Program-made: the position numbers and the translations under genes
Source: Nitrospirota bacterium
Lineage (GTDB): Bacteria; Nitrospirota; Thermodesulfovibrionia; Thermodesulfovibrionales; SM23-35
DNA: 64,000 bases
Direction: 5' to 3'
NCBI GenBank assembly: GCA_040754395.1
Contig: JBFMCL010000006.1
Coordinates: forward strand, 35,197 to 99,196
Part shown: in pieces, positions 1 to 64,000 of the stretch
How the letters are laid out: each line of letters opens with the position of its first letter
Position numbering within the stretch: position 1 is the first letter of the stretch
Notes under the pieces: model-generated
Told to the model about the DNA's origin: nothing
What the model saw: only the letters and a program-made list of their open reading frames with translations
The model's database searches: none

Positions 1-1027
1 GGATACGGGTATTTTCCGGAAGGCCAAGGTATGTGTAAACGATTTTTGTGACTACGGGATCGATTTCGATCACATCGATGTGTGCATGAGGGTAATACGT
101 CTCCAAATATCTCGGGAAGGTATATCCGCCCCCGCCGATGGTAAGGGTCCTGAGGGGAGAATCTTTCGGAAATCGCCATTTCAGCACATCAGCATAAATT
201 TTCTCGTACTGGTACTCAATGTGGAGGGGGTTTTCAAGATTCACATAAGAATGGACGAGGTTATCCAGTATCAGAGCCTGAAGCGGTGTGGTACCATCCC
301 TGCTTACGGCCTTTTTCAGTTTCAGGGTGTAATAGTCGCTTTCAGTATAATAGTAGGTATCTGCGGTGAGGTGAGGCCTGAACGCAAGGTCGTAGGTGAA
401 AATCACGATAAGCGCAGGAATCAGGAGAAGACCTGCGGCCCGTGCTCCTTTTCTGAACAAGCTGCCCCACAGGAGTGCGGTAAGAATGAGGATGCCGCCT
501 ATTGTCAGGATGATATTCCTGGTGCCCATCCAGGATATCAGGAAGAACCCTGCTGCAAACGTGCCGGTGATTGATCCGAGAGTTGAAACCGCATATATCT
601 TGCCGACCACGTTTCCCACGCGTTCGAGATTGTTGACTGCAAGTTTTACCACAACCGGGGAGATCATTCCCAGGATGCAGCTCGGGAGAAAAAACGTGAT
701 TGTTGTGACGATGAGGATGCGCAGCATGAGTGTTGCGGGAAAATGATACCCTGCAACAATATTCGTTACGGGAGAGATGAGGAGGGTGGCAATTCCGGAT
801 ACAAGGAGAAGCCATCCAAGGGTTTTTCTTCCCGGGAAACGGTCGGCAAGTTTTCCTCCCAGGTAAGCGCCGACACTTATGCCCGCAAGCACCACACCGA
901 TGATGCTTGTCCATGTGTAGAGCGAAACTCCGACAAACGGCGCAAGGATCCGTCCGGCAACGATCTCTATCACAAGAATGCAGAAGCTTGCGATAAAGGT
1001 AATGATATAGGCAGTGGTGGTCTTCAT
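1..1027 (-). CDS. Membrane-anchored spermidine-synthase-like protein (N-terminal part; gene runs off the left edge)
   Basis: Not in the ORF track (no stop inside the window). My translation of the minus strand from ATG at 1027-1025 gives MKTTTAYIITFIASFCILVIEIVAGRILAPFVGVSLYTW... with several hydrophobic helices. It continues in frame to ...TLTIGGGGYTFPRYLETYYPHAHIDVIEIDP (GxGxG SAM-MTase / spermidine-synthase-like core). The listed 342..1067 minus ORF is another frame with Cys/His/Arg-rich junk composition. Confidence 0.75.
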   Translation of the reverse strand, partial: MKTTTAYIITFIASFCILVIEIVAGRILAPFVGVSLYTWTSIIGVVLAGISVGAYLGGKLADRFPGRKTLGWLLLVSGIATLLISPVTNIVAGYHFPATLMLRILIVTTITFFLPSCILGMISPVVVKLAVNNLERVGNVVGKIYAVSTLGSITGTFAAGFFLISWMGTRNIILTIGGILILTALLWGSLFRKGARAAGLLLIPALIVIFTYDLAFRPHLTADTYYYTESDYYTLKLKKAVSRDGTTPLQALILDNLVHSYVNLENPLHIEYQYEKIYADVLKWRFPKDSPLRTLTIGGGGYTFPRYLETYYPHAHIDVIEIDPVVTKIVYTYLGLPENTRI

Positions 1028-1204
1028 GGTAATTTCCTTTCAAAAATCGGGTTACATTGTATACCACAAGGGTGCGGGGAATTCAAGATGCGCTTTGGCT
1101 GTGTGGTCGCTGCGGTGCATTGCTATTCCCTGTAAGGTATCTTTCCCTGTCAGGGGAATGCAACTCCCTTGTTTGAGGCGTTCTATTTTATGCCTGAAAA
1201 ACCG

Positions 1205-4012
1205 CTATCCAAAATATTTTTCCACATCCTGCGCGGACGTGGGTTTGTTGAAGTAATATCCCTGCGCCATATCACACTTCAGAATGCGGAGGATATTCCA
1301 CTGCTCTTCTGTTTCAACCCCCTCGGCAATAGTTTTGAGATTCAGGTTGTGGGCCATTGATATTATCGTGATCACTATGGAAGCGTCATCAGGACTGTTT
1401 GACAGGTCCCTGATGAAGGACAGGTCTATCTTCAGGCTGTCGACAGGCAGACTCCTGAGCATGCTCAGGGACGAATAACCGGTCCCGAAGTCATCGATAT
1501 GCACCGAGATGCCCGCTTTCTTCAGCCCTGTGATGAAGCTGCGGATAAAATCAATGTCTTCCATTATGCTGGTTTCCGTGATCTCGAACCCGAGGAAACT
1601 CGGATAGATACCGGTTTTCCTGATAGTCTGGACAATCTTTTCCATTAAGTTCTTCTGCCTGAACTGTACCGGGGAGAGATTCACAAAAACAGGCACGATC
1701 CTGTGTTTGAATCCCTTGTCCATCCATTCTTTGATCTGCCTGCATACTGTTTCTATGATCCAGTTGCCGACATCGACGATCATCCCTGTCTCTTCAAGGA
1801 TGGGGATGAAGTGCGCCGGTGAGACGAATCCAAGTTCAGGGCTGTTCCACCGGAGGAGCGCTTCCATGCCGACCATTTTTCTGGTGCTGATGTCAAAATA
1901 TGGCTGGTAGTGCATTGTATATTCGTGTGCTTTCAGGGCATTGAAGAGTCTCCGCTGGAGATTTACGAATTCGGACGTTTTGATGTTCATGTCCGCGGTA
2001 AAGAACTGATAGGAGTTCATCCCTCCCGATTTTGCCTTTGACAGGGCGATATCTGCATTGTTCATGAGGGTTTCAGTAGTATCCCCGTCATTCGGGAACA
2101 GGGAGATTCCCATGCTCAGGGTCAGGATTATTTCTTCCTGATATATTGTGAAAGGTTTTTGAATGGAATTCCATATTTTTTCCATACACAGTACCAGATC
2201 TTCAGAATGCTGGATATCGGTGATCACCATGCCGAAATTGTCAGCGCCGAAACGGGCTACAGTGCACTCGCGGGATATGGCATCTGAGAGCCTTTTCCCT
2301 ACTCTCTTCAGCAGTTCATCCCCCGTCCTGTATCCGAGGTTTTCGTTCAGCATAGTGAATCTGTCAATGTCAATTGCCACTACCGCGATAAGTTTCTCCT
2401 GTTCTTTCGCGATTTCCAATGACCTGGTTAATCTGTCGGTAAAAAGAGTCCTGTTTGGCAGTCCCGTGAGGGGATCATAGTAGGCAGTGTATTCGAGCCG
2501 CTCTTCCAGAAGTTTCTGTTGGGTTATGTCTTTTGCGGTTCCCACAAAATGGGTAATGGTTCCCTGCCCGTCTTTCAGCGGAGTTATTGTGTAATGGAGC
2601 TCAAATATCTCACCGGTTTTCTTTCTGTTTATCAGTATCCCAAGGAATGTATTGTCTGAAAGCAGTGTTTCCCAGAGGTTTTTATAGAAATCGTTGTCAT
2701 GCCTGCCGGAATTGAATATCCTCGGGTTCTGCCCGATCAGCTCTTCCCTTGTATACCCCGATATGTGTGTGACTGCATTGTTTACGTATTCAATTGAGCC
2801 CTCGCGGTTGGTGATGAGAATCCAGTCTGCCGCATGATCTACCGCGGTCATAAGTTTCTGCATCTCCCTTTCTGCTGCCTTGCGCGCAGAGATATCCCGG
2901 CATACACAGAATACGAGCTTCTGATCCCCCCACACAGCTCCGTTGGTACTGATTTCCACGTCATACCATGTGCCGTCCTTGCGACGGTGCTGTGTCTCAA
3001 GGTGTTGCCCTTTGTTATCGACAAGGCGGATCATTTCGAGCAGTTCTTCGGGCTTCCATCGCAGATCCCAGTCCCATACATGGAGAGTATGGACTTCCTC
3101 CGGAGAATATCCGAGCATTGCGGCAAATGCGTTGTTTGCCTCGTATACCTTCCCGTTCTGGTCAAGCACTACGATTCCGTCCCTTGACTGTTCGATCAGG
3201 ATATTTCGCCGGATCGCTTCCTCATGAAGCTTTTTTTCCGAAAGCTTGCGCGCTGTAATGTCACGGAACATTCCCAGCATACAGGGTCTGCCGTCTATTT
3301 CCATAGGCGTGGCATTTACGTCGGCAAGAAATACCGTGCCGTCCTTGCGCAGGCAGGGGATATCCTCAACCAGAGTTTTTTCCTTCCTTGCCTGCATTTC
3401 GAATTCCTTGAGCACCCGGGGAAGGTCTTCGCCGGGATGGATGTCCGGGACACTCAGGGAAAGGAGCTCTTCCCTGGTGTATCCGAGCATTTCGCACATC
3501 TTCCTGTTGGCATAGCGGAAGGTCTTTGACTCGATATCCGCAATCAGCAGGCCGTCGGCATTATATTCAAACAGTATCCGGTATCTGTCTTCAGATGCCT
3601 TCAGTTCCTCCCGTGCGCGCAACCGTTCAATACGCACAGTTTTTTCTTCAAGGGCATGGACGACCGCAGGCCCCAGTCTCCTCAGGTGCTGTTTGATTAC
3701 ATAGTTGGCAGCGCCTGCTTTCATGCAGTCTACCGCAGTGTCTTCGTTCATCGCGCCGGTCACGATTATGAAGGGTGTAAGGGGAGCTTTTTTCAGGGCT
3801 AATCGCAGCGCCGTCATACCGTCAAAGGAGGGCATCATGTAATCCGATACAATGATGTCCGGAGCAAACTCATCAAGCGCCCGAAGAAAATCTGCCTCGG
3901 TCTCGACCCTTTCGAAGACGCAGTGGGTGAGCACGCTTTTTATTTCTCTCTCGTTCAGTTCGGCGTCAGTCGGAATGTCTTCAACAATCAGGATGCGGTA
4001 TGGTCTGTCCAC
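1205..4012 (-). CDS. REC + multiple PAS + degenerate GGDEF + EAL protein (probable c-di-GMP phosphodiesterase)
   Basis: 935-aa ORF. N-terminal receiver (RILIVEDIPTD...DIIVSDYMMPSFDG). Repeated PAS-like blocks. The GGDEF position reads RFGADNF (nt 2234-2251). The EAL motif is intact (MEALLRW, EAL at nt 1856-1864) and DDFGTGYSS lies downstream. Confidence 0.9.
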   Translation of the reverse strand: MDRPYRILIVEDIPTDAELNEREIKSVLTHCVFERVETEADFLRALDEFAPDIIVSDYMMPSFDGMTALRLALKKAPLTPFIIVTGAMNEDTAVDCMKAGAANYVIKQHLRRLGPAVVHALEEKTVRIERLRAREELKASEDRYRILFEYNADGLLIADIESKTFRYANRKMCEMLGYTREELLSLSVPDIHPGEDLPRVLKEFEMQARKEKTLVEDIPCLRKDGTVFLADVNATPMEIDGRPCMLGMFRDITARKLSEKKLHEEAIRRNILIEQSRDGIVVLDQNGKVYEANNAFAAMLGYSPEEVHTLHVWDWDLRWKPEELLEMIRLVDNKGQHLETQHRRKDGTWYDVEISTNGAVWGDQKLVFCVCRDISARKAAEREMQKLMTAVDHAADWILITNREGSIEYVNNAVTHISGYTREELIGQNPRIFNSGRHDNDFYKNLWETLLSDNTFLGILINRKKTGEIFELHYTITPLKDGQGTITHFVGTAKDITQQKLLEERLEYTAYYDPLTGLPNRTLFTDRLTRSLEIAKEQEKLIAVVAIDIDRFTMLNENLGYRTGDELLKRVGKRLSDAISRECTVARFGADNFGMVITDIQHSEDLVLCMEKIWNSIQKPFTIYQEEIILTLSMGISLFPNDGDTTETLMNNADIALSKAKSGGMNSYQFFTADMNIKTSEFVNLQRRLFNALKAHEYTMHYQPYFDISTRKMVGMEALLRWNSPELGFVSPAHFIPILEETGMIVDVGNWIIETVCRQIKEWMDKGFKHRIVPVFVNLSPVQFRQKNLMEKIVQTIRKTGIYPSFLGFEITETSIMEDIDFIRSFITGLKKAGISVHIDDFGTGYSSLSMLRSLPVDSLKIDLSFIRDLSNSPDDASIVITIISMAHNLNLKTIAEGVETEEQWNILRILKCDMAQGYYFNKPTSAQDVEKYFG

Positions 4013-4057
4013 AGGCTCTCCTTAATAGCCCTTCATTATTTTTATCGCAAGGCGATG

Positions 4058-4510
4058 TCAGAAATTCCCCTTCGGCGGCTGATTTACCAGCAGCCAGAAT
4101 AATCCTGAAGCGGTCATTGCCTTCCGGAACGCATCGAACTGCACCGGTTTCACCACATAACCGTTGGCCCCCAGTTCATATGCAGTCTCGATATCAGGGT
4201 CCTCCCTTGAGGATGTCACGATCACGACCGGAAGCTTTTTCGTCTTTTCGTTGCTTTTGATCTCTTTCAATACCTCAAGCCCGTTGAGCTTCGGTAGTTT
4301 CAGGTCGAGGAAGACTGCCTTCAGCGGTTTGGTTGGATGACGGTTTGCAAACTTCCCGCGGCAGAACAGGAGATCGAGCGCCTCGTCCCCGTCCTCCACC
4401 ACGAAAATTTCGTTCGCAAGGTGCTGCTCCCTGAGCGCGCTGATGGTCATTTCCGCGTCATGGGGGTTGTCTTCCACCAGAAGGATTTCAACTGCATCGT
4501 ATCGGTTCAT
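4058..4510 (-). CDS. Single-domain CheY-like response regulator
   Basis: ILLVEDNPHDAEM...VFLDLKLPKLNG...VVIVTSS receiver pattern. I prefer ATG at 4510 (MNRYDAVE...), which overlaps the kinase stop as ATGA. The track ORF extends to 4579. Confidence 0.85.
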   Translation of the reverse strand: MNRYDAVEILLVEDNPHDAEMTISALREQHLANEIFVVEDGDEALDLLFCRGKFANRHPTKPLKAVFLDLKLPKLNGLEVLKEIKSNEKTKKLPVVIVTSSREDPDIETAYELGANGYVVKPVQFDAFRKAMTASGLFWLLVNQPPKGNF

Positions 4511-7440
4511 AACTTCCTCTCTTTTACTGGCATTGAAAAACAGAACTCTGCGCCTTTGTCCACTTCCCCCTTGGCCCATACCTCGCCGCCATGCCTGTGG
4601 ATGATCCTCTGCACGATGGCAAGCCCCACGCCGGTTCCCTCAAACTCTCGCTCGCTGTGCAGCCGCTGAAAGACCCCGAAGAGCTTGTTCTGATATTTCA
4701 TGTTGAATCCGGCGCCATTGTCCTGAATGCAGTAGACTGCCTTTTCCTCTTCTTTGCTCGAGGTGACGGAAATGGAAGCACGCTCCCGGTGTGCAGAGAA
4801 TTTGACCGCGTTCGAGATCAGGTTTGTCCAGACCTGCCTGAGCAGCGCAGGGTCGCCATCTGCACTGGGCAGATCGCCAAGCGCAAAATCTATCCGCTGC
4901 TGCATCTCAGGGGTTGTGAGTTCAGCAAATACTTCTCCTGCCATCGTCTTCATGTCAATTGAGGCAAAGTGCATTTCCGTACGGCCAAGACGCGATAACG
5001 CCAGAAGGTCGTCGATAAGTCTTGCCATCTTTTTCGTGCTTTCTACAATTACGGAGCAGACCCTTTTCCCTTCGTCGTCAAAATCTGCTCCAAGATGTCT
5101 CACGAGCATTTGCGTAAATCCGTCAATCGCCCTGAGCGGGGCACGCAGGTCGTGCGAGACCGAATAAGTGAAGGCTTCGAGTTCCCTGTTTGCAGCCTTA
5201 AGGGCAGTGGTGCGTTCTTCGACACGCTGTTCAAGTTCTTCGTTCAGCTTTCGTATCTCCTCTTCTGCCTGCTTTCGCTCGGTGACGTCGGTAATAAATC
5301 CTTCGAGGGCAATAACATCCCCTTGTTCGGAATATATGCCGCACCCCTGCTCCCAAACCCATTTTTCTTTGCCGTCTTTTGTAATTATAGGGTACTCATC
5401 AGTAAAAACTTCTTTATTGCTCAATATTTTGGTCCATTTTTCATAAAGATATTCCTGGTAATCCGGATGTATGATATCGTTAAAAGCAAGGGTTTTGTTC
5501 CCGATAAAATCTTCAGGTTGGTAACCGGTTAATTCAATGCAGCCCTCACTAATATACTCCATGGTCCAGTTGCGGTCGTAGGCGCAGCGGTATGCTATTC
5601 CGGGCAGGTTCCCGATTAGGGTGGAAAGATGGCGCTGGCTTTCTCTTATTTTCTCCTCAGCCAGCTTTTGTTCGGTGATGTTGGTAAACACGCAGTGTGT
5701 CTGCAGAAAATCGCCCTTCTTATTGCAGCTTACGCTTCCCTCGAAGGAAACGATAATTGTGCTGCCGTCCTTATGTTTCATCTCGTACTCAACCCCGTGG
5801 ATTTCACCCTCTGATTTAAACTGGGAGAACCGCTCGGGGAACAGTGAAGAACTGCTTCCAGAAAGAAAGTCGCCAAACCTTTTCCCGATTACCTCATTCC
5901 GTGCATAGCCCATGGTCTCCAGCCACGCATTGTTTATATCGAGAATTCTTCCCTCTGCATCCAGTGATTGGTAGGGGGCAGGTGACTGCTCATAGAACAG
6001 GCGGAACCTTTGTTCGCTTTCCTGCAGCACCTTTTGCGCTGCGCGCTCCTCTGTCTGATCGCGGAAGACGAGCACCACCGCGATGATATCCCCTTTTTCA
6101 CTCCTGACTGGCGAGCAGCTGTTGGCGATAGGTATTTCCATTCCGTCCCTTGAGACAAGAAGCGTGTCATTGGCAAGCCCGATGACCGTCCCTTCATTGA
6201 GAACCTTGTGGACTGGGTCTTCAAGCCATTCCCGGGTTTCTTCGTGCATGATCCTGAATATCTCCTGAAGCGGCCTGCCTTTTGCCTCATGTTCCTTCCA
6301 GCCGGTTAATTGTTCTGCTACGGCATTCATGTGACGGAGGTTGCCTTTGGTATCTGCGGTAATCACCGCATCGCCGATGCTGTAGAGCGTTATGCGGAAT
6401 TCCTCCTGTGCTATGCGCAGGTCTCTTTCCTTCAGGAACAATTCCCTGTAGATATTCTTCTGGCGGGAATGATAGAGCCATGCGATTCCTGTACCGGTCA
6501 GAATAAGCATCAGGAATATGAACAGAACGGTGACCGTACCCCTGTAACGGAGTTTTGCAAAAATCTCGCTCCTGTCGACTTTTGTGACCATATGCCAGGG
6601 CGTCTCCGGAACAGGCCTTATGTCGGCAAGCACGTCAATCCCGCGATAGTCCTTTCCTTCAATTATCCCTTCGAAACCCTGTACAGCCTGTACCACCGGA
6701 AGGTCTTTCTCTGTAAGAGCTCTGCGAAGTTGTAATGCGGTGTTTTTTCTGTGGCGCAATTCGTTCAGAAAAAGCACGCTTTCGCCGTCCCTGCGGACAA
6801 GCATGGTCTCGGCTGTTTTGCTCGGGGTAGGCCATAACTGGATAATCGGGTATAAGTAATTATCCGGATCAATGGAAAATACCAGTGCTGAAATTGTAAT
6901 GCGCTGTTCATTGACAACCGGTGCGATAATATCAAGGTGGACTTTGTCGTCAATGGAGCAAAGATAGAAATCAGTAAGAATTACCTGCTGCATATGCACT
7001 GCCTCGATGATTTTTCCGGAGGTAAATGCATCAAGCTTTTTTGTCCTGTGTGCGAGCGAAAGCAGCAGGTTCCCTTCGGGAGAGGAAAGTATGATGTCAT
7101 TATCGTAGTATTCCTCTTGTTTATGAGAGAGCAATTCGAGAATATTTTCTTTTGAGGAAGGATCTTCCGGGTTTGCAAGCCACTGCTCTATCCTGCGCAC
7201 AAAGAAGGGAGATTGTGACAGCACTCCGGCATCGGCGATTCTTTCTTCCCGCCATTGTGTTATCTGGCCGATCTTCAGGCTGGCGATTGCTTTCAGCTCA
7301 TCGTATTTCTCCTTCCTTATGGCCCGTGCTTCGGCACGGTAATAGAGAACTCCGCCAGCGATCAGCAGCATACTTATGACGGCAGTTAACAGTATCAGGT
7401 GCTGCTTTTTGAAGAAAGATATTTCAGTTTTGTTTTCCAT
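4507..7440 (-). CDS. Sensor histidine kinase (TM, about 260-aa extracytoplasmic domain, TM, 3 PAS, HisKA, HATPase_c)
   Basis: 977-aa ORF. Two hydrophobic segments bracket a large N-terminal domain. PAS-like repeats follow. H-box FTYSVSHDLRAPLRAIDGF. N/G boxes NLISNAVKF, DNGAGF, GTGVGLAIV. Confidence 0.9.
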   Translation of the reverse strand: MENKTEISFFKKQHLILLTAVISMLLIAGGVLYYRAEARAIRKEKYDELKAIASLKIGQITQWREERIADAGVLSQSPFFVRRIEQWLANPEDPSSKENILELLSHKQEEYYDNDIILSSPEGNLLLSLAHRTKKLDAFTSGKIIEAVHMQQVILTDFYLCSIDDKVHLDIIAPVVNEQRITISALVFSIDPDNYLYPIIQLWPTPSKTAETMLVRRDGESVLFLNELRHRKNTALQLRRALTEKDLPVVQAVQGFEGIIEGKDYRGIDVLADIRPVPETPWHMVTKVDRSEIFAKLRYRGTVTVLFIFLMLILTGTGIAWLYHSRQKNIYRELFLKERDLRIAQEEFRITLYSIGDAVITADTKGNLRHMNAVAEQLTGWKEHEAKGRPLQEIFRIMHEETREWLEDPVHKVLNEGTVIGLANDTLLVSRDGMEIPIANSCSPVRSEKGDIIAVVLVFRDQTEERAAQKVLQESEQRFRLFYEQSPAPYQSLDAEGRILDINNAWLETMGYARNEVIGKRFGDFLSGSSSSLFPERFSQFKSEGEIHGVEYEMKHKDGSTIIVSFEGSVSCNKKGDFLQTHCVFTNITEQKLAEEKIRESQRHLSTLIGNLPGIAYRCAYDRNWTMEYISEGCIELTGYQPEDFIGNKTLAFNDIIHPDYQEYLYEKWTKILSNKEVFTDEYPIITKDGKEKWVWEQGCGIYSEQGDVIALEGFITDVTERKQAEEEIRKLNEELEQRVEERTTALKAANRELEAFTYSVSHDLRAPLRAIDGFTQMLVRHLGADFDDEGKRVCSVIVESTKKMARLIDDLLALSRLGRTEMHFASIDMKTMAGEVFAELTTPEMQQRIDFALGDLPSADGDPALLRQVWTNLISNAVKFSAHRERASISVTSSKEEEKAVYCIQDNGAGFNMKYQNKLFGVFQRLHSEREFEGTGVGLAIVQRIIHRHGGEVWAKGEVDKGAEFCFSMPVKERKL

Positions 7441-7903
7441 TATTGGTAACTGTTAGGTCTCCGGTTACCCGGATCCGGCGTTTAATAACTCAAACGCTTG
7501 ATGAACTGGATATTGCGAGTCCCGAAAGCATCCGGGACTTGCAATCTCATTTGATAAGAAGAGATTGCTTCCTTACTCTCGCAATGACCATTCTTACCGT
7601 TTTGGAGTTGGCTTTTTATAAAATTATATCAGGTTCGTTTAAAATATCCACTTTTTGGCTGCGTTCGGGCGGCATTCCAAAAAAAGACTTTATTATCCAT
7701 CGGCCGAAAAGGCAGTGCGCTTCTCGGGAAGGGGAGGAACCGGTTCAGGTGCACAGGGGTCTCAGGGTTTTTGCACGCGTGGCACGGGTTTTCCAATCGG
7801 GTATGCTGCTGGCGGCAATATATGAATATCATTGCCCTGACGGTTTTTTTCTTTCTGTATGCGTCGGTTTTCCCTCGACAGAAGATGACCTTGAGCGGAA
7901 GGA

Positions 7904-8401
7904 TTACCGGTAGTTAATGAACTCTATATGGTAGTCGAACTCTTTTTTCTTCAGCATTCCGATGACTGACTGAAGGTCGTCGATCTTTTTTGCCCTGACC
8001 CGAACCTGGTCTTTCTGGATCTCGGCCTGTACCTTAAGCTTCATTTCCTTAATGAGTTTGACGATATCCTTTGCCCGTTCCGTTGCTATGCCCTGCTGGA
8101 GGGATACGGGCTGGCGGAGCGTATCACCTGCTGCATGCTCGGCCTTGCCGAAGCTGAGGGACTTCAGGGAAACATTGCGCTTTACCAGTTTGCCTTTGAG
8201 GATTTCGGTAAGACTCTTCATTTTGTAGTCATCATCCGCGATGAGGATGATCTCTGCCTTTTCCTTATTCAGATCGATGCTGCTTTTGCTCCCCTTAAAG
8301 TCAAACCTCTGGCTGATTTCCTTCGCGGCCTGCTGCACCGCATTGGAGACTTCCTGCATGTCAACCCTGCTGACAATGTCAAACGAATGCTCATCTGCCA
8401 T
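7904..8401 (-). CDS. yajQ: YajQ-family (UPF0234) nucleotide / c-di-GMP-binding protein
   Basis: MADEHSFDIVSRVDMQEVSNAVQQAAKEISQRFDFKGS... is the typical YajQ N-terminus. AAGGAG lies 7 nt upstream of the ATG at 8401. The track ORF start at 8536 adds 45 implausible residues. Confidence 0.85.
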   Translation of the reverse strand: MADEHSFDIVSRVDMQEVSNAVQQAAKEISQRFDFKGSKSSIDLNKEKAEIILIADDDYKMKSLTEILKGKLVKRNVSLKSLSFGKAEHAAGDTLRQPVSLQQGIATERAKDIVKLIKEMKLKVQAEIQKDQVRVRAKKIDDLQSVIGMLKKKEFDYHIEFINYR

Positions 8402-8628
8402 ATCCGGCTCCTTTTTATGGAAATAATTTCTTATCGAATTATTACTGTTTGCGGTATTTCCGTCAAGTTTTCGTATCACGCGGTTTTCCCGGCAGTGCAC
8501 TGCGGACAGGCTGTCGTTGCAGTTATTATGTGGCATATCATGAAAAGGCGATTATTAGCTTGAATGAGAGATACATATCCATGTACTCTCTCAGCATGCA
8601 TTTAAGATATTTTTCAAGACGCTAAAAA

Positions 8629-8931
8629 TCAGTTATGTTTTCTTATTCTTTCTTTCCAATAATCGGGGTTTCTGTGCAGATGTGCTATAGCGACAATAAG
8701 TATCTCAGTGTCTGTTATCTGGTAGATAATTCCATATGGGAATCGATGCAATTGACATCTTCGTGTATTGCTACTAAACGGATGCCATGCCAGTGGAAAA
8801 TGTCGAATACGCTCGATGGCATTGAGTATCTCTCGCAAGAACGAATTACCTAAACCCGCAGATTCAGAATTGTAATACTCGATAGCTTCATCAAATTCGA
8901 TTTGAGCAATATCAAGAAGCCTTATCTGCAT
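8629..8931 (-). CDS. RelE/ParE-family type II toxin
   Basis: 100 aa. FPLAWHPF...RRCQLHRFPYGIIYQITDTEILIVAIAHLHRNPDYW is the RelE/ParE-like C-terminal pattern. The start overlaps the upstream antitoxin stop (TAATG). Confidence 0.8.
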   Translation of the reverse strand: MQIRLLDIAQIEFDEAIEYYNSESAGLGNSFLREILNAIERIRHFPLAWHPFSSNTRRCQLHRFPYGIIYQITDTEILIVAIAHLHRNPDYWKERIRKHN

Positions 8932-9152
8932 TATTTCTGATACTTAGATAATGCCTCTTTTAATGATACCGACTTTATTTTGCCGGCTTTATATGCCTTT
9001 ATCCTGTCTTCAACCTCCTTGCGCCATAAGTTATCTATTTGTTCGTTAGGTTGATCCAGGCTGGACAAAAGCCGATCAATAAGCGTTGCCCTTTCTAAAG
9101 TTGGGAGTTCCAGCGCATTTTTCAATACTTTCTGAGTATTTGTTGCCATCAA
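8931..9152 (-). CDS. Putative addiction-module antitoxin (small helical protein)
   Basis: 73 aa, directly upstream of and overlapping the toxin. LELPTLERATLIDRLLSSLD...WRKEVEDRIKAYKAGK resembles the addiction-module-component antitoxin family. Confidence 0.7.
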   Translation of the reverse strand: MMATNTQKVLKNALELPTLERATLIDRLLSSLDQPNEQIDNLWRKEVEDRIKAYKAGKIKSVSLKEALSKYQK

Positions 9153-9402
9153 ACCTCCTGCTTGATCTTTTTCATTATTATTTCAGGAATTTATCATTTT
9201 GTAAACATAATGCAGTGGTAAGCGGGCGCCTGCTCCTTACGCTACGCTGAACACATCCGATATTTGGATTTCTTACGGGGGGGTTCATGAAGGCTATGGT
9301 GAAAGATGTTTCGCAGCGCTTCTCTGCAGTCTTGCCTGTGCAGGGAGTATATCTTTCCCTGTGAATTAAGCAAATAATCATAATTTTTATTATAATTACT
9401 TA

Positions 9403-10134
9403 ATGAGAAAAGGTATTTACATTCTTCCGAATACACTTACGCTGTGCGGCATGCTTCTGGGATTTTTTTCTATCCTCGCGTCGCTTAAGGGGAATTACCT
9501 GCATGCCTCATGGGCGATCATCTTCGCAACGATTTTTGACGGGCTGGACGGGTGGGTTGCGCGGCTTACTCACAGTACCACACGGTTCGGGATCGAGCTG
9601 GACTCACTTTCGGACCTCGTTGCCTTCGGTGTTGCGCCCGCAGTGATGATGTACAAGTGGGCCCTTTACCCGTTCGGAAGGATAGGGTGGGCGGCTGCGT
9701 TTCTGTTCCTCGCATGCGGGGCGCTGAGGCTTGCGCGATACAACGTCCAGATGGGCTCTGCGGAATCAAAATCATTCACCGGGATGCCGATTCCCGGTGC
9801 AGCGATAATTGTTGCCACGCTGGTCATTTTCCATCATGAAGTGTGGGACAGTCTTCCTGGCAGAAACTATTTCATTCTCCTCCTGATATTTACTCTTGCG
9901 GTGCTGATGGTGAGTACCCTGAGATTTCATGGTGCAAAGGAACTCGATTTCAGGAGAAGAAAGCCTTTCTGGATACTGGTGGCGATTGTCGTGATGTTAA
10001 CGATTATTCTTATCCATCCGCCGGTCGCGCTTTTCATCTTTGCGATGATCTACCTGATTGCCGGTATAATTGAAAACATTATTCTTTTTTACAGGAAGAA
10101 AAAGAAGATACACAAGGCAGGAGTGACACAATGA
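9403..10134 (+). CDS. pssA: CDP-diacylglycerol--serine O-phosphatidyltransferase
   Basis: CDP-alcohol phosphatidyltransferase signature DGLDGWVARLTHSTTRFGIELDSLSDLVAFG. Multi-TM, 243 aa. Confidence 0.85.
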   Translation: MRKGIYILPNTLTLCGMLLGFFSILASLKGNYLHASWAIIFATIFDGLDGWVARLTHSTTRFGIELDSLSDLVAFGVAPAVMMYKWALYPFGRIGWAAAFLFLACGALRLARYNVQMGSAESKSFTGMPIPGAAIIVATLVIFHHEVWDSLPGRNYFILLLIFTLAVLMVSTLRFHGAKELDFRRRKPFWILVAIVVMLTIILIHPPVALFIFAMIYLIAGIIENIILFYRKKKKIHKAGVTQ

Positions 10135-11642
10135 GGACAGTAAGGATATTTGACACAACACTTCGGGACGGAGAACAGTCCCCAGGCGCATCCATGAATG
10201 TGCAGGAAAAACTGACCCTCGCAAAACAGCTTGCAAAACTCGGGGTCGACGTCATCGAGGCGGGCTTCGCATTCAGTTCCCCGGGTGATTTCGAGGCGAT
10301 AAAAACCATAGGGAATGAGGTTGAAGGGCCGGTGATCTGCAGCCTGGCGCGCGCAAAGCCTGAAGATATCAAGAGCGCATGGGAAGCCCTCAGGGATGCC
10401 CCGCAGAAGAGAATACATACATTCCACTCCACCTCTGACATCCACCTGAAATATCAGTTCAGGGTGAGCCGGGAAGAGGCGCTGAAACGGTCTGTAGAGA
10501 TGGTGAAGCTCGCAAGAAGCTATGTCGATGATGTGGAGTTTTCTCCGATGGATGCCACGAGAACCGATATCGGTTATCTCTGTGAAGTCGTCGAGGCGGT
10601 TATCGAGGCGGGCGCGTCAACCGTGAATATCCCCGATACCGTCGGATATACGATCCCGGTTGAGTTCGGCGCAATGATCAGGGCGATCTGCGAACGGGTC
10701 AGAAATATCGACAGGGCGGTCATCTCGGTACACTGTCACAACGATCTCGGGCTTGCGACGGCCAACTCGCTTGCAGCGGTACTGAACGGAGCCGGACAGA
10801 TAGAATGCACGCTGAACGGTATCGGCGAGCGGGCAGGAAACTGTTCAATGGAGGAAGTGGTGATGACGCTCAGGACGAGAAGCGATGTTTTTCATGCCGA
10901 CACAGGAATCAACACCGAGGAAATCATGAGGAGCAGCAGGCTTGTGACCAAGATAACAGGAATTTCCGTGCAGCCGAATAAGGCCATTGTAGGGGCAAAT
11001 GCCTTTGCGCATGAGTCAGGTATCCATCAGGACGGGCTCCTGAAAGAAAAGTCGACCTATGAGATAATCAGGCCCGAAAGCATAGGGCTTTATTCCGCCA
11101 AGCTTGTGCTCGGCAAGCATTCAGGCAGGCATGCGTTCAAGACACGACTCAAGGAAATCGGGTATGTGCTTGAGGATGACGAACTCAATGCGGTCTTTGA
11201 GCGCTTCAAGAAGCTTGCCGACCAGAAGAAGGACATTTTTGACGAGGATATTGAGGCGTTGATGGCAGTCGATGTCATGAAGGTGCCGGAGGTCTACAGC
11301 CTTGTGGACCTTCATATCTTGTGCGGCATTCACCAGAAGCCGACCGCAGCGGTTAAGATCAAGATCGGTGATGAGATCGTCGACCGCATGGAGCATGGCG
11401 ACGGTCCTGTTGATGCGACCTACAAGGCGATAGCGGCCATAACCGATACGAAGAGCAGGCTCCTGAAATTCGAGGTCAAAAGCATTACCGGAGGAACGGA
11501 CGCCCTCGGGGAAGTGGTTGTATCACTGGAAGAAGGTGACAGGAATGTCAGGGGGCACGGTGCTGATACCGACATCATCGTCGCCGCGGCAAAGGCGTAT
11601 ATCAATGCGCTGAATAAGCTCGCTGCAAAAAAGCATCATTAG
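10131..11642 (+). CDS. leuA: 2-isopropylmalate synthase
   Basis: VRIFDTTLRDGEQSPGASM...HCHNDLGLATANSLAAV...AHESGIHQDG motifs. 503 aa with a C-terminal regulatory domain. Citramalate synthase cannot be excluded. Confidence 0.88.
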   Translation: MRTVRIFDTTLRDGEQSPGASMNVQEKLTLAKQLAKLGVDVIEAGFAFSSPGDFEAIKTIGNEVEGPVICSLARAKPEDIKSAWEALRDAPQKRIHTFHSTSDIHLKYQFRVSREEALKRSVEMVKLARSYVDDVEFSPMDATRTDIGYLCEVVEAVIEAGASTVNIPDTVGYTIPVEFGAMIRAICERVRNIDRAVISVHCHNDLGLATANSLAAVLNGAGQIECTLNGIGERAGNCSMEEVVMTLRTRSDVFHADTGINTEEIMRSSRLVTKITGISVQPNKAIVGANAFAHESGIHQDGLLKEKSTYEIIRPESIGLYSAKLVLGKHSGRHAFKTRLKEIGYVLEDDELNAVFERFKKLADQKKDIFDEDIEALMAVDVMKVPEVYSLVDLHILCGIHQKPTAAVKIKIGDEIVDRMEHGDGPVDATYKAIAAITDTKSRLLKFEVKSITGGTDALGEVVVSLEEGDRNVRGHGADTDIIVAAAKAYINALNKLAAKKHH

Positions 11643-11769
11643 CCTTATTCATAAAAATCTTCCACAATACAGATGAGATGCAGTATCATCTGCTATCCCA
11701 CGCTTCATGAATAATCCGGGTTAGCCATACCGGGAATCACTTCAAATCCTTTTTTGTTATAATTTGTGC

Positions 11770-13512
11770 ATGGAACTCTCTGAAAATGCTCTGAGGGTTC
11801 TCAGAGCACGGTATCTCCTCAGAAATGAAAAGGGAGATATCGTTGAAACTCCTGAAGGGATGTTCATGAGGGTTGCATCGGCCGTTGCTTCCGCTGAGAG
11901 CCAGTTCGACGAAATCAGGGAAGAATGGCAGGAGAAGTTTTATTCCCTCATGGCAGAGCTCAGGTTCCTTCCCAATTCCCCTGCACTCATGAATGCAGGG
12001 AAAGATATAGGACAGCTGGCTGCATGTTTTGTGCTGCCGGTTGACGACTCGATGAAGGGGATTTTCGATTCACTCAAGGATGCCGCGTTGATACTTCAGA
12101 GCGGCGGTGGCACCGGATTCTCGTTTTCAAGGCTCAGACCAAAGGATGATGTTGTCCGTTCAACAGGTGGGTTCGCGAGCGGACCGGTATCCTTCATGAA
12201 GATTTACAACATGGCAACTGATGTGATAAAGCAGGGCGGGGCGAGAAGAGGGGCGAATATGGGCATTCTCCGCGTTGACCATCCTGATATCATTGAATTT
12301 ATCAGAATCAAGAGAACTGAACGGGAAATGACGAATTTCAACATATCCGTTGCGGTGACTGATTCGTTCATGAAAGCCCTCAGAAATAATGTTGAATATG
12401 CGCTCGTCAATCCGAGAAGCAGGAATCAGGCGGGCAGGATGAGGGCGCGAACCGTGTTTAAGGAAATAGTCCAAAGCGCATGGGAAACCGGCGATCCCGG
12501 GATTGTGTTCATTGACAGAATAAACAGGGCCAATCCGACTCCCCATATCGGTGAGATGGAGACGACAAACCCCTGCGGCGAACAGCCCCTTCTGCCCTAT
12601 GAAGCATGTGTACTCGGGTCTCTTGACCTCGTGAAATATGTCAGCATGACGATATTCGATTCTCCACGGTCCCAAATGCAACCGGTCAACAGACGGATCG
12701 ACTTCGGGATGCTCGCTGAAGACATCACGACCGCTGTAAGGTTTCTTGATGATGCAATAGAGGTAAACCGGTATCCGGTTCCTGAGATCGAGAGGATGCA
12801 TAAAGGCAACCGGAAGATCGGTCTCGGTGTCATGGGCTGGGCTGATATGCTGATACTCCTCGGAATACCCTATAACCACAAAAGCGCGTTCGCCCTTGCG
12901 AAAAATCTGATGAGATTCATCAGAGACACATCGAGAAAGGCGTCAGTAATGCTTGCGGAACAACGGGGGGTATTTCCCAACTTCAGCGGGTCGGTCTATG
13001 ACGCCCCATCAATGCCCCGTGTGAGAAATGCGACGTTGACAACTATCGCGCCGACAGGAACGCTCTCTCTCATTGCCGACTGCTCGAGCGGCATAGAGCC
13101 GCTTTTTGCCCTTGCATTCAGGAGGCGCATCCTGGACACGGAACTCAGTGAAGTGAACAGGCATTTCTTTGCGGTTGCGCGGAAACGCAAATTCTTCAGT
13201 GAAGCCCTGAGGAAAAAGGTCATGCGCAGGGGAGACCTGCGTGGTGTGAGGGCTGTGCCGGAAGATATCAGGAGGTTGTTCATGACGGCACATGAAATAC
13301 CTCCGGAGGACCACATCAGGATGCAGGCCTGTTTCCAGAAATATACCGACAATGCGGTATCGAAGACGATCAATATGCCGTACCGGTCAAAAAAAGAGGA
13401 TGTTGCGAAGGCGTTTCTGCTGGCTTACGAAATCGGGTGCAAGGGGATTACGGTCTTTCGGTACGGAACTGCAAGAAAAGGAACGATGGTAAGGTGGGAA
13501 GATGCTGATTGA
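11770..13512 (+). CDS. nrdJ: Adenosylcobalamin-dependent (class II) ribonucleotide reductase
   Basis: LSENALRVLRARYL N-terminus, TNPCGEQPLLPYEACVLGSL active-site loop, C-terminal GCKGITVFRYG. ATG at 11770 is preferred over TTG at 11764. Confidence 0.85.
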   Translation: MELSENALRVLRARYLLRNEKGDIVETPEGMFMRVASAVASAESQFDEIREEWQEKFYSLMAELRFLPNSPALMNAGKDIGQLAACFVLPVDDSMKGIFDSLKDAALILQSGGGTGFSFSRLRPKDDVVRSTGGFASGPVSFMKIYNMATDVIKQGGARRGANMGILRVDHPDIIEFIRIKRTEREMTNFNISVAVTDSFMKALRNNVEYALVNPRSRNQAGRMRARTVFKEIVQSAWETGDPGIVFIDRINRANPTPHIGEMETTNPCGEQPLLPYEACVLGSLDLVKYVSMTIFDSPRSQMQPVNRRIDFGMLAEDITTAVRFLDDAIEVNRYPVPEIERMHKGNRKIGLGVMGWADMLILLGIPYNHKSAFALAKNLMRFIRDTSRKASVMLAEQRGVFPNFSGSVYDAPSMPRVRNATLTTIAPTGTLSLIADCSSGIEPLFALAFRRRILDTELSEVNRHFFAVARKRKFFSEALRKKVMRRGDLRGVRAVPEDIRRLFMTAHEIPPEDHIRMQACFQKYTDNAVSKTINMPYRSKKEDVAKAFLLAYEIGCKGITVFRYGTARKGTMVRWEDAD

Positions 13513-13524
13513 CCGTTTTGCATG

Positions 13525-13971
13525 TTATACAGCGGAATCCGAAGATTGCGTTTCTGACCCGGCGATTTCCCGGATCAGCCACGCTACCTGAGCCTTGATC
13601 TCATCCCTAGCGCGCCTGAAGTCCTTCATTATCTGTTTTTCAGTTCCTATTGTTCCGACAGGGTCTCTGATAGGCCAGAAAAGACGTTTCACTCCCAACG
13701 GTGCCCGGGGACAGAATTTTTCCACGTTGCTGCAGAGGATGATCACGAGGTCCATGGGGACAAAAAGGTCTGCATCTATTGTTTTTGATTTCTGTCCCGA
13801 AATATCAATGCCGAGTTCCTTCATAACCGTGATTGCCCTTGGGTGAACCCCTGCGGCCATGAGACCGGCGCTGTGGACTTCGACGATACCCTTGCCGAAT
13901 TCCCTGGCAAATCCTTCGGCCATCTGGCTTCTGCAGGAATTTGCAGTGCACAGAAAAAGAATTTTTTTCAT
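13525..13971 (-). CDS. arsC: Arsenate reductase, LMW-PTP (thioredoxin-coupled) type
   Basis: KKILFLCTANSCRSQMAEGF P-loop (CX5R). GAGGA lies 9 nt upstream of the ATG at 13971. Confidence 0.8.
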   Translation of the reverse strand: MKKILFLCTANSCRSQMAEGFAREFGKGIVEVHSAGLMAAGVHPRAITVMKELGIDISGQKSKTIDADLFVPMDLVIILCSNVEKFCPRAPLGVKRLFWPIRDPVGTIGTEKQIMKDFRRARDEIKAQVAWLIREIAGSETQSSDSAV

Positions 13972-14046
13972 CAGTTGCATTCCTCTACAATTATCCGTAA
14001 GGTTTGGTCATTGAGCAAGGCTGTTCCGTACGTATTCATTTCATGC

Positions 14047-15549
14047 TCATGAGTAACGCAGTTTCTTTGTCACAAACGCTATTATGAAAGAGACCACAAG
14101 CGCTCCGGACAGTATCAGAAAAGAAATGAACGCGTTGCTCAGTACCGCAGGATTGAACAGGAGAACCCCGCCAAGCCCTATCATCATCGTCCCGGATATG
14201 AGTTTCATGAGTCTCCCCTGCCATTCGGTAAGCTGTTTTTTCCCGAGGGTGATGGTGAAAATAATGACAATTACCGATAAAGGAATGACATATATAAGGT
14301 TGTAGAGTATAAGATATCCGTAATACGAAAAAGTATCAAGATTGTTCAGTGTCAGAATTCGCGTAAACACCATGGGAAATCCGGCAGTGCACAGGAGTTC
14401 GTATGAATTTGCGGCGATTGCAAGGACGACCGTTCCGATAAACATCGAAATGAATGAAGTTGATTTCATAAGCCTGCGCATGCGGTCGAAGAGTTTGGGT
14501 TTTGCGCTGTCAGGGATGTTGAGTGATACCCCCTTCCTGAAAAAGAAAAAGTCCTTAATGTTGATGACGGCAATCACCACAGCAATCGAACCGGCAATCC
14601 TGGTGATGATCTCGACCTGTCCCATAAACAGGAAGAGGTTGAGCCAGGCTGCCATGAAAACAAAGTATACGAACCCGGAAAAAAAGACGAAGATGCTCCC
14701 GATGAAAAACATTTTTTTCCGTGACTGCGCGTGGATGAGCAGACCGAGAAGGGAGAGCAGGACGAAGAATGCGCACGGATTGAAGCTGTCAAGTCCTGCT
14801 ATCACGAGTGTGATTGCCGGAAGAGACATCCTCGATGCATCAAGATTTCCTATCCATGGGACATGGACTGTCCTGTTCTTTTCCGTGCATTCGAGATGTT
14901 CGGCGCCTTCAGATGGCTCTTTCGGCTTATGCATGTTTCTGGCTGCCTCAATCGAGAGTTTGCCGGAGAGAATTTGTCCGGGATCCGCACATTCATGGGA
15001 AATGCACGTCTGAAAAGCCTCGGTCATTTTTACCCTTAAGTCTGACGAAAAGCCGATAAACGCATTTTCACTGATAAACGTGACAGGGACACCGGAGGCC
15101 TTCATTTTGTAAGCCGCCGCCATAGCGCGCAGGAGTTCGGCGTTATGCTCATCATACCAGACTTCATAGTCCATGACTTTCATGCCGGGGTACTGCTTTT
15201 TCATCTCGCTGAGGAAAACCTTTTCTTCTTCACAATGGGGGCATCCTCTTCCCCAGAAGAAATATACGGTGAACTGATGGGGGTGGTTTCCGGCTGCAGG
15301 GCTTTCTGCAGCCGGTGCCCCGGCTTTTTGACGCGTTTCCGGGGGCTGAGAGCGTTCCGGGCTTTTCTCTTCAGTGGGAGTCAGGAGCTCCGCACATGCA
15401 TTTGTCTGTTCCGCCTCCTGTTCACAGACGCCGTTCTGCGGAATAAGATCGATTGCATGCGAGGATCCTGCTATGCAGAGAAACGCAAGGAATATGGCGA
15501 AAAAAAGCACAGAACGCAGGAGCGTCATCAGGGCAGCATCTCGATGCAA
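14047..15549 (-). CDS. Thioredoxin-fold (GCPHC) domain fused to a DsbD/CcdA-like multi-TM thiol-disulfide transfer domain
   Basis: Signal-like N-terminus. FFWGRGCPHCEEEK thioredoxin motif. Then about 8 hydrophobic helices with LDSFNPCAFFVL (conserved Cys in a TM helix). Confidence 0.7.
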   Translation of the reverse strand: MHRDAALMTLLRSVLFFAIFLAFLCIAGSSHAIDLIPQNGVCEQEAEQTNACAELLTPTEEKSPERSQPPETRQKAGAPAAESPAAGNHPHQFTVYFFWGRGCPHCEEEKVFLSEMKKQYPGMKVMDYEVWYDEHNAELLRAMAAAYKMKASGVPVTFISENAFIGFSSDLRVKMTEAFQTCISHECADPGQILSGKLSIEAARNMHKPKEPSEGAEHLECTEKNRTVHVPWIGNLDASRMSLPAITLVIAGLDSFNPCAFFVLLSLLGLLIHAQSRKKMFFIGSIFVFFSGFVYFVFMAAWLNLFLFMGQVEIITRIAGSIAVVIAVINIKDFFFFRKGVSLNIPDSAKPKLFDRMRRLMKSTSFISMFIGTVVLAIAANSYELLCTAGFPMVFTRILTLNNLDTFSYYGYLILYNLIYVIPLSVIVIIFTITLGKKQLTEWQGRLMKLISGTMMIGLGGVLLFNPAVLSNAFISFLILSGALVVSFIIAFVTKKLRYS

Positions 15550-15772
15550 TGATATTGGTACGTCAAGTTAATGTTTTTCATGGATAATTTATTACTATAT
15601 CCTAAAAGCACATCGTGATTAAATATATTTTTGCCGGAGTGGCTTCATGCAAAAAAAGACGTATCGGAAAATAGGGAAAAGGAGTTGTTTTCCGGATGTG
15701 AAGAAATATTGATAAAAAGCTTGAATAAAACATTGTATTGTTCTATTATTAAAGAAAATTATTGGGGGATAT

Positions 15773-15994
15773 ATGCTAAAGGAAAAGGTGGAAAATGTTC
15801 TTGAAAAGGTAAGAATGGGGCTCAAGAGAGATGGTGGCGACATCGAGCTCGTTGAAATAAAGGACTCTGTCGTGTATGTAAGGCTGAAGGGCGCATGCGG
15901 TTCATGTCCGATGTCGACCCTTACTCTGAAGAATTGGGTAGAGGCAAACCTGAAAAAAGAGATACCAGAGATAAGCGCGGTACGGGCGGTATAA
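15773..15994 (+). CDS. NifU C-terminal-domain (Nfu-type) Fe-S scaffold protein
   Basis: 73 aa. RDGGDIELVEI...VRLKGACGSCPMS CxxC motif. Confidence 0.8.
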   Translation: MLKEKVENVLEKVRMGLKRDGGDIELVEIKDSVVYVRLKGACGSCPMSTLTLKNWVEANLKKEIPEISAVRAV

Positions 15995-16058
15995 TTTCAG
16001 GAAGAAGGGGTTTGGAGAACAGGGATTGTTTTTAAACCTCGGATCGGTCAGCCAAAAG

Positions 16059-17219
16059 ATGTCCCGGTATGCAGTTATGCTGCTGCTGATGCTGATTCTC
16101 GTCCCTCCTTTTGCGGCTGCTTCAGATATCGTACACGTAAAAGACATCCGTTACTGGTCATCACCTGATTACACGCGGGTGGTGATTGACCTCTCAGGTC
16201 CTGTTGATTTTTCACAGAACAGTCTTTCAAATCCTGACAGGATATATTTTGACCTCACACATGCGTCAATCCCAAGGGATATCAAAACTACCTTTCCGGT
16301 GGGAGACGGCATACTGAAGTCAATCAGGGCAAGCCAGTACAATGAAAAAACGGTCAGGGTTGTACTCGACATTGAAACGCTGTCCGATTCCAGGTCATTC
16401 GTTATTGAGAATCCTGCGCGGCTTGTTGTCGATCTGTATGGAAAACAAAAACCTGTTGAAAAACAGGACATACGTTCTGCCAGAAGGCGAATCGTTATCG
16501 ATCCGGGTCACGGAGGCCATGACCCCGGAGCCGTAGGCCCCAAAAAACTCTATGAAAAAGATGTCGTGCTCGATATAGCCCTGAAACTGAAGGAAATACT
16601 CATGAAAGATCCCCTGAATGAGGTGTTTCTTACGAGGGAAAAAGACATTTACATCCCTCTTGAAGAGAGGACAGTCATTGCGAACAGGAAGAATGCGGAC
16701 TTGTTTGTTTCCATCCATGCCAATGCAAGTCCGAAAAGCACCGCAAAAGGGATCGAAACATATCTGCTCAACTGGACTGATGATGAGGAGGCAATGCGGG
16801 TTGCAGCGCGGGAGAATGCGATATCCCTGAAAAGAATGAAAGCGATGCAGCGGCAGATGGACGTCGTCGAGATCATCAAGAGCGACCTTATGAGGGAGAA
16901 CAAAAGGGATGAATCCATTAGGCTGGCAAATTACATTCAGAAGTCTCTGGTGACAAACCTTGGTACCCGTTATCAGCATGTCGTGGACCTTGGCGTCAAG
17001 CAGGCGCTTTTTTATGTCCTTTTCGGTGCAAAAATGCCCTCGGTTCTTGTGGAGGTTTCCTTTATCAGCAACCCGCAGGAGGAATTTCTCCTCTCGAAGG
17101 ATTCTTACCGTTCCGATATCGCGCGGGCAATAGCGGATGGTCTCGGCACATATGTCACCTCTGCTCCGGTTATTCAGAAGATGGCAGACACGAGAGAGAA
17201 CAGACGGTTTTACAGGTAG
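16059..17219 (+). CDS. N-acetylmuramoyl-L-alanine amidase (AMIN domain + amidase_3)
   Basis: Signal peptide MSRYAVMLLLMLILVPPFAAAS. AMIN-like block (IRYWSSPDYTRVVIDL). Catalytic block IVIDPGHGGHDPGA...FVSIHANA. Confidence 0.85.
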   Translation: MSRYAVMLLLMLILVPPFAAASDIVHVKDIRYWSSPDYTRVVIDLSGPVDFSQNSLSNPDRIYFDLTHASIPRDIKTTFPVGDGILKSIRASQYNEKTVRVVLDIETLSDSRSFVIENPARLVVDLYGKQKPVEKQDIRSARRRIVIDPGHGGHDPGAVGPKKLYEKDVVLDIALKLKEILMKDPLNEVFLTREKDIYIPLEERTVIANRKNADLFVSIHANASPKSTAKGIETYLLNWTDDEEAMRVAARENAISLKRMKAMQRQMDVVEIIKSDLMRENKRDESIRLANYIQKSLVTNLGTRYQHVVDLGVKQALFYVLFGAKMPSVLVEVSFISNPQEEFLLSKDSYRSDIARAIADGLGTYVTSAPVIQKMADTRENRRFYR

Positions 17220-17222
17220 ATT

Positions 17223-17840
17223 TTGCTCCCTGAAATCAAGATCCTTGCGTATATCACGTTCAGCATTTCCCTTTTTTTTATCCACAGCCTCGCCCTGTTT
17301 GCGGGCATTGCGTTCGGAATACTGGTACTGTTCATGAGAATACCGTTCAGGCGCCTCACACAGGGGTGGGTACCGATTCTGTTGTTCCTGTCATTCACAT
17401 TCATCGGAAATATGCTGTTTCAGCAGGGAAAAATCGTGGCGCTTGCGGGCCCTTTTGTAATCACAGAAGAAGGCCTAAGGGTTGCTGCAGAAAGGACAAT
17501 GAGGGTTTTTTTGCTGATTGCAGGCGCGAAACTCCTGACAGCGTCGACAGATACGGAGACGCTTCTGAATGCAATGGCGCGGCTGTTGCGCCCTCTTGAA
17601 CGTTTCAGGATACCTGTAAGCGAATTTTTTTCCACAATGGGGATGACGATGAGATTTCTTCCGGAGCTGAAAGAGCAGATCGTCTCCGGTTACAGGCAAG
17701 AAATGCAGGGCAGGAAGGTTAAGGGGTTCCGTGAACGTGTGAGACTTCTCTCATCGTTTCTGGTTCCGCTTTTCGTGAAGAACATGCAGGCTCCTGAAAG
17801 ATTTCCCGAAAAAAAGGAAAAGAATGAAAAAATCTCCTGA
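17223..17840 (+). CDS. ECF-transporter T component / CbiQ-family membrane protein
   Basis: 205 aa. TM-rich N-terminal half and the ...ARLLRPLERFRIPVSEFFSTMGMTMRFLPEL helix typical of EcfT/CbiQ. TTG start, so the start is uncertain. No A or S component is adjacent. Confidence 0.6.
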   Translation: MLPEIKILAYITFSISLFFIHSLALFAGIAFGILVLFMRIPFRRLTQGWVPILLFLSFTFIGNMLFQQGKIVALAGPFVITEEGLRVAAERTMRVFLLIAGAKLLTASTDTETLLNAMARLLRPLERFRIPVSEFFSTMGMTMRFLPELKEQIVSGYRQEMQGRKVKGFRERVRLLSSFLVPLFVKNMQAPERFPEKKEKNEKIS

Positions 17841-19452
17841 AATTCTCATACAGGGAGGAATGGTATGTGATGGGACCGGCTCGGAGCCTTTTGAGGCAGA
17901 TATCGGGATATCAGGAGAAAGGATCATTCTTATTGATAGATCCGGCCGCAGGAAAAAGAAAGCGTCAGGTGCTTCCGTTCGTGTGGTAGAAGCACGGGAT
18001 ATGACGGTTACGCCGGGTTTCATCGATACCCATGCACACTCGGAATTTACCCTGCTGGCGGACCCCCGCGCCGAGGGAAAAATATGCCAGGGCATTACCA
18101 CCGAAATAAACGGGAATTGCGGACTTTCCGCTGCCCCGATGTCAGGCGAAGCCCTGAAGCAGAGGGAAGAAGATCTCAGGGGGTATGATATCAGGGAGCG
18201 ATGGGGGACATTCGGGGAATATTTCGGCCTGCTCGAGAAGAGAAACATCTCAATGAACTATGCAACCCTTGTCGGCCATGGAAATATCCGGGCGTGTGTC
18301 GCAGGTTACAGTAAACGAAGCCTCGAACGGGCTGAAAAGCAGAGGATAAGGGCGCTCCTGAGGAAATCGCTGGATGAAGGCGCAATCGGTCTCTCTACCG
18401 GCCTCATTTATCCTCCCGGTGTGTATTCGGAAACGGAGGAACTGGTTGATCTTGCCAAATGCTGCAAGGCGCTTATATACACTTCCCACATGAGGAGTGA
18501 GAGCGACAGGCTTCTTGAATCGATAGAAGAACTTATAGGAATTGCCAGAGAGGCAGGGATCAGGGGCCACGTCTCACATATCAAAACAAGCGGACAGAAG
18601 AACTGGCACAAGATTGACAGCGCGCTCTCAATGATTGAAAACGCGCAACAGGAAGGAATACGTCTTACGTGCGACAGGTATCCCTATACAGCCGCCTCTA
18701 CTGACCTTGACACCGTTCTGCCGTCATGGGTGTACGAAGGAGGTGCGGACAAAGAGATAAGGCAGCTGAAAAAGGCTGAGGTCAGGAGCAGGATTCGGAG
18801 TGAAATACTGAAGGAGCATGGTGGAACAGGATACTGGGAGACCATCTGCATTGCGACTGTCGCACAGGAAAGAAACCGCTGGATGGAGGGGAAAACCCTT
18901 GCGTACATCGCAGAGCGAAAAAAGGCTCATCCTGTTGATGTCCTCATGCACCTGCTGATCGAAGAAAAACTCAGAGTCAGTGCGATTTTCTTGTCGATGA
19001 ATGAACAGAATCTGAGAAGATTTCTCTCGCTGCCGTACTGCATGATAGGGACTGACAGTTCAGCCCGCTCTGCGGGCGGGGTAACCAGGATCGGCAAGCC
19101 TCATCCAAGGGGATTTGGAAGCTTCCCGAGGTTTATCGGAGAGTATGTCCGGGAGCATTCTGTCGCGACTCTGAGTGGGGCGGTGCAAAGAATAACCGCG
19201 CTTCCTGCGAATACCTTCGGGATTTTTCAGAGGGGAGTACTGAGGGAAGGCGCATTTGCGGATATTGTCATATTTGATTATAAACAGATAAAGGACCGTG
19301 CGACATTTGACAAACCTTATCTGAAACCGGAGGGGATTCATTATGTCTTCGTCAACGGCGTCCCTGCTGTTTGGGAGGGAAGGTTGACAGGCAGAAGGGG
19401 AGGAAGGGTGCTCAGGCATGGAGGACATAAGGCAACCGAAAGGAAACACTGA
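17824..19452 (+). CDS. D-aminoacylase (N-acyl-D-amino-acid deacylase), amidohydrolase superfamily
   Basis: 542 aa. VTPGFIDTHAHSEF metal-binding motif, HVSHIKTSG, C-terminal beta-sandwich part. Confidence 0.82.
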   Translation: MKKSPEILIQGGMVCDGTGSEPFEADIGISGERIILIDRSGRRKKKASGASVRVVEARDMTVTPGFIDTHAHSEFTLLADPRAEGKICQGITTEINGNCGLSAAPMSGEALKQREEDLRGYDIRERWGTFGEYFGLLEKRNISMNYATLVGHGNIRACVAGYSKRSLERAEKQRIRALLRKSLDEGAIGLSTGLIYPPGVYSETEELVDLAKCCKALIYTSHMRSESDRLLESIEELIGIAREAGIRGHVSHIKTSGQKNWHKIDSALSMIENAQQEGIRLTCDRYPYTAASTDLDTVLPSWVYEGGADKEIRQLKKAEVRSRIRSEILKEHGGTGYWETICIATVAQERNRWMEGKTLAYIAERKKAHPVDVLMHLLIEEKLRVSAIFLSMNEQNLRRFLSLPYCMIGTDSSARSAGGVTRIGKPHPRGFGSFPRFIGEYVREHSVATLSGAVQRITALPANTFGIFQRGVLREGAFADIVIFDYKQIKDRATFDKPYLKPEGIHYVFVNGVPAVWEGRLTGRRGGRVLRHGGHKATERKH

Positions 19453-19466
19453 GAGAAGACGGAGAA

Positions 19467-20141
19467 ATGCACAGACCTGTTATCGGAATCACTACAGACA
19501 TTGAAGAACAGCAGGTACAACTGAACCTGACATACTGCGGCGCGGTCACCGCGGCGGGTGGCATTCCTGTGTTGATACCCGCGGCTGGTGACCCAAGGGA
19601 TTATGCTGACAGAATCCAGGGTCTTATGATCCCCGGAGGGAAGGATCTTGACCCTGCCTACTATGGTGAAAAAGCGCTGCCGGAAGTGAATCTGGTCTCA
19701 AGAATACGGAGCGATTATGAAATTGCTCTTTTAGGGGAAATGACGGGACTCTGCAAACCCGTCATGGGGATATGTTACGGCATGCAGCTTATCAATGTTT
19801 TTTTCAACGGATCGCTCTATCAGGATATCGGTGTCCAGCTTCGGGTAGCAATTAATCATAAAAAGGATTATCATACAGTAGTGATAACAGAAAACAGATT
19901 TCTGAGGAAAGGCACGTTTTCTGTGAACAGTACCCATCACCAGGCCATCAGGCATCTTGGGGAAAGTCTTGCCGTCTTCGCACAATCGGAAGATGAGATA
20001 ATTGAAGGTTTTTACAAGGAAGATTATGCTTTTCTTGTCGGTGTGCAGTGGCATCCCGAACGGATGCCGGACGATGAGCTTTCCGTCGCGCTGTTTCATG
20101 CGTTCATTAAGGCATCCGGTGCTTTCCGGCAGGTTTCATGA
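19467..20141 (+). CDS. Peptidase C26 / class I glutamine amidotransferase-like hydrolase (PuuD family)
   Basis: PVIGIT...GICYGMQLINV (nucleophile Cys) ...VQWHPE. Confidence 0.8.
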   Translation: MHRPVIGITTDIEEQQVQLNLTYCGAVTAAGGIPVLIPAAGDPRDYADRIQGLMIPGGKDLDPAYYGEKALPEVNLVSRIRSDYEIALLGEMTGLCKPVMGICYGMQLINVFFNGSLYQDIGVQLRVAINHKKDYHTVVITENRFLRKGTFSVNSTHHQAIRHLGESLAVFAQSEDEIIEGFYKEDYAFLVGVQWHPERMPDDELSVALFHAFIKASGAFRQVS

Positions 20142-20210
20142 TTGGACCATTGGTCCTGGCTCTTTTTGTTTCGGTATTTGAACTGTTTAGACACACGGAA
20201 GGAGGAGAAA

Positions 20211-21332
20211 ATGCTTAACAGAGAGGAACTGAAGGACATTGCAAAAATGCGTGGAGACGGGGCGTTTTTTGTGAGTGTGTTTCTGAATGTCAATCCCATG
20301 ACAAGTGTCAAGAACAACTTTGAGATACATCTCAAGAGCATGATAAAGAAGACATCAGGGGAGCTGGATAAAGCGGTTCTGAAAAAAGTAAGCAGTGATT
20401 TTGAGAAGATCGAGTCATATGTGCTGACCAATAAAAGGATGTTCAAAAAAGGAATTGCCATCATCTGTTCACAGGAGAAGGAATTCTGGAAGGAGTATCA
20501 TCTCTCTGTGCCTCTGAAAAATGATCTCATTGTTGACAATACCCCGTATATCAAGCCTCTCATAGGGGTTCTTGACAACTATCAGCGTTACGCAATAATG
20601 CTCGTCGGAAAGGATCTGGCACGGCTTTTCCTCGTTCATCTTGGTGAGATCGAGGAGTATTCAGAGGTGCATTCTGAGGATGTTCCCGGAAAACACAAGA
20701 AAGGCGGATGGTTCGCGCTTGCGGAAAAAAGCTATGAAAGGCATATTGATTACCATGTCGGCCTTCATCTGAAGGATGTTGTCAGGAAACTTGACGCATT
20801 CCTTTCGGGAGAATATGTGGGACGCCTGATTATCGGGGGATCAGAAGAAGCTGTGGTGAGAGTAAAGGATATGCTCCCCCAGACCGTCGCGGATAAAGTT
20901 ATAGGGACGTTTCAGGCGGAGATGATCGCGAACAATAACGGAGTGCTCGAAAAAGTACAGCCGATTCTCCGGGCATTTGAGGAAAAAGAAGATACAGATA
21001 CCGTAAGCGATCTGCTGACGAGGTCGATGAAAAAGGAAAATGCTGTCATTGGCATAGAAGACGTGCTGAATGCCTTGCAGGAAGGCCGCGTCATGAAGCT
21101 TGTCTTTTTAAAGGATTTCAAGAGGTCGGGTCTTTCGTGCAGGAAATGCGGATATCTTACCGTGCAGAATATCACACAATGCCCTTACTGCAAGGGAGAC
21201 ATAAAGAAAGTGAAGTACATCGTGGATCTCATCGCGCAGAAGGCAGTGGAACAGGGCGCGCTTATTAAAGTCCTCTCAGAAAATGTGCAACTGAAAGAAG
21301 CAGGGAACATCGGTTCTCTTCTGAGGTTCTGA
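20211..21332 (+). CDS. eRF1/Pelota-fold protein (bacterial aeRF1-like) with C-terminal zinc ribbon
   Basis: GGAGGAG SD before the ATG at 20211. FVSVFLNVNP N-terminal block. Central VPGKHKKGGW loop. C-terminal CRKCGY...CPYCKG ribbon and ...GNIGSLLRF end, as in eRF1 domain 3 relatives. Confidence 0.6.
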   Translation: MLNREELKDIAKMRGDGAFFVSVFLNVNPMTSVKNNFEIHLKSMIKKTSGELDKAVLKKVSSDFEKIESYVLTNKRMFKKGIAIICSQEKEFWKEYHLSVPLKNDLIVDNTPYIKPLIGVLDNYQRYAIMLVGKDLARLFLVHLGEIEEYSEVHSEDVPGKHKKGGWFALAEKSYERHIDYHVGLHLKDVVRKLDAFLSGEYVGRLIIGGSEEAVVRVKDMLPQTVADKVIGTFQAEMIANNNGVLEKVQPILRAFEEKEDTDTVSDLLTRSMKKENAVIGIEDVLNALQEGRVMKLVFLKDFKRSGLSCRKCGYLTVQNITQCPYCKGDIKKVKYIVDLIAQKAVEQGALIKVLSENVQLKEAGNIGSLLRF

Positions 21333-21398
21333 GAGGGGAGTTCCCTGTTTATCTGAACACTGTCAGGATATGACCTTCTCAGTTTTGACCGCTATTTC

Positions 21399-23015
21399 AT
21401 GAGCAGGAAGTACCCGAAGATCGGTCCCGGCAGCATATACAGGCTGACCGGTTGTCTGATAGTGGTATTTTCCCTCCTTGCGTGTTCACCGCAGAACAGG
21501 ATCGAGGGGTATGTATACTACAGACTGAATACCAATCCCACGACACTCGATCCGGCATTCATCGTTGACGTAACCGGAGGCGCTATTTCTGCAAAGCTGT
21601 TCAATGGACTTGTCAGAATCGATGATGACCTCAGTATCAGGCCTGACATTGCGGAACGATGGGATGTGTCGAAAGACGGGCTCACCTACACCTTCCATCT
21701 CAGGAAGGGGGTATCATTTTCACACGGACGCCAAGTCAGGGCGGACGATTTCAAGTACTCCTTCGAACGGATACTGAATCCGGAAAAGCCGACACCAAAT
21801 ACATGGGTACTTGAGAGGATTCTTGGTGCCGGTGAGTTCATGAAAGGGAATGCCCGTGACGTCATCGGCATAAGGGTGCTGGATGATTTTACCCTCGAAA
21901 TATGTCTTCGCACGCCGTTTTCTCCGTTTCTCAGCCTCCTTACCATGACAGCTGCATATGTTGTCCCCCGCGAGATAATCGAGCAGAAGGGGTATGATTT
22001 TTCAGGCCACCCGGTCGGAACAGGGCCGTTTGTCATAGACGAATGGATGCCGAACAGGGAAATCAGGCTGATAAAGCGGGACGATTATTTCGACATGCCT
22101 GCAAAGGTTTCAGGGATACTTTACCGGATTGTTCCCGAGGACCTGACCGCGGTGACAGAGTTTGATCTTGGCAATATCGACGTCCTCAGCATCCCTGCTT
22201 CCGAGTATGCAAGATACAGAAATGATCCCTCAAAACAGGACCTTATCTCTCACATGCGTGGATTGAATACTTATTATGTCGGTCTTAACTGTGCGAAACC
22301 TCCTTTTGACAACCCCGTTCTCAGAAAAGCGGTGGCGCATGCAATTGACAGACGGAAAATACTGAATTCCATTTATGAAGGCCGCGGAAGACTGGCGTCA
22401 GGGCCACTGCCTGATGATCTGAGAGCCTGGGATATTTCGTATCCCTATGAATATAATCCGCAGAGGGCCAGAGAATTGATTCAGAAAGAGGGAGCGATTG
22501 GCCGCGGGATAAAATTCTATGTGACCGCAGACCAGGAAATAGTCGATATCGCAGAGGTCATTCAGTCCTATATCGGGGCAGCTGGTCTGAATGTCACGAT
22601 CACGCAGCTCGAGTGGAGTGCATACAAGGAAGCGGTCAATAAGGGAGATCCGGATATCTTCTATCTGAGCTGGTGGGCTGATTATCCGGACCCCGAAAAC
22701 TTTCTTTTCCCGTTATTCCATTCCTCCAATCACGGACCAGCCGGGAACAGGACAAGGTATACCAATACGGCTGTCGACTCTCTGATAGAGCGGGGACAGC
22801 ATACAAGAGATACAAGGAAGAGAAATCTTTATTACCGAAGGGCGGAAGAAATGATTGTTGCTGATGCGCCATGGGTATGTCTGTGGCACAGAAACGATTA
22901 TACGATCAGGCAGCCATGGATAGCGCACTACCGAATTTACCCTGTGTACAGCATGGACAAAGGGACAGAACTTGCGGCCATACCCCGCAGCGTGAAAAGG
23001 GAGGCGAGGAATTAG
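21399..23015 (+). CDS. ABC transporter substrate-binding protein, family 5 (peptide/nickel type)
   Basis: 538 aa. Lipoprotein-like N-terminus (LLAC). TLDPAF..., WADYPDPENFL and other family-5 SBP blocks. Confidence 0.85.
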   Translation: MSRKYPKIGPGSIYRLTGCLIVVFSLLACSPQNRIEGYVYYRLNTNPTTLDPAFIVDVTGGAISAKLFNGLVRIDDDLSIRPDIAERWDVSKDGLTYTFHLRKGVSFSHGRQVRADDFKYSFERILNPEKPTPNTWVLERILGAGEFMKGNARDVIGIRVLDDFTLEICLRTPFSPFLSLLTMTAAYVVPREIIEQKGYDFSGHPVGTGPFVIDEWMPNREIRLIKRDDYFDMPAKVSGILYRIVPEDLTAVTEFDLGNIDVLSIPASEYARYRNDPSKQDLISHMRGLNTYYVGLNCAKPPFDNPVLRKAVAHAIDRRKILNSIYEGRGRLASGPLPDDLRAWDISYPYEYNPQRARELIQKEGAIGRGIKFYVTADQEIVDIAEVIQSYIGAAGLNVTITQLEWSAYKEAVNKGDPDIFYLSWWADYPDPENFLFPLFHSSNHGPAGNRTRYTNTAVDSLIERGQHTRDTRKRNLYYRRAEEMIVADAPWVCLWHRNDYTIRQPWIAHYRIYPVYSMDKGTELAAIPRSVKREARN

Positions 23016-23943
23016 GAATTACCTGATAAAAAAAATCATTCTTCTTATCCCTCTGCTTTTCGGTATTACGCTTCTCACCTTTACACTCACAAAGGCGTTG
23101 CCCGGTGACCCTGTCCTGAGCATGGTAGGGGAGAGGGCACATCCGGAGACCATAGAGAAGATAAGGCGGGAACTCGGTGCAGACAGGAATATCCTCGAAC
23201 AATATACGGGATATGTAACGCTCCTGTTACGCGGAGAGTTCGGCCGTTCGTATTATACAAACAGGGAAGTCTTTGAAGATATCCTCATGAAGTTTCCGAA
23301 TACCCTGAAACTGGCACTGGTCGCAATGATGATTGCGGTTCCTGGAGGATTACTGATGGGTTTCATTGCCGCGGTCAAAAGAGGCAGTGTTGCCGACAGG
23401 GTCATATCCTCGCTTTCAGTCGCGGGATTGAGCATACCCGTATTCTGGAGCGGACTTATGATAATGCTGTTCTTCAGCCTGAAAATGAATCTGTTCCCGC
23501 CATCGGGGACAGGAGATATACGGTTTCTCGTACTGCCTGCCATTACCCTGTCGCTGCCTGCTGTCGGAGCATTATCAAGGATTACGAGAACCACCGTAAT
23601 CGACGTGATGGCCATGCCCTGTATCACCACAGCGAGGGCAAAGGGCGTGAGTAATGTCCGGATACATATCGTCCATATATTGAAAAATGCGTTTATACCT
23701 GTAGTGACCGTCATAGGTCTCGATTTCGCGAGCTATCTGAACGGAGCTGTCCTGACAGAGACGATTTTCGGATGGGATGGCATAGGAAGATTTACCATGG
23801 AAGGAATAATCAGGAGGGACTACCCGGTGATTATGGGGTGTGTGATTACCGGTACGGTATTTTTTGTGCTCATCAATATGACAGTCGATATCATGTATCA
23901 TTACCTTGACCCGAGGATAAGGCTGGATGAAAAAGGCAGGTAA
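23011..23943 (+). CDS. ABC transporter permease (DppB/OppB-like), probable AUU start
   Basis: The frame is open from 22996 and reads IRNYLIKKIILLIPLLFGITLLTFTLTKALPGDP..., the canonical DppB N-terminus/TM1. No ATG is available. GGGAGG lies at 22999-23004, 6 nt before ATT at 23011. The track start (TTG at 23098) would delete TM1. Confidence 0.8.
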   Translation: MRNYLIKKIILLIPLLFGITLLTFTLTKALPGDPVLSMVGERAHPETIEKIRRELGADRNILEQYTGYVTLLLRGEFGRSYYTNREVFEDILMKFPNTLKLALVAMMIAVPGGLLMGFIAAVKRGSVADRVISSLSVAGLSIPVFWSGLMIMLFFSLKMNLFPPSGTGDIRFLVLPAITLSLPAVGALSRITRTTVIDVMAMPCITTARAKGVSNVRIHIVHILKNAFIPVVTVIGLDFASYLNGAVLTETIFGWDGIGRFTMEGIIRRDYPVIMGCVITGTVFFVLINMTVDIMYHYLDPRIRLDEKGR

Positions 23944-24736
23944 GATTTCCTCAGGGATACTTCTGATGATTTTTGTGCTGTCGATATCAGCTCCTTTTAT
24001 CGCAGTCCATGACCCTGACACAATCGATCTCGACAGTCTCAGGGAATCCCCGAGCCTCGAGCATCCGTTTGGCACGGACAGCAAGGGAAGGGATATTTTG
24101 TCGAGGATACTTTACGGAGGAAGGATATCAATGAGCATCGCATTTGCCGCTGCGAGTATTTCAATGGCAATCGGTCTCCTTGTCGGGCTGATATCGGGAT
24201 ATCTGGGCGGCAGGACCGACACCATTCTGATGGCCTTTGTGGATCTCATACTGTCTTTCCCTTCGCTCCTTCTTGCGATAGGAATATCAGTCATTTTCCC
24301 CTCGGGAATCTACACGGTGATGATTGCAATAGCGGCAGTGGGGTGGGCATCCTTTGCGAGAGTTGTAAGGGGACACATCCTTTCACTCAGGGAATCCAGT
24401 TTCGTGGAAGCCGCGGTTTCTGCAGGGTGCAGCAGGATAAGAGTAATGTTCGTGCATCTCATGCCACAGTGCATTCCCCTGATAATCGTGATGATGGGGA
24501 TGAAGATAGGAGGGTATATCATTACAGAGGCATCACTGAGTTTTCTGGGGCTGGGTGCGCAGCCTCCCGCAGCAACGTGGGGATCAATGATCAACGCCAA
24601 CCGGGCTTATATCACGTCAGCGCCATGGATGGTGTTTGCCCCGGGATTCATGATAGCGATCACTGCGCTGTGTTTCAATATCCTGAGCGATACACTGAGA
24701 GACGCGTATGGACTGGACCTGAGACAGAAACAATGA
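23927..24736 (+). CDS. ABC transporter permease (DppC/OppC-like)
   Basis: 269 aa. HPFGTDSKGRDILSRILYG and the EAA-loop region VEAAVSAGCSRIRVMFVHL. Confidence 0.85.
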   Translation: MKKAGKISSGILLMIFVLSISAPFIAVHDPDTIDLDSLRESPSLEHPFGTDSKGRDILSRILYGGRISMSIAFAAASISMAIGLLVGLISGYLGGRTDTILMAFVDLILSFPSLLLAIGISVIFPSGIYTVMIAIAAVGWASFARVVRGHILSLRESSFVEAAVSAGCSRIRVMFVHLMPQCIPLIIVMMGMKIGGYIITEASLSFLGLGAQPPAATWGSMINANRAYITSAPWMVFAPGFMIAITALCFNILSDTLRDAYGLDLRQKQ

Positions 24737-24746
24737 GAGGAATTGC

Positions 24747-25262
24747 CTACTTCTCCATCATCTTTTCTTCCTCTTCCTGCAACGTCTTGCATTCTATGCA
24801 CATGGTCGTTACAGGACGGGCTTCAAGTCTCCGTATATCTATTTCTTCACCGCATTTCTCACATATGCCGAATATTCCGGTGTCGATCCTGTCAACGGCT
24901 TCATCAATCTTTTTCAGGAGTTTGCGTTCCCTTCCCTTAAGGCGAAGCATGAAGTTTCTGTCGATCTCCGCAGTTGCCTGATCTCCAAGATCGGGAAAAA
25001 CGGTCTGTCCCGGCAGTTCGTTCAGTGCTTCCATAGCGCCGGCCAGCAGTGACTTTTTCTGATCAAGGAGGTTCTTCTTAATCTGCTGGACCATATTTTC
25101 CCTCTCGTTCAGCTTTCTTGACGTTGCTTTTGTCTTTACAGACGCTTTGACCGGTTTTTTTCCGGTTGTTTTTTTCACGGGTGTTCTTGTTTTGACAGAT
25201 TTCTGTGCTGTAGTTTTGGTGCGGGATTTCCTGCTCGTTTTCACAGTTTGTTTTTTTGGCAT
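24747..25262 (-). CDS. DksA/TraR-family C4 zinc-finger protein with Lys/Thr-rich N-terminal extension
   Basis: C-terminal CEKCGEEIDIRRLEARPVTTMCIECK. AGGAG SD before the ATG at 25262. Confidence 0.8.
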   Translation of the reverse strand: MPKKQTVKTSRKSRTKTTAQKSVKTRTPVKKTTGKKPVKASVKTKATSRKLNERENMVQQIKKNLLDQKKSLLAGAMEALNELPGQTVFPDLGDQATAEIDRNFMLRLKGRERKLLKKIDEAVDRIDTGIFGICEKCGEEIDIRRLEARPVTTMCIECKTLQEEEEKMMEK

Positions 25263-25347
25263 AAAAACTCCTGTAAATAAAAGATAGTCCAATAACTTAA
25301 CAGAAAAGGCGGCGCTTAGTCAATGGAATGCCGCACGAACATGTGCA

Positions 25348-26115
25348 TTAATGCAGACTGTAAACGATGGGGATTAATATCTGCGCCTCGGCAGGTGGTA
25401 CGGGAAAGGGAGAGGTGTTCCGGACTGCCTCCAGCGCACTCTGGTCAAGAAGTTCCCTGCCCGAACTCTGCTGTATCTTCATTTCTTTTACGGAACCGTT
25501 GGACAGAATCACAAAAGATACCGTAACTTTTCCTTCCCATCCGAAATGTCGCGCTATTTTCGGATATATTGCGTTTTTCTGGATCATATTCTTGATATAT
25601 GAGAAATTCTCTTTCATATACGTCATTTTGCTGTTATGTGAACTGCTGGCTGAAGGAGAGCATTCGAACTGAGCTGACGATTTCGGGGATGGTGTTGCGT
25701 TCAGGGAACCTGCATACGCTGAGACTTCCGGATTATCAGCAAACGAACTGCAGGGATTCTTTGTCCGGTTATTACGAGGAAGGGAAAGATTTTCCTGTTG
25801 CTTTGCGAGAGAATCTTTTTTAATAAATGATTCGGGTTGAATCGGCATTGACGGATGAATGTGGTCGCGCTCACTGTTCCGGTCATCCTGGGGGATCACA
25901 GCTTTCCGGATCTTTTCCTGTACCGGCAAATCGAAATCTTTTTTCCCTCCGGAGAAGGTGCTTCGGGGTGTAACGGTGATTGCATTTTCGAGTGTCAGGT
26001 CAATTACGAATAATTCTTTCTTCTGGAACAAGGAATTACCTGAAAAAAGCAGCCCAAGAATGAGAAGCGAATGAACGCTGACAGACAGAAGTAATGCTAT
26101 GAATTGTGCACTCAT
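25348..26115 (-). CDS. TonB-family protein
   Basis: N-terminal TM helix, low-complexity linker, C-terminal YPKIARHFGWEGKVTVSFVILSNGSV...ALEAVRNTSPFPVPP TonB_C pattern. Confidence 0.75.
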   Translation of the reverse strand: MSAQFIALLLSVSVHSLLILGLLFSGNSLFQKKELFVIDLTLENAITVTPRSTFSGGKKDFDLPVQEKIRKAVIPQDDRNSERDHIHPSMPIQPESFIKKDSLAKQQENLSLPRNNRTKNPCSSFADNPEVSAYAGSLNATPSPKSSAQFECSPSASSSHNSKMTYMKENFSYIKNMIQKNAIYPKIARHFGWEGKVTVSFVILSNGSVKEMKIQQSSGRELLDQSALEAVRNTSPFPVPPAEAQILIPIVYSLH

Positions 26116-26205
26116 GACAGACTCACTGTACTAAAAAACCGCTGCATTTGTCTATGGCGCCGGATATGCCGAAGCGTATCTCCCCGGATACGGTAAAATA
26201 CAGGC

Positions 26206-26976
26206 ATGCAGGATATCGAAAAAGAACTTCGTCTGGCAGCAACGGGAAACAGAGACGACTTGCACTATCTGGTTTACCACCATTCGCCGAAAGTCATCGA
26301 AAAAGTTCTGCTTAACCGGAATCTCACTGAAGACCTTGTGCTCATTCTTGCCGGAAGACGCAATCTGGACAGTGAAATTCTTGAATCCATATATATGAAC
26401 AAGAGATGGCGGGAAAGATACCGCATCATACTTGCGCTTTGCAGAAACCCCAGGACACCGCAAAAGATTTCTGTCTCATTGCTGAAATCACTGCGGATTT
26501 TCGACGTCTCTGATTTAACCAGGAACCATACTGTCCCCGTTGGGGTGAGAATGAAGGCCGAGGCAATGATCAATGAGAAGATGTTATCCCTTCCGTTAGG
26601 CATAAAAAAGGCGCTCGCAAAAAGGGTAAGCGGAAATGTTCTTCTGAGACTTATTGAAGACGGAATGAAAGAAGTGGTTGCATCGTGCCTGAACAGCCCC
26701 TGCATGACCGAAGGCATCGTCTGCAAGGTGCTGAACCTGAAAAAAATCGCATCCCATGTGGTCAGACAGATTGCGGAGCATCCGAAATGGGCTTTGAGGT
26801 ATGACATACAATGGTCCCTTATCCGTAATAACCACGCGCCGCTCGTCAGAGTAGTACACTTCCTCCGTAACATGAAGACGCGTGATCTCGAAGAACTCTA
26901 CTCATCCCCCGAAGTGCCGAAAAGTACGAAGCCGTTTATTTTCAGGGAACTCTCGGACAGGGGAAAAGCAGGATGA
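26206..26976 (+). CDS. Hypothetical alpha-helical repeat protein
   Basis: 256 aa. Recurrent roughly 30-aa helical units containing N-P/N-x-T/P turns (CRNPRTPQKISVSLLKSL, LNRNLTEDLVLILAG, IRNNHAPLVRVVHFL). No function inferred. Confidence 0.55.
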   Translation: MQDIEKELRLAATGNRDDLHYLVYHHSPKVIEKVLLNRNLTEDLVLILAGRRNLDSEILESIYMNKRWRERYRIILALCRNPRTPQKISVSLLKSLRIFDVSDLTRNHTVPVGVRMKAEAMINEKMLSLPLGIKKALAKRVSGNVLLRLIEDGMKEVVASCLNSPCMTEGIVCKVLNLKKIASHVVRQIAEHPKWALRYDIQWSLIRNNHAPLVRVVHFLRNMKTRDLEELYSSPEVPKSTKPFIFRELSDRGKAG

Positions 26977-27005
26977 CAGGCCGGAACCGGTATCCCTATA
27001 ATATG

Positions 27006-28085
27006 TTACACATTAAACCTGAAATTGATGACGTCGCCGTCACTGACCTCATATGTTTTGCCTTCAAGACGCAGCAGGCCTTTTTCCCGTGCAGCCTGGA
27101 TGCTGCCGGAAGCAATCAGGTTATCGAATGAGATAACCTCTGCACGTATAAATCCCCTTTTTATGTCAGTATGAACCTTCCCTGCGGCCTTCTGTGCAGG
27201 GGTGCCTTTTTTTATTGTCCATGATCTCACCTCGTTGCCTGCATAGGTAAAAAAGGATATCAGGCCGAGGCTTCTGAAACACTCGTGGACCAGTCTGCGT
27301 GATGCCGGGATATCCAGCCCCATTTCATCGAGGAACGGTTTTCTGTCCTCAGGAGTAAGCTGTGCTATTTCCATTTCGATCTTTCCGCATAATGCCAGTA
27401 AGGGAAGAGAAGGAAATCGGCCTGTGAGAGAAGACAATGTATCGGTCAGATGATTGGTGCGTACATCTTCTTCTCCAAAATTCAGCACAATAATCACGGG
27501 GACTGTTGAGAGAAACTGCAGATGACTCATCGATCGCAGCTCTTCATCAGAGAACGCCGCATCTCTTAAGGGGATGTCACGGGAGAGCGCGTCTTTGCAT
27601 TTGAGGAGCAGCGATGTTTCGGATTCATCAGGCTTTTTTCCATGTTTTTGCCCTTCCTTTATACGTTCAAGACGTTTTTCAACAAGTTCCATGTCTCCGA
27701 AAATAAGTTCAAGAGCAATGGTCTCAATATCTCTCAAAGGATTGTTTTCTCCCAAGGGATGCGGTACAGAATCATCATGAAATGCCCTCACCACATGGAC
27801 AATTGCATCAGAATCCTTAATCAGGTCAAATACCCTGATATTTTGTTTAAGATCGCCTTTTGTAAGGCCGACAGAATCAACACAATCCATGACTGCATGC
27901 GTGGTTTTCCTGGGAGTGAACAGCCTTGTGAGGCTGTCAAGCCTTTCATCCGGAACCTGTATGATGCCGATATGCGGTTCTCCACCAGATGTCTGATACC
28001 TTGCGGTCTCTCTGTTCTGGCCGGTAATGGCGTTGAAAATCGTGGTTTTCCCGCTGTTTGGCAGTCCGATAATCGATACTTTCAT
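27006..28085 (-). CDS. ychF: Ribosome-binding ATPase YchF
   Basis: MKVSIIGLPNSGKTTIFNAIT G1 motif. C-terminal TGS-like end ...LRLEGKTYEVSDGDVINFRFNV. ATG at 28085 with a GGGGGAAG SD. Confidence 0.9.
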   Translation of the reverse strand: MKVSIIGLPNSGKTTIFNAITGQNRETARYQTSGGEPHIGIIQVPDERLDSLTRLFTPRKTTHAVMDCVDSVGLTKGDLKQNIRVFDLIKDSDAIVHVVRAFHDDSVPHPLGENNPLRDIETIALELIFGDMELVEKRLERIKEGQKHGKKPDESETSLLLKCKDALSRDIPLRDAAFSDEELRSMSHLQFLSTVPVIIVLNFGEEDVRTNHLTDTLSSLTGRFPSLPLLALCGKIEMEIAQLTPEDRKPFLDEMGLDIPASRRLVHECFRSLGLISFFTYAGNEVRSWTIKKGTPAQKAAGKVHTDIKRGFIRAEVISFDNLIASGSIQAAREKGLLRLEGKTYEVSDGDVINFRFNV

Positions 28086-28565
28086 TTCAACTTCCCCCGG
28101 AAAGCGAAAACATACCGTGACCCGTCCGGAAAGGTCTATGCAGGGTACCGTATGACAGGCCTTCCGTGTTCCTCTTCTAAATTCTGCATACATTGCAGTG
28201 ATATTTCAAGCCCGAATACCGCAAAAAAAACAGAGCAAGTCTGGCGATGCAATCTTAGTGTCATAGCGCGAGATTGCCACGTATCTGATCCATCCGGCCT
28301 CTCGATAAAAAGTGCATATGTATTGAAGAAATCATGGGAGGAAGCGATTCTATAATCTTCATGATGGTATCTGTGTGCCCTTTTCTGCGTACCAGGGATG
28401 GCTGACGGAGAGAATAGGGAAAAAGACGAAAAGAGTTATTCCCATGGGATGTGAAGAGCCTGAATAAATAATGCGGAAGACGTGGAGTATGATAGAATAA
28501 TGATAAACAGTTTTCAGGAATTGCCATAATATGATCCCAATACCAACGTGTCAACAGGAGGAAAA

Positions 28566-30026
28566 ATGAGTATCCGGAAATCCGACAAAGAAAGATTTGC
28601 GTCATTTATCATACTCTCGCTTGTTTCAGCAATGATGGTGTTTTTCTCTGCCATAATATCTTTTCCTGCACGTGCGGAAGACATAAAAGTATCAGAAAAA
28701 CCGTCGGATATCCTCTCCAGTATCGGGGCTGCGACCGCAGGGATTGTCGATTCGGTAAGGCCTGCGGTAGTGAACATCTCCACCATGAGAACGGTGAAGA
28801 TGCAGGGCGGTTATAATCCCTTTTTTGACGATCCCATGTTCAGACGTTTTTTTGGAGACCAGTTCAGGGTTCCGAAAGAACGTAAATCAGCCAACCTCGG
28901 ATCAGGTGTCATCGTAGATCCGAAGGGCTATATATTAACGGCAAATCATGTTATTCAGGGCGCGGAAGAGATCAAGGTTACCCTTTCTGACAGGAGAGAG
29001 TTCACGGGGAAGATTGTAGGAAATGATGCGATGACTGATATTGGGATAATAAAAATAGAGGCAAAAAACCTTCCGACAATACAATGGGGTGACTCTGACA
29101 AGCTGAGGGTGGGAGAGACGGTACTTGCGATCGGGAGCCCGTATGGCTTAAGTCAGACCGTAACCATGGGGATTGTAAGCGCTGTCGGACGGGCCAATGT
29201 CGGCATTGCTGACTATGAGGATTTTATCCAGACTGATGCCGCAATAAACCCCGGAAACTCGGGAGGGGCTCTCGTGAATGTCAGGGGGGAACTCGTGGGA
29301 ATCAATACTGCCATTTTCAGTACAAGCGGCGGTTATCAGGGGATAGGGTTTGCCGTGCCTACAAGCATGGCAAAATCAGTCATGGACAGCCTCATCAGCA
29401 AAGGAAAGGTTGTGAGGGGATGGATGGGGGTTACCATACAGCCTTTAACTCAGGAGCTTGCCAAACAATTCGGGATAGAGGATGAAAAAGGCCTGCTCGT
29501 AGGTGATGTTACGGAAGGAAGTCCGGCTGAAAAGGCCGGTATCCAGAGAGGAGATGTTATCGTCGAATTCGAAGGGAAAAAAATAGAAGACCCCAATCAG
29601 CTCAGGAATCTTGTAGCCAATACCGAGCCAGGGAAAAAAGTGAAGATGAAGATTATCAGGGAAAAAAAGACGGAAGTGAAGGTTATGACCATCACCGAAC
29701 TGCCTTCGGACAAGCAGGAATTGTCGAGGGAAGAGTATAACAATCTGTTGAGCGGTGTCTATGTGCAGGACATCTCTCCGGAAATCTCGGGAAGACTCAA
29801 CCTCCCCAAGAAGCTCAGGGGAGTTGTTGTTGCAAGTGTCGCGGATGACAGCCCTGCCGCGATGGTGCTCATGCAGGGGGATGTGATTCAGGAGATTAAC
29901 CGGCAGAAAATAACGGGAGTGAAGGAATATGAGAAGGTTGCGTCAAGGATTAAGGCGGGACAGGACATATTGCTACTTATATTCAGAGGAGGGGCATCTG
30001 TCTTCATAACGCTCTCGGAGAAATAA
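28566..30026 (+). CDS. HtrA-family periplasmic serine protease (DegP/DegQ-like, 2 PDZ), paralog 1
   Basis: AGGAGG SD before the ATG at 28566. Catalytic His/Asp/Ser blocks (TANHVIQGA, DIGIIKI, GNSGGALVN). Two PDZ-like regions. Confidence 0.9.
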   Translation: MSIRKSDKERFASFIILSLVSAMMVFFSAIISFPARAEDIKVSEKPSDILSSIGAATAGIVDSVRPAVVNISTMRTVKMQGGYNPFFDDPMFRRFFGDQFRVPKERKSANLGSGVIVDPKGYILTANHVIQGAEEIKVTLSDRREFTGKIVGNDAMTDIGIIKIEAKNLPTIQWGDSDKLRVGETVLAIGSPYGLSQTVTMGIVSAVGRANVGIADYEDFIQTDAAINPGNSGGALVNVRGELVGINTAIFSTSGGYQGIGFAVPTSMAKSVMDSLISKGKVVRGWMGVTIQPLTQELAKQFGIEDEKGLLVGDVTEGSPAEKAGIQRGDVIVEFEGKKIEDPNQLRNLVANTEPGKKVKMKIIREKKTEVKVMTITELPSDKQELSREEYNNLLSGVYVQDISPEISGRLNLPKKLRGVVVASVADDSPAAMVLMQGDVIQEINRQKITGVKEYEKVASRIKAGQDILLLIFRGGASVFITLSEK

Positions 30027-30053
30027 TGTGCGGATATTATAAAAACTCTCGAG

Positions 30054-30353
30054 GTGCTGAAAAAGCTGGAACTGACAGTAGAACGTCTGTATCTTTTTTA
30101 TCAAAAATTGTTTACATCCGATCATGATGCCTCTGCATTCTTCCATCAACTGAGTCTTGATGAGCAATCACATGCAGAAATTATCGACTACCAGATCAGG
30201 ATTATCAGGAAAAACAGGGGCCTTTTTAAAGATGTTGAGTATGACATTGAGACTCCTGCTCAGATGATATCTGACATTGAGAAATTGGTCAGCAAGAGAG
30301 AACATTTTGAGAAGATAAGAACCATGGCTGAGAGCAGGGGATACCTGGTATAG
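30054..30353 (+). CDS. Hypothetical helical protein (ferritin-like ExxH hint only)
   Basis: 99-aa ORF between the two HtrA genes. Contains LSLDEQSHAEII. No confident family. Confidence 0.4.
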   Translation: MLKKLELTVERLYLFYQKLFTSDHDASAFFHQLSLDEQSHAEIIDYQIRIIRKNRGLFKDVEYDIETPAQMISDIEKLVSKREHFEKIRTMAESRGYLV

Positions 30354-30557
30354 AGAAAACTGCATCAGGAAATTCAGAGTGTTTCCCGTCTCAGCAGACA
30401 TCGTTATCGCATGGAGCTGCAATAGTCCTCCACGGTGCTGTAACTGATTAAAATTAATGGATAATATTCCTTCATAACTTTTTCATATTCTCTTCGCAAT
30501 TTCTTCATAATGTTTATGTAATTTAATAAGAAAAAGAAAGCAACGGAAAGGAGAAGA

Positions 30558-32024
30558 ATGCTACTCAGAAAGAGGCCGCTGATCATCGCAGCAGTATTTG
30601 CCGTATTTGGAATCATTGTCGGGCTTGTCATGTCGTCGAATTTCGGCTTCCATGTGAAGGGGTATACCGATGACTCAAAAATAACGGAGAAATCGGTTCA
30701 GCTGCTTTCGAGAACCAACCAGGCGATGGCAGAGCTTGTCGCGGTTGTGAAGCCGTCGGTTGTCAATATCGCGTCAGTAAGAAAGGTGAAAAGCGGAGGA
30801 GTTCCCTCACCATTTACGAATGATCCTTTTTTCAGAAGATTTTTCGGGGATAATTTTGGTCCTCCCGAAAAACAGAAGGAATTCAAGAAGTCAGGTCAGG
30901 GTTCAGGAGTTATCGTGGACAAGGAAGGATATATCCTTACCAATAACCACGTTGTAAGGGGTGCTGACGAAATTAAGGTAACATTGTCAGACCAGAGAGA
31001 ATTCAGGGGCAAAGTGATAGGAGCAGACCCCAAGACCGATCTGGCTGTGATTAAGATTGATTCTGACAATCTGCCGGTGATTGCCATGGGAGATTCTGAC
31101 AGGCTGAAGGTTGGAGAAACTGTTCTCGCTGTGGGAAATCCCTACGGTCTGAGCCATACGGTTACTTCAGGGATAGTAAGTGCCACGGGACGGGCCAATG
31201 TGGGAATTGCTGATTATGAGGATTTTATCCAGACAGACGCTCCCATCAATCCGGGAAATTCGGGCGGAGCGCTTGTCAACATAAAAGGTGAACTCATAGG
31301 GATTAACACAGCGATATTCAGCACTACCGGTGGCTACCAGGGCATAGGTTTTTCGATCCCGAGCAATATGGCAAAAAATGTAATGGAGAGCCTGATTGCG
31401 CACGGAAAAGTTGTCAGGGGATGGCTCGGGGTCACCATACAGCCGTTAACTCAGGAACTTGTAAGGCAGTTTCATCTGAAAGATGACAAGGGCGTTCTTG
31501 TAGGCGATGTGAACGAGGAAAGTCCTGCGCAAAAAGCGGGTATCCTGAGGGGTGATGTGATCATTGAATACGACGGCAGAAAGGTTGATGGTGTGGTCGG
31601 TCTCAGAAATATGGTCGCAGGGACGGTGCCTGAACGTGAGGTCAGGATCCAGCTTCTGCGGGACGGAAAACCTCAGGCGGTTGAGGTAAGAATAACAGAG
31701 ATGAGTGCTGAACCACAGAAACTGGCCGGGACATTCGAGAATCAGCTGAAGGGGGTAGTTGTCCGGGATCTTACACCATCAATGAAGAAGACCCTTGATA
31801 TCCCGAACCGTATTAACGGAGTTCTGATAGCTGATATTGCAGACGAAAGTCCTGCAGATGATATGCTCAGAAAAAACGATGTCATCATGGAAATCAACAG
31901 GACAGGAATCGCGGACACCAGAGAGTATGAAAGGGCGCTATCGAAAATCAGGTCTGATGAGAATATCCTTCTCCTCGTGTTCAGGCAGAACTCAACCTTC
32001 TATGTAACTCTTTCATCGCAGTAG
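30558..32024 (+). CDS. HtrA-family periplasmic serine protease, paralog 2
   Basis: 488 aa. Same catalytic blocks as paralog 1 (TNNHVVRGA, DLAVIKI, GNSGGALVN). Long identical stretches to paralog 1 (GIADYEDFIQTDA.INPGNSGGALVN). Confidence 0.9.
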   Translation: MLLRKRPLIIAAVFAVFGIIVGLVMSSNFGFHVKGYTDDSKITEKSVQLLSRTNQAMAELVAVVKPSVVNIASVRKVKSGGVPSPFTNDPFFRRFFGDNFGPPEKQKEFKKSGQGSGVIVDKEGYILTNNHVVRGADEIKVTLSDQREFRGKVIGADPKTDLAVIKIDSDNLPVIAMGDSDRLKVGETVLAVGNPYGLSHTVTSGIVSATGRANVGIADYEDFIQTDAPINPGNSGGALVNIKGELIGINTAIFSTTGGYQGIGFSIPSNMAKNVMESLIAHGKVVRGWLGVTIQPLTQELVRQFHLKDDKGVLVGDVNEESPAQKAGILRGDVIIEYDGRKVDGVVGLRNMVAGTVPEREVRIQLLRDGKPQAVEVRITEMSAEPQKLAGTFENQLKGVVVRDLTPSMKKTLDIPNRINGVLIADIADESPADDMLRKNDVIMEINRTGIADTREYERALSKIRSDENILLLVFRQNSTFYVTLSSQ

Positions 32025-32081
32025 GAAGTTTGATGGCTGAAAAAGCAGCAACACAACATATCAGAAAAAGGTGGTGAAAAA

Positions 32082-32243
32082 ATGAAAGTCCATAAATGCA
32101 TGCAGTGTGACAACAAGACGCACCAGAAAGACGGTATTTGCGTTTCATGCAGGCTGGGCATCACGCAGATGTATACGGAACTTGCAGAACTGATGAAAAA
32201 GGACAAGAAATATACCCTGCGTACCCGCAAAACCTGCAGCTAA
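32082..32243 (+). CDS. Small zinc-ribbon-like protein (53 aa; below the ORF-track size cut-off)
   Basis: GGTGGTGA SD 5 nt before ATG. MKVHKCMQCDNKTHQKDGICVSCRLGITQMYTELAELMKKDKKYTLRTRKTCS has CxxC...CxxC. A strong hairpin follows. Confidence 0.45.
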   Translation: MKVHKCMQCDNKTHQKDGICVSCRLGITQMYTELAELMKKDKKYTLRTRKTCS

Positions 32244-32266
32244 CACAGGTTCTCCCCTCCTTACAT

Positions 32267-32300
32267 TCAGTCCCCCTCCTGTCAAAAGGAGGGGGACTGA
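32267..32300 (+). terminator. Perfect 14-bp stem-loop after the small zinc-ribbon ORF
   Basis: TCAGTCCCCCTCCT gtcaaa AGGAGGGGGACTGA, followed by ATTTCTCTC (T-rich but not a clean U-tract). Confidence 0.55.
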
Positions 32301-32427
32301 ATTTCTCTCCCGATCGCATCCCGAAGGCTTTGCAGGCATACGAGAAACTTTTTTGTGATATGAATCACATAAAAAAATTGTGATTGCCTTTAGACTGTTA
32401 ATAAGGGATGTTTTTTCTTTTTCTAAA

Positions 32428-32697
32428 ATGACATCATTCTATACAAACAAATACGAACGTGCGTTTCTTGATTGCAGGATTGAATATGTGTTCGATATGC
32501 AGTGCGGCGATACGTACGAGGGAATCATTGACAATATCAGCGAAGCAGGGTTCTGCCTTGTAACACAGACTCCCCTGCACGAGGGACAGGAAATCACCAT
32601 AAGAAGCATACTGTATTTTCCTTCTCAAACGGCGGTTGTGTGCTGGGTTACGCAGGATGAGAATGATTGTTACAGGGCGGGAATGAAATTCATTTAA
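32428..32697 (+). CDS. PilZ-like domain protein (RxxxR motif absent)
   Basis: GIIDNISEAGFCL matches the D/NxSxxG half of PilZ. The N-terminal RxxxR is not present (NKYERAF). Start uncertain (32380 GTG or 32428 ATG). Confidence 0.55.
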   Translation: MTSFYTNKYERAFLDCRIEYVFDMQCGDTYEGIIDNISEAGFCLVTQTPLHEGQEITIRSILYFPSQTAVVCWVTQDENDCYRAGMKFI

Positions 32698-33886
32698 TTT
32701 TCCCCGGATTCAGCAGACCGATTCTTTTCATGACTTCCGTGAGAGGTATCTTCAGTTTCCTGGCTGCCTTTTTGCAGTCTTCGTACTCAGGAATCATTTT
32801 TGTAATGTCCCTGCCGTCTCCGGAGAGCTTGACCCTTATCTTTCCAAATTCGGTGTCAATTACTCTGATTGCACGGTCAAGGATTTTTCTTTCTGTTTCA
32901 TGAAATCTCAGTCCGAGAGTCGGTGTTTCCGAGAAGATGATTTTTACGAGTGTTTCCAGACGTTCCCTGTGACAGAGAGCGGTCAGTTTCGTACCGGGCC
33001 TGGATTTTTTCATGATGATCTGTGTGAGGAAGACGTCAAGAGCCCCAGCCTTGTAGAGAAGCTCCATGACATATTCAAAAATCTGGGGATTCATGTCATC
33101 AATATTGGTTTCGATCACCATGATGCTGTCCCCGTTGCTGTTATCATGTGCTGAATGCATATTGCCTATCATGATTCTCAGTATGTTCGGCCAGTCACTG
33201 AAATTCCTGCTTCCGGCACCCAACGCCAAACTTGAAATTTCCATGTCGGGCATGTTGCCGAAGCCTGAGCAAATCTCTCTGATGATCGCGGCTCCTGTGG
33301 GGGTAGTCAGTTCACAAGGGACACCCCTGGAAAATACTGGCACTTTTTTCAGGATCTCTGCGGTAGCAGGGGCGGGTACCGGAAGCATGCCGGTCTCGGT
33401 ACTGACCATACCGCTTCCGAGATTGAGCGGGGATGAAAAAACTTTTTCTATGCCGAGCATATTCAGGCCGATCACTGTTCCGAAAATATCTATCAGGCAG
33501 TCGACAGAGCCGAGCTCATGCAGATGAACGCGATTGAATGCTACGCCATGGACCTTTGCCTCTGCGGTGAAAAGTCTTTTGAAAATCCTGAGACCCTTCA
33601 GCTTAATCTCATTTGAGAGAGACGATGAAAGGACGGTTTTTTCGACATCTTTCCAGCTTCTGATGACTTTTTGAACGCGTCCTGCTGCCGGGCGGAAGGT
33701 GACATCGACCTTGGTTGCGGCAAGGTGCGATCGCATTACTCTCCCGGACGTCAGACGGTAACCACTCAAAGGGATTTTTTTCAGTTCCCTGTTCAGATCC
33801 CTTAAAGGCAATCCTGCGTCAATTAATGCGCCGAGGCACATGTCTCCGCTTATTCCTGAAAAACAGTCGAAATATGCTGCTTTCAA
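32690..33886 (-). CDS. larC: LarC-family nickel-insertion protein (DUF111)
   Basis: MKAAYFDCFSGISGDMCLGALIDAG N-terminus and overall length typical of LarC. No larB or larE in the window. Confidence 0.85.
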   Translation of the reverse strand: MKAAYFDCFSGISGDMCLGALIDAGLPLRDLNRELKKIPLSGYRLTSGRVMRSHLAATKVDVTFRPAAGRVQKVIRSWKDVEKTVLSSSLSNEIKLKGLRIFKRLFTAEAKVHGVAFNRVHLHELGSVDCLIDIFGTVIGLNMLGIEKVFSSPLNLGSGMVSTETGMLPVPAPATAEILKKVPVFSRGVPCELTTPTGAAIIREICSGFGNMPDMEISSLALGAGSRNFSDWPNILRIMIGNMHSAHDNSNGDSIMVIETNIDDMNPQIFEYVMELLYKAGALDVFLTQIIMKKSRPGTKLTALCHRERLETLVKIIFSETPTLGLRFHETERKILDRAIRVIDTEFGKIRVKLSGDGRDITKMIPEYEDCKKAARKLKIPLTEVMKRIGLLNPGKIK

Positions 33887-34019
33887 AACAGATCTCCCTC
33901 CTGACGATGCTATTTTACCATCAAGCCGGAGCTTTTTTTACATTTCCGGGTTATTGCTTGACAAAAGATGTCCTTTGTAAGTTAATAAAAGAAAACACTC
34001 AGTTTTCTCCGGGGGAGAG

Positions 34020-35333
34020 ATGACAGCCAACCCGCATATCCTGAAAGACGGTAATCATATCGCTGTTGTAGGTGGCGGTCCCTCTGGTTCCTTTTTCAGC
34101 ATCTTTGTGCTAAAAATGGCAAAGATTATGGGAAAAGAGTTTCATATAACTGTCTTCGAGCCAAAGGATTTTACAAAAGAAGGCCCTCTCGGCTGCAACA
34201 GATGTGGCGGTATAATCTCCGAACTCCTCGTGCAGATGCTTGCAGTCGAGGGAATCAATCTTCCTGATTCCGTCGTTCAGCGAGGGATCAATGCCTACAG
34301 ACTGCATACCAATGAAGGATCTGTTGATATTGCCACACCTGCCCATGAGAAAACAATCGCAACTGTATATCGCGGGGGAGGTCCCAGGGGAACCGCGGGA
34401 ACACATAAAGAGAGCTTCGACAAATTTCTTCTTGATCTTGCGATAAAAGAGGGCGCTGTACATGAGGCGGTAAGAATAGACAGGATTGCATATACCGAGA
34501 AAGGGGCGGAATTATTTGCGAAAGAACAGAAGCTATGTGAGACGGATCTGCTGGTAGGCACGATCGGGATAAAGAGCCGGACATCCGAAGTCTTCGAAGC
34601 AATGGAATTCGGGTACAGAAGACCTGTTACCACTACTGCTTCAATAGCAGAAATAAGCATGGACGAGGCAGTCATTGCTGAATGTCTCGGGAATTCTGTG
34701 CATCTTTTTCTCCTCCCGGTCAGTAACATAAAATTTGCTGCAATGATTCCGAAGGATACGTATGTGACGGTGTGTATACTGGGAGAAGCTTTGGGAACGG
34801 AAACGGTAAGTGATTTTCTTGCACACCCGGTTGTCGGAGCGGTACTGCCTGACAGGGATCAATACTCCATTGAGTGCCGGTGTTTGCCGCTGATGAATGT
34901 GGGGGCGCCGAAAACGCCTTTTCATGAGAGAGTAGTAATATGCGGCGATGCAGGCTCAACAAGGCTCTTTAAGGACGGTCTTGGTGCCTCTTATATAATG
35001 GGGAAAGCAGCTGCAAAGACTGTGGTGTTTCATGGTGCGGGCAAGAGTGATTTCCAAAGGGAGTATTATCCGGTATACAAGAGCCTGATCGTTGATAACC
35101 GTTACGGAAGATTCCTTTTTAGAGTCACAGATATTGTAAAAAATCATTCATTGCTGACAAAAGGCATGCTGGAAGTTGTAAGAAAGGAACAAGCCGAGGC
35201 AGAGAAACCGGCGGTATTAAGTTCGATCCTCTGGGACATGTTTACCGGGAACGAGCGTTACAGGAATATATTCATGAGGTCTCTGCACGTTCCCATGTTT
35301 TATGACCTGCTGAAAGGAATAGCAAGAGTATAA
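34020..35333 (+). CDS. FAD-dependent oxidoreductase (geranylgeranyl-reductase-like)
   Basis: HIAVVGGGPSGSFFS dinucleotide-binding motif. ICGDAGS near the C-terminal FAD motif. 437 aa. Confidence 0.72.
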   Translation: MTANPHILKDGNHIAVVGGGPSGSFFSIFVLKMAKIMGKEFHITVFEPKDFTKEGPLGCNRCGGIISELLVQMLAVEGINLPDSVVQRGINAYRLHTNEGSVDIATPAHEKTIATVYRGGGPRGTAGTHKESFDKFLLDLAIKEGAVHEAVRIDRIAYTEKGAELFAKEQKLCETDLLVGTIGIKSRTSEVFEAMEFGYRRPVTTTASIAEISMDEAVIAECLGNSVHLFLLPVSNIKFAAMIPKDTYVTVCILGEALGTETVSDFLAHPVVGAVLPDRDQYSIECRCLPLMNVGAPKTPFHERVVICGDAGSTRLFKDGLGASYIMGKAAAKTVVFHGAGKSDFQREYYPVYKSLIVDNRYGRFLFRVTDIVKNHSLLTKGMLEVVRKEQAEAEKPAVLSSILWDMFTGNERYRNIFMRSLHVPMFYDLLKGIARV

Positions 35334-35346
35334 AACAGGAGGAAAG

Positions 35347-36222
35347 ATGACAGAAGGGGAACTTGGCAAAAAATATCAGGACGGCCAGATCATTTTCAAA
35401 GAGGGTGATGCCGGGGATAAAATGTATGCAATACAGGCGGGAGGAGTAAAAATAATGAAAAAGACCCATTCCGGCGAAGTGGCTATCGCGGTTCTTGGAA
35501 CAGGGGAAATATTCGGAGAAATGGCCCTGTTCGACAAAATGCCCCGCTCTGCGACTGCGGTTGCCTCCGGTGAAACCAGGATCCTCACCATAGACAAGAC
35601 CAAGCTTTTTCAGACAATAAGCAGAGACCCGACCCTTGTGTTCAAGATTATTGAATCAATGAGCCAGAGGATAAGGAAACTTGACGAAGAATTCTCGAAG
35701 CTGAAGAAGAACAAAATAGATATTCTGAGAATATTTTCGAATCTCGAAGAGACGTGCGTGTTTATTCTGGAGGAGGCGAGAAGTTTCATCAGGGCTGACA
35801 ATGGTTCCATCATGCTCTATGATGAGGGGATTCAAAGGCTCACGATCAGGTCTGCATTCGGCACGGACTGGGAGCCGAAGATAGTCATGGGGATAGGGGA
35901 AGGAGTTGCCGGAGATGTGTTGCGAACTGGCAAATCTGAACTTATCAATAACGTTTCGATGGACCCGAGGTTTAAGTCAGGAGCAGCCAGTATTACGTCC
36001 GTATTGTGTGTTCCGCTTAAGGGGAAGAGTCAGAATCCTGGCGTGATCAACATGAGCAGAAGTTCCGAGATATTATTCACTCTCGAGGATCTGAAATTGC
36101 TGAGGTCGATAGCAATGTATGCGTCGATTGCCATTGAAAATGCCCTGAACTTTTCGAAACTCAACAATGCAACCGATGAAATTCTGAGACACGCAACGTT
36201 GCTGGACATGTGCAATCTGTAA
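35347..36222 (+). CDS. Cyclic-nucleotide-binding domain + GAF domain protein (no DNA-binding or enzymatic output visible)
   Basis: cNMP-binding signature GEIFGEMALFDKMPRSATAVA. The C-terminal half has a GAF-like pattern (DNGSIMLYDE...GVAGDV...SVLCVPL). 13 nt after the oxidoreductase gene. Confidence 0.85.
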   Translation: MTEGELGKKYQDGQIIFKEGDAGDKMYAIQAGGVKIMKKTHSGEVAIAVLGTGEIFGEMALFDKMPRSATAVASGETRILTIDKTKLFQTISRDPTLVFKIIESMSQRIRKLDEEFSKLKKNKIDILRIFSNLEETCVFILEEARSFIRADNGSIMLYDEGIQRLTIRSAFGTDWEPKIVMGIGEGVAGDVLRTGKSELINNVSMDPRFKSGAASITSVLCVPLKGKSQNPGVINMSRSSEILFTLEDLKLLRSIAMYASIAIENALNFSKLNNATDEILRHATLLDMCNL

Positions 36223-36252
36223 CAGTCTGCTGTTTGCTTTTTTTCCTGCAAA

Positions 36253-36282
36253 TGTGACCAATCTGTAATTTCCCCTGTGGTA
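36253..36282 (+). promoter_or_regulatory. Heptamer-repeat element, copy 1 (upstream of sORF / CHASE2 cyclase operon)
   Basis: TGTGACC aatc TGTAATT tcccc TGTGGTA. The third heptamer embeds TGgTAGAGT (extended -10-like). Confidence 0.6.
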
Positions 36283-36311
36283 GAGTGTAAATAAAGAAAA
36301 AGGACTCATCG

Positions 36312-36416
36312 ATGTACGAGAAAATGCTCAGGGCACTTCTCCTTGATGATATAAAGGAAAAGGCAGATAGCCGGGATAAAGGGCAGCCCCTGAAGCAACT
36401 CTCTTCAAAAGAATGA
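36312..36416 (+). CDS. Candidate sORF (34 aa) downstream of element copy 1
   Basis: AAAAAGGA 8 nt before ATG. MYEKMLRALLLDDIKEKADSRDKGQPLKQLSSKE. No other support. Confidence 0.2.
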   Translation: MYEKMLRALLLDDIKEKADSRDKGQPLKQLSSKE

Positions 36417-36513
36417 GCCAATGTGTCTCTTGTTTTTCATGCAGCAATAGTATATGATTTGATACAAATAATGGAATAGTATTTGACTGGCTTTTTATCC
36501 TGTGGGGGGAGCC

Positions 36514-37503
36514 ATGTTAAAGGAGTTCATAAAGGAACGCCTTGTAAAGGCTTTCATTGTAGGAGCCATAATCGGCATGGCCGGGATAGGAATTAACCTG
36601 TTCCCTGCAGGAACTGCACTTGAGGAAAATTTCGGCCTTGACCTGCTGTTCACAATGAGAGGAACAAGGGTGCCTCCTGAAGATGTTGTTATTGTGAGCA
36701 TAGATAAGGAGTCGGCTGACAGACTCGACCTGCCTGAAGATCCCAGAAAATGGCCACGATTCCTCCATGCAAAGCTCATTGATGTGATAACTGCTGCAGG
36801 AGCAGCAGTTATTGTCTTCGATGTGAATTTTTCCGAGCCACGCTCGTCCCAGGAGGATAATAAACTTGCCGATGCAATGAGGAGATCCGGCAATACGGTA
36901 CTTTGTGAGTTCATGCAGATAGAAAATGTTCCCATAGACAATAAAACAGGCTCCACATACGGAGAAATGAATATTGCAAAAGTGGTGCCCCCGATACCGT
37001 CTCTTGCCCGGGCAGCATTTGCACGTGCCCCTTTCCCCCTTCCCAAAATATCAAATAAAGTCAGTCAATACTGGACATTCATGACATCAGCGGGAGACAA
37101 GCCCACGCTGCCCGTAGTCAGTTTCCAGATATTTGTCATGCAATATCACGTGGACTTTATTCGTCTTATGGATCGTGTCAATGCATATCATGCGGAAAAG
37201 CTCCGGCAAAGCCATAAGGATTTTGTGAAAAACCGGGGGATTGAAAAAGTCATACGTGATATCCGCCACATCTTTCAGGGAGATCCTCACATTGGTGCAG
37301 AAATGGTGAAAGAGCTGGAAAGTTCAAGAATACCATTTGATAATAAAACAAAGCATGCCGTGCTGCATTCTCTCATTACCCTCTATAAGGGAAATTCTCA
37401 CAGCCAGTATCTGAACTTCTACGGGCCTGCACGGACTATTACGACCTTGCCGTATTACATGGTATTGCAGCATGGTCTGCCCCCGGGAATACCTTGCCGG
37501 TGA
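36514..37503 (+). CDS. CHASE2-domain class III nucleotidyl cyclase, N-terminal fragment (frameshifted gene)
   Basis: N-terminal TM helix, then a CHASE2-like extracytoplasmic domain (...YLNFYGPARTITTLPYYMVLQHG). Stops at 37501-37503 in the middle of the domain. Confidence 0.8.
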   Translation: MLKEFIKERLVKAFIVGAIIGMAGIGINLFPAGTALEENFGLDLLFTMRGTRVPPEDVVIVSIDKESADRLDLPEDPRKWPRFLHAKLIDVITAAGAAVIVFDVNFSEPRSSQEDNKLADAMRRSGNTVLCEFMQIENVPIDNKTGSTYGEMNIAKVVPPIPSLARAAFARAPFPLPKISNKVSQYWTFMTSAGDKPTLPVVSFQIFVMQYHVDFIRLMDRVNAYHAEKLRQSHKDFVKNRGIEKVIRDIRHIFQGDPHIGAEMVKELESSRIPFDNKTKHAVLHSLITLYKGNSHSQYLNFYGPARTITTLPYYMVLQHGLPPGIPCR

Positions 37504-38789
37504 ATCTGAAGGGAAAAGCGGTATTTGTCGGTCTTTCACAGCTGTCGCCAATAGATCAGAAAGAGAGCTTTTACACCGTATATTCGGAAAAACATGGTCT
37601 CGATATCAGCGGTATTGAAATTGCAGCTACGGCATTTGCCAATCTGCTGGAGAACAGGCCTGTGCAACCAATTGATTTCCGGGTCTATCTTGGAGTAATT
37701 TTTGTGTGGGGAATTGTGATCGGCTTTATCTGTAAAAGGTTTAGCACTACTGCAGCATTTTTCAGTATGACGGGATTGGTTACCGTATATCTCATATTTG
37801 CCATTTTCCAGTTTAAGAGCCGGGGCATCTGGTACCCTGTGATTACCCCCTGCGTTTTGCAGACAACGCTGGCACTCTTCAGCGGTGTTTTATGGAATTA
37901 CATAGAAGTGAAACAGGAAAGGCAGAATATCAAAAAGGCTTTCGGTTATTATCTCCCGAACGACGTTGTTGAAAGGCTGCTGACGGATATTGACGGAATC
38001 CATGACAGTCATCAGGTTGTCTACGGGATATGCATGTCTACAGATGCCGAACAGTATTCATTTCTTTCAGAAGTAATGGAACCTAAAGAGCTGGGAAATT
38101 TTATGAACAGGTACTATGAGCTTATATTCAAACCGATAAGACAGCACGGAGGGATTGTCTCAGATGTGGTCGGAGATTCTGTGCTTGCAATATGGGTGTC
38201 AGCCAAGCCGGAAATTGTTCTCAGGAAAGAGGCATGTATTGCGGCACTCGACATCCAGAGGACCATATATAATTTTAACAGGACGTCTCAGACACACATG
38301 CTCCCCACACGCATCGGCCTGCATTCCGGAAAGATACTTCTCGGCAATATAGGGGCATTCGATCATTACGAATACAGACCGGTCGGGGACATCGTCAATA
38401 CCGCAAGCCGTCTGGAGGGTCTTAACAAATATTTAGGTACCCAGGTGCTTGTAACGCGGGACGTGGTAAGTCAGCTGGATGGATTTTATACAAGGGGACT
38501 CGGAGAATTCAAACTTGCGGGAAAAACAAAACCTGTTGAGGTTTATGAGTTGATCTGCAGGGAAGAAGAGGTGACTGAAAAGCAGAGAAGGGCAGGTGAA
38601 ATCTTCCAGCAGGCAATAAGGGCTTTCAGAAATCAGTCTTGGGACAGGGCTATTAATCTTTTCAAAGAACACATGGATTATCTCGGCGATGATGGACCGT
38701 CGCAATTTTTTGTGCAAATGTGCCGTGATAAAAGGGAAGTGGCAAAGAAGGAGTTATGGGATGGTGTAGTCGAAATAGGCAGGAAATAA
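37494..38789 (+). CDS. CHASE2 (C-terminal part) + 3 TM + class III adenylate/guanylate cyclase domain, C-terminal fragment
   Basis: Begins NLKGKAVFVGLSQ...GIEIAATAFANLL (end of CHASE2). Three TM helices. Cyclase core (STDAEQYS, VVGDSVLAIW, GDIVNTASRLEG). No ATG start; the frame is open from 37389. Confidence 0.8.
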   Translation: MPVNLKGKAVFVGLSQLSPIDQKESFYTVYSEKHGLDISGIEIAATAFANLLENRPVQPIDFRVYLGVIFVWGIVIGFICKRFSTTAAFFSMTGLVTVYLIFAIFQFKSRGIWYPVITPCVLQTTLALFSGVLWNYIEVKQERQNIKKAFGYYLPNDVVERLLTDIDGIHDSHQVVYGICMSTDAEQYSFLSEVMEPKELGNFMNRYYELIFKPIRQHGGIVSDVVGDSVLAIWVSAKPEIVLRKEACIAALDIQRTIYNFNRTSQTHMLPTRIGLHSGKILLGNIGAFDHYEYRPVGDIVNTASRLEGLNKYLGTQVLVTRDVVSQLDGFYTRGLGEFKLAGKTKPVEVYELICREEEVTEKQRRAGEIFQQAIRAFRNQSWDRAINLFKEHMDYLGDDGPSQFFVQMCRDKREVAKKELWDGVVEIGRK

Positions 38790-38832
38790 TTACCAGCATT
38801 TAGTTTCAGATAAAAAGGGAGAGGAGAATATC

Positions 38833-41800
38833 ATGAAACGTGCCAGCATCATACTTGTTTTCATCGCTGTTCCGCTGTTGTATCTTGTGCTGCCTCATAG
38901 TGCATCTGCACATACATGCGAGAAGTGGATAGCAAAAGCAGTATCAGTCCAGGGAGATGTGCAGACTCTGAAAGAGGGTGAAACCCAGTGGCTTTCAGTA
39001 AAAATGCAGGATACCTTCTGTACGGGTGATATGATCAGGGTGATGGAACAGGGCAGAGCTGCTGTTGTTTTGTGGAACGGGGTTATTATGCGGTTTGATC
39101 AGAATACCACGGTCACGTTCAACGGGGTAGAAAATGAGAATACCTCTCTGATAGACATACTGAAAGGAGTGGTAAATTTTTTCAGCAGGTGGCCAAGATC
39201 ACTTAATATCACTACACCTTTTGTAAACGGTATTGTTGAAGGAACAGAATTTCTTGCAAAAGTCGGAAGTGACAATACAGTGCTGTCAGTATTTGAAGGA
39301 AAGGTGCTGGCAACAAACAAGGCTGGAAGTTTGACGCTTACATCAGGACAGACCGCGGTTGCCGCACATGATCAGCCCCCGGTTCTGCAAACAGTTGTTC
39401 GTCCGCGGGATGCGGTGCAGTGGGCGCTCTATTACCCTCCTGTTATATACATTCGTGAGGAGAAATTGCGGGAGGATGATCCGCGACATATGACCCAGCG
39501 CGCGTCATCGCTGCTGCATGTAGGACGGGTTGATGAAGCAAAAGCTGAAATCGGGCGCGCCCTGAACGCAGATCCGGGAAACAGCCTGGCATTTGCGCTT
39601 CAGTCCGTAATTGCCACAGTACAGAATGAAAAGGAAAAGGCGCTCAGTCTCGCGAAACAGGCGGTTGAAGCTGACAAAAAATCTGCTGCCGCATATATTT
39701 CACTGTCCTATGCACGACAGGCACATTTCGATCTTGAAGGTTCACTGATAAGTCTCCAGGAAGCGGTTAAAGCCGAACCTGAAAACGCCATTGCGTGGGC
39801 AAGGTTGTCAGAAATCCGTCTTTCTTTCGGTGAAATTGATAAAGCAGTGAAGGCGGCAGACAAAGCTTTTGAACTTAATCCGCATATTGCACGTACACAT
39901 ACTGTTCGCGGCTTTGCGTATCTGACTCAGGTGAAGATAAGAGAGTCCATGGAACTTTTCGAAAAGGCGATTCTACTTGATCAGGCAGATCCCCTGCCGA
40001 GGCTCGGACTCGGATTGGCAAATATCCGCAAGGGATGCCTGCAGGAGGGAAGAAGGCAGATAGAGATTGCAGTGAGTCTGGATCCTGACAACTCACTCAT
40101 CAGGAGCTATCTCGGCAAAGCATACTACGAGGAGAAACAGGATAGAATGTCAGAAGACCAGTATGCAATGGCGAAGGAATTCGATCCGCGGGACCCCACG
40201 CCATTTTTCTATGATGCGATCAGGAAACAGAGCATCAATTGTCCGGTCGAAGCATTGCATGATATGCAGAAGGCAATTGAACTGAACGACAACCGGGCGG
40301 TCTACCGCTCCAGGATGCTGCTCGATGCAGACCTTGCTGCAAGGAGTGCAAGCCTTGCAAGGATTTACAGTGACCTTGGGTTCGAACAGCTTGCACTGGT
40401 TGAAGGTTGGAAGTCTGTCAATAATGATTCTGCCGATTTTTCCGGCCACAGGTTTCTTGCGGACACCTATTCGGCATTGCCGCGACATGAGATTGCACGC
40501 GTGAGTGAACTGCTCCAGTCCCAACTGCTTCAACCGATAAACATCATACCTGTTCAGCCTCGTCTTGCTGAAAGTGACCTGAGGATACTCGAAGGTGCGG
40601 GACCTTCAGACCTTTCTTTTAATGAGTTCAATCCGTTGTTCAACCGGAACGGGGTTGGTGTCCAGATGAGCAGCATAATTGGTGAGAACAAGACATTCGG
40701 AGATGAAATCGTGGTATCGGCTGTTCATGGAAAGTTATCCTTAAGCGCGGGACAATTTCATTATGAGACGGAAGGATGGCGCGAGAATAACGACCAGCAG
40801 CAGAATATTTCCAATATATTTGCTCAGGTTGAGCTTTCTGCCAAGACAAGCATTCAGGCTGAATTCAGAATGAAAAACATAAAGAGCGGGGACCTTGACG
40901 TCTTTTTTGACCCGGATAGATTTGTCCCAGATTGGCGGTATCAAGAAGAGAAAAATTCTCTGCGCTTCGGTTTGCATCATAATATTACGCCTGGCTCTGA
41001 CTTAATCGCATCGTTGATTTATCTGGACGGAGACTATGAGTTCCTCATGACAGGATATGAAGGCGATATTGATGAAAAAGGTTATTTGGGAGAGATACAA
41101 CATCTTTATAATACTGAGAGATTCAGTCTCATTACCGGAGCTGGATATTATAATGAAGACCGTAAGGATAAGGAAAGTATGCCTGAATTTGATTACTCTT
41201 CTTCCACAGAAAACAAACCCAGTCATAAAAACCTTTACATGTATGCCAAAATCAATGTGCTCACAAATTTAACCCTAACTGTCGGTGCAAGCGCTGATTT
41301 TCTCAAAGGCTGGAATGCAGCCCAAAAAATAGAGAAAGATCAGCTTAATCCGAAATTCGGGATAGCCTGGAATCCTCTCGTAAATACTACGCTGAGAATG
41401 GCAGTCTTCAGAACACTTAACAGGGCGATAATAACAGACCAGACGATTGAGCCCACTCAGGTCTCAGGATTCAATCAGTTCTATGACGATACCGAAGGAG
41501 CGGAAGCATGGCGTTATGGCATCGGTTTGGATCAGAAGTTCTCTTCCAGGCTGTATGGTGGTGCCGAGTTTTCGAAACGGGAGCTGGAAGTTCCGGGGGT
41601 TACATATGGTGCAACAGGAACAAGACTTATCGAAGGTGAGTGGGACGAGCAGCTTGGAAGGGCGTATCTGTACTGGACACCCCATGGATGGGTTTCATTA
41701 AGCACGGAATACCAGTATGAGCGCTTCGAGATGCCTGAGGACTTTGCTGCTCGGATGTTTACGGAGCTGAATACCCACAGGGTCAAGTTTGGAATGAACG

Positions 41801-42093
41801 TTTTTCATCCATCGGGTATCAGCGTCAAACTAAATCCTATATATGTGAATCAGCATGGAGATTTTATGAAATTCAATCCGGAAACATTCGAAACGTATTT
41901 CGAATCTGACAAGGATACTTTCTGGGTTTTTGATGCTTCTGTGAGTTACAGGTTTCCCAAAAGGAGGGGTATGCTCACACTGGCTGCCAAAAACCTGTTC
42001 GACGAGGATTTCAAATTTCAGGACACTGATCCGAGAAACCCGAGGATATGGCCGGACCGTTTGATATACGGAAAAATCACCCTTGTATTTTAG
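38833..42093 (+). CDS. Secreted FecR-domain + TPR + C-terminal beta-barrel (outer-membrane-like) fusion protein
   Basis: Signal peptide (...PHSASA/HT). FecR-like beta-sandwich region (aa 30-190). TPR-like helical repeats (aa 215-520). About 520 aa of alternating-hydrophobic beta-strand pattern ending ...GKITLVF (terminal Phe as in OMPs). Confidence 0.75.
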   Translation: MKRASIILVFIAVPLLYLVLPHSASAHTCEKWIAKAVSVQGDVQTLKEGETQWLSVKMQDTFCTGDMIRVMEQGRAAVVLWNGVIMRFDQNTTVTFNGVENENTSLIDILKGVVNFFSRWPRSLNITTPFVNGIVEGTEFLAKVGSDNTVLSVFEGKVLATNKAGSLTLTSGQTAVAAHDQPPVLQTVVRPRDAVQWALYYPPVIYIREEKLREDDPRHMTQRASSLLHVGRVDEAKAEIGRALNADPGNSLAFALQSVIATVQNEKEKALSLAKQAVEADKKSAAAYISLSYARQAHFDLEGSLISLQEAVKAEPENAIAWARLSEIRLSFGEIDKAVKAADKAFELNPHIARTHTVRGFAYLTQVKIRESMELFEKAILLDQADPLPRLGLGLANIRKGCLQEGRRQIEIAVSLDPDNSLIRSYLGKAYYEEKQDRMSEDQYAMAKEFDPRDPTPFFYDAIRKQSINCPVEALHDMQKAIELNDNRAVYRSRMLLDADLAARSASLARIYSDLGFEQLALVEGWKSVNNDSADFSGHRFLADTYSALPRHEIARVSELLQSQLLQPINIIPVQPRLAESDLRILEGAGPSDLSFNEFNPLFNRNGVGVQMSSIIGENKTFGDEIVVSAVHGKLSLSAGQFHYETEGWRENNDQQQNISNIFAQVELSAKTSIQAEFRMKNIKSGDLDVFFDPDRFVPDWRYQEEKNSLRFGLHHNITPGSDLIASLIYLDGDYEFLMTGYEGDIDEKGYLGEIQHLYNTERFSLITGAGYYNEDRKDKESMPEFDYSSSTENKPSHKNLYMYAKINVLTNLTLTVGASADFLKGWNAAQKIEKDQLNPKFGIAWNPLVNTTLRMAVFRTLNRAIITDQTIEPTQVSGFNQFYDDTEGAEAWRYGIGLDQKFSSRLYGGAEFSKRELEVPGVTYGATGTRLIEGEWDEQLGRAYLYWTPHGWVSLSTEYQYERFEMPEDFAARMFTELNTHRVKFGMNVFHPSGISVKLNPIYVNQHGDFMKFNPETFETYFESDKDTFWVFDASVSYRFPKRRGMLTLAAKNLFDEDFKFQDTDPRNPRIWPDRLIYGKITLVF

Positions 42094-42171
42094 GGGCAAT
42101 ACCGGAAAGGAGGTGAAATTTTACCGCAATAAGTTGCAGTCGAATTCATAACGATTCAAAGGGGGGATATT

Positions 42172-42372
42172 ATGAAAGACAGAGCAAGTTTGATAGTATA
42201 TTTAAATGAGGCTGGTGAGGTCATTCATGTAAGAAATGTCGATCTTTCGGAAGTGGAATATGATAAGGAAGAACGGGACAGGAACAGGACTATGATCGGG
42301 GCAAGAATATTTACGCCGAACGGCTGCTGCTGGAGACTCACACCAACTGGATGGAAGTGTTTGCCCTGTTAA
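42172..42372 (+). CDS. 66-aa peptide with acidic N-terminal part and Cys/Trp-rich C-terminus
   Basis: GGGGGG SD 5 nt before ATG. MKDRASLIVYLNEAGEVIHVRNVDLSEVEYDKEERDRNRTMIGARIFTPNGCCWRLTPTGWKCLPC. A 12-bp hairpin follows. Confidence 0.55.
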   Translation: MKDRASLIVYLNEAGEVIHVRNVDLSEVEYDKEERDRNRTMIGARIFTPNGCCWRLTPTGWKCLPC

Positions 42373-42387
42373 GAGTATTGGTAAAAA

Positions 42388-42422
42388 CATCAACAGGCCG
42401 TCTACTGTCTGGCCTGTTGATG
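42388..42422 (+). terminator. Perfect 12-bp stem-loop after the Cys-rich peptide gene
   Basis: CATCAACAGGCC gtctactgtct GGCCTGTTGATG. No U-tract (AATATTCG follows), so it may be a stabiliser or processing hairpin rather than a classical terminator. Confidence 0.45.
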
Positions 42423-42753
42423 AATATTCGAAAATAAGAAATATTTTCTATAAGACATACGAAAAGTGGCAGTTTCCCAAGGAATTTGCCGGTATCGCTC
42501 CAGACAGAATCACAAGTCATTGATTCATCAGGATCACGAATTCTGAACTCAAGAAGTGTCAACCCGCCCGTCCTGATTTTGAGATAGGTTCCTGATAACG
42601 CTGGAGACAAGGCAGATGCTGAATACCCTATTGCACGCAATCCTCCTGACTGTATCATATGGAGTATTTCACGGAACAACTCTGGATAAGCCGGAATGAC
42701 AGTGCAGAAAAAGTATGTCTGCTGTTCATGAAATCAATGACGGAGAGCAGTAA

Positions 42754-43455
42754 ATGGAAACCATAACTATACATTACCTTTTCACATTGCCGAATGGAAA
42801 GCAGGAAGTGATGGAAATACTTCTTGATGCCGAGACTCTCGACTTAATGAATAAAATCCCTGAAAGTCTTCCTGAATGGACCATGCTTGATTACCATCAG
42901 TGCTCCAACTGTCTTCTTGCTCTCGATACGCATAAAAACTGTCCCATAGCGGTTCACTTTGTAAAACTCCTTGAAATATTCGAAAGCCTCTTGTCGTTTG
43001 ATACAATTCATGTCGATATTTTTACTGCTCAGCGTGTTACTACCATGGATACAAGTGCCCAGAAAGGCGCCAGTTCCTTAATGGGACTTATTATGGCGAC
43101 AAGCGGCTGTCCACACATGGCGTTCTTCAAGCCCATGGCACGTTTTCACCTGCCCCTTTCGAGTGCGGAAGAGACAGTATATCGTGCTGCATCGATGTAT
43201 CTGCTTGCTCAGTATTTCCGGAAAAAGGAAGGGCTGAAAATAGATCTTGAGCTTAATGGACTCAAGGAACTGTACAGAAACATACATATAATTAATAAAT
43301 CCATGTCAGGGCGCCTTCGTGACAGGTACAAAAAAGATGTCGGACCGAATTCCCTCACGATCCTTGATTCCTTTGCACAAACTCTCACCATGGTAATCGA
43401 GGAACAGCTTGATGAGCTGCGGTATCTCTTCAGACCATATCTCCTTGAACCCTGA
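42754..43455 (+). CDS. Hypothetical 233-aa protein with CxxC-x10-C and a fourth conserved-looking Cys
   Basis: GGAGAG SD 6 nt before ATG. HQCSNCLLALDTHKNCP and SGCPHM. Mostly helical C-terminal half. No family recognised. Confidence 0.6.
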   Translation: METITIHYLFTLPNGKQEVMEILLDAETLDLMNKIPESLPEWTMLDYHQCSNCLLALDTHKNCPIAVHFVKLLEIFESLLSFDTIHVDIFTAQRVTTMDTSAQKGASSLMGLIMATSGCPHMAFFKPMARFHLPLSSAEETVYRAASMYLLAQYFRKKEGLKIDLELNGLKELYRNIHIINKSMSGRLRDRYKKDVGPNSLTILDSFAQTLTMVIEEQLDELRYLFRPYLLEP

Positions 43456-43501
43456 ATGCACAAAAGACAGAAAACCTTTTTCCAGAAGCGTATACCCAAT
43501 C

Positions 43502-43531
43502 TGTGACTAATCCGTAAGCAGTCTTGTGATA
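43502..43531 (+). promoter_or_regulatory. Heptamer-repeat element, copy 2 (upstream of sORF / STAND-SARP regulator)
   Basis: TGTGACT aatc CGTAAGC agtct TGTGATA. The third heptamer embeds TGaTAAATT. Confidence 0.6.
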
Positions 43532-43552
43532 AATTTACACAAGGGAGGTAGC

Positions 43553-43621
43553 ATGCATCATGCAGCATCCTCTGGTCGAAATGTCCGGCCAGAGGTCTCT
43601 CTCTCAAAGCGGGGCAGGTAA
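43553..43621 (+). CDS. Candidate leader sORF (22 aa) downstream of element copy 2
   Basis: AGGGAGG 4 nt before ATG. MHHAASSGRNVRPEVSLSKRGR. The stop codon sits in the loop of the hairpin GCGGGGCAG...CTGCCCCG (43609-43636). Confidence 0.25.
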   Translation: MHHAASSGRNVRPEVSLSKRGR

Positions 43622-43868
43622 TCATTATCTGCCCCGTGGAAATACATCATTTCAGGTGACACGCCTTCAATTGTTGCTGAAAATAGCCAGCCTCAGCAGT
43701 ATCCATGCCCCTGTGATATCCATTGACAGGGAAAACAGTGTGTGATATTTTTTACACATGTCGGTTGTTTGCGTTGTCTCAGGTTCTCCGGAAAGAAACC
43801 AAAGAGAGCCAGGTGAGCATGACGGATTAAGGATACCACGGGAAAGACTATTTTTCTGCTCCAACTGA

Positions 43869-46800
43869 TTGGGGGAACACCTTGGGGTGAAAAAGGCGTA
43901 CATTTCTGGCAAAGAACCCGTAGTTTTTAAAATCACAAAGCCACATATTGAAGGGATATTCGTCCGGGATAGACTATTCGATGTAATCGAAAAAGCAAGG
44001 GAATTCCCTGTACTTTTCGTAACAAGCCCTCCCGGTTCCGGAAAGACAATACTTGTATCAAGCTATCTTGAATCTCATAAATTGCCTTTTATTTGGTATA
44101 GGGTCGACGAAGGAGATGAAGATATCGCAACCTTCTTTTTTTATATGGGACTTGCGATAAAAAGGGCATTTCCTGCGAAGCGCTTCTCTTTGCCCATATT
44201 TTCACCTGAATATACGGGAAGCGCATCTGTTTTTTCGAAGCGTTATTTTGAGCATATCTTTAGCAGGGTCGCCCCTCCTTTCATGATTGTTCTGGATAAT
44301 TTTCAGGCAATTCCCGATGATTCTCAGTTCCAGGAAATTTTGTGCCATATATTTGATGAAATTCCTGAAGGGATCAACATAACCGTTATCAGCAGAAAAG
44401 GCGTCCCGGCTTCATTTGCAGCTCTGCAGGTGAATAAAAGAATCTGTCCTGTTGACTGGAGTCACATCCGTTTCTCATACGATGAAGTGAAGGCTTTTGT
44501 AACGCAGAAGGCAGGGGAGATATCTGATGAGCACATTCATTTCCTGTATCAGAAGACCGATGGCTGGGCGGCGGGTCTTGTCCTGATGCTTGAAAGCCTG
44601 AGGAAAGAGAAATTTGCATATACGGGATTGAATCATCTGTCATTTGGCAATATATTTGACTATTTTGCACATGAGACTTTCCGGGAACTTGACAAAGCTA
44701 CGCGTATGTTTCTTCTGAAGACTTCATGCATGCATGTACTGACAGCTGATACTGCGGACAAACTCACCGGTCTCGGCAATTCTGAAAGAATACTGAACAA
44801 TCTTAATAGAAACCATTATTTTACCGAAATATATCCGCAGGAACGGTCGGTATATTATTATCATCCTCTTTTCAGGGAATTTCTCCAGTCAAGAGCCAAA
44901 GAAGTATTTCCCCATGAAGAAATTCTGGGCATAAAGCAGCATGCAGCGGTTCTTCTGGAGGATTCCGGAAGAATGGAAGACGCAATCGGTCTTTTCAGGG
45001 AGTCAGGAGATATTGAAGGAATTGTCCGTATTATTCAGAAATGGGCTGGAACGCTGGTAGAGCAGGGCAGGTACCAGACACTTTCCAACTGGCTGGAATA
45101 TCTCCCAAAAGATGTACTCTCAGATAATCCGGGGATTCTCTACTGGATGGGCGTGTGTCGTTTGCCCTTCAATCCGGCCGAAAGCCAGATCCACTTTGAG
45201 GTTGCGTTTCACAAATTCAACAAAAGGAATAAAGGTCCGGAAACATTCCTCTCATGGGCAGGAGTTGTTGATTCCATCATGTATGGTCATGAGGGTCTGA
45301 AATCGCTTGACCGATGGTTTCCCGTCATTGATGATCTGACCAAAAAATACAGGAATTTTCATGATGACCATGTCGAGTCAGGGATATTGTGCAGCCTTGT
45401 CAGAGCGCTCTCTCTCAGGCGGCCGGCGAAATCCAGAATGGAAATGTGGGCAGACCGTATACAAACATTTATTCAGGAGAGCAGGGATGTTTCTGTAAAA
45501 ATCAGTGCTCTGACAACGCTGGGATGCTATTTCTACAGTGAAGGTAATTTCCAGAAAATGAACATTGTCCTTGAATCCCTGCATGAATTAATCAAACGAC
45601 GAGAAGTGTCTCCTGTGACCAGATTAAACGTTGAATGGTTGAAAGCAGCATACTTCAATGTGATGTCGCAGCATGATGAGTGTCGGAGGGTCGTGTCCGG
45701 AGGCCTGGAACTGGCTGCCGCACTCAAGATTTACGTCATGGAGAGCATGCTTCTTGGACATGGTGTCCTTAGTTCGCTGAAGAATGAAGATTTCGAAACT
45801 GCACATGAATATCTGAAGAGAATGGCGTATGAATTAAGCTTCTTAAAGACATGGGAGGCGAGTTTCTATCATTATTGTTCTGCCTGGGAGGCATTGTACA
45901 GGAATAATCTCGCCCAGGCTCTCACTCATTCCGAACATTGCCTGAGATTGTGTGAACACGCGGGCAATCCCTGGACAATGTCATGTGCACATCTGCTTGC
46001 CGCGAACGTATCTTTTGTTTTTGAGGAGATAAAACAGGCTTTCTGTCATATCAGACAGGCTTTTTCGATCGGGAAACGCAGCGGGAACGAATTCACTCCT
46101 TACATATGCCACTTAACAGAGGCATATTTTCTCTTCAAACAGGGCAAGGAGGGTCTGGCAATAAAAGCTGTGCGAAGGGGCTTGAAAAAGGGAAGAGAAA
46201 AGGGTTTTGTCAGTCTTTTTATGTCTGTTAAGGGAGTGATGGAAACTATTTCTTCAAAGGCGCTTGAGCATGAAATAGAAGTTCCGTATGTGAAATCACT
46301 GATATGCAGCAATAGAATTCTTCCGGATACCACTTCTCTGGAAAATGAGCATTGGCCATGGCCTTTGAAGATATTTACCCTTGGACGGTTCGGAATACAA
46401 AAAAATGGATCTGTGCTGCGTTTTTCAGGCAAGGTTCAGCAGAGACCATTGGCGATGCTCAAGGCCCTGATAGCTTTTGGAGGAAGAGAAGTCCCGGAGG
46501 ACAGGATCATCGACATCCTCTGGCCCGAATCAGACGGAGATGCTGCACATAGTGCGTTTACCACAACCCTTCACCGCCTGCGCCAGCTTCTCGGGGTTGA
46601 GCAGGCAGTGGTGTTTCACGAAGGAAAAGTATTCCTTGACCCGCGGTATTGCTGGGTGGATACGTGGGCGTTTGAGAGGATTCTCGGAAAAGTTGATGCG
46701 TCATGGGACTCGGTATTTTCAGAGGGAAAAAAGGGGGATTCCAATCTCATTGAACTTGCCGAGAAAGCGGTAAGGATGTATTCCGGTGCGTTTCTTCCGG

Positions 46801-47123
46801 GCGACCGTGAGTCGTGGATGATATCAATACGCGAGAGATTGCGAAATAAATATCTGCGAAACATCAGCAGGCTGGGAATGTACTGGGAGACGACCGGCAA
46901 AATGGAAAAGGCAGTCGAATGTTATCACAAAGGACTGGAAGTGGATGATCTTGCGGAGGAATTCTACCAGCGCCTTATGAAGTGTTACCGGAGGATGGGG
47001 AGGCGATCGGAAGCGATCGGTGTGTATAAACGGTGTTTTCAGGTTCTTGATTCCGTGCTCGGGATTGAACCGTCACCTGAAACAGAAGCACTTATAAGAC
47101 CCCTTATGCGCAAAATGGAATGA
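43869..47123 (+). CDS. STAND NTPase regulator: MalT-like P-loop NTPase + helical/TPR sensor region + C-terminal SARP module (OmpR-type wHTH + BTAD)
   Basis: Walker A VTSPPGSGKT. Walker B FMIVLDNF. C-terminus LKIFTLGRFGIQKNG...RPLAMLKALIAFGGREVPEDRIIDILWP...LHRLRQLLG (wHTH), then YSGAFLPGD...ECYHKGLEVDDLAEEFYQRLMKCYRRMGRRSEAIGVYKRCFQVLDSVLGIEPSPET (BTAD). No in-frame ATG before the P-loop; the start is TTG 43869 or GTG 43887. Confidence 0.8.
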   Translation: MGEHLGVKKAYISGKEPVVFKITKPHIEGIFVRDRLFDVIEKAREFPVLFVTSPPGSGKTILVSSYLESHKLPFIWYRVDEGDEDIATFFFYMGLAIKRAFPAKRFSLPIFSPEYTGSASVFSKRYFEHIFSRVAPPFMIVLDNFQAIPDDSQFQEILCHIFDEIPEGINITVISRKGVPASFAALQVNKRICPVDWSHIRFSYDEVKAFVTQKAGEISDEHIHFLYQKTDGWAAGLVLMLESLRKEKFAYTGLNHLSFGNIFDYFAHETFRELDKATRMFLLKTSCMHVLTADTADKLTGLGNSERILNNLNRNHYFTEIYPQERSVYYYHPLFREFLQSRAKEVFPHEEILGIKQHAAVLLEDSGRMEDAIGLFRESGDIEGIVRIIQKWAGTLVEQGRYQTLSNWLEYLPKDVLSDNPGILYWMGVCRLPFNPAESQIHFEVAFHKFNKRNKGPETFLSWAGVVDSIMYGHEGLKSLDRWFPVIDDLTKKYRNFHDDHVESGILCSLVRALSLRRPAKSRMEMWADRIQTFIQESRDVSVKISALTTLGCYFYSEGNFQKMNIVLESLHELIKRREVSPVTRLNVEWLKAAYFNVMSQHDECRRVVSGGLELAAALKIYVMESMLLGHGVLSSLKNEDFETAHEYLKRMAYELSFLKTWEASFYHYCSAWEALYRNNLAQALTHSEHCLRLCEHAGNPWTMSCAHLLAANVSFVFEEIKQAFCHIRQAFSIGKRSGNEFTPYICHLTEAYFLFKQGKEGLAIKAVRRGLKKGREKGFVSLFMSVKGVMETISSKALEHEIEVPYVKSLICSNRILPDTTSLENEHWPWPLKIFTLGRFGIQKNGSVLRFSGKVQQRPLAMLKALIAFGGREVPEDRIIDILWPESDGDAAHSAFTTTLHRLRQLLGVEQAVVFHEGKVFLDPRYCWVDTWAFERILGKVDASWDSVFSEGKKGDSNLIELAEKAVRMYSGAFLPGDRESWMISIRERLRNKYLRNISRLGMYWETTGKMEKAVECYHKGLEVDDLAEEFYQRLMKCYRRMGRRSEAIGVYKRCFQVLDSVLGIEPSPETEALIRPLMRKME

Positions 47124-47181
47124 ATGCATGATCCCTGTAGAATGTCATCATTGTCTGTCTGTTCGCAGATTATCCTCTATG

Positions 47182-47211
47182 TGTGACTCATCCGTGACCT
47201 TCCATATGATA
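47182..47211 (+). promoter_or_regulatory. Heptamer-repeat element, copy 3 (upstream of the secreted-protein gene)
   Basis: TGTGACT catc CGTGACC ttcca TATGATA. The third heptamer embeds TGaTAAAGA. Confidence 0.6.
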
Positions 47212-47299
47212 AAGAAATACACACTATGGCTTATTCCAGCAGGAATGAGATAAAGGGGGAGATGTTCAGTGCAAACGAAGCAAAACAAGGAGGACAAAA

Positions 47300-47686
47300 A
47301 TGTCTGTCAATCATGAAGCAAGAAGATTACTCTCTGTCATCCTCGTATCCGTTGCGGTGATCTTGTCGGGTATGGCATATGTGCACGCAGATTCATCTGT
47401 ATCTGTAATATCAGGAAGGCTGGCAGCGAAATATGACAGCCAGAACGGTACCGTAACAGCCATGGTAGCGGGATATTGCGAGAGCCAGCCGGTGACAATA
47501 GGCCCCTCAACATGGAAAATTGCAGAATGGGAGTTTGCCAACATGAATGCTGCAGACATTGCAAGAACCCTGTGTGGAGAAAATCATACCCTGCAGCGGG
47601 TAACGAAATCCTCCAATAACGGAAGGGAAATTGTCGCTGATATTGTCATGGTAAAAAATAAACCGGAGGGTCTGGCTGGACGATAA
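47300..47686 (+). CDS. Small secreted protein (128 aa, 2 Cys), unknown function
   Basis: AGGAGG SD. Signal peptide ...SGMAYVHA/DS. No recognised family. Confidence 0.6.
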   Translation: MSVNHEARRLLSVILVSVAVILSGMAYVHADSSVSVISGRLAAKYDSQNGTVTAMVAGYCESQPVTIGPSTWKIAEWEFANMNAADIARTLCGENHTLQRVTKSSNNGREIVADIVMVKNKPEGLAGR

Positions 47687-47955
47687 CCCGGACAGAAAAA
47701 AGATGAATAATCGCGGCTCAATACGTTTTTTCTTTCCGGTATTACGTGGATGTATTCCTGGTATTATAAAGTGATGCTTCACGAACCCTCATAATCTGAG
47801 ACACGAAGAATACCAGAGCATATACTGTGTCACTGCGTGTTCCTGGTTTTGCGTGTACGGCCTTTTTTGCGCAGTGTCTGCGTACAAGTCGTATACAAGG
47901 GTGCAGAGTAACTCTGCATGGTATTATCTGAAAGGTAAGGAATGCAAAAGAAGCG

Positions 47956-48723
47956 ATGAGAATCAGGGTTATCGGATGTTCGGGTGCTGAATTTCCCGGA
48001 CACAACGCTCCCAGTTTTGTGCTTGATGATGAAATAGTATTCGATGCGGGGAGTATTACTGATGTGCTCGACAAGAAAGCCCAGTTCAGAATAAAGAATA
48101 TCTTTATTACACATGCACATCTTGACCACATAAAAAGCATCCCATTTCTTGCTGATAACGTTATTGTAGGAAGAAAAAAGAACCGTATCAATATACTGAG
48201 TATTGCTCAGGTGATCAGAACCATCAAACGCCATCTTTTCAACAGTTCTGTGTGGCCGGATTTTACAATTATCCCCAATCCTGAACATGCAATCATGAAT
48301 CTTATTACCCTGAAAGCCGGTCTGACACTCAGGATAAACCGTTATTCGGTAACTCCATACAGGGTGAAACATCCTGTTCCCGCTGTCGGTTATCTGGTAG
48401 AAGACGATAGAAACAAAAGATTCTTCTACACGGGTGATACCGGCCCCACACCACAAACATGGAAAAACATAGGCAGGAGAAGGCTCAACTGCCTTATTAT
48501 TGACGTCTCTTTTCCTGATGCTATGAGGGGTATGGCGGTGAAAACCGGACATCTTACTCCCGCGTTGTTACGGCAGGAACTGATGATGATGCACGACATG
48601 CCCGAAAGGGTATATATTAGTCATCCGAAACCCCAGTATATCAGAACCATCAGAAACCAGATCTCACGGTTGAAGCTGAACAATGTGAGGATATTAAGGG
48701 AAGGAGACATTGTTAAGATATGA
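47956..48723 (+). CDS. MBL-fold hydrolase resembling class II 3',5'-cyclic-nucleotide phosphodiesterase
   Basis: IRVIGCSGAEFPG...FVLDDEIVFDAGS...IFITHAHLDHIKSIPFL. The HxHLDH block is the core of the class II PDE signature. 255 aa. Confidence 0.7.
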   Translation: MRIRVIGCSGAEFPGHNAPSFVLDDEIVFDAGSITDVLDKKAQFRIKNIFITHAHLDHIKSIPFLADNVIVGRKKNRINILSIAQVIRTIKRHLFNSSVWPDFTIIPNPEHAIMNLITLKAGLTLRINRYSVTPYRVKHPVPAVGYLVEDDRNKRFFYTGDTGPTPQTWKNIGRRRLNCLIIDVSFPDAMRGMAVKTGHLTPALLRQELMMMHDMPERVYISHPKPQYIRTIRNQISRLKLNNVRILREGDIVKI

Positions 48724-48850
48724 GTATATATCCGGGCCTCAAAACAAATCAGAAAAACCCCCGCATTATTGCCTGTCATTCCGTTTAACCTTCTGTTACA
48801 CAGGTGCATCTCTTTGTCAAAAACATTGTCAGGATATCAGGCCCGTTATA

Positions 48851-48880
48851 CGTGACCCATATGTGACCGGATGCCTGATA
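48851..48880 (+). promoter_or_regulatory. Heptamer-repeat element, copy 4 (upstream of the small basic protein)
   Basis: CGTGACC cata TGTGACC ggatg CCTGATA. The third heptamer embeds TGaTATCCT. Flanked by a 12-bp inverted repeat (48831-48842 / 48873-48884). Confidence 0.55.
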
Positions 48881-48966
48881 TCCTAAGCCCAGGAAAAGTT
48901 CAGTCGGAGTTGAACACACAATATTTCAATCGTATGACGCGGACAAAAACGAACAAAGGGGGCTCT

Positions 48967-49170
48967 GTGGAAAGTTATATACTCCGCATTTACCGTCGAC
49001 AGGGGGACAATCCGATGAATTTCATCGGCATTCTCGAAGAGACTGGCACGGAAGAAAGAAAGTCGTTTACCAATTTGAATGAACTCTGGGATATCCTCAA
49101 ATCACTCAAGAAAAGAGAAACGGGAAGGCAGAGAGATTATACTCAGAGAAGAACGTCAACCAGGGGATGA
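48967..49170 (+). CDS. Small basic hypothetical protein
   Basis: AAGGGGG 4 nt before GTG at 48967 gives VESYILRIYRRQGDNPMNFIGILEETGTEERKSFTNLNELWDILKSLKKRETGRQRDY... The alternative starts, ATG 48934 or 48871, lack an SD. 48871 lies inside the upstream element. Confidence 0.45.
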   Translation: MESYILRIYRRQGDNPMNFIGILEETGTEERKSFTNLNELWDILKSLKKRETGRQRDYTQRRTSTRG

Positions 49171-49523
49171 AAGCCGCTTGAAAGGAAAATTCCCCTCTGT
49201 GTTGATCTGTGACAAACGCGGACTCAAGGAACACTGTCAATTATTCCCGCAAAGGGATTGCCGTAAGTATCTATCGAGCGGACAAAATATGCTTTCTGAA
49301 GAATGAGATCAAATGAAGTCCATACATCAGCAATTATTTCCCTTCCTGTCATCTGACTGTCAGACATACTGAGCAAATTGTCAGAAGCGCAACGCAGATG
49401 CGGGAATGGTGCGTACGTTTTTGCGCTTACGGAAACAAGAAGTAACGTTTTCCCGCAGCATTTATTCCCTGAAAAAACCTTGCGAGACGAATGTGGCTGA
49501 AGTTATGGTATAATTCCTTTGCG

Positions 49524-50564
49524 ATGGATCTAAAAAAATTAGTTAGGCCGAATGTGCATGCTCTTACCGCCTATGCCGCAAAAGAAATCCCCTGCAAAGT
49601 CAAACTTGATGCCAATGAAAGCCCTTATGGCTTCAAAAATGCAGCAAGGGCATTGAAATCATTCAAGACACACAGATATCCGGATCCGGAGGCGAAGGCC
49701 CTGAAAAAGCTCATAGCAAAGGATTTCAGAGTGAATCCGGAAAACATACTCCAGGGAAACGGATCTGATGAAATGATTTATTATCTGGTCACTACGTTCG
49801 GAGGTCCTGTACTTTATCCGGTTCCGACGTTCTCGATGTACGGGATCATCTCACAGGCAATAGGAGTGAGGAAACTTGGGATTCCCCTCGACAGTGCATT
49901 TGATATCGATATCGAAGGGTTTCTCAGGGAAATCAAAAAGACCAAACCGAGACTGATTTTTTTAAGTTCTCCGAATAATCCAACCGGCAACTGCTTTTCG
50001 TCTGACAGGATATTGCAGATCATAGAAGCTTCCAGGAAGGGAACAATAGTCGTTGTCGATGAGGCTTACCAGCCATTTGCAAGCAAAACAGGATTCCTTC
50101 CGCTTCTCGGTGATTACAGAAATCTCGTCATTATGAGAACGCTGAGCAAGATAGGGCTTGCGGGTCTCAGGATCGGGTTTCTCGTAGCGGACAGCGAGAT
50201 AATTGAAGAAGTAAACAAGACCAGGCTCCCGTTTAATGTCAACTCATTGTCTCAGACGATAGCTGTCGAAGCTCTCAGAAGCAAGAAAGTGTTGAGGGCA
50301 TATATATCATCCATAATTTCGGAAAGAGAGAAACTTTTTGCTGGGATGTCCGGGATAAATGGGGTAATACCTTTCCCGTCAGAGGCAAATTTTATTTTGT
50401 TCAGGGTGCCGCATCCTGAGAGAGTATATGCCGGGCTTCTGGAAAACGGGGTTCTTGTAAGGAACATGAAGGGCCTTGTGGATGGGTGCCTCAGGGTGAC
50501 TGTTGGAACACCTTCGGAAAACAGGATTTTTCTCGCATCGCTCAGGAAGGTTGCAAAAAAATAG
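49524..50564 (+). CDS. hisC: Histidinol-phosphate aminotransferase
   Basis: MDLKKLVRPNVHALTAY...KLDANESPY...SSPNNPTGN...RTLSKIGLAGLRIGF (PLP Lys). Start 49524 preferred over 49491. Confidence 0.88.
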   Translation: MDLKKLVRPNVHALTAYAAKEIPCKVKLDANESPYGFKNAARALKSFKTHRYPDPEAKALKKLIAKDFRVNPENILQGNGSDEMIYYLVTTFGGPVLYPVPTFSMYGIISQAIGVRKLGIPLDSAFDIDIEGFLREIKKTKPRLIFLSSPNNPTGNCFSSDRILQIIEASRKGTIVVVDEAYQPFASKTGFLPLLGDYRNLVIMRTLSKIGLAGLRIGFLVADSEIIEEVNKTRLPFNVNSLSQTIAVEALRSKKVLRAYISSIISEREKLFAGMSGINGVIPFPSEANFILFRVPHPERVYAGLLENGVLVRNMKGLVDGCLRVTVGTPSENRIFLASLRKVAKK

Positions 50565-50694
50565 TGGGTCTTAGTCATCATACGACAGGAAATCTCATGA
50601 TGGGTTACCTGCGCAGCTGAAATATGTGACGCGATTCAGGATTGATAAACCAGGAGAAAATAAGGAAAAGAACACAATAATACCGGGTGGAAAA

Positions 50695-51285
50695 ATGAGG
50701 ACAGCCAAAGTAGAAAGGAAAACCAAGGAGACTGATATAAAATCAGTGATCAATCTGGACGGAGAAGGAAAGTATACAGTCAGCACATCCATTCCATTTC
50801 TCGATCACATGCTTTCTCTGATGAGCAAACACGGGCTTATTGACCTAAAAATAAAAGCAAAGGGAGACATAGACATTGATTATCACCATACCGTTGAGGA
50901 TATCGGCATCGTGCTGGGGAAGTCATTGAAGCAGGCCCTGGGTGATATGAAAGGCATTGCCCGTTATGGCCAGGCTTCGGTGCCGATGGATGAGGCACTT
51001 GCCTCGGTGACGCTTGATATCAGTGGAAGACCTTATCTTGTCTACAAGGTTACATTTCCCAAAAAAGCGAAACTCAGAAATTTCGATCCTGATCTCGTTG
51101 AGGATTTTCTCCAGGCCTTTTCGAGCAGCAGCAGCATCACACTGCATGTTGAATCTTCATACGGGAGAAATACCCATCACATTATTGAAGCCATATTCAA
51201 GGCGCTTGGCAGGGCACTCAGACAGGCTGTTGCGATAGATCCCCGTGTGAAGGGCGTTCCGTCAACAAAAAAAGTGCTGGGATGA
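50695..51285 (+). CDS. hisB: Imidazoleglycerol-phosphate dehydratase
   Basis: [15 protein letters not shown]...IPFLDHML...[11 protein letters not shown]...[14 protein letters not shown]. Confidence 0.9.
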
Positions 51286-51393
51286 GAGGAAGTATTCGTT
51301 TTTTCCGGTCTTTTCACATAAGGGGATGAGGATAATTTACAAAACAATGTGTGACGATAGGGTTTCTTTCTTCACAGCGAGATAAACTTACCT

Positions 51394-52176
51394 ATGAAAA
51401 TCGCGATAACAGGAAAAGGTGGTGTGGGAAAAACAACACTTGCCTCTCTGCTGGCACATCTCTACGCAGAGGAGGGGAAAAGGGTTATTGCGGTAGATGC
51501 TGATCCTGATGCAAATCTTGCATCAGCGCTGGGGGTGTCAAAAACAGATGCGGAAAAGCTGAGGCCTATCACAGATATGGCTGATCTGATCGAAGAGCGC
51601 ACAGGCGCAAGACCGGGACGTCCCGGCGGAATGTATAAGCTCAATCCCAAGGTCGACGACCTTCCCGAGGGCATAGGACTTACACTTAACGGAATTATCC
51701 TGCTGACCATGGGGAAGCTGAAAGATGCAGCTTCGGGGTGCTATTGTCCTGAAAACGTACTTTTGAGAAACCTGCTTAAGCATCTGATGGTTGACAGAAG
51801 TGAAGTGGTGATCGTCGATATGGAAGCAGGGATAGAGCATCTCACACGTGGGACTGCAGAGGCTGTGGACATTTTTATCGTGGTTGTGGAACCGGGGCAG
51901 AGAAGCATAGAGACGGCGAAAACTGTTTTTGGTATGGCCAGGAACCTTGGAGTGCAGAAAGTTTATGTTGTCGCGAACAAAGTGAGGGGCAATGAGGATA
52001 TTCGTTTCATAAGTGAACATATCGGAGGAATGGATATTGCAGGGGCGCTTTCATACCGAAATGCTGTTATAGAAGCGGATATGAAGGGGGTATGCCCGTA
52101 TCGTTTCTCTATCGAGACTGTCGATGAAGTACGGGATCTGAAAAACAGAATCGAAAAAGACTTTTCTGTTCCATAA
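51394..52176 (+). CDS. cooC: CooC/AcsF-type Ni-insertion ATPase (MinD/ParA-like P-loop)
   Basis: MKIAITGKGGVGKTTLASLL deviant Walker A. CYCPEN Cys motif typical of CooC. 260 aa. Confidence 0.75.
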   Translation: MKIAITGKGGVGKTTLASLLAHLYAEEGKRVIAVDADPDANLASALGVSKTDAEKLRPITDMADLIEERTGARPGRPGGMYKLNPKVDDLPEGIGLTLNGIILLTMGKLKDAASGCYCPENVLLRNLLKHLMVDRSEVVIVDMEAGIEHLTRGTAEAVDIFIVVVEPGQRSIETAKTVFGMARNLGVQKVYVVANKVRGNEDIRFISEHIGGMDIAGALSYRNAVIEADMKGVCPYRFSIETVDEVRDLKNRIEKDFSVP

Positions 52177-53027
52177 TGAATATCGAGAAGATTCTTGCCG
52201 GTATAGATTTCGGAAAGGATGCAGAGCGGGTGCTGTCATATGCCTTGTATATTGCCACGGCGTATGAAGCTTCTGTAAGTCTCCTGTATATCATTGACTA
52301 TCTTGTCACGCCTCCCTCATATCTTGCACAGTATATCGATGAGGAGAAAAAGGCTGCTGAACGGAAGTTTGAAACCATGAAAAAACAAATGAACGAAGCC
52401 GGGATCGAGACCAGAACAGATGTTATCGTCGGCAGACTCAGGGAGTCTTTTGCAGCAGCTGCAAAAAACACGGGAGCAGACATGCTCATACTGGGTTTCA
52501 TGTCTCATGTTTTCCGGAGGAGCAGTTCAGAGAAACTTATAAAAGGCCTGAGGATCCCAATGCTTGTAGTGAGGGGAGAGAAGGCTGCGGCTGCAAAATT
52601 TGGATCAGTCAAAGTCAGAAAAGTGCTCTGTCCGACTGATTTTTCAGGTCCTTCAGGGAACGCTGTTGAATATGCCAAGGCATTGAGTGCAAAGGTCTCG
52701 GCAGAAATGCATATCTTGCATGTGTCATCTCACCACTTGCTCAAGAAAATGCGGGTATCTGAGGAGAGAGACAGGTCAATAGAAGATTTGAAAGAAACAG
52801 CACAAGAACAGTTGAGTAAATTACTTGTGTCTAATGACATCGCAGGAAAGGGTATACTGGATGAGGGAGATCCCGAAAAGAGAATCGTCGCGTGTGCTGA
52901 GGACAAAGATATTGATTTAATAGTTATGGGTGCCAGAGGACTGGGACTCATGCAAGGGATGTTGGTTGGAAGTGTAACCGATGCAGTCCTGAAGGCATCA
53001 CCCTGCCCCGTTCTCGTGATACACTGA
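52176..53027 (+). CDS. Tandem universal stress protein (2 x Usp domain)
   Basis: Two Usp-like halves, each ending in a G-x2-G-x9-GS-like block (...LILGFMSHVFRRSSSEKL, ...IVMGARGLGLMQGMLVGSVTDAVL). The start overlaps the cooC stop (TAATG). Confidence 0.8.
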   Translation: MNIEKILAGIDFGKDAERVLSYALYIATAYEASVSLLYIIDYLVTPPSYLAQYIDEEKKAAERKFETMKKQMNEAGIETRTDVIVGRLRESFAAAAKNTGADMLILGFMSHVFRRSSSEKLIKGLRIPMLVVRGEKAAAAKFGSVKVRKVLCPTDFSGPSGNAVEYAKALSAKVSAEMHILHVSSHHLLKKMRVSEERDRSIEDLKETAQEQLSKLLVSNDIAGKGILDEGDPEKRIVACAEDKDIDLIVMGARGLGLMQGMLVGSVTDAVLKASPCPVLVIH

Positions 53028-54052
53028 TGATCTCTGAGATACTTTTTCTTGTATTTGGGCTTCTGCTGATTCTGCTTGCTGCAGAGGTATTTACCAACGG
53101 GATTGAAACTTTCGGAAGAAAATTCTCCTTTTCGCAGGCAGTTGTGGGAAGTCTCTTTGCTGCTGTTGGTACTGCCTTGCCGGAAACAATCCTCCCTATC
53201 GTCGCAATTCTTTTTTACCGCGGACATGCATCAGAAGAGATAGGTATTGGAGCGATACTGGGGGCGCCTTTTATGCTGTCTACCCTTGCGTTTTTTCTCA
53301 TTGGGTTGACTGTAGCGGTTTCATACGCAAAAAAGAGGCGAAGGTTCGAGATTCAGGCAGAGGTCAGCACAACAAAGAGAGATCTCATGTTCTTCATGCC
53401 CCTGTATTCGTTAGCCATACTCTCACCGCTGTTCGGAGGGAAATCCCTTTTACTGGCAGTTGCCGTTTTCCTCATATTGGGATATGTCTATTATGCATAC
53501 AGGACGTTCCGTTGTGAAAGCGCATGCATTGAACACGCCGAGGAAATGTATCTCTTCCGGTTATTCAGGCATATCAGAGTCATCAGGAAAGAGCATTCCC
53601 CCCTTGTTCTTATTCTCATACAGGTGCTGGGGGCTCTTGCCGTAATGATTACCGGGGCCCACACCTTTGTAGAAAGTCTTGAGCACATTTCTGTTCGTTT
53701 CGGAATGAATCCGTTGCTTTTTGCACTGATTCTGGCGCCGATAGCAACAGAACTCCCTGAAAAGTTCAACAGCGTCACATGGACCTGGAAGGGGAGGGAT
53801 ACTCTTGCAATCGGCAACATAACCGGAGCAATGGTGTTCCAGTCGACCTTCCCCGTATGCGTAGGGCTGCTATTCACTAACTGGAAACTGACAGGTATGG
53901 CAATGCTGTCGGCTGCCATAGCGTTGACATCAACACTGATCGTCCTTTTGGAGATCACCATCAGAAAACGCATATCGCCGTTTACCATGATTTGCGGCGG
54001 AGGTTTCTATCTCTTATATGCGATTATACTGGTTGCCGGTAACAGTCAGTGA
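53027..54052 (+). CDS. Sodium/calcium exchanger (CaCA) family membrane protein
   Basis: About 10 TM helices. Alpha-repeat-like GTALPETILPIVA and GNITGAMVFQSTF. The start overlaps the usp stop (TGATG). Confidence 0.72.
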   Translation: MISEILFLVFGLLLILLAAEVFTNGIETFGRKFSFSQAVVGSLFAAVGTALPETILPIVAILFYRGHASEEIGIGAILGAPFMLSTLAFFLIGLTVAVSYAKKRRRFEIQAEVSTTKRDLMFFMPLYSLAILSPLFGGKSLLLAVAVFLILGYVYYAYRTFRCESACIEHAEEMYLFRLFRHIRVIRKEHSPLVLILIQVLGALAVMITGAHTFVESLEHISVRFGMNPLLFALILAPIATELPEKFNSVTWTWKGRDTLAIGNITGAMVFQSTFPVCVGLLFTNWKLTGMAMLSAAIALTSTLIVLLEITIRKRISPFTMICGGGFYLLYAIILVAGNSQ

Positions 54053-54125
54053 GTTCCCTCTCCTGCAAAATTTGTTAATCGTTAACCGGTTGCGGTAATT
54101 CAGAAATTCTCTTTCACCGTGATAT

Positions 54126-54141
54126 TGTGATCTGTATCACA
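54126..54141 (+). promoter_or_regulatory. Perfect CRP/FNR-superfamily-type palindrome TGTGA-N6-TCACA upstream of rpoD
   Basis: TGTGATCTGTATCACA, 51 nt before the rpoD ATG. TATATT and TATAGT -10-like hexamers lie downstream. Confidence 0.45.
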
Positions 54142-54191
54142 TCATTTTTTATATTGTTATAGTAATTTGTACATAAAAGAGGTTATATGTG

Positions 54192-55511
54192 ATGAAAGAC
54201 GCTGACGTGTTAGATGCGATAATGAAGCATGACGGAACGCATGAATTCCTGTATCAGGACATGCACAGAGATATTCTGTCGACCGATGATTTTTCCGATC
54301 ATACATCCGAAGACGTGGAGGATCTTCCTGCAGATCAGCATGATGATGTTTCTTCATATGCCGAACAGGCAGAGAATGATGGCACGGAAGATCTTCAAGA
54401 TTCCGGAAACAACGGAGACATGGTGCAGGCGTATTTCCGCTCAATGGGAAAGGTCATGGTACTTACAAGAAAGGAAGAATCTGAACTGGCAAAAACCATA
54501 TATGAAGGGGAAAGAACAATTAAAAGAGCGATAATCAAGCTTCCTCTCTACAAAAAGCTTGAAGCGAGTCATTACAGCAAGAAATCAGGAGAGGATACAC
54601 AGCATTCTGATGCAGATAAAAGGGATGAAATACTGAAAACCTGTCTGGCAATGCTTGATAATTTTATGTCTTCGGCAAGCCGCGCAGAATCACGGAACAG
54701 AAAAAATGACGCTTCACGGGATGCAGAAATGTCCATTAATGAAATGAAAAGCATTTACAGGAAGATTACCATGGCAAGGAAGGCAGTCCTTGAGTCCAAG
54801 AATGAGCTTATCACGCGAAACCTCAGACTGGTAATCAGTATTGCAAAACACTATCTGGGAAGAGGACTCTGTTTTCTCGATTTGATACAGGAGGGAAACA
54901 TCGGGCTTATCAGGGCAGTTGAAAAGTTTGATTACAGAAGAGGTGTCAAGTTCAGTACCTATGCGACCTTATGGATAAAGCAGTTCATCACGCGTGCAAT
55001 CATGGACCAGGCGAAAACCATTAGGGTTCCGACAAATATCATGGAACAGTATAATGGAATCATAAAAGCTGCCAGGGAGCTGTCGTTGCTGTTCGGAAGG
55101 GAGCCTTTGACCGAAGAAATCGCAGATAAGGTAGGCATTGATCCCTGCAAGGTTGAAAAGGTGTTGAAGTCGGTTCAGGATACAGTGTCACTTCATACGG
55201 TTATTGGAGATGATGACAAAACACTCGAAGAATTTGTGCGTGATGAAAAGGGGATGTCACCATACGATGCGCTCGAATCCCATGTGATTACCGAAAAAAC
55301 ACTCCAGACACTCAGGACGCTTAACCCCAAAGAGGAAAAAGTGATACGAATGAGATACGGCATCGGACTTGACAGAGATTACACTCTTGAAGAAATAGGA
55401 AGATATTTTGCTGTTACCAGGGAAAGAGTGAGGCAGATAGAGAATACAGCCATAAAAAAACTCCGGCACCCGAACAGACAAAAAATGCTGCGGTCATTGA
55501 CGACTGCGTAA
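54192..55511 (+). CDS. rpoD: RNA polymerase sigma factor, sigma-70 family group 1/2
   Basis: Acidic N-terminal region. Region 2 RNLRLVISIAKHYLGRGLCFLDLIQEGNIGLIRAVEKFDYRRGVKFSTYATLWIKQ. Region 4 LEEIGRYFAVTRERVRQIE. GTG at 54189 is an alternative start. Confidence 0.85.
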   Translation: MKDADVLDAIMKHDGTHEFLYQDMHRDILSTDDFSDHTSEDVEDLPADQHDDVSSYAEQAENDGTEDLQDSGNNGDMVQAYFRSMGKVMVLTRKEESELAKTIYEGERTIKRAIIKLPLYKKLEASHYSKKSGEDTQHSDADKRDEILKTCLAMLDNFMSSASRAESRNRKNDASRDAEMSINEMKSIYRKITMARKAVLESKNELITRNLRLVISIAKHYLGRGLCFLDLIQEGNIGLIRAVEKFDYRRGVKFSTYATLWIKQFITRAIMDQAKTIRVPTNIMEQYNGIIKAARELSLLFGREPLTEEIADKVGIDPCKVEKVLKSVQDTVSLHTVIGDDDKTLEEFVRDEKGMSPYDALESHVITEKTLQTLRTLNPKEEKVIRMRYGIGLDRDYTLEEIGRYFAVTRERVRQIENTAIKKLRHPNRQKMLRSLTTA

Positions 55512-55690
55512 TTCTCTCTCTCCGGTAAAGATAATGCGTTGCACATATGAATATCAGTATATATGACCGCATTTCATTTCTTCCCTGAGCTCACCAGAAA
55601 ACCATTTCCCGCAAGGGCTGTTTCAGAAGGATAATCAGACAGAAAAAACCTCTTATGGACTTAAGACCGCAAGGAGGTTTATAATTTTTT

Positions 55691-55999
55691 ATGAATATTT
55701 TTAGAATACTGTTCGGGCTTATCTTCAGCATATTCCCATTGATAATACTTGCCAGGTTCTACCGCGGGAGGTTCCTCTTTATCACGAATCCTTACATGAA
55801 AGGCGGTCTGATGGGGTTTCTGCTCTGGCTGTTTATCGCGCTTTTGTTCTATATTGATGCGGTCTACGGCATATTAGGAATGCTTGAGGGTGAACAGGGA
55901 CATGCGTTTTTTTCGCTGTTCATGTCATCAGTTCATGGTTTCATAACCGGAGGGGTAATCATCGGTGCGTTTCATAAAAAACTTGGATGGAAGAGATGA
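55691..55999 (+). CDS. Small integral membrane protein (3 TM), unknown function
   Basis: 102 aa with three hydrophobic helices. GGAGG upstream. Confidence 0.5.
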   Translation: MNIFRILFGLIFSIFPLIILARFYRGRFLFITNPYMKGGLMGFLLWLFIALLFYIDAVYGILGMLEGEQGHAFFSLFMSSVHGFITGGVIIGAFHKKLGWKR

Positions 56000-56038
56000 T
56001 AGGAAAAGATTTTACATGAATCCGGAACAGATCATTGC

Positions 56039-56608
56039 ATGACAGAGAAAAAAACTATAAGGAATGCAGTCATCAGAAAAAGGGACAATATCTCGCTTGA
56101 TGAACGGAAGAGAAAAAACGATGAGATAAAAAATTATCTGCTTTCAATCGAGGAATTTTCTTCATCGGATACAGTATGTCTGTATGCTGCATTCAGATCA
56201 GAAGTCGCAACGTCAGAACTCCTGAAGGCATCGATGGCAGACGGCAAAAAAGTTTTGTTGCCAAAGGTAGACAGGGACGGACATACGCTGAAGTTGTACG
56301 AAATAAGGGATATGAAGGAATTGCAGGCAGGATTCATGGGAATACCGGAACCTTCTCCTTCAGATAACAGGCTCGCATCGATTGATGAAGTCGATGTTGT
56401 TGTCATACCGGGAGCAGCATTCGACTATTCCGGAAACAGGCTTGGATACGGGGAAGGATACTATGATATCCTTTTGTCCGGGAAAAAAGGAAAGGTAACG
56501 ATAATAGCCCTTGCATATGAAGAACAGATCGTTGATGCACTACCCGCAGAGGACCATGACGTGAAAGTGGACATTATCGTGACTGACAAAAGGGTCATAA
56601 GGATATGA
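56039..56608 (+). CDS. 5-formyltetrahydrofolate cyclo-ligase
   Basis: IRNAVIRKR...VCLYAAFRSEV...LLPKV...VVIPGAAFDYSGNRLGYGEGYYD (MTHFS signature). Confidence 0.85.
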   Translation: MTEKKTIRNAVIRKRDNISLDERKRKNDEIKNYLLSIEEFSSSDTVCLYAAFRSEVATSELLKASMADGKKVLLPKVDRDGHTLKLYEIRDMKELQAGFMGIPEPSPSDNRLASIDEVDVVVIPGAAFDYSGNRLGYGEGYYDILLSGKKGKVTIIALAYEEQIVDALPAEDHDVKVDIIVTDKRVIRI

Positions 56609-56635
56609 GCAATAGCACATGACGACGATAGACAC

Positions 56636-56932
56636 ATGATATCTGATTTCCTTGAGACCGCAATTACTGCGGCCAGGAGGGCAGGTTCCGCTGCGCTGGA
56701 TCTTGCCTATCTTGCATCAGGGAGATGTGACGGGTTTTTCGAGATAGGTCTCAGCCCGTGGGACATTGCTGCAGGAGAGTTGATGGTAAAAGAGGCTGGT
56801 GGAGTGATTACGGATTTCGGAGGTGGCAGTGAATATCTGAAAACAGGAAATGTTGTTGCGGGAGTACATGAAATACACGGATTTCTCCTGAATGAGATTC
56901 AATCAGTATTCATGGGGGTTATCGACAAATAA
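56636..56932 (+). pseudogene. Inositol monophosphatase (SuhB/IMPase) family remnant lacking the catalytic core
   Basis: 98 aa. The N-terminal helix [13 protein letters not shown] joins directly to the family's C-terminal block [46 protein letters not shown]. The roughly 170 aa that carry the DPIDGT metal site are absent. Confidence 0.7.
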
Positions 56933-56966
56933 TATGCAAAACTGTACAAAGATGAGGGTTTCTTTT

Positions 56967-56996
56967 TTGACATGCAACAATAACAAATGCTAAAAT
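56967..56996 (+). promoter_or_regulatory. Sigma-70-type promoter candidate for folE-folD
   Basis: TTGACA (56967-72), 18-nt spacer, TGcTAAAAT (extended -10, hexamer 56991-96). 34 nt before the folE ATG. Confidence 0.5.
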
Positions 56997-57029
56997 TCAC
57001 AAAAATTACCCGAGGTTTTCTGGAGAAAT

Positions 57030-57593
57030 ATGGATCTGAAAAAAATAGAAAAAGGCGTGCGACTTATTCTCGAAGGCGTCGGTGAGGATGCTGAACGCCC
57101 CGGCTTAAAGGATACCCCTGAGAGAGTCGCAAGGATGTACCAGGAGATATTGGCCGGACTTGAAACCCCAACCGAAGAGCTGCTAAAAACGATCGAGGGT
57201 GAAAGTCATGATGAGATGGTTCTGCTGAAAGACATCCCTTTTTACTCTATCTGTGAACATCATCTGCTTCCTTTCATAGGAAAAGTACATGTGGCCTACA
57301 TTCCCTCGGGAGGCAAGATAGTCGGACTCAGCGAGCTTGTAAAATCAGTTGAGGTACTGGCAAAAAGACTTCAGGTACAGGAGAGGATGACAACCCAGCT
57401 TGCTGATCTGATAATGCATAAACTGAAACCAAAGGGAGCAATGGTGATTATCGATGCGGAACACCTGTGTATAAGCATGAGAGGGGTAAGAAGGCCGGGT
57501 TCCAGAACAGTTACTTCTGCTGTGAGGGGGATCTTCCGTTCTAAACAGTCCACAAGAGATGAGTTACTGGAACTTATCAAGAAAAGAGATTAG
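57030..57593 (+). CDS. folE: GTP cyclohydrolase I
   Basis: [13 protein letters not shown]...[19 protein letters not shown]...[14 protein letters not shown]. Confidence 0.92.
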
Positions 57594-57629
57594 TGCCAAT
57601 TCCTGTATTTAAAGAAAGGAGTGAGATAT

Positions 57630-58499
57630 ATGTCAGCACTTATTATCAAAGGTTCAGAGATCGCAAAGAAAATTAAAGAAGAACTTAAAGTTGAAATATC
57701 TAATATGATGAATAATAATATTATTCCAGGTCTTGCTACTATCCTCGTGGGACAAGATGAAGCCTCAAAAGTGTATGTTGGCGCGAAGGAAAAAACCTGC
57801 AAGGAGCTTGGGATTAAATCTGAGAGGATAGATATTCCTGAGGATACAACAGAGGAAAATCTCCTGTCCATCATTGCCAGACTGAACAAAGACCCGGAAA
57901 TCCATGGGATTCTTGTGCAGCTTCCATTGCCCAAACATATCAATGAGACCAAAATACTCTATGCCATTGACCCGGGAAAAGATGTTGATGCTTTTCATCC
58001 TGTAAATGTGGGGAAACTGATGCTTGGTGTCCCGGATTTTCTTCCATGCACCCCGAACGGAATCCAGCAGCTTTTAGTTCGTTCAGGTATCGAGACAGAT
58101 GGCGCAGAGGTGGTGGTTGTGGGGAGGAGCAACATTGTCGGCAAACCGATTGCTAATATGCTGATCCAGAAAAACAGGAAGGGTGCGAACGCTACTGTTA
58201 CCATATGCCATACAGGCACAAAGGATATCGCATCACATACACGAAGAGCGGATATTTTGATTGTGGCATCGGGAAAACCGAAGACGGTGACTGCCGATAT
58301 GGTGAAAGAAGGGGTTGTGGTGATAGATGTGGGAGTGAACAGGTTAGAAACAGGGTTGGTGGGCGATGTTGATTACGAGCCTGTCAAGGAGAAAGCCAGG
58401 GCGATAACCCCGGTGCCTGGCGGTGTCGGACCAATGACTATTGCTATGCTCATGGTGAATACCGTGAAATCTGCAAAGATTCATGCTGGAATTCAATAG
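57630..58499 (+). CDS. folD: Bifunctional methylene-THF dehydrogenase / methenyl-THF cyclohydrolase
   Basis: GLATILVGQDEASKVYV..KEK...GILVQLPLP...VVVGRSNIVGKP...TPVPGGVGPMT. ATG at 57630 after AAGGAG. Confidence 0.92.
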   Translation: MSALIIKGSEIAKKIKEELKVEISNMMNNNIIPGLATILVGQDEASKVYVGAKEKTCKELGIKSERIDIPEDTTEENLLSIIARLNKDPEIHGILVQLPLPKHINETKILYAIDPGKDVDAFHPVNVGKLMLGVPDFLPCTPNGIQQLLVRSGIETDGAEVVVVGRSNIVGKPIANMLIQKNRKGANATVTICHTGTKDIASHTRRADILIVASGKPKTVTADMVKEGVVVIDVGVNRLETGLVGDVDYEPVKEKARAITPVPGGVGPMTIAMLMVNTVKSAKIHAGIQ

Positions 58500-58593
58500 G
58501 GAGGGCAAAAAGGCAAGGGCATTCTTTTCCCTGAAAGACATTTTATAATAAAGTATATGCTATTTTAAAATATATTTAGTGAAGGCGGAGGTT

Positions 58594-60615
58594 ATGTCCA
58601 CTTACAGTGTTCCACCTTGTCAGGCAGCATGCCCGATACATACCAATGTGCGGGGGTATGTGGCTGCCATAGCAAAAGGGGATCAGGAAGAGGCATACAG
58701 AATCATCCGTCAGGTCAACCCATTTCCCTCTTCCTGTGGCAGGATCTGCACAAGACCATGCGAATCCCGTTGCAGGCGTGCGCAAGTCGATAACCCGGTA
58801 TCCATCAGGGCTCTCAAAAGGTTTGCCGCAGATACCGCAAAAAAATTCAGGGAAAGCGGACATCCGGCAATAAAATATACTGAAACGATAGCTATCATAG
58901 GAAGCGGACCGGCCGGGCTGACCGCAGCACATGACCTTGCACGACTCGGGTATAAAGTCACTGTTTATGAAGAGCAAAAGAAACTCGGGGGAATGCTGCG
59001 CGAGGGAATCCCCGATTACCGGCTTCCAAAGGACCTGGTGCAGGATGAGGTTGAAGCAATCCTGTCGCTCGGTGTTGAAGCAAAAACCGGCCTGTCTCTT
59101 GGCAAAGACATCAGTCTTGATTCACTTCTGAACGAGTATCAGGCAGTTTTTATTGCAGTTGGAAGCCAGAAAAGTCTAATGCCCCAGTTCAAGGGAGTTG
59201 AACTGAAAGGGGTAATTGCAGCAGTGGAATTTCTCAAGCAGGTGAGCAAAGGAATGAAACCTCATCTGGGAGATAAGGTCGTCATTATAGGTGGAGGTCA
59301 TACGGCGGTGGATGCCGCAAGGACATCTGTACGTCTTGGCGCAACGGATGTGACCATTGTGTACAGAAGAACTGTTGATGAAATGCCGGCGGGACGTGAA
59401 GAAGCAGAAGCTGCGGAAAAGGAAGGAATAAAAATACTCTATCTTGCAGCCCCCGTTGAGTTCACAGGTGAGGAAAACGTCCGGACCGTGAAATGTATCA
59501 GGATGAAGCTTGGCGAGAAGGATGCCTCCGGCAGAAACAGACCTGTTCCGGTAGAGAACTCTGAATTTGCAATAGAGGCTGATACGGTTATCCTTGCCAT
59601 AGGCTATACTCCTGATCCCGCTGTTCTAAGGGAAAGTGGTCTGGAACTCAATAGAAAAGGCACGGTACTTGTAAAGGATTCCAGGGGAATGACCAATATT
59701 GGGGGGGTATTTGCTGCAGGTGATGTTGTGAGCGGCCCTTTGAGTGTTATCGATGCGATTGCTTCGGGAAGAAGGGTTGCCGAAACAATCCATCGCTTTT
59801 TCCGGAATCTTGAAGACAAGGAACCTGATAAATATATTCCTTTAGTGGATATTGAGAAAAAGGTTCTTGCGCGTATCCGGATGGCTGAGCGGCAGAAGAT
59901 GCCGGTTCTCGAGCGTGAAAAATGTCTTCGCAGTTTTGATGAAGTTGATCTGGGTTTTACCCCGGAACAGGCAGCCATGGAAGCACAGCGCTGTCTTAAC
60001 TGCGGCGCAGGTGCACAGGTATCTGATACCTGCGCATCCTGTCTTAACTGTGTCCGTATTTGTCCGTTTGAAATACCTTTGCCGGGAAGAGAGAGCGCAG
60101 AGATTGATCTCAGCCAGTGTCAGGCGTGCGGAATCTGTGCTTCAGAATGCCCTGCATCAGCCATTCATTTGGGAGTTGAGTCAAAGCATGCCTGGCGTAC
60201 GGAAGCTGATAAGGTGATAGAACGTGCGCGTGAAGAAACACCAGAGATACTGATTATTGGAATATATTGCAGATACGGATCACCGATAGGTCCGCCCTTT
60301 GAAGGAGAAAACGTTTATTGGATCGGAACGTTCTGCACCGGGAGGGTGAATGAAACACAATTCCTTTATCTGTTCGAAGCGGGAGCTGAAGGGGTTGCTG
60401 TTCATGGATGCGGAGATGAAGCATGCCACTTCATCAATGGAGGAAACTGGGCGAAAAGACACCTGGCCAGTGCCGGCAGAATTCTGCATGATACCGGCAT
60501 TGGCGCGGAACGTTTATGCAGTATCTCTGACGAAGAGGAGTTTTTTCTTTTCAGAGAAAAAATAGAGGATCTTGGTATAAATCCTGTCAGGAAAGGGAAG
60601 AAGGTGGGAGTATGA
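58594..60615 (+). CDS. GltD/NfnB-like NAD(P)H-FAD oxidoreductase fused to 2x[4Fe-4S] ferredoxin and an MvhD-like domain
   Basis: N-terminal Fe-S region CQAACPIH...SCGRICTRPCESRC. Two Rossmann motifs (IAIIGSGPAGLTAA, VVIIGGGHTAVDAA). CLNCGAG...CASCLNCVRICP and CQACGICASECP clusters. C-terminal ILIIGIYCRYG...FCTGRV...VAVHGCGDEACHF (MvhD/FlpD-like). Confidence 0.8.
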   Translation: MSTYSVPPCQAACPIHTNVRGYVAAIAKGDQEEAYRIIRQVNPFPSSCGRICTRPCESRCRRAQVDNPVSIRALKRFAADTAKKFRESGHPAIKYTETIAIIGSGPAGLTAAHDLARLGYKVTVYEEQKKLGGMLREGIPDYRLPKDLVQDEVEAILSLGVEAKTGLSLGKDISLDSLLNEYQAVFIAVGSQKSLMPQFKGVELKGVIAAVEFLKQVSKGMKPHLGDKVVIIGGGHTAVDAARTSVRLGATDVTIVYRRTVDEMPAGREEAEAAEKEGIKILYLAAPVEFTGEENVRTVKCIRMKLGEKDASGRNRPVPVENSEFAIEADTVILAIGYTPDPAVLRESGLELNRKGTVLVKDSRGMTNIGGVFAAGDVVSGPLSVIDAIASGRRVAETIHRFFRNLEDKEPDKYIPLVDIEKKVLARIRMAERQKMPVLEREKCLRSFDEVDLGFTPEQAAMEAQRCLNCGAGAQVSDTCASCLNCVRICPFEIPLPGRESAEIDLSQCQACGICASECPASAIHLGVESKHAWRTEADKVIERAREETPEILIIGIYCRYGSPIGPPFEGENVYWIGTFCTGRVNETQFLYLFEAGAEGVAVHGCGDEACHFINGGNWAKRHLASAGRILHDTGIGAERLCSISDEEEFFLFREKIEDLGINPVRKGKKVGV

Positions 60616-61283
60616 TTGTTGCCGAGATGAAGTCTTTTCATGAAATAAAGGAAATGCTTGAAGAGTATAAGAAAATCCTCGTCTTGGGATGCGGTTCGTG
60701 CGTCACAGTATGCATGAGCGGAGGACAGAAGCAGGCTGAACTTCTTGCAACTGCCCTCAGGATGGCTTCAAAAGCAGAAGGCAGCGGACGTGCTATCAGT
60801 GAACTTACTATCCTCAGGCAGTGTGATCCGGAATTTGTGGAACAGATTCGGGATGAAGCAGCCAAATACGAGGTGATCATCTCTATGGCGTGCGGTGCAG
60901 GTGTTCAGGGGATGTCAGAATGGCTTGAGAAGATCCCTGTTGTGCCTGCTATGAATACCAGGTTTATCGGGATGACAGATGGCAAAGGCACATGGCTTGA
61001 AGTATGTGCTGCGTGCGGTGATTGCGTGCTTTCCATGACGGGCGGAATATGTCCTGTTGCTTCCTGCCCTAAGGGAATACTGAACGGGCCTTGCGGAGGA
61101 AACAAAAAGGGCAAATGCGAGGTTAGCCCTGACGTCCCCTGTGCATGGGTAAGGATCTATGAAAGGATGAAAAAGCTGGGTAAGCTTGATGTCCTAAAGC
61201 AGGAGTCGGGGGCAAAGGACTGGTCCAAGGCACAGACCCCGGGGAGTTACAGAATAAAAGAAGAACAAGGATTTAGCGAATAG
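60612..61283 (+). CDS. metV: MetV (methylene-THF reductase C-terminal-domain-like zinc/Fe-S protein)
   Basis: ILVLGCGSCVTVC...ISMACGAGVQ...CAACGDCVL..TGGICPVASCPKGILNGPCGG. 4-nt overlap with the upstream gene. Confidence 0.8.
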   Translation: MIVAEMKSFHEIKEMLEEYKKILVLGCGSCVTVCMSGGQKQAELLATALRMASKAEGSGRAISELTILRQCDPEFVEQIRDEAAKYEVIISMACGAGVQGMSEWLEKIPVVPAMNTRFIGMTDGKGTWLEVCAACGDCVLSMTGGICPVASCPKGILNGPCGGNKKGKCEVSPDVPCAWVRIYERMKKLGKLDVLKQESGAKDWSKAQTPGSYRIKEEQGFSE

Positions 61284-61531
61284 TGCTGGTTAGCAACAGC
61301 AGTGATATTCTTCTTGACGATGAATGAGTAAGTTGCTTTTGTCCCCGCTCAGAAAGCAATTCCGCAATTGAAACACTTTCCCCGTCATAGACTGTGCAAA
61401 AAAGTGAAATCTCTCTTCCGAACAACGATGAGATACTGTTACAATAACGGCTACGCAAACGCATCTTGTGGCAATGAAAAACAGCGCATCGAATCAATAA
61501 CACAAAGAAATCAGAAAGGGCTGAATATATC

Positions 61532-62833
61532 ATGAAAGTGATCGTTGTTGACAGCGGGGGGAGAGGACATGCAATTGCCTGGCAGTTCAAGAATGATCCG
61601 AATGTTCAAGAGGTAATTTGCACGCCAGGGAATGCGGGAATCGCCCTTGATGTAAGATGTGAACAGGCAAGGACGAATGAGGAGATTCTGGAACTTGCAA
61701 AGAAGGAAAAGGCTGATCTTGTCTTTGTCGGCCCGGAAAGCCCTCTTACGAATGGTATTGTTGATCTTTTTTCTGAAGCGAAGATACCCATAGTCGGTCC
61801 GCAGAGGAGAGCGGCAATTCTTGAGGGAAGCAAGGCCTATACAAAGCTGCTTTGCAGGGACCTGGGCGTTCCGGTAGCAGAATTTGAGGTGTTTGATGAT
61901 CCCGGAAATGCAAAAAACTATGTTGCTTCTGTGAAATATCCAGTTGTTGTGAAGGCTGATGGGCTTGCACAGGGCAAGGGGTCGATTGTCTGTTCTGATG
62001 CGGAAGAAGCCTTCCGAGCAATCGACCAGTTGATGGTAGAAAAGGTTTTTGGTGAAGCGGGACAGACTGTGGTAATCGAAAAAAGACTGTATGGCACGGA
62101 GATTTCATTTTTTGTGTTTACCGACGGGGAAAATATTGCACCCATGCCTGTTGCACAGGACTATAAAAGGGCTTTTGACAATGATGAGGGGTTGAACACA
62201 GGGGGAATGGGTGCATATTCTCCGCACAGTCTTGAAGGGGAAGACCTGACCAAAATGATCTGTGATAAGGTTGCAAATCCCCTTATTAGGGGGTTCAGGG
62301 AAAAAGAAGGCGTTCCTTACAGAGGGATATTCTACTGCGGGCTGATGCTTGTTGACGGAATTCCGAATCTCCTTGAGGTGAATGTGCGATTTGGTGACCC
62401 TGAGGCCGAGGTGATTCTTCCCCGCTTAAAAACTCCTCTGAGCGATATCAGCCTGCAGATAATCAGCGGTGTGCTGAGCGACAAAAAAGTCGAGTGGTCC
62501 CGGGAATATTACTGCGGTGTTGTCGCTGCGCAGGGAAGAACGAAACAGGTCAGGCACGGGAAGAGCAAAGGCTGGTATCCGGGATATCCTTCGCGGTATG
62601 GCAAAGGATATCCTGTGTCCGGATTGGAGAAGATACAGGATCCCGACTGCAAGATTTTTTTTGCAGGCGTGAATTATCATGAAACAAAAGGGATGATTAC
62701 GGACGGAGGAAGGGTTCTCCACGTTGTGGGAAGGGGGGACACCCTTCAGGATGCGAGAGATGTTGCCTACAGGAATATCAGCAAAATATCGTTTGATGGT
62801 ATTCGTTACAGAACCGATATAGGCAGGGAATAA
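61532..62833 (+). CDS. purD: Phosphoribosylamine--glycine ligase
   Basis: MKVIVVDSGGRGHAIAWQ...VVKADGLAQGKG...GGMGAYSP...EVNVRFGDPE. Confidence 0.92.
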   Translation: MKVIVVDSGGRGHAIAWQFKNDPNVQEVICTPGNAGIALDVRCEQARTNEEILELAKKEKADLVFVGPESPLTNGIVDLFSEAKIPIVGPQRRAAILEGSKAYTKLLCRDLGVPVAEFEVFDDPGNAKNYVASVKYPVVVKADGLAQGKGSIVCSDAEEAFRAIDQLMVEKVFGEAGQTVVIEKRLYGTEISFFVFTDGENIAPMPVAQDYKRAFDNDEGLNTGGMGAYSPHSLEGEDLTKMICDKVANPLIRGFREKEGVPYRGIFYCGLMLVDGIPNLLEVNVRFGDPEAEVILPRLKTPLSDISLQIISGVLSDKKVEWSREYYCGVVAAQGRTKQVRHGKSKGWYPGYPSRYGKGYPVSGLEKIQDPDCKIFFAGVNYHETKGMITDGGRVLHVVGRGDTLQDARDVAYRNISKISFDGIRYRTDIGRE

Positions 62834-62846
62834 CAAGGAGGGTGCT

Positions 62847-63728
62847 ATGACGTTTCGTGAGGCAGTCAAGTCAGGGGAATTTGTTGTCACAGCCGAAATC
62901 GGGCCTCCCAAGGGAACTGATATAACGGAAATGATGCATCATATCGAACTTCTGAGCGGAAAGGTGCATGCGGCGAACATAACTGACAACCAGTCTGCTG
63001 TGATGAGAATATGCTCCCTTGGCGTATGCAGAATATGCCTTGAGAATGGGCTCGAGCCTGTTCTTCAGATGACATGCAGAGACCGAAACAGGATAGGTCT
63101 GCAATCTGATTTGCTGGGAGCATATGTGCTCGGCATCAGAAATGTTCTCTGCATGACAGGAGATCACGTGGCAGCTGGCGACCACAAGGCTGCAAAGCCT
63201 GTGTATGATGTCGAATCTGTGCAACTCCTCAGAATAGTCGATTCCCTGAACGCAGGGAAAGATATGGCGGGAAATGTACTGAAAGGAGGAACAGATTTCT
63301 TTCAGGGGGCAGTAGTGACACCGGAGACGGATTTTCTTGAACCTCAGCTCATGAAATTCGAGAAAAAAGTAAAAGCCGGTGCGCAATTCTTCCAGACACA
63401 GGCCATTTACGATATGGAGAAATTCAGAGATTTCATGCAATATGCACGGGGGTTTCCAGTTAAGATACTGGCCGGTATTGTTCTTCTGAAATCGGTCGGC
63501 ATGGCAAATTTTATGAATAAAAATGTTCCTGGTATCAGGGTTCCGCAGGAACTTATTGATGAACTGAAGGCAGCCGGAAAGGAAAATGCTCTCGAAACAG
63601 GACTAAACATTGCTGCACGTCATATCAGGAAACTCAGAGAAGAAGCTATATGTGACGGCGTCCATATCATGGCCATAGGAATGGAAGACAAGGTGCCAGC
63701 TATCATGGAAAAGGCAGGTTTGCTATAA
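62847..63728 (+). CDS. metF: Methylenetetrahydrofolate reductase (MetF, small acetogen/anaerobe type)
   Basis: FVVTAEIGPPKG...ANITDNQSAVMR...LQMTCRDRNR...NVLCMTGDH...FFQTQAIYD. Confidence 0.85.
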   Translation: MTFREAVKSGEFVVTAEIGPPKGTDITEMMHHIELLSGKVHAANITDNQSAVMRICSLGVCRICLENGLEPVLQMTCRDRNRIGLQSDLLGAYVLGIRNVLCMTGDHVAAGDHKAAKPVYDVESVQLLRIVDSLNAGKDMAGNVLKGGTDFFQGAVVTPETDFLEPQLMKFEKKVKAGAQFFQTQAIYDMEKFRDFMQYARGFPVKILAGIVLLKSVGMANFMNKNVPGIRVPQELIDELKAAGKENALETGLNIAARHIRKLREEAICDGVHIMAIGMEDKVPAIMEKAGLL

Positions 63729-63749
63729 TAATACCAGGCATATAACCGT

Positions 63750-64000
63750 ATGAAGAAGAAAGCAGCAGGAGAAATACGCAAATGGCAGCGCTATCATTTT
63801 TTCGGCAGTGCATCGGTGCGCGTTGCTCGGTCCAAGGCCCCTATTGAAGCCATGATAGCAAACATTTCACTTTCAGGCATCGGGTTGTATTCATCAAAGC
63901 CCATAGGAAAAGGAAAAAAGGCTGCAATGACGATTGCCTTTCTGGACAAGGATGGAAAAATCCTCAAAGATTCCATCACGGGGAAAGTCGACTGGCAGAA
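63750..64000 (+). CDS. PilZ domain protein (canonical motifs), 3' end runs off the window
   Basis: Not in the track (no stop inside the window). MKKKAAGEIRKWQRYHFFGSASVRVARSKAPIEAMIANISLSGIGLYS... has RxxxR (RKWQR) and NxSxxG (NISLSG). Confidence 0.65.
   Translation, partial: MKKKAAGEIRKWQRYHFFGSASVRVARSKAPIEAMIANISLSGIGLYSSKPIGKGKKAAMTIAFLDKDGKILKDSITGKVDWQ

Follow-up and report, generated by a model that had tools for sequence, protein, structure and literature searches.

Do genes for cyclic nucleotide (cNMP) signalling that lie among envelope and small-protein genes form one working system and, if so, of what kind? The question is raised by an island at positions 34020 to 49170 of the window, a 64,000-nucleotide stretch of the genome of a Nitrospirota bacterium, in which all the features discussed below are on the forward strand. 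The original prediction was of a cNMP circuit in which an outer-membrane/periplasmic FecR–TPR protein relays a cue to a CHASE2 cyclase, the nucleotide is read by a cNMP-GAF protein and removed by a phosphodiesterase, and a STAND–SARP regulator sets the expression of all these genes. The ORFs of the island are all present at their predicted positions, and Pfam/NCBIfam uphold the domain roles (cNMP_binding plus GAF, CHASE2 class III cyclase, FecR–TPR–β-barrel, STAND–BTAD and class-II-PDE-like metallo-β-lactamase (MBL) fold). The circuit itself was borne out in part, by a conserved gene pair, recurring accessory genes and promoters linked to the STAND gene, but not as regards control of the whole set or a receptor with no output. 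On balance, the locus is probably a modular trans-envelope cNMP signalling system of the NsrA/CyaK type.

The conserved core of the locus

The CHASE2 class III nucleotide cyclase (36502..38789; Pfam) consists of one transmembrane segment, a periplasmic CHASE2 domain, three transmembrane segments and a cyclase domain. Its domains (CHASE2, E 4e-19; Guanylate_cyc, E 1e-12) are read in two frames (36502-37503 and 37494-38789) separated by one frameshift, placed between 37467 and 37500 at a C5G3 run, and the intact 733-aa orthologue in the closely related locus L003 matches these two frames with 53% and 65% identity (tblastn). The frameshift may reflect either an assembly error or a circuit that is no longer intact here. 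By its residues the enzyme is predicted to be catalytically competent, with the metal-binding Asp and Asp, plus Asn and Arg, all kept. The substrate positions are Asp and Arg, not Lys and Thr/Asp, and among 68 cyclases the first of these is D in 31, N in 20 and E in 9, with K only in CyaK. Because the adenine-specifying Lys, present in Sinorhizobium meliloti CyaK, is missing from the window cyclase, its product is probably not cAMP; cGMP or another cNMP is possible.

Starting 43 nt past the cyclase stop, the next gene (38833..42093) encodes an NsrA-like outer-membrane protein with a signal peptide, a FecR domain (E 7e-11), a TPR region (Pfam) and a C-terminal β-barrel ending in Phe, the TonB_dep_Rec_b-barrel match being weak (24.8 bits, under the cut-off of 27). 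There are more than 6900 homologues, the top 120 of which are full length. A cyclase gene is found within 10 kb of the barrel gene in 73/84 loci. In the subset of 51 loci that are flanked on each side by 3 kb or more, and that come from more than seven phyla, 40 have a CHASE2 cyclase directly adjoining it. The pairing of this FecR–TPR–barrel protein with a CHASE2 cyclase is thus conserved. It had been described as functionally unexplained, which is incorrect since NsrA–CyaK of S. meliloti is a studied case, where the pair serves to carry an external signal from the outer membrane to the inner-membrane cyclase (PMC7529298, PMC13001267). The window pair has the same architecture and, when the barrel protein is compared by BLASTP with the pSymB protein assumed to be NsrA, the FecR and TPR part matches at E 4e-14 and the barrel region at E 5e-6. 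In a further recorded case, the partner of a CHASE2 kinase is a LysM–FecR protein (PMC5192318).

Directly 3' of the barrel gene, the window encodes a 66-aa small Cys-hairpin protein of a subtype that we call CCWR (42172..42372), with no match in Pfam. A CCWR-type protein directly follows the barrel gene in 8/8 contexts (the window, L001, L003, L005, L038, L082, L168 and L169), and the wider family, whose subtypes are joined by hhalign with 92% probability, occupies the same slot in 30/75 loci. A C-terminal Cys-hairpin pattern is seen in 31/74 slot ORFs (42%), against 207/4287 control ORFs (4.8%). Members have a β-hairpin at the N-terminus and, at the C-terminus, a Cys-bracketed aromatic hairpin; the AF2 model of the small protein has two β-hairpins (pLDDT 68), and no fold match was found for the structure models, which are of low confidence (pLDDT 62 and 68). 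A periplasmic role is made less likely by the lack of a signal peptide in most members of the family. The family is new, being conserved, unannotated and previously unnoticed, and by its distribution the small protein appears as a third conserved, co-inherited member of the core module.

Accessory genes

A receptor gene (35347..36222) lies upstream of the core, and encodes a protein with cNMP_binding (E 2e-24) and GAF_2 (E 6e-18) domains in Pfam, an intact phosphate-binding cassette (FGEMAL…RSA) and orthologues in L003 (E 3e-139) and L102 (E 3e-112). It had been described as lacking an output domain, and HMM searches indeed revealed no enzymatic or DNA-binding domain in it, but a likely output is at hand in the co-transcribed 437-aa protein (34020..35333; FAD437), whose gene stops 13 nt ahead of the receptor gene and whose orthologues adjoin a cNMP_binding protein in L003, L012 and L102. 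As one genome (L015) has the orthologue as a fusion with a cNMP_binding domain, this putative flavoprotein is probably a cNMP-regulated output enzyme. Its earlier assignment as an FAD oxidoreductase is weakly supported, by a GGGPSG dinucleotide-binding motif, an NCBIfam match to the GG-reductase family under the cut-off (E 1e-10) and weak PDB profile matches to flavin halogenases, monooxygenases and FixC.

The 233-aa protein (42754..43455), previously assigned to no known family, does belong to one, of unassigned function, since it matches Pfam DUF6901 (PF21842) at E 1e-74. Cys50, Cys53, Cys63, Cys119 and His121 are invariant in the alignment of this family, for which 2441 homologues were found. 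DUF6901 adjoins the STAND gene or the cyclase pair in L003, L033, L088, L102 and the P0143 contig, and lies beside other cNMP genes in 12/61 metagenome loci, the remaining 49/61 having no directly adjoining cNMP gene. It may be a cNMP-associated component, and may bind a metal or a cluster. The MBL-fold hydrolase (47956..48723), with a HAHLDH motif and a match to Lactamase_B_2, is a candidate class II-like cNMP phosphodiesterase: PDEase_II matches over part of the Pfam model with 52.7 bits (cut-off 23.7), and the closest solved relative in the PDB is yeast PDE1 (E 5e-7). Its orthologues are beside the cyclase pair in L015 and L017, and beside DUF6901 and a GAF-cyclase in L116.

When gene neighbourhoods were compared, the small Cys-hairpin protein, the cNMP-GAF receptor, the 437-aa protein, DUF6901, the STAND protein and the MBL hydrolase were all found to recur, in varying orders, beside the pair or other cNMP genes. 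The complete ensemble was seen only in the nearest relatives L003/L004, whose contig ends inside the STAND gene, and it is thus lineage-specific; outside these relatives, different receptors accompany the core, Crp-type regulators among them. In most of the 84 loci the pair stands without accessory genes and, because the loci are phylogenetically related, Fisher tests overstate their independence.

The STAND–SARP protein and its candidate promoters

The STAND regulator (43869..47123) combines a MalT-like NTPase (NCBIfam MalT, E 3e-59, aa 27-423), a TPR-like sensor region and a C-terminal SARP-type domain, in which a weak Trans_reg_C match (E 0.0085) is followed by BTAD (E 6e-20); positions 29-264 of AfsR align with its aa 833-1078. 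Homologues are beside the cyclase pair in L003, L005, L015, L022, L027, L053, L168 and the P0143 contig.

The promoter element said to be common to four units was confirmed, with four exact matches in the window, all on the forward strand, intergenic and inside the island (five matches with one mismatch allowed, 0.9 being expected). P1 (36254..36286), 5' of the cyclase operon, consists of direct repeats GTGACCAATCT/GTAA with an 11-bp period followed by an extended −10, TGGTAGAGT, and is also present 5' of the orthologous operon in L003 (position 6649). P2 (43503..43535; GTGACTAATCC/GTAA then TGATAAATT) is 5' of the STAND gene, which suggests autoregulation, and the same motif occurs just past DUF6901 in L090, L091 and L092. 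P3 (47183..47215; GTGACTCATCC/GTGA then TGATAAAGA) precedes a gene (47300..47686) for a 128-aa protein whose N-terminus looks by eye like a signal peptide (…ILSGMAYVHA/DSS). This protein has no match in Pfam, NCBIfam or PADLOC, and no homologue in any of the loci examined; P3 is its one link to the island. P4 (48852..48884; GTGACCCATAT/GTGA then TGATATCCT) overlaps the annotated start of a 99-aa ORF (48871-49170). Since the motif abuts the annotated ATG, this small basic protein, for which there is no family match, probably starts at Met22 and is 78 aa long (48934..49170). Its homologue in L005, a 73-aa ORF (phmmer E 5e-6), is 3' of the same promoter motif and just 5' of the cyclase.

The composite motif of 11-bp-phased direct repeats and extended −10 occurs 13 times in 2.03 Mb, against 0-3 times in shuffles, and is confined to STAND-containing loci (4/9, compared with 0/110 others) or to sites directly after DUF6901; it is missing from 5/9 STAND-containing loci. 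Together with the SARP promoter rule (PMC10936776), this makes it plausible that the STAND–SARP protein drives the four promoters. The motif precedes these four units only, being absent 5' of the MBL gene, DUF6901 and the 437-aa/cNMP-GAF operon, so that the proposed control of the entire set by this protein is not apparent.

A model and its alternatives

By analogy with S. meliloti, the outer-membrane β-barrel protein would hold its FecR and TPR domains in the periplasm, where they would contact the CHASE2 domain of the inner-membrane cyclase so that a surface or envelope cue alters cNMP synthesis. The small Cys-hairpin protein could be an accessory subunit or a self-made ligand of this receptor. 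The nucleotide, probably not cAMP but perhaps cGMP or another cNMP, would be sensed by the cNMP-binding/GAF protein, which, considering their adjacency and the one fusion, may control the co-transcribed flavoprotein-like enzyme, and it would be removed by the class-II-PDE-like hydrolase. From the architecture and co-occurrence of the motif, the MalT/AfsR-like STAND protein is expected to bind the 11-bp-phased repeats, which would stand in for a −35 element, and to activate the four extended-−10 promoters of the cyclase operon, its own gene and the two small-protein genes. DUF6901 would be a further cNMP-associated component, possibly binding a metal or a cluster.

A more modest explanation limits the working unit to the cyclase and the FecR–TPR–barrel protein, perhaps joined by the small protein, the rest being chance neighbours lodged between LarC and hisC in this lineage. 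The accessory genes are indeed missing from most loci, most DUF6901 genes are in unrelated contexts and, since hisC is within about 1 kb 3' of the barrel gene in L011, L014 and L020, the 42.1-49.2 kb block is absent there. This seems difficult to reconcile, however, with the way in which the accessory genes re-associate in varied order on independent contigs, as STAND–small ORFs–cyclase–barrel in L005, L015 and L168, MBL/DUF6901/STAND/PilZ/cyclase/barrel on the P0143 contig, 437-aa/cNMP-GAF/STAND/DUF6901 in L102 and barrel–MBL in L017. Four units are, moreover, tied by a promoter motif that tracks the STAND gene, and the fusion in L015 joins the 437-aa protein to a cNMP_binding domain, which leaves chance association a rather improbable account.

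Two other scenarios would assign the island to a different kind of system altogether. SARPs classically activate biosynthetic clusters (PMC10936776, PMC10972967), and a SARP-controlled RiPP-like cluster can be pictured in which a 66-aa precursor, with its conserved N-terminal part and Cys/Trp-rich C-terminus, is modified by the flavoprotein (weakly similar to flavin halogenases and monooxygenases), DUF6901 or MBL enzyme and exported via the barrel protein. Yet the constant partners of the small protein are the barrel protein and the cyclase, not a modifying enzyme (in L001, L005, L082 and L169 it occurs without the 437-aa protein, DUF6901 or MBL enzyme), no conserved radical-SAM, YcaO, lanthipeptide or peptidase/transporter genes are nearby, and the small protein is conserved over its whole length and predicted to fold, all of which makes such a cluster very unlikely. 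Least credible is an anti-phage island of the Pycsar or STAND type, with a pyrimidine cNMP, a cNMP-binding effector, a STAND NTPase and an Apyc1-like hydrolase. This would fit the missing adenine-specifying Lys, the match of MBL genes of relatives to Pfam Anti-Pycsar_Apyc1 and PADLOC similarities to PycC (cyclase, E 9e-17) and to PycTIR/effector (cNMP-binding domain, E 2e-11), but the latter are limited to generic cyclase and cNMP-binding domains. No TIR or pore-forming effector is present, and PADLOC reports no Avs/STAND defence match. Further points against defence are the DNA-binding SARP domain at the C-terminus of the STAND protein, with promoters to match, the coupling of the cyclase, a membrane CHASE2 receptor, to an outer-membrane protein in many phyla, and a conserved chromosomal position among housekeeping genes.

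For the NsrA/CyaK-type system that we favour, the general kind is already known, namely an envelope-spanning cNMP pair like NsrA–CyaK of Sinorhizobium. What is added to this pair here is a Cys-hairpin small protein, a receptor, candidate enzymes for the output and for degradation of the nucleotide, and a regulator to which four promoters correspond.

Gene content and chromosomal setting

The region between 34.0 and 49.2 kb of the window contains eleven ORFs, all on the + strand, and HMM searches upheld most of the domain assignments in the original prediction. They identified a protein with cNMP_binding and GAF domains (35347-36222, +), a CHASE2 domain (36502-37503, +) and, in a second frame that overlaps the first, the domain of a class III cyclase (37494-38789, +), a protein with FecR and TPRs that also weakly matches a TonB-receptor barrel (38833-42093, +), a MalT-like STAND NTPase with a C-terminal BTAD domain after a weak OmpR-type winged helix (43869-47123, +) and a metallo-β-lactamase-fold (MBL) hydrolase scoring over the Pfam PDEase_II threshold, whose best solved relative is yeast PDE1 (47956-48723, +). 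The signalling island as a whole is confirmed, and the interpretation placed on it is supported in part. The core is of a known kind.

The island is bordered by ordinary chromosome. Upstream lie two HtrA genes, a PilZ gene and LarC, downstream hisC, hisB and a gene for a ParA-like protein, and at a greater distance LeuA, a ribonucleotide reductase gene, YchF and a sigma-70 factor. Its GC content is not distinctive (0.44-0.47 inside versus 0.42-0.51 outside) and its flanks are of the housekeeping type, for which reasons horizontal acquisition was rejected; no integrase or tRNA gene was seen among the ORFs examined around it. At the left end of the window, the - strand (1205-7440) encodes a response-regulator–PAS–GGDEF–EAL protein of 935 aa together with a multi-PAS histidine kinase of 977 aa, and our analysis found nothing tying them to the island. 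A candidate 500-aa ORF (14047-15549, - strand), which overlaps a 223-aa ORF on the opposite strand, has no Pfam match at E ≤ 1e-5.

A core pair of the NsrA–CyaK kind

The protein of 1086 aa encoded at 38833-42093 has a Pfam FecR domain (E 7e-11), multiple TPR matches and a C-terminal Phe, and reaches 24.8 bits with TonB_dep_Rec_b-barrel, just under the cut-off of a family that most of its homologues do match. More than 6900 matches were found, the top 120 of which are full length with 54-68% identity, and its relatives carry Thermodesulfovibrionales labels. A survey with one genome per species yielded 80 full-length barrel loci, from Nitrospirota, Desulfobacterota, Gammaproteobacteria, Rokubacteria, Spirochaetia, Binatia and others. 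When the ORFs of the fetched loci were searched with the window proteins, a CHASE2 cyclase was found within 10 kb of the barrel gene in 73 of 84 loci, and directly adjoining it in 40 of the 51 that have at least 3 kb on both sides; in the window, the two genes are separated by 43 nt.

A tblastn search of plasmids with the same protein led to the pSymB megaplasmids of Sinorhizobium. In S. meliloti the match is to a protein of 1190 aa, named 'FecR domain-containing protein', behind whose gene lie ORFs with CHASE2 and cyclase domains; we take this set to be nsrA–cyaK on the basis of position and size rather than record annotation. BLASTP aligns the two large proteins over FecR and TPR (E 4e-14, 22% identity over 497 aa) and again over the C-terminal barrel region (E 5e-6). 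Like NsrA, the window protein is one of approximately 1100-1200 aa in which a signal peptide, FecR and TPRs are followed by an outer-membrane β-barrel at the C-terminus, and its gene lies beside that of a CHASE2 class III cyclase. Two papers describe NsrA as an outer-membrane receptor, required for perception of a plant proteinaceous signal by the inner-membrane CHASE2 cyclases CyaK and CyaD1/D2 (PMC7529298, PMC13001267). A FecR-domain gene also adjoins cyaD1 (PMC5498481), and in Burkholderia a CHASE2 kinase is partnered by a LysM–FecR protein (PMC5192318). The pairing of FecR-domain and CHASE2 genes, described in the original prediction as recurrent but functionally unexplained, is therefore recurrent indeed, but NsrA–CyaK provides a studied precedent, and by sequence the core pair is of this already known kind. 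The gene order is nevertheless reversed, the cyclase coming first in the window. In S. meliloti R14 pSymB (L002:8955-11422, CP130053.1), the CHASE2 and cyclase domains 3' of the nsrA-like gene lie in different frames and the cyclase gene is missing from the plasmid gene table, cyaK there looking frameshifted or annotated as a pseudogene.

Two other systems share part of this architecture. In FecA–FecR–FecI, a periplasmic FecR domain likewise bridges an outer-membrane β-barrel and an inner-membrane signalling protein, but in the window FecR is fused to the barrel protein and the inner-membrane partner is a nucleotide cyclase. Among the proteins tested between 30.5 and 52.2 kb, Pfam Plug, STN and ECF-sigma gave no match, nor was there a TonB-box match or an anti-sigma domain; Fec-type cell-surface signalling was rejected, there being no TonB-dependent transducer plug, FecR anti-sigma factor or ECF sigma factor. 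In the Burkholderia 'BiofilmReg' operon, the gene for a periplasmic FecR-domain protein also lies beside that of a CHASE2 receptor (PMC5192318), but the former is a peptidoglycan-binding LysM protein without a barrel and the output is a two-component CHASE2 histidine kinase rather than a cyclase.

Frameshift and base-selecting residues of the cyclase

A tblastn comparison with the intact 733-aa orthologue of the closest relative (L003) places a single frameshift in the cyclase gene between 37467 and 37500, at a C5G3 run, and both halves are otherwise intact (53% and 65% identity). Since several related loci from long-read metagenome-assembled genomes (MAGs) carry similarly split cyclase genes, a true mutation is no likelier an explanation than an assembly error, nor is it a less likely one. 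Five loci (L033, L065, L068, L075 and L168), from MAGs guessed to be long-read from their isolate names, have the FecR–TPR–barrel gene itself split over two or three frames, which shows that frameshifts in such long genes are common assembly artefacts with this type of data.

Alignment with bPAC showed that the window cyclase keeps both metal-binding Asp as well as the transition-state Asn and Arg. In class III cyclases, Lys selects adenine while Glu selects guanine. At the two base-selecting positions, which are Lys197 and Thr267 in bPAC and Lys and Ser in CyaK, the window cyclase has Asp and Arg; it thus lacks the base-selecting Lys by which an adenylate cyclase is recognized. The replacement of this residue by Asp, with Arg at the second position, suggests that its product is probably a nucleotide other than cAMP. 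Among the 68 barrel-adjacent cyclases compared, the residue at the first position is mostly D (31 cyclases), N (20) or E (9), and that at the second mostly R (42), G (11) or A (7); Lys at the first position is seen in S. meliloti CyaK only. Judging from these residues, most cyclases encoded beside FecR–TPR–barrel genes are unlikely to be adenine-specific. One subgroup has Glu/Gly at these positions, a pair also seen in guanylate cyclases.

A small Cys-hairpin protein behind the barrel gene

Directly 3' of the barrel gene is a 66-aa ORF (42172-42372), rich in Cys and Trp, that is conserved, its homologues sharing an invariant N-x-C-C-W…W-x-C…C motif. CCWR-type homologues occupy this same slot in every context examined (L001, L003, L005, L038, L082, L168 and L169). 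Taken in this narrow sense, the subtype is rare: a set of 5.8 billion proteins contains 18 clusters of it, and a profile search found 59 representatives. More broadly, 30 of 75 loci have in the slot a same-strand ORF of 45-130 aa with a C-terminal Cys pair bracketing an aromatic-rich stretch; this Cys-hairpin pattern was found in 31 of 74 slot ORFs versus 207 of 4287 size-matched control ORFs from the same loci. Common to the slot proteins are a hairpin at the N-terminus (h-x-h-x-h-D-x-x-G-x-h-h) and a motif at the C-terminus (…H-N-S/T-P-x-C-x-W-…-G-x-W-…-C), and hhalign connects the two groups of small proteins with 92% probability.

The presence of the small ORF goes with the type of cyclase. 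It was present beside 22 and absent beside 11 of the cyclases with D or N at the first base-selecting position and R at the second, versus 2 and 22, respectively, for the other types (nominal p 9e-6, uncorrected for phylogeny). It was looked for in the S. meliloti nsrA–cyaK locus, where it is absent, which is a further difference from that system. AlphaFold2 predicts two β-hairpins (pLDDT 68). No fold match was significant, and one to the TonB C-terminal domain (E 0.7) carries no weight. Searches of Pfam, NCBIfam and PADLOC with the 66-aa protein, with the 128-aa and 99/78-aa proteins encoded further downstream and with their counterparts in other loci gave no match. Sec or lipoprotein signal peptides are seen in a few members of the small-protein family (L007, L022 and L074), most having none, and our literature searches found no mention of the family. 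The best-supported reading is that the small Cys-hairpin protein is a newly recognized partner of the pair and the third core component, which may act as an accessory subunit or a self-made ligand.

Accessory genes and their re-association

The full order HtrA–PilZ–LarC–437aa–cNMP/GAF–cyclase–barrel–small protein–DUF6901–STAND was found only in the closest relative, L003/L004 (65% identity), whose contig ends within the STAND gene. In three loci (L011, L014 and L020), the barrel gene and a small ORF are followed directly by hisC, so that the 42.1-49.2 kb block of the window is a lineage-specific addition. The expectation that the ensemble would be co-localized in relatives therefore holds for its parts, which regroup in other orders elsewhere, but not for its full order. 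The order is STAND–small ORFs–cyclase–barrel–peptide in L005 and L168; STAND–cyclase–barrel in L015, with an MBL orthologue and a 437-aa homologue nearby; barrel followed by an MBL orthologue in L017; MBL/DUF6901/STAND/114-aa ORF/PilZ/cyclase/barrel on a further contig (P0143); and 437aa–cNMP/GAF–STAND–DUF6901 in L102.

The 437-aa protein (34020-35333), which had been called an FAD oxidoreductase, does show flavoprotein signals, but weak ones only. Its family is always partnered with a cNMP_binding domain, in an adjacent gene in the window, L003, L012 and L102, and in the same protein in L015, where a 636-aa ORF (L015:14989-16896, - strand) combines a 437-aa homologue (phmmer E 9e-113) with a cNMP_binding domain at its C-terminus (aa 526-609). 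On the strength of this fusion, the 437-aa protein is the likely output of the otherwise output-less cNMP-GAF receptor, by which it would be controlled. The 437-aa family has two pairs of invariant cysteines, C59/C62 (in GCNRCGG) and C286/C288 (in CRC; alignment A8), which suggest a metal or cluster site besides the dinucleotide-binding motif. In other lineages, a Crp-type regulator takes the receptor role beside the cyclase (L011, L041, L052, L056 and L073), a likeness to the NsrA–CyaK/Clr system of S. meliloti, in which clr adjoins cyaD1. In the window, the place of Clr is taken by the cNMP-GAF protein, whose partner is a flavoprotein-like enzyme.

The 233-aa protein (42754-43455), previously held to be of no known family, is a member of Pfam DUF6901 (PF21842; E 1e-74, 251 bits against a cut-off of 27, over model positions 1-221 of 222). 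The family has 2441 homologues, in which Cys50, Cys53, Cys63, Cys119 and His121 are invariant. On metagenome contigs, DUF6901 directly adjoins a gene of the signalling module in 12 of 61 eligible loci and lies beside a cNMP-related gene in eight distinct arrangements, its neighbours including FHA–GAF-cyclases, GAF-cyclases and the MBL orthologue. Most DUF6901 genes are found in unrelated contexts, so the link with cNMP genes is recurrent but not obligatory. Directly beside DUF6901 genes in six loci (L096, L107, L105, L106, L109 and L103) are unusual cNMP_binding fusions, whose partner domains are Oxidored_q6 (NuoB/hydrogenase small-subunit-like), PqqD–Peptidase_M50 and NADH_4Fe-4S. A fold assignment for DUF6901 was abandoned (AlphaFold2 pLDDT 62; Foldseek against the PDB gave nothing below E 0.04).

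The MBL protein (47956-48723) has the fold and the HxHxDH motif (here HAHLDH) of class II phosphodiesterases, such as yeast PDE1 and Vibrio CpdP, and of Apyc1-type enzymes. It scores 52.7 bits with PDEase_II (PF02112) against a cut-off of 23.7, aligned to model positions 82-144 of 340 only, and matches yeast PDE1 at E 5e-7 over aa 46-141 only. With NCBIfam cyc_nuc_deg_phdiest it reaches 32 bits, where the cut-off is 400, and its scores with RNase Z models are similar. At 255 aa, it is much shorter than class II enzymes (approximately 340-370 aa), with which only the metal-site segment aligns, and it falls outside the Apyc1-like subfamily found in L003 and on the P0143 contig. It is a candidate phosphodiesterase, which would degrade cyclic nucleotides.

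A probable STAND–SARP regulator and its putative operators

The STAND protein (43869-47123) consists of a MalT-like NTPase (aa 27-423), a TPR-like region and a SARP domain (aa 833-1078), to which positions 29-264 of the NCBIfam AfsR model align (E 9e-11, under the family cut-off). The BTAD match (PF03704) has 72.6 bits, the cut-off being 22.1, and the Trans_reg_C match before it 16.6 bits, under the cut-off of 26.2. Large SARP regulators (AfsR) and MalT-type STAND activators likewise combine an NTPase (NOD) and a TPR sensor with a DNA-binding module; of the winged helix and BTAD that make up this module, the winged helix is a candidate only in the window protein, its match being under the Pfam threshold. 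The domain order is, however, inverted relative to AfsR (NTPase–TPR–SARP versus SARP–NOD–TPR), the host is a member of the Nitrospirota rather than an actinomycete, and the candidate targets are signalling and small-protein genes rather than an antibiotic cluster.

The single promoter element claimed for four units was found again, the pattern GTGACNNATNYGTRA having exactly four matches in the 64-kb window, all on the + strand, intergenic and inside the island (36254, 43503, 47183 and 48852, hereafter P1 to P4); with one mismatch allowed there are five, versus 0.9 expected. The motif lies upstream of the cyclase operon, the STAND gene, the 128-aa gene (47300-47686) and the small basic protein gene, whose homologue in L005 is likewise preceded by it. 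Each site has two direct repeats with an 11-bp period over the −35 region, and 5 nt separate the 22-bp box from an extended −10 (TGnTAnnnN). In SARP-dependent promoters, direct repeats spaced by 11 or 22 bp extend over the −35 and come close to the −10 (PMC10936776), a rule that the putative operators P1 to P4 fit. The composite pattern of repeats and extended −10 occurs 13 times in 2.03 Mb (window and fetched loci), versus 0-3 times in shuffled sequences, and is confined to STAND loci (window, L003, L005 and L027) or to positions directly 3' of DUF6901 on three short contigs; four of nine STAND loci have it, versus none of the 110 other loci that span 5 kb or more. The more distant STAND loci L015, L022, L053, L102 and L168 were inspected for the motif, and neither it nor any persuasive variant was seen there. 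These data are consistent with a STAND protein that would bind DNA at the four sites. The idea that it sets expression of the whole set is plausible for the four units behind the motif, but finds no support at the 437-aa/cNMP-GAF operon, DUF6901 and the MBL gene, which lack it.

Several small ORFs lie near these sites. The 99-aa ORF at 48871-49170 exists as originally predicted, but its annotated ATG is inside P4, and the real start is probably Met22 (48934), giving a protein of 78 aa; a SYILRIYRR…FxGIxEE…FTNxxELxxIL motif is common to this protein and the 73-aa ORF of L005. A 61-aa ORF behind P2 (43560-43745) was rejected as a gene, as it is not conserved. The leader of the cyclase operon after P1 is approximately 220 nt (36287-36501) and contains only a 34-aa ORF (36312-36416), while the orthologous leader in L003 (L003:7198-7491) contains a 97-aa ORF with no family match. 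Also in L003, the same SARP-type motif as at P1 to P4 (L003:1162) precedes the small PilZ-domain gene located between HtrA and LarC, which may indicate cross-talk with c-di-GMP signalling; the PilZ gene of the window (32380-32697) has no such motif.

Weighing the readings

The best-supported reading of the locus is that of an NsrA/CyaK-type trans-envelope cNMP system with a newly recognized small-protein partner, in which the FecR/TPR region would contact the CHASE2 domain. To this core the window lineage would add a receptor of its own with its output, an enzyme that degrades the nucleotide, a DUF6901 protein and an activator of the STAND–SARP type, and the last three are not part of the NsrA–CyaK system. 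That these accessory genes are coincidental neighbours is an explanation weakened by the shuffled re-associations of the same genes elsewhere and by the promoter that several of them share. A RiPP-like cluster with the small protein as precursor is unlikely, as it has no conserved maturases: no modifying enzyme and no peptidase/transporter is conserved across the eight contexts in which the peptide occurs. A defence system of the Pycsar or STAND type is unlikely too. PADLOC returned matches to generic domains only, with no effector domain or defence-specific match, and Pycsar requires a cytosolic pyrimidine cyclase and a TIR or membrane effector activated by a cNMP, whereas the cyclase here is a CHASE2 membrane receptor.

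Within the trans-envelope reading, a more ambitious version can be formulated, which we regard as possible if on the doubtful side. The pairs of Nitrospirota, Desulfobacterota, Gammaproteobacteria and other phyla would be three-part systems, with the leaderless protein of approximately 70 aa, a Cys-bracketed aromatic β-hairpin, as an obligatory subunit or self-made ligand. Their Asp/Asn+Arg cyclases would make a non-cAMP nucleotide that, in Thermodesulfovibrionales, would control a new flavoenzyme via the cNMP-GAF adaptor, with DUF6901 as a further protein of the cNMP pathway.

Perspectives

CHASE2 is among the commonest extracytoplasmic sensor domains of bacteria. Its ligands were stated to be unknown (PMC5192318), and in the literature searched we found no studied outer-membrane protein feeding a cyclase other than in NsrA–CyaK. 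The core was known, and what is new is the combination of the small partner, the non-adenine cyclase signature, a 437-aa family that can be fused to cNMP binding, DUF6901 genes that recur beside cNMP genes, and a SARP–STAND protein of inverted domain order with four putative operators. From sequence, the locus offers an example of a SARP-type STAND activator with likely operator sites in a bacterium other than an actinomycete. Neighbourhood and gene fusion also make two uncharacterized families, DUF6901 and the 437-aa flavoprotein-like one, new candidate members of cyclic-nucleotide pathways. Finally, the approximately 80 related loci gathered here indicate that the pair is widespread well beyond rhizobia, and the small Cys-hairpin protein that often accompanies it could be the missing ligand or subunit.
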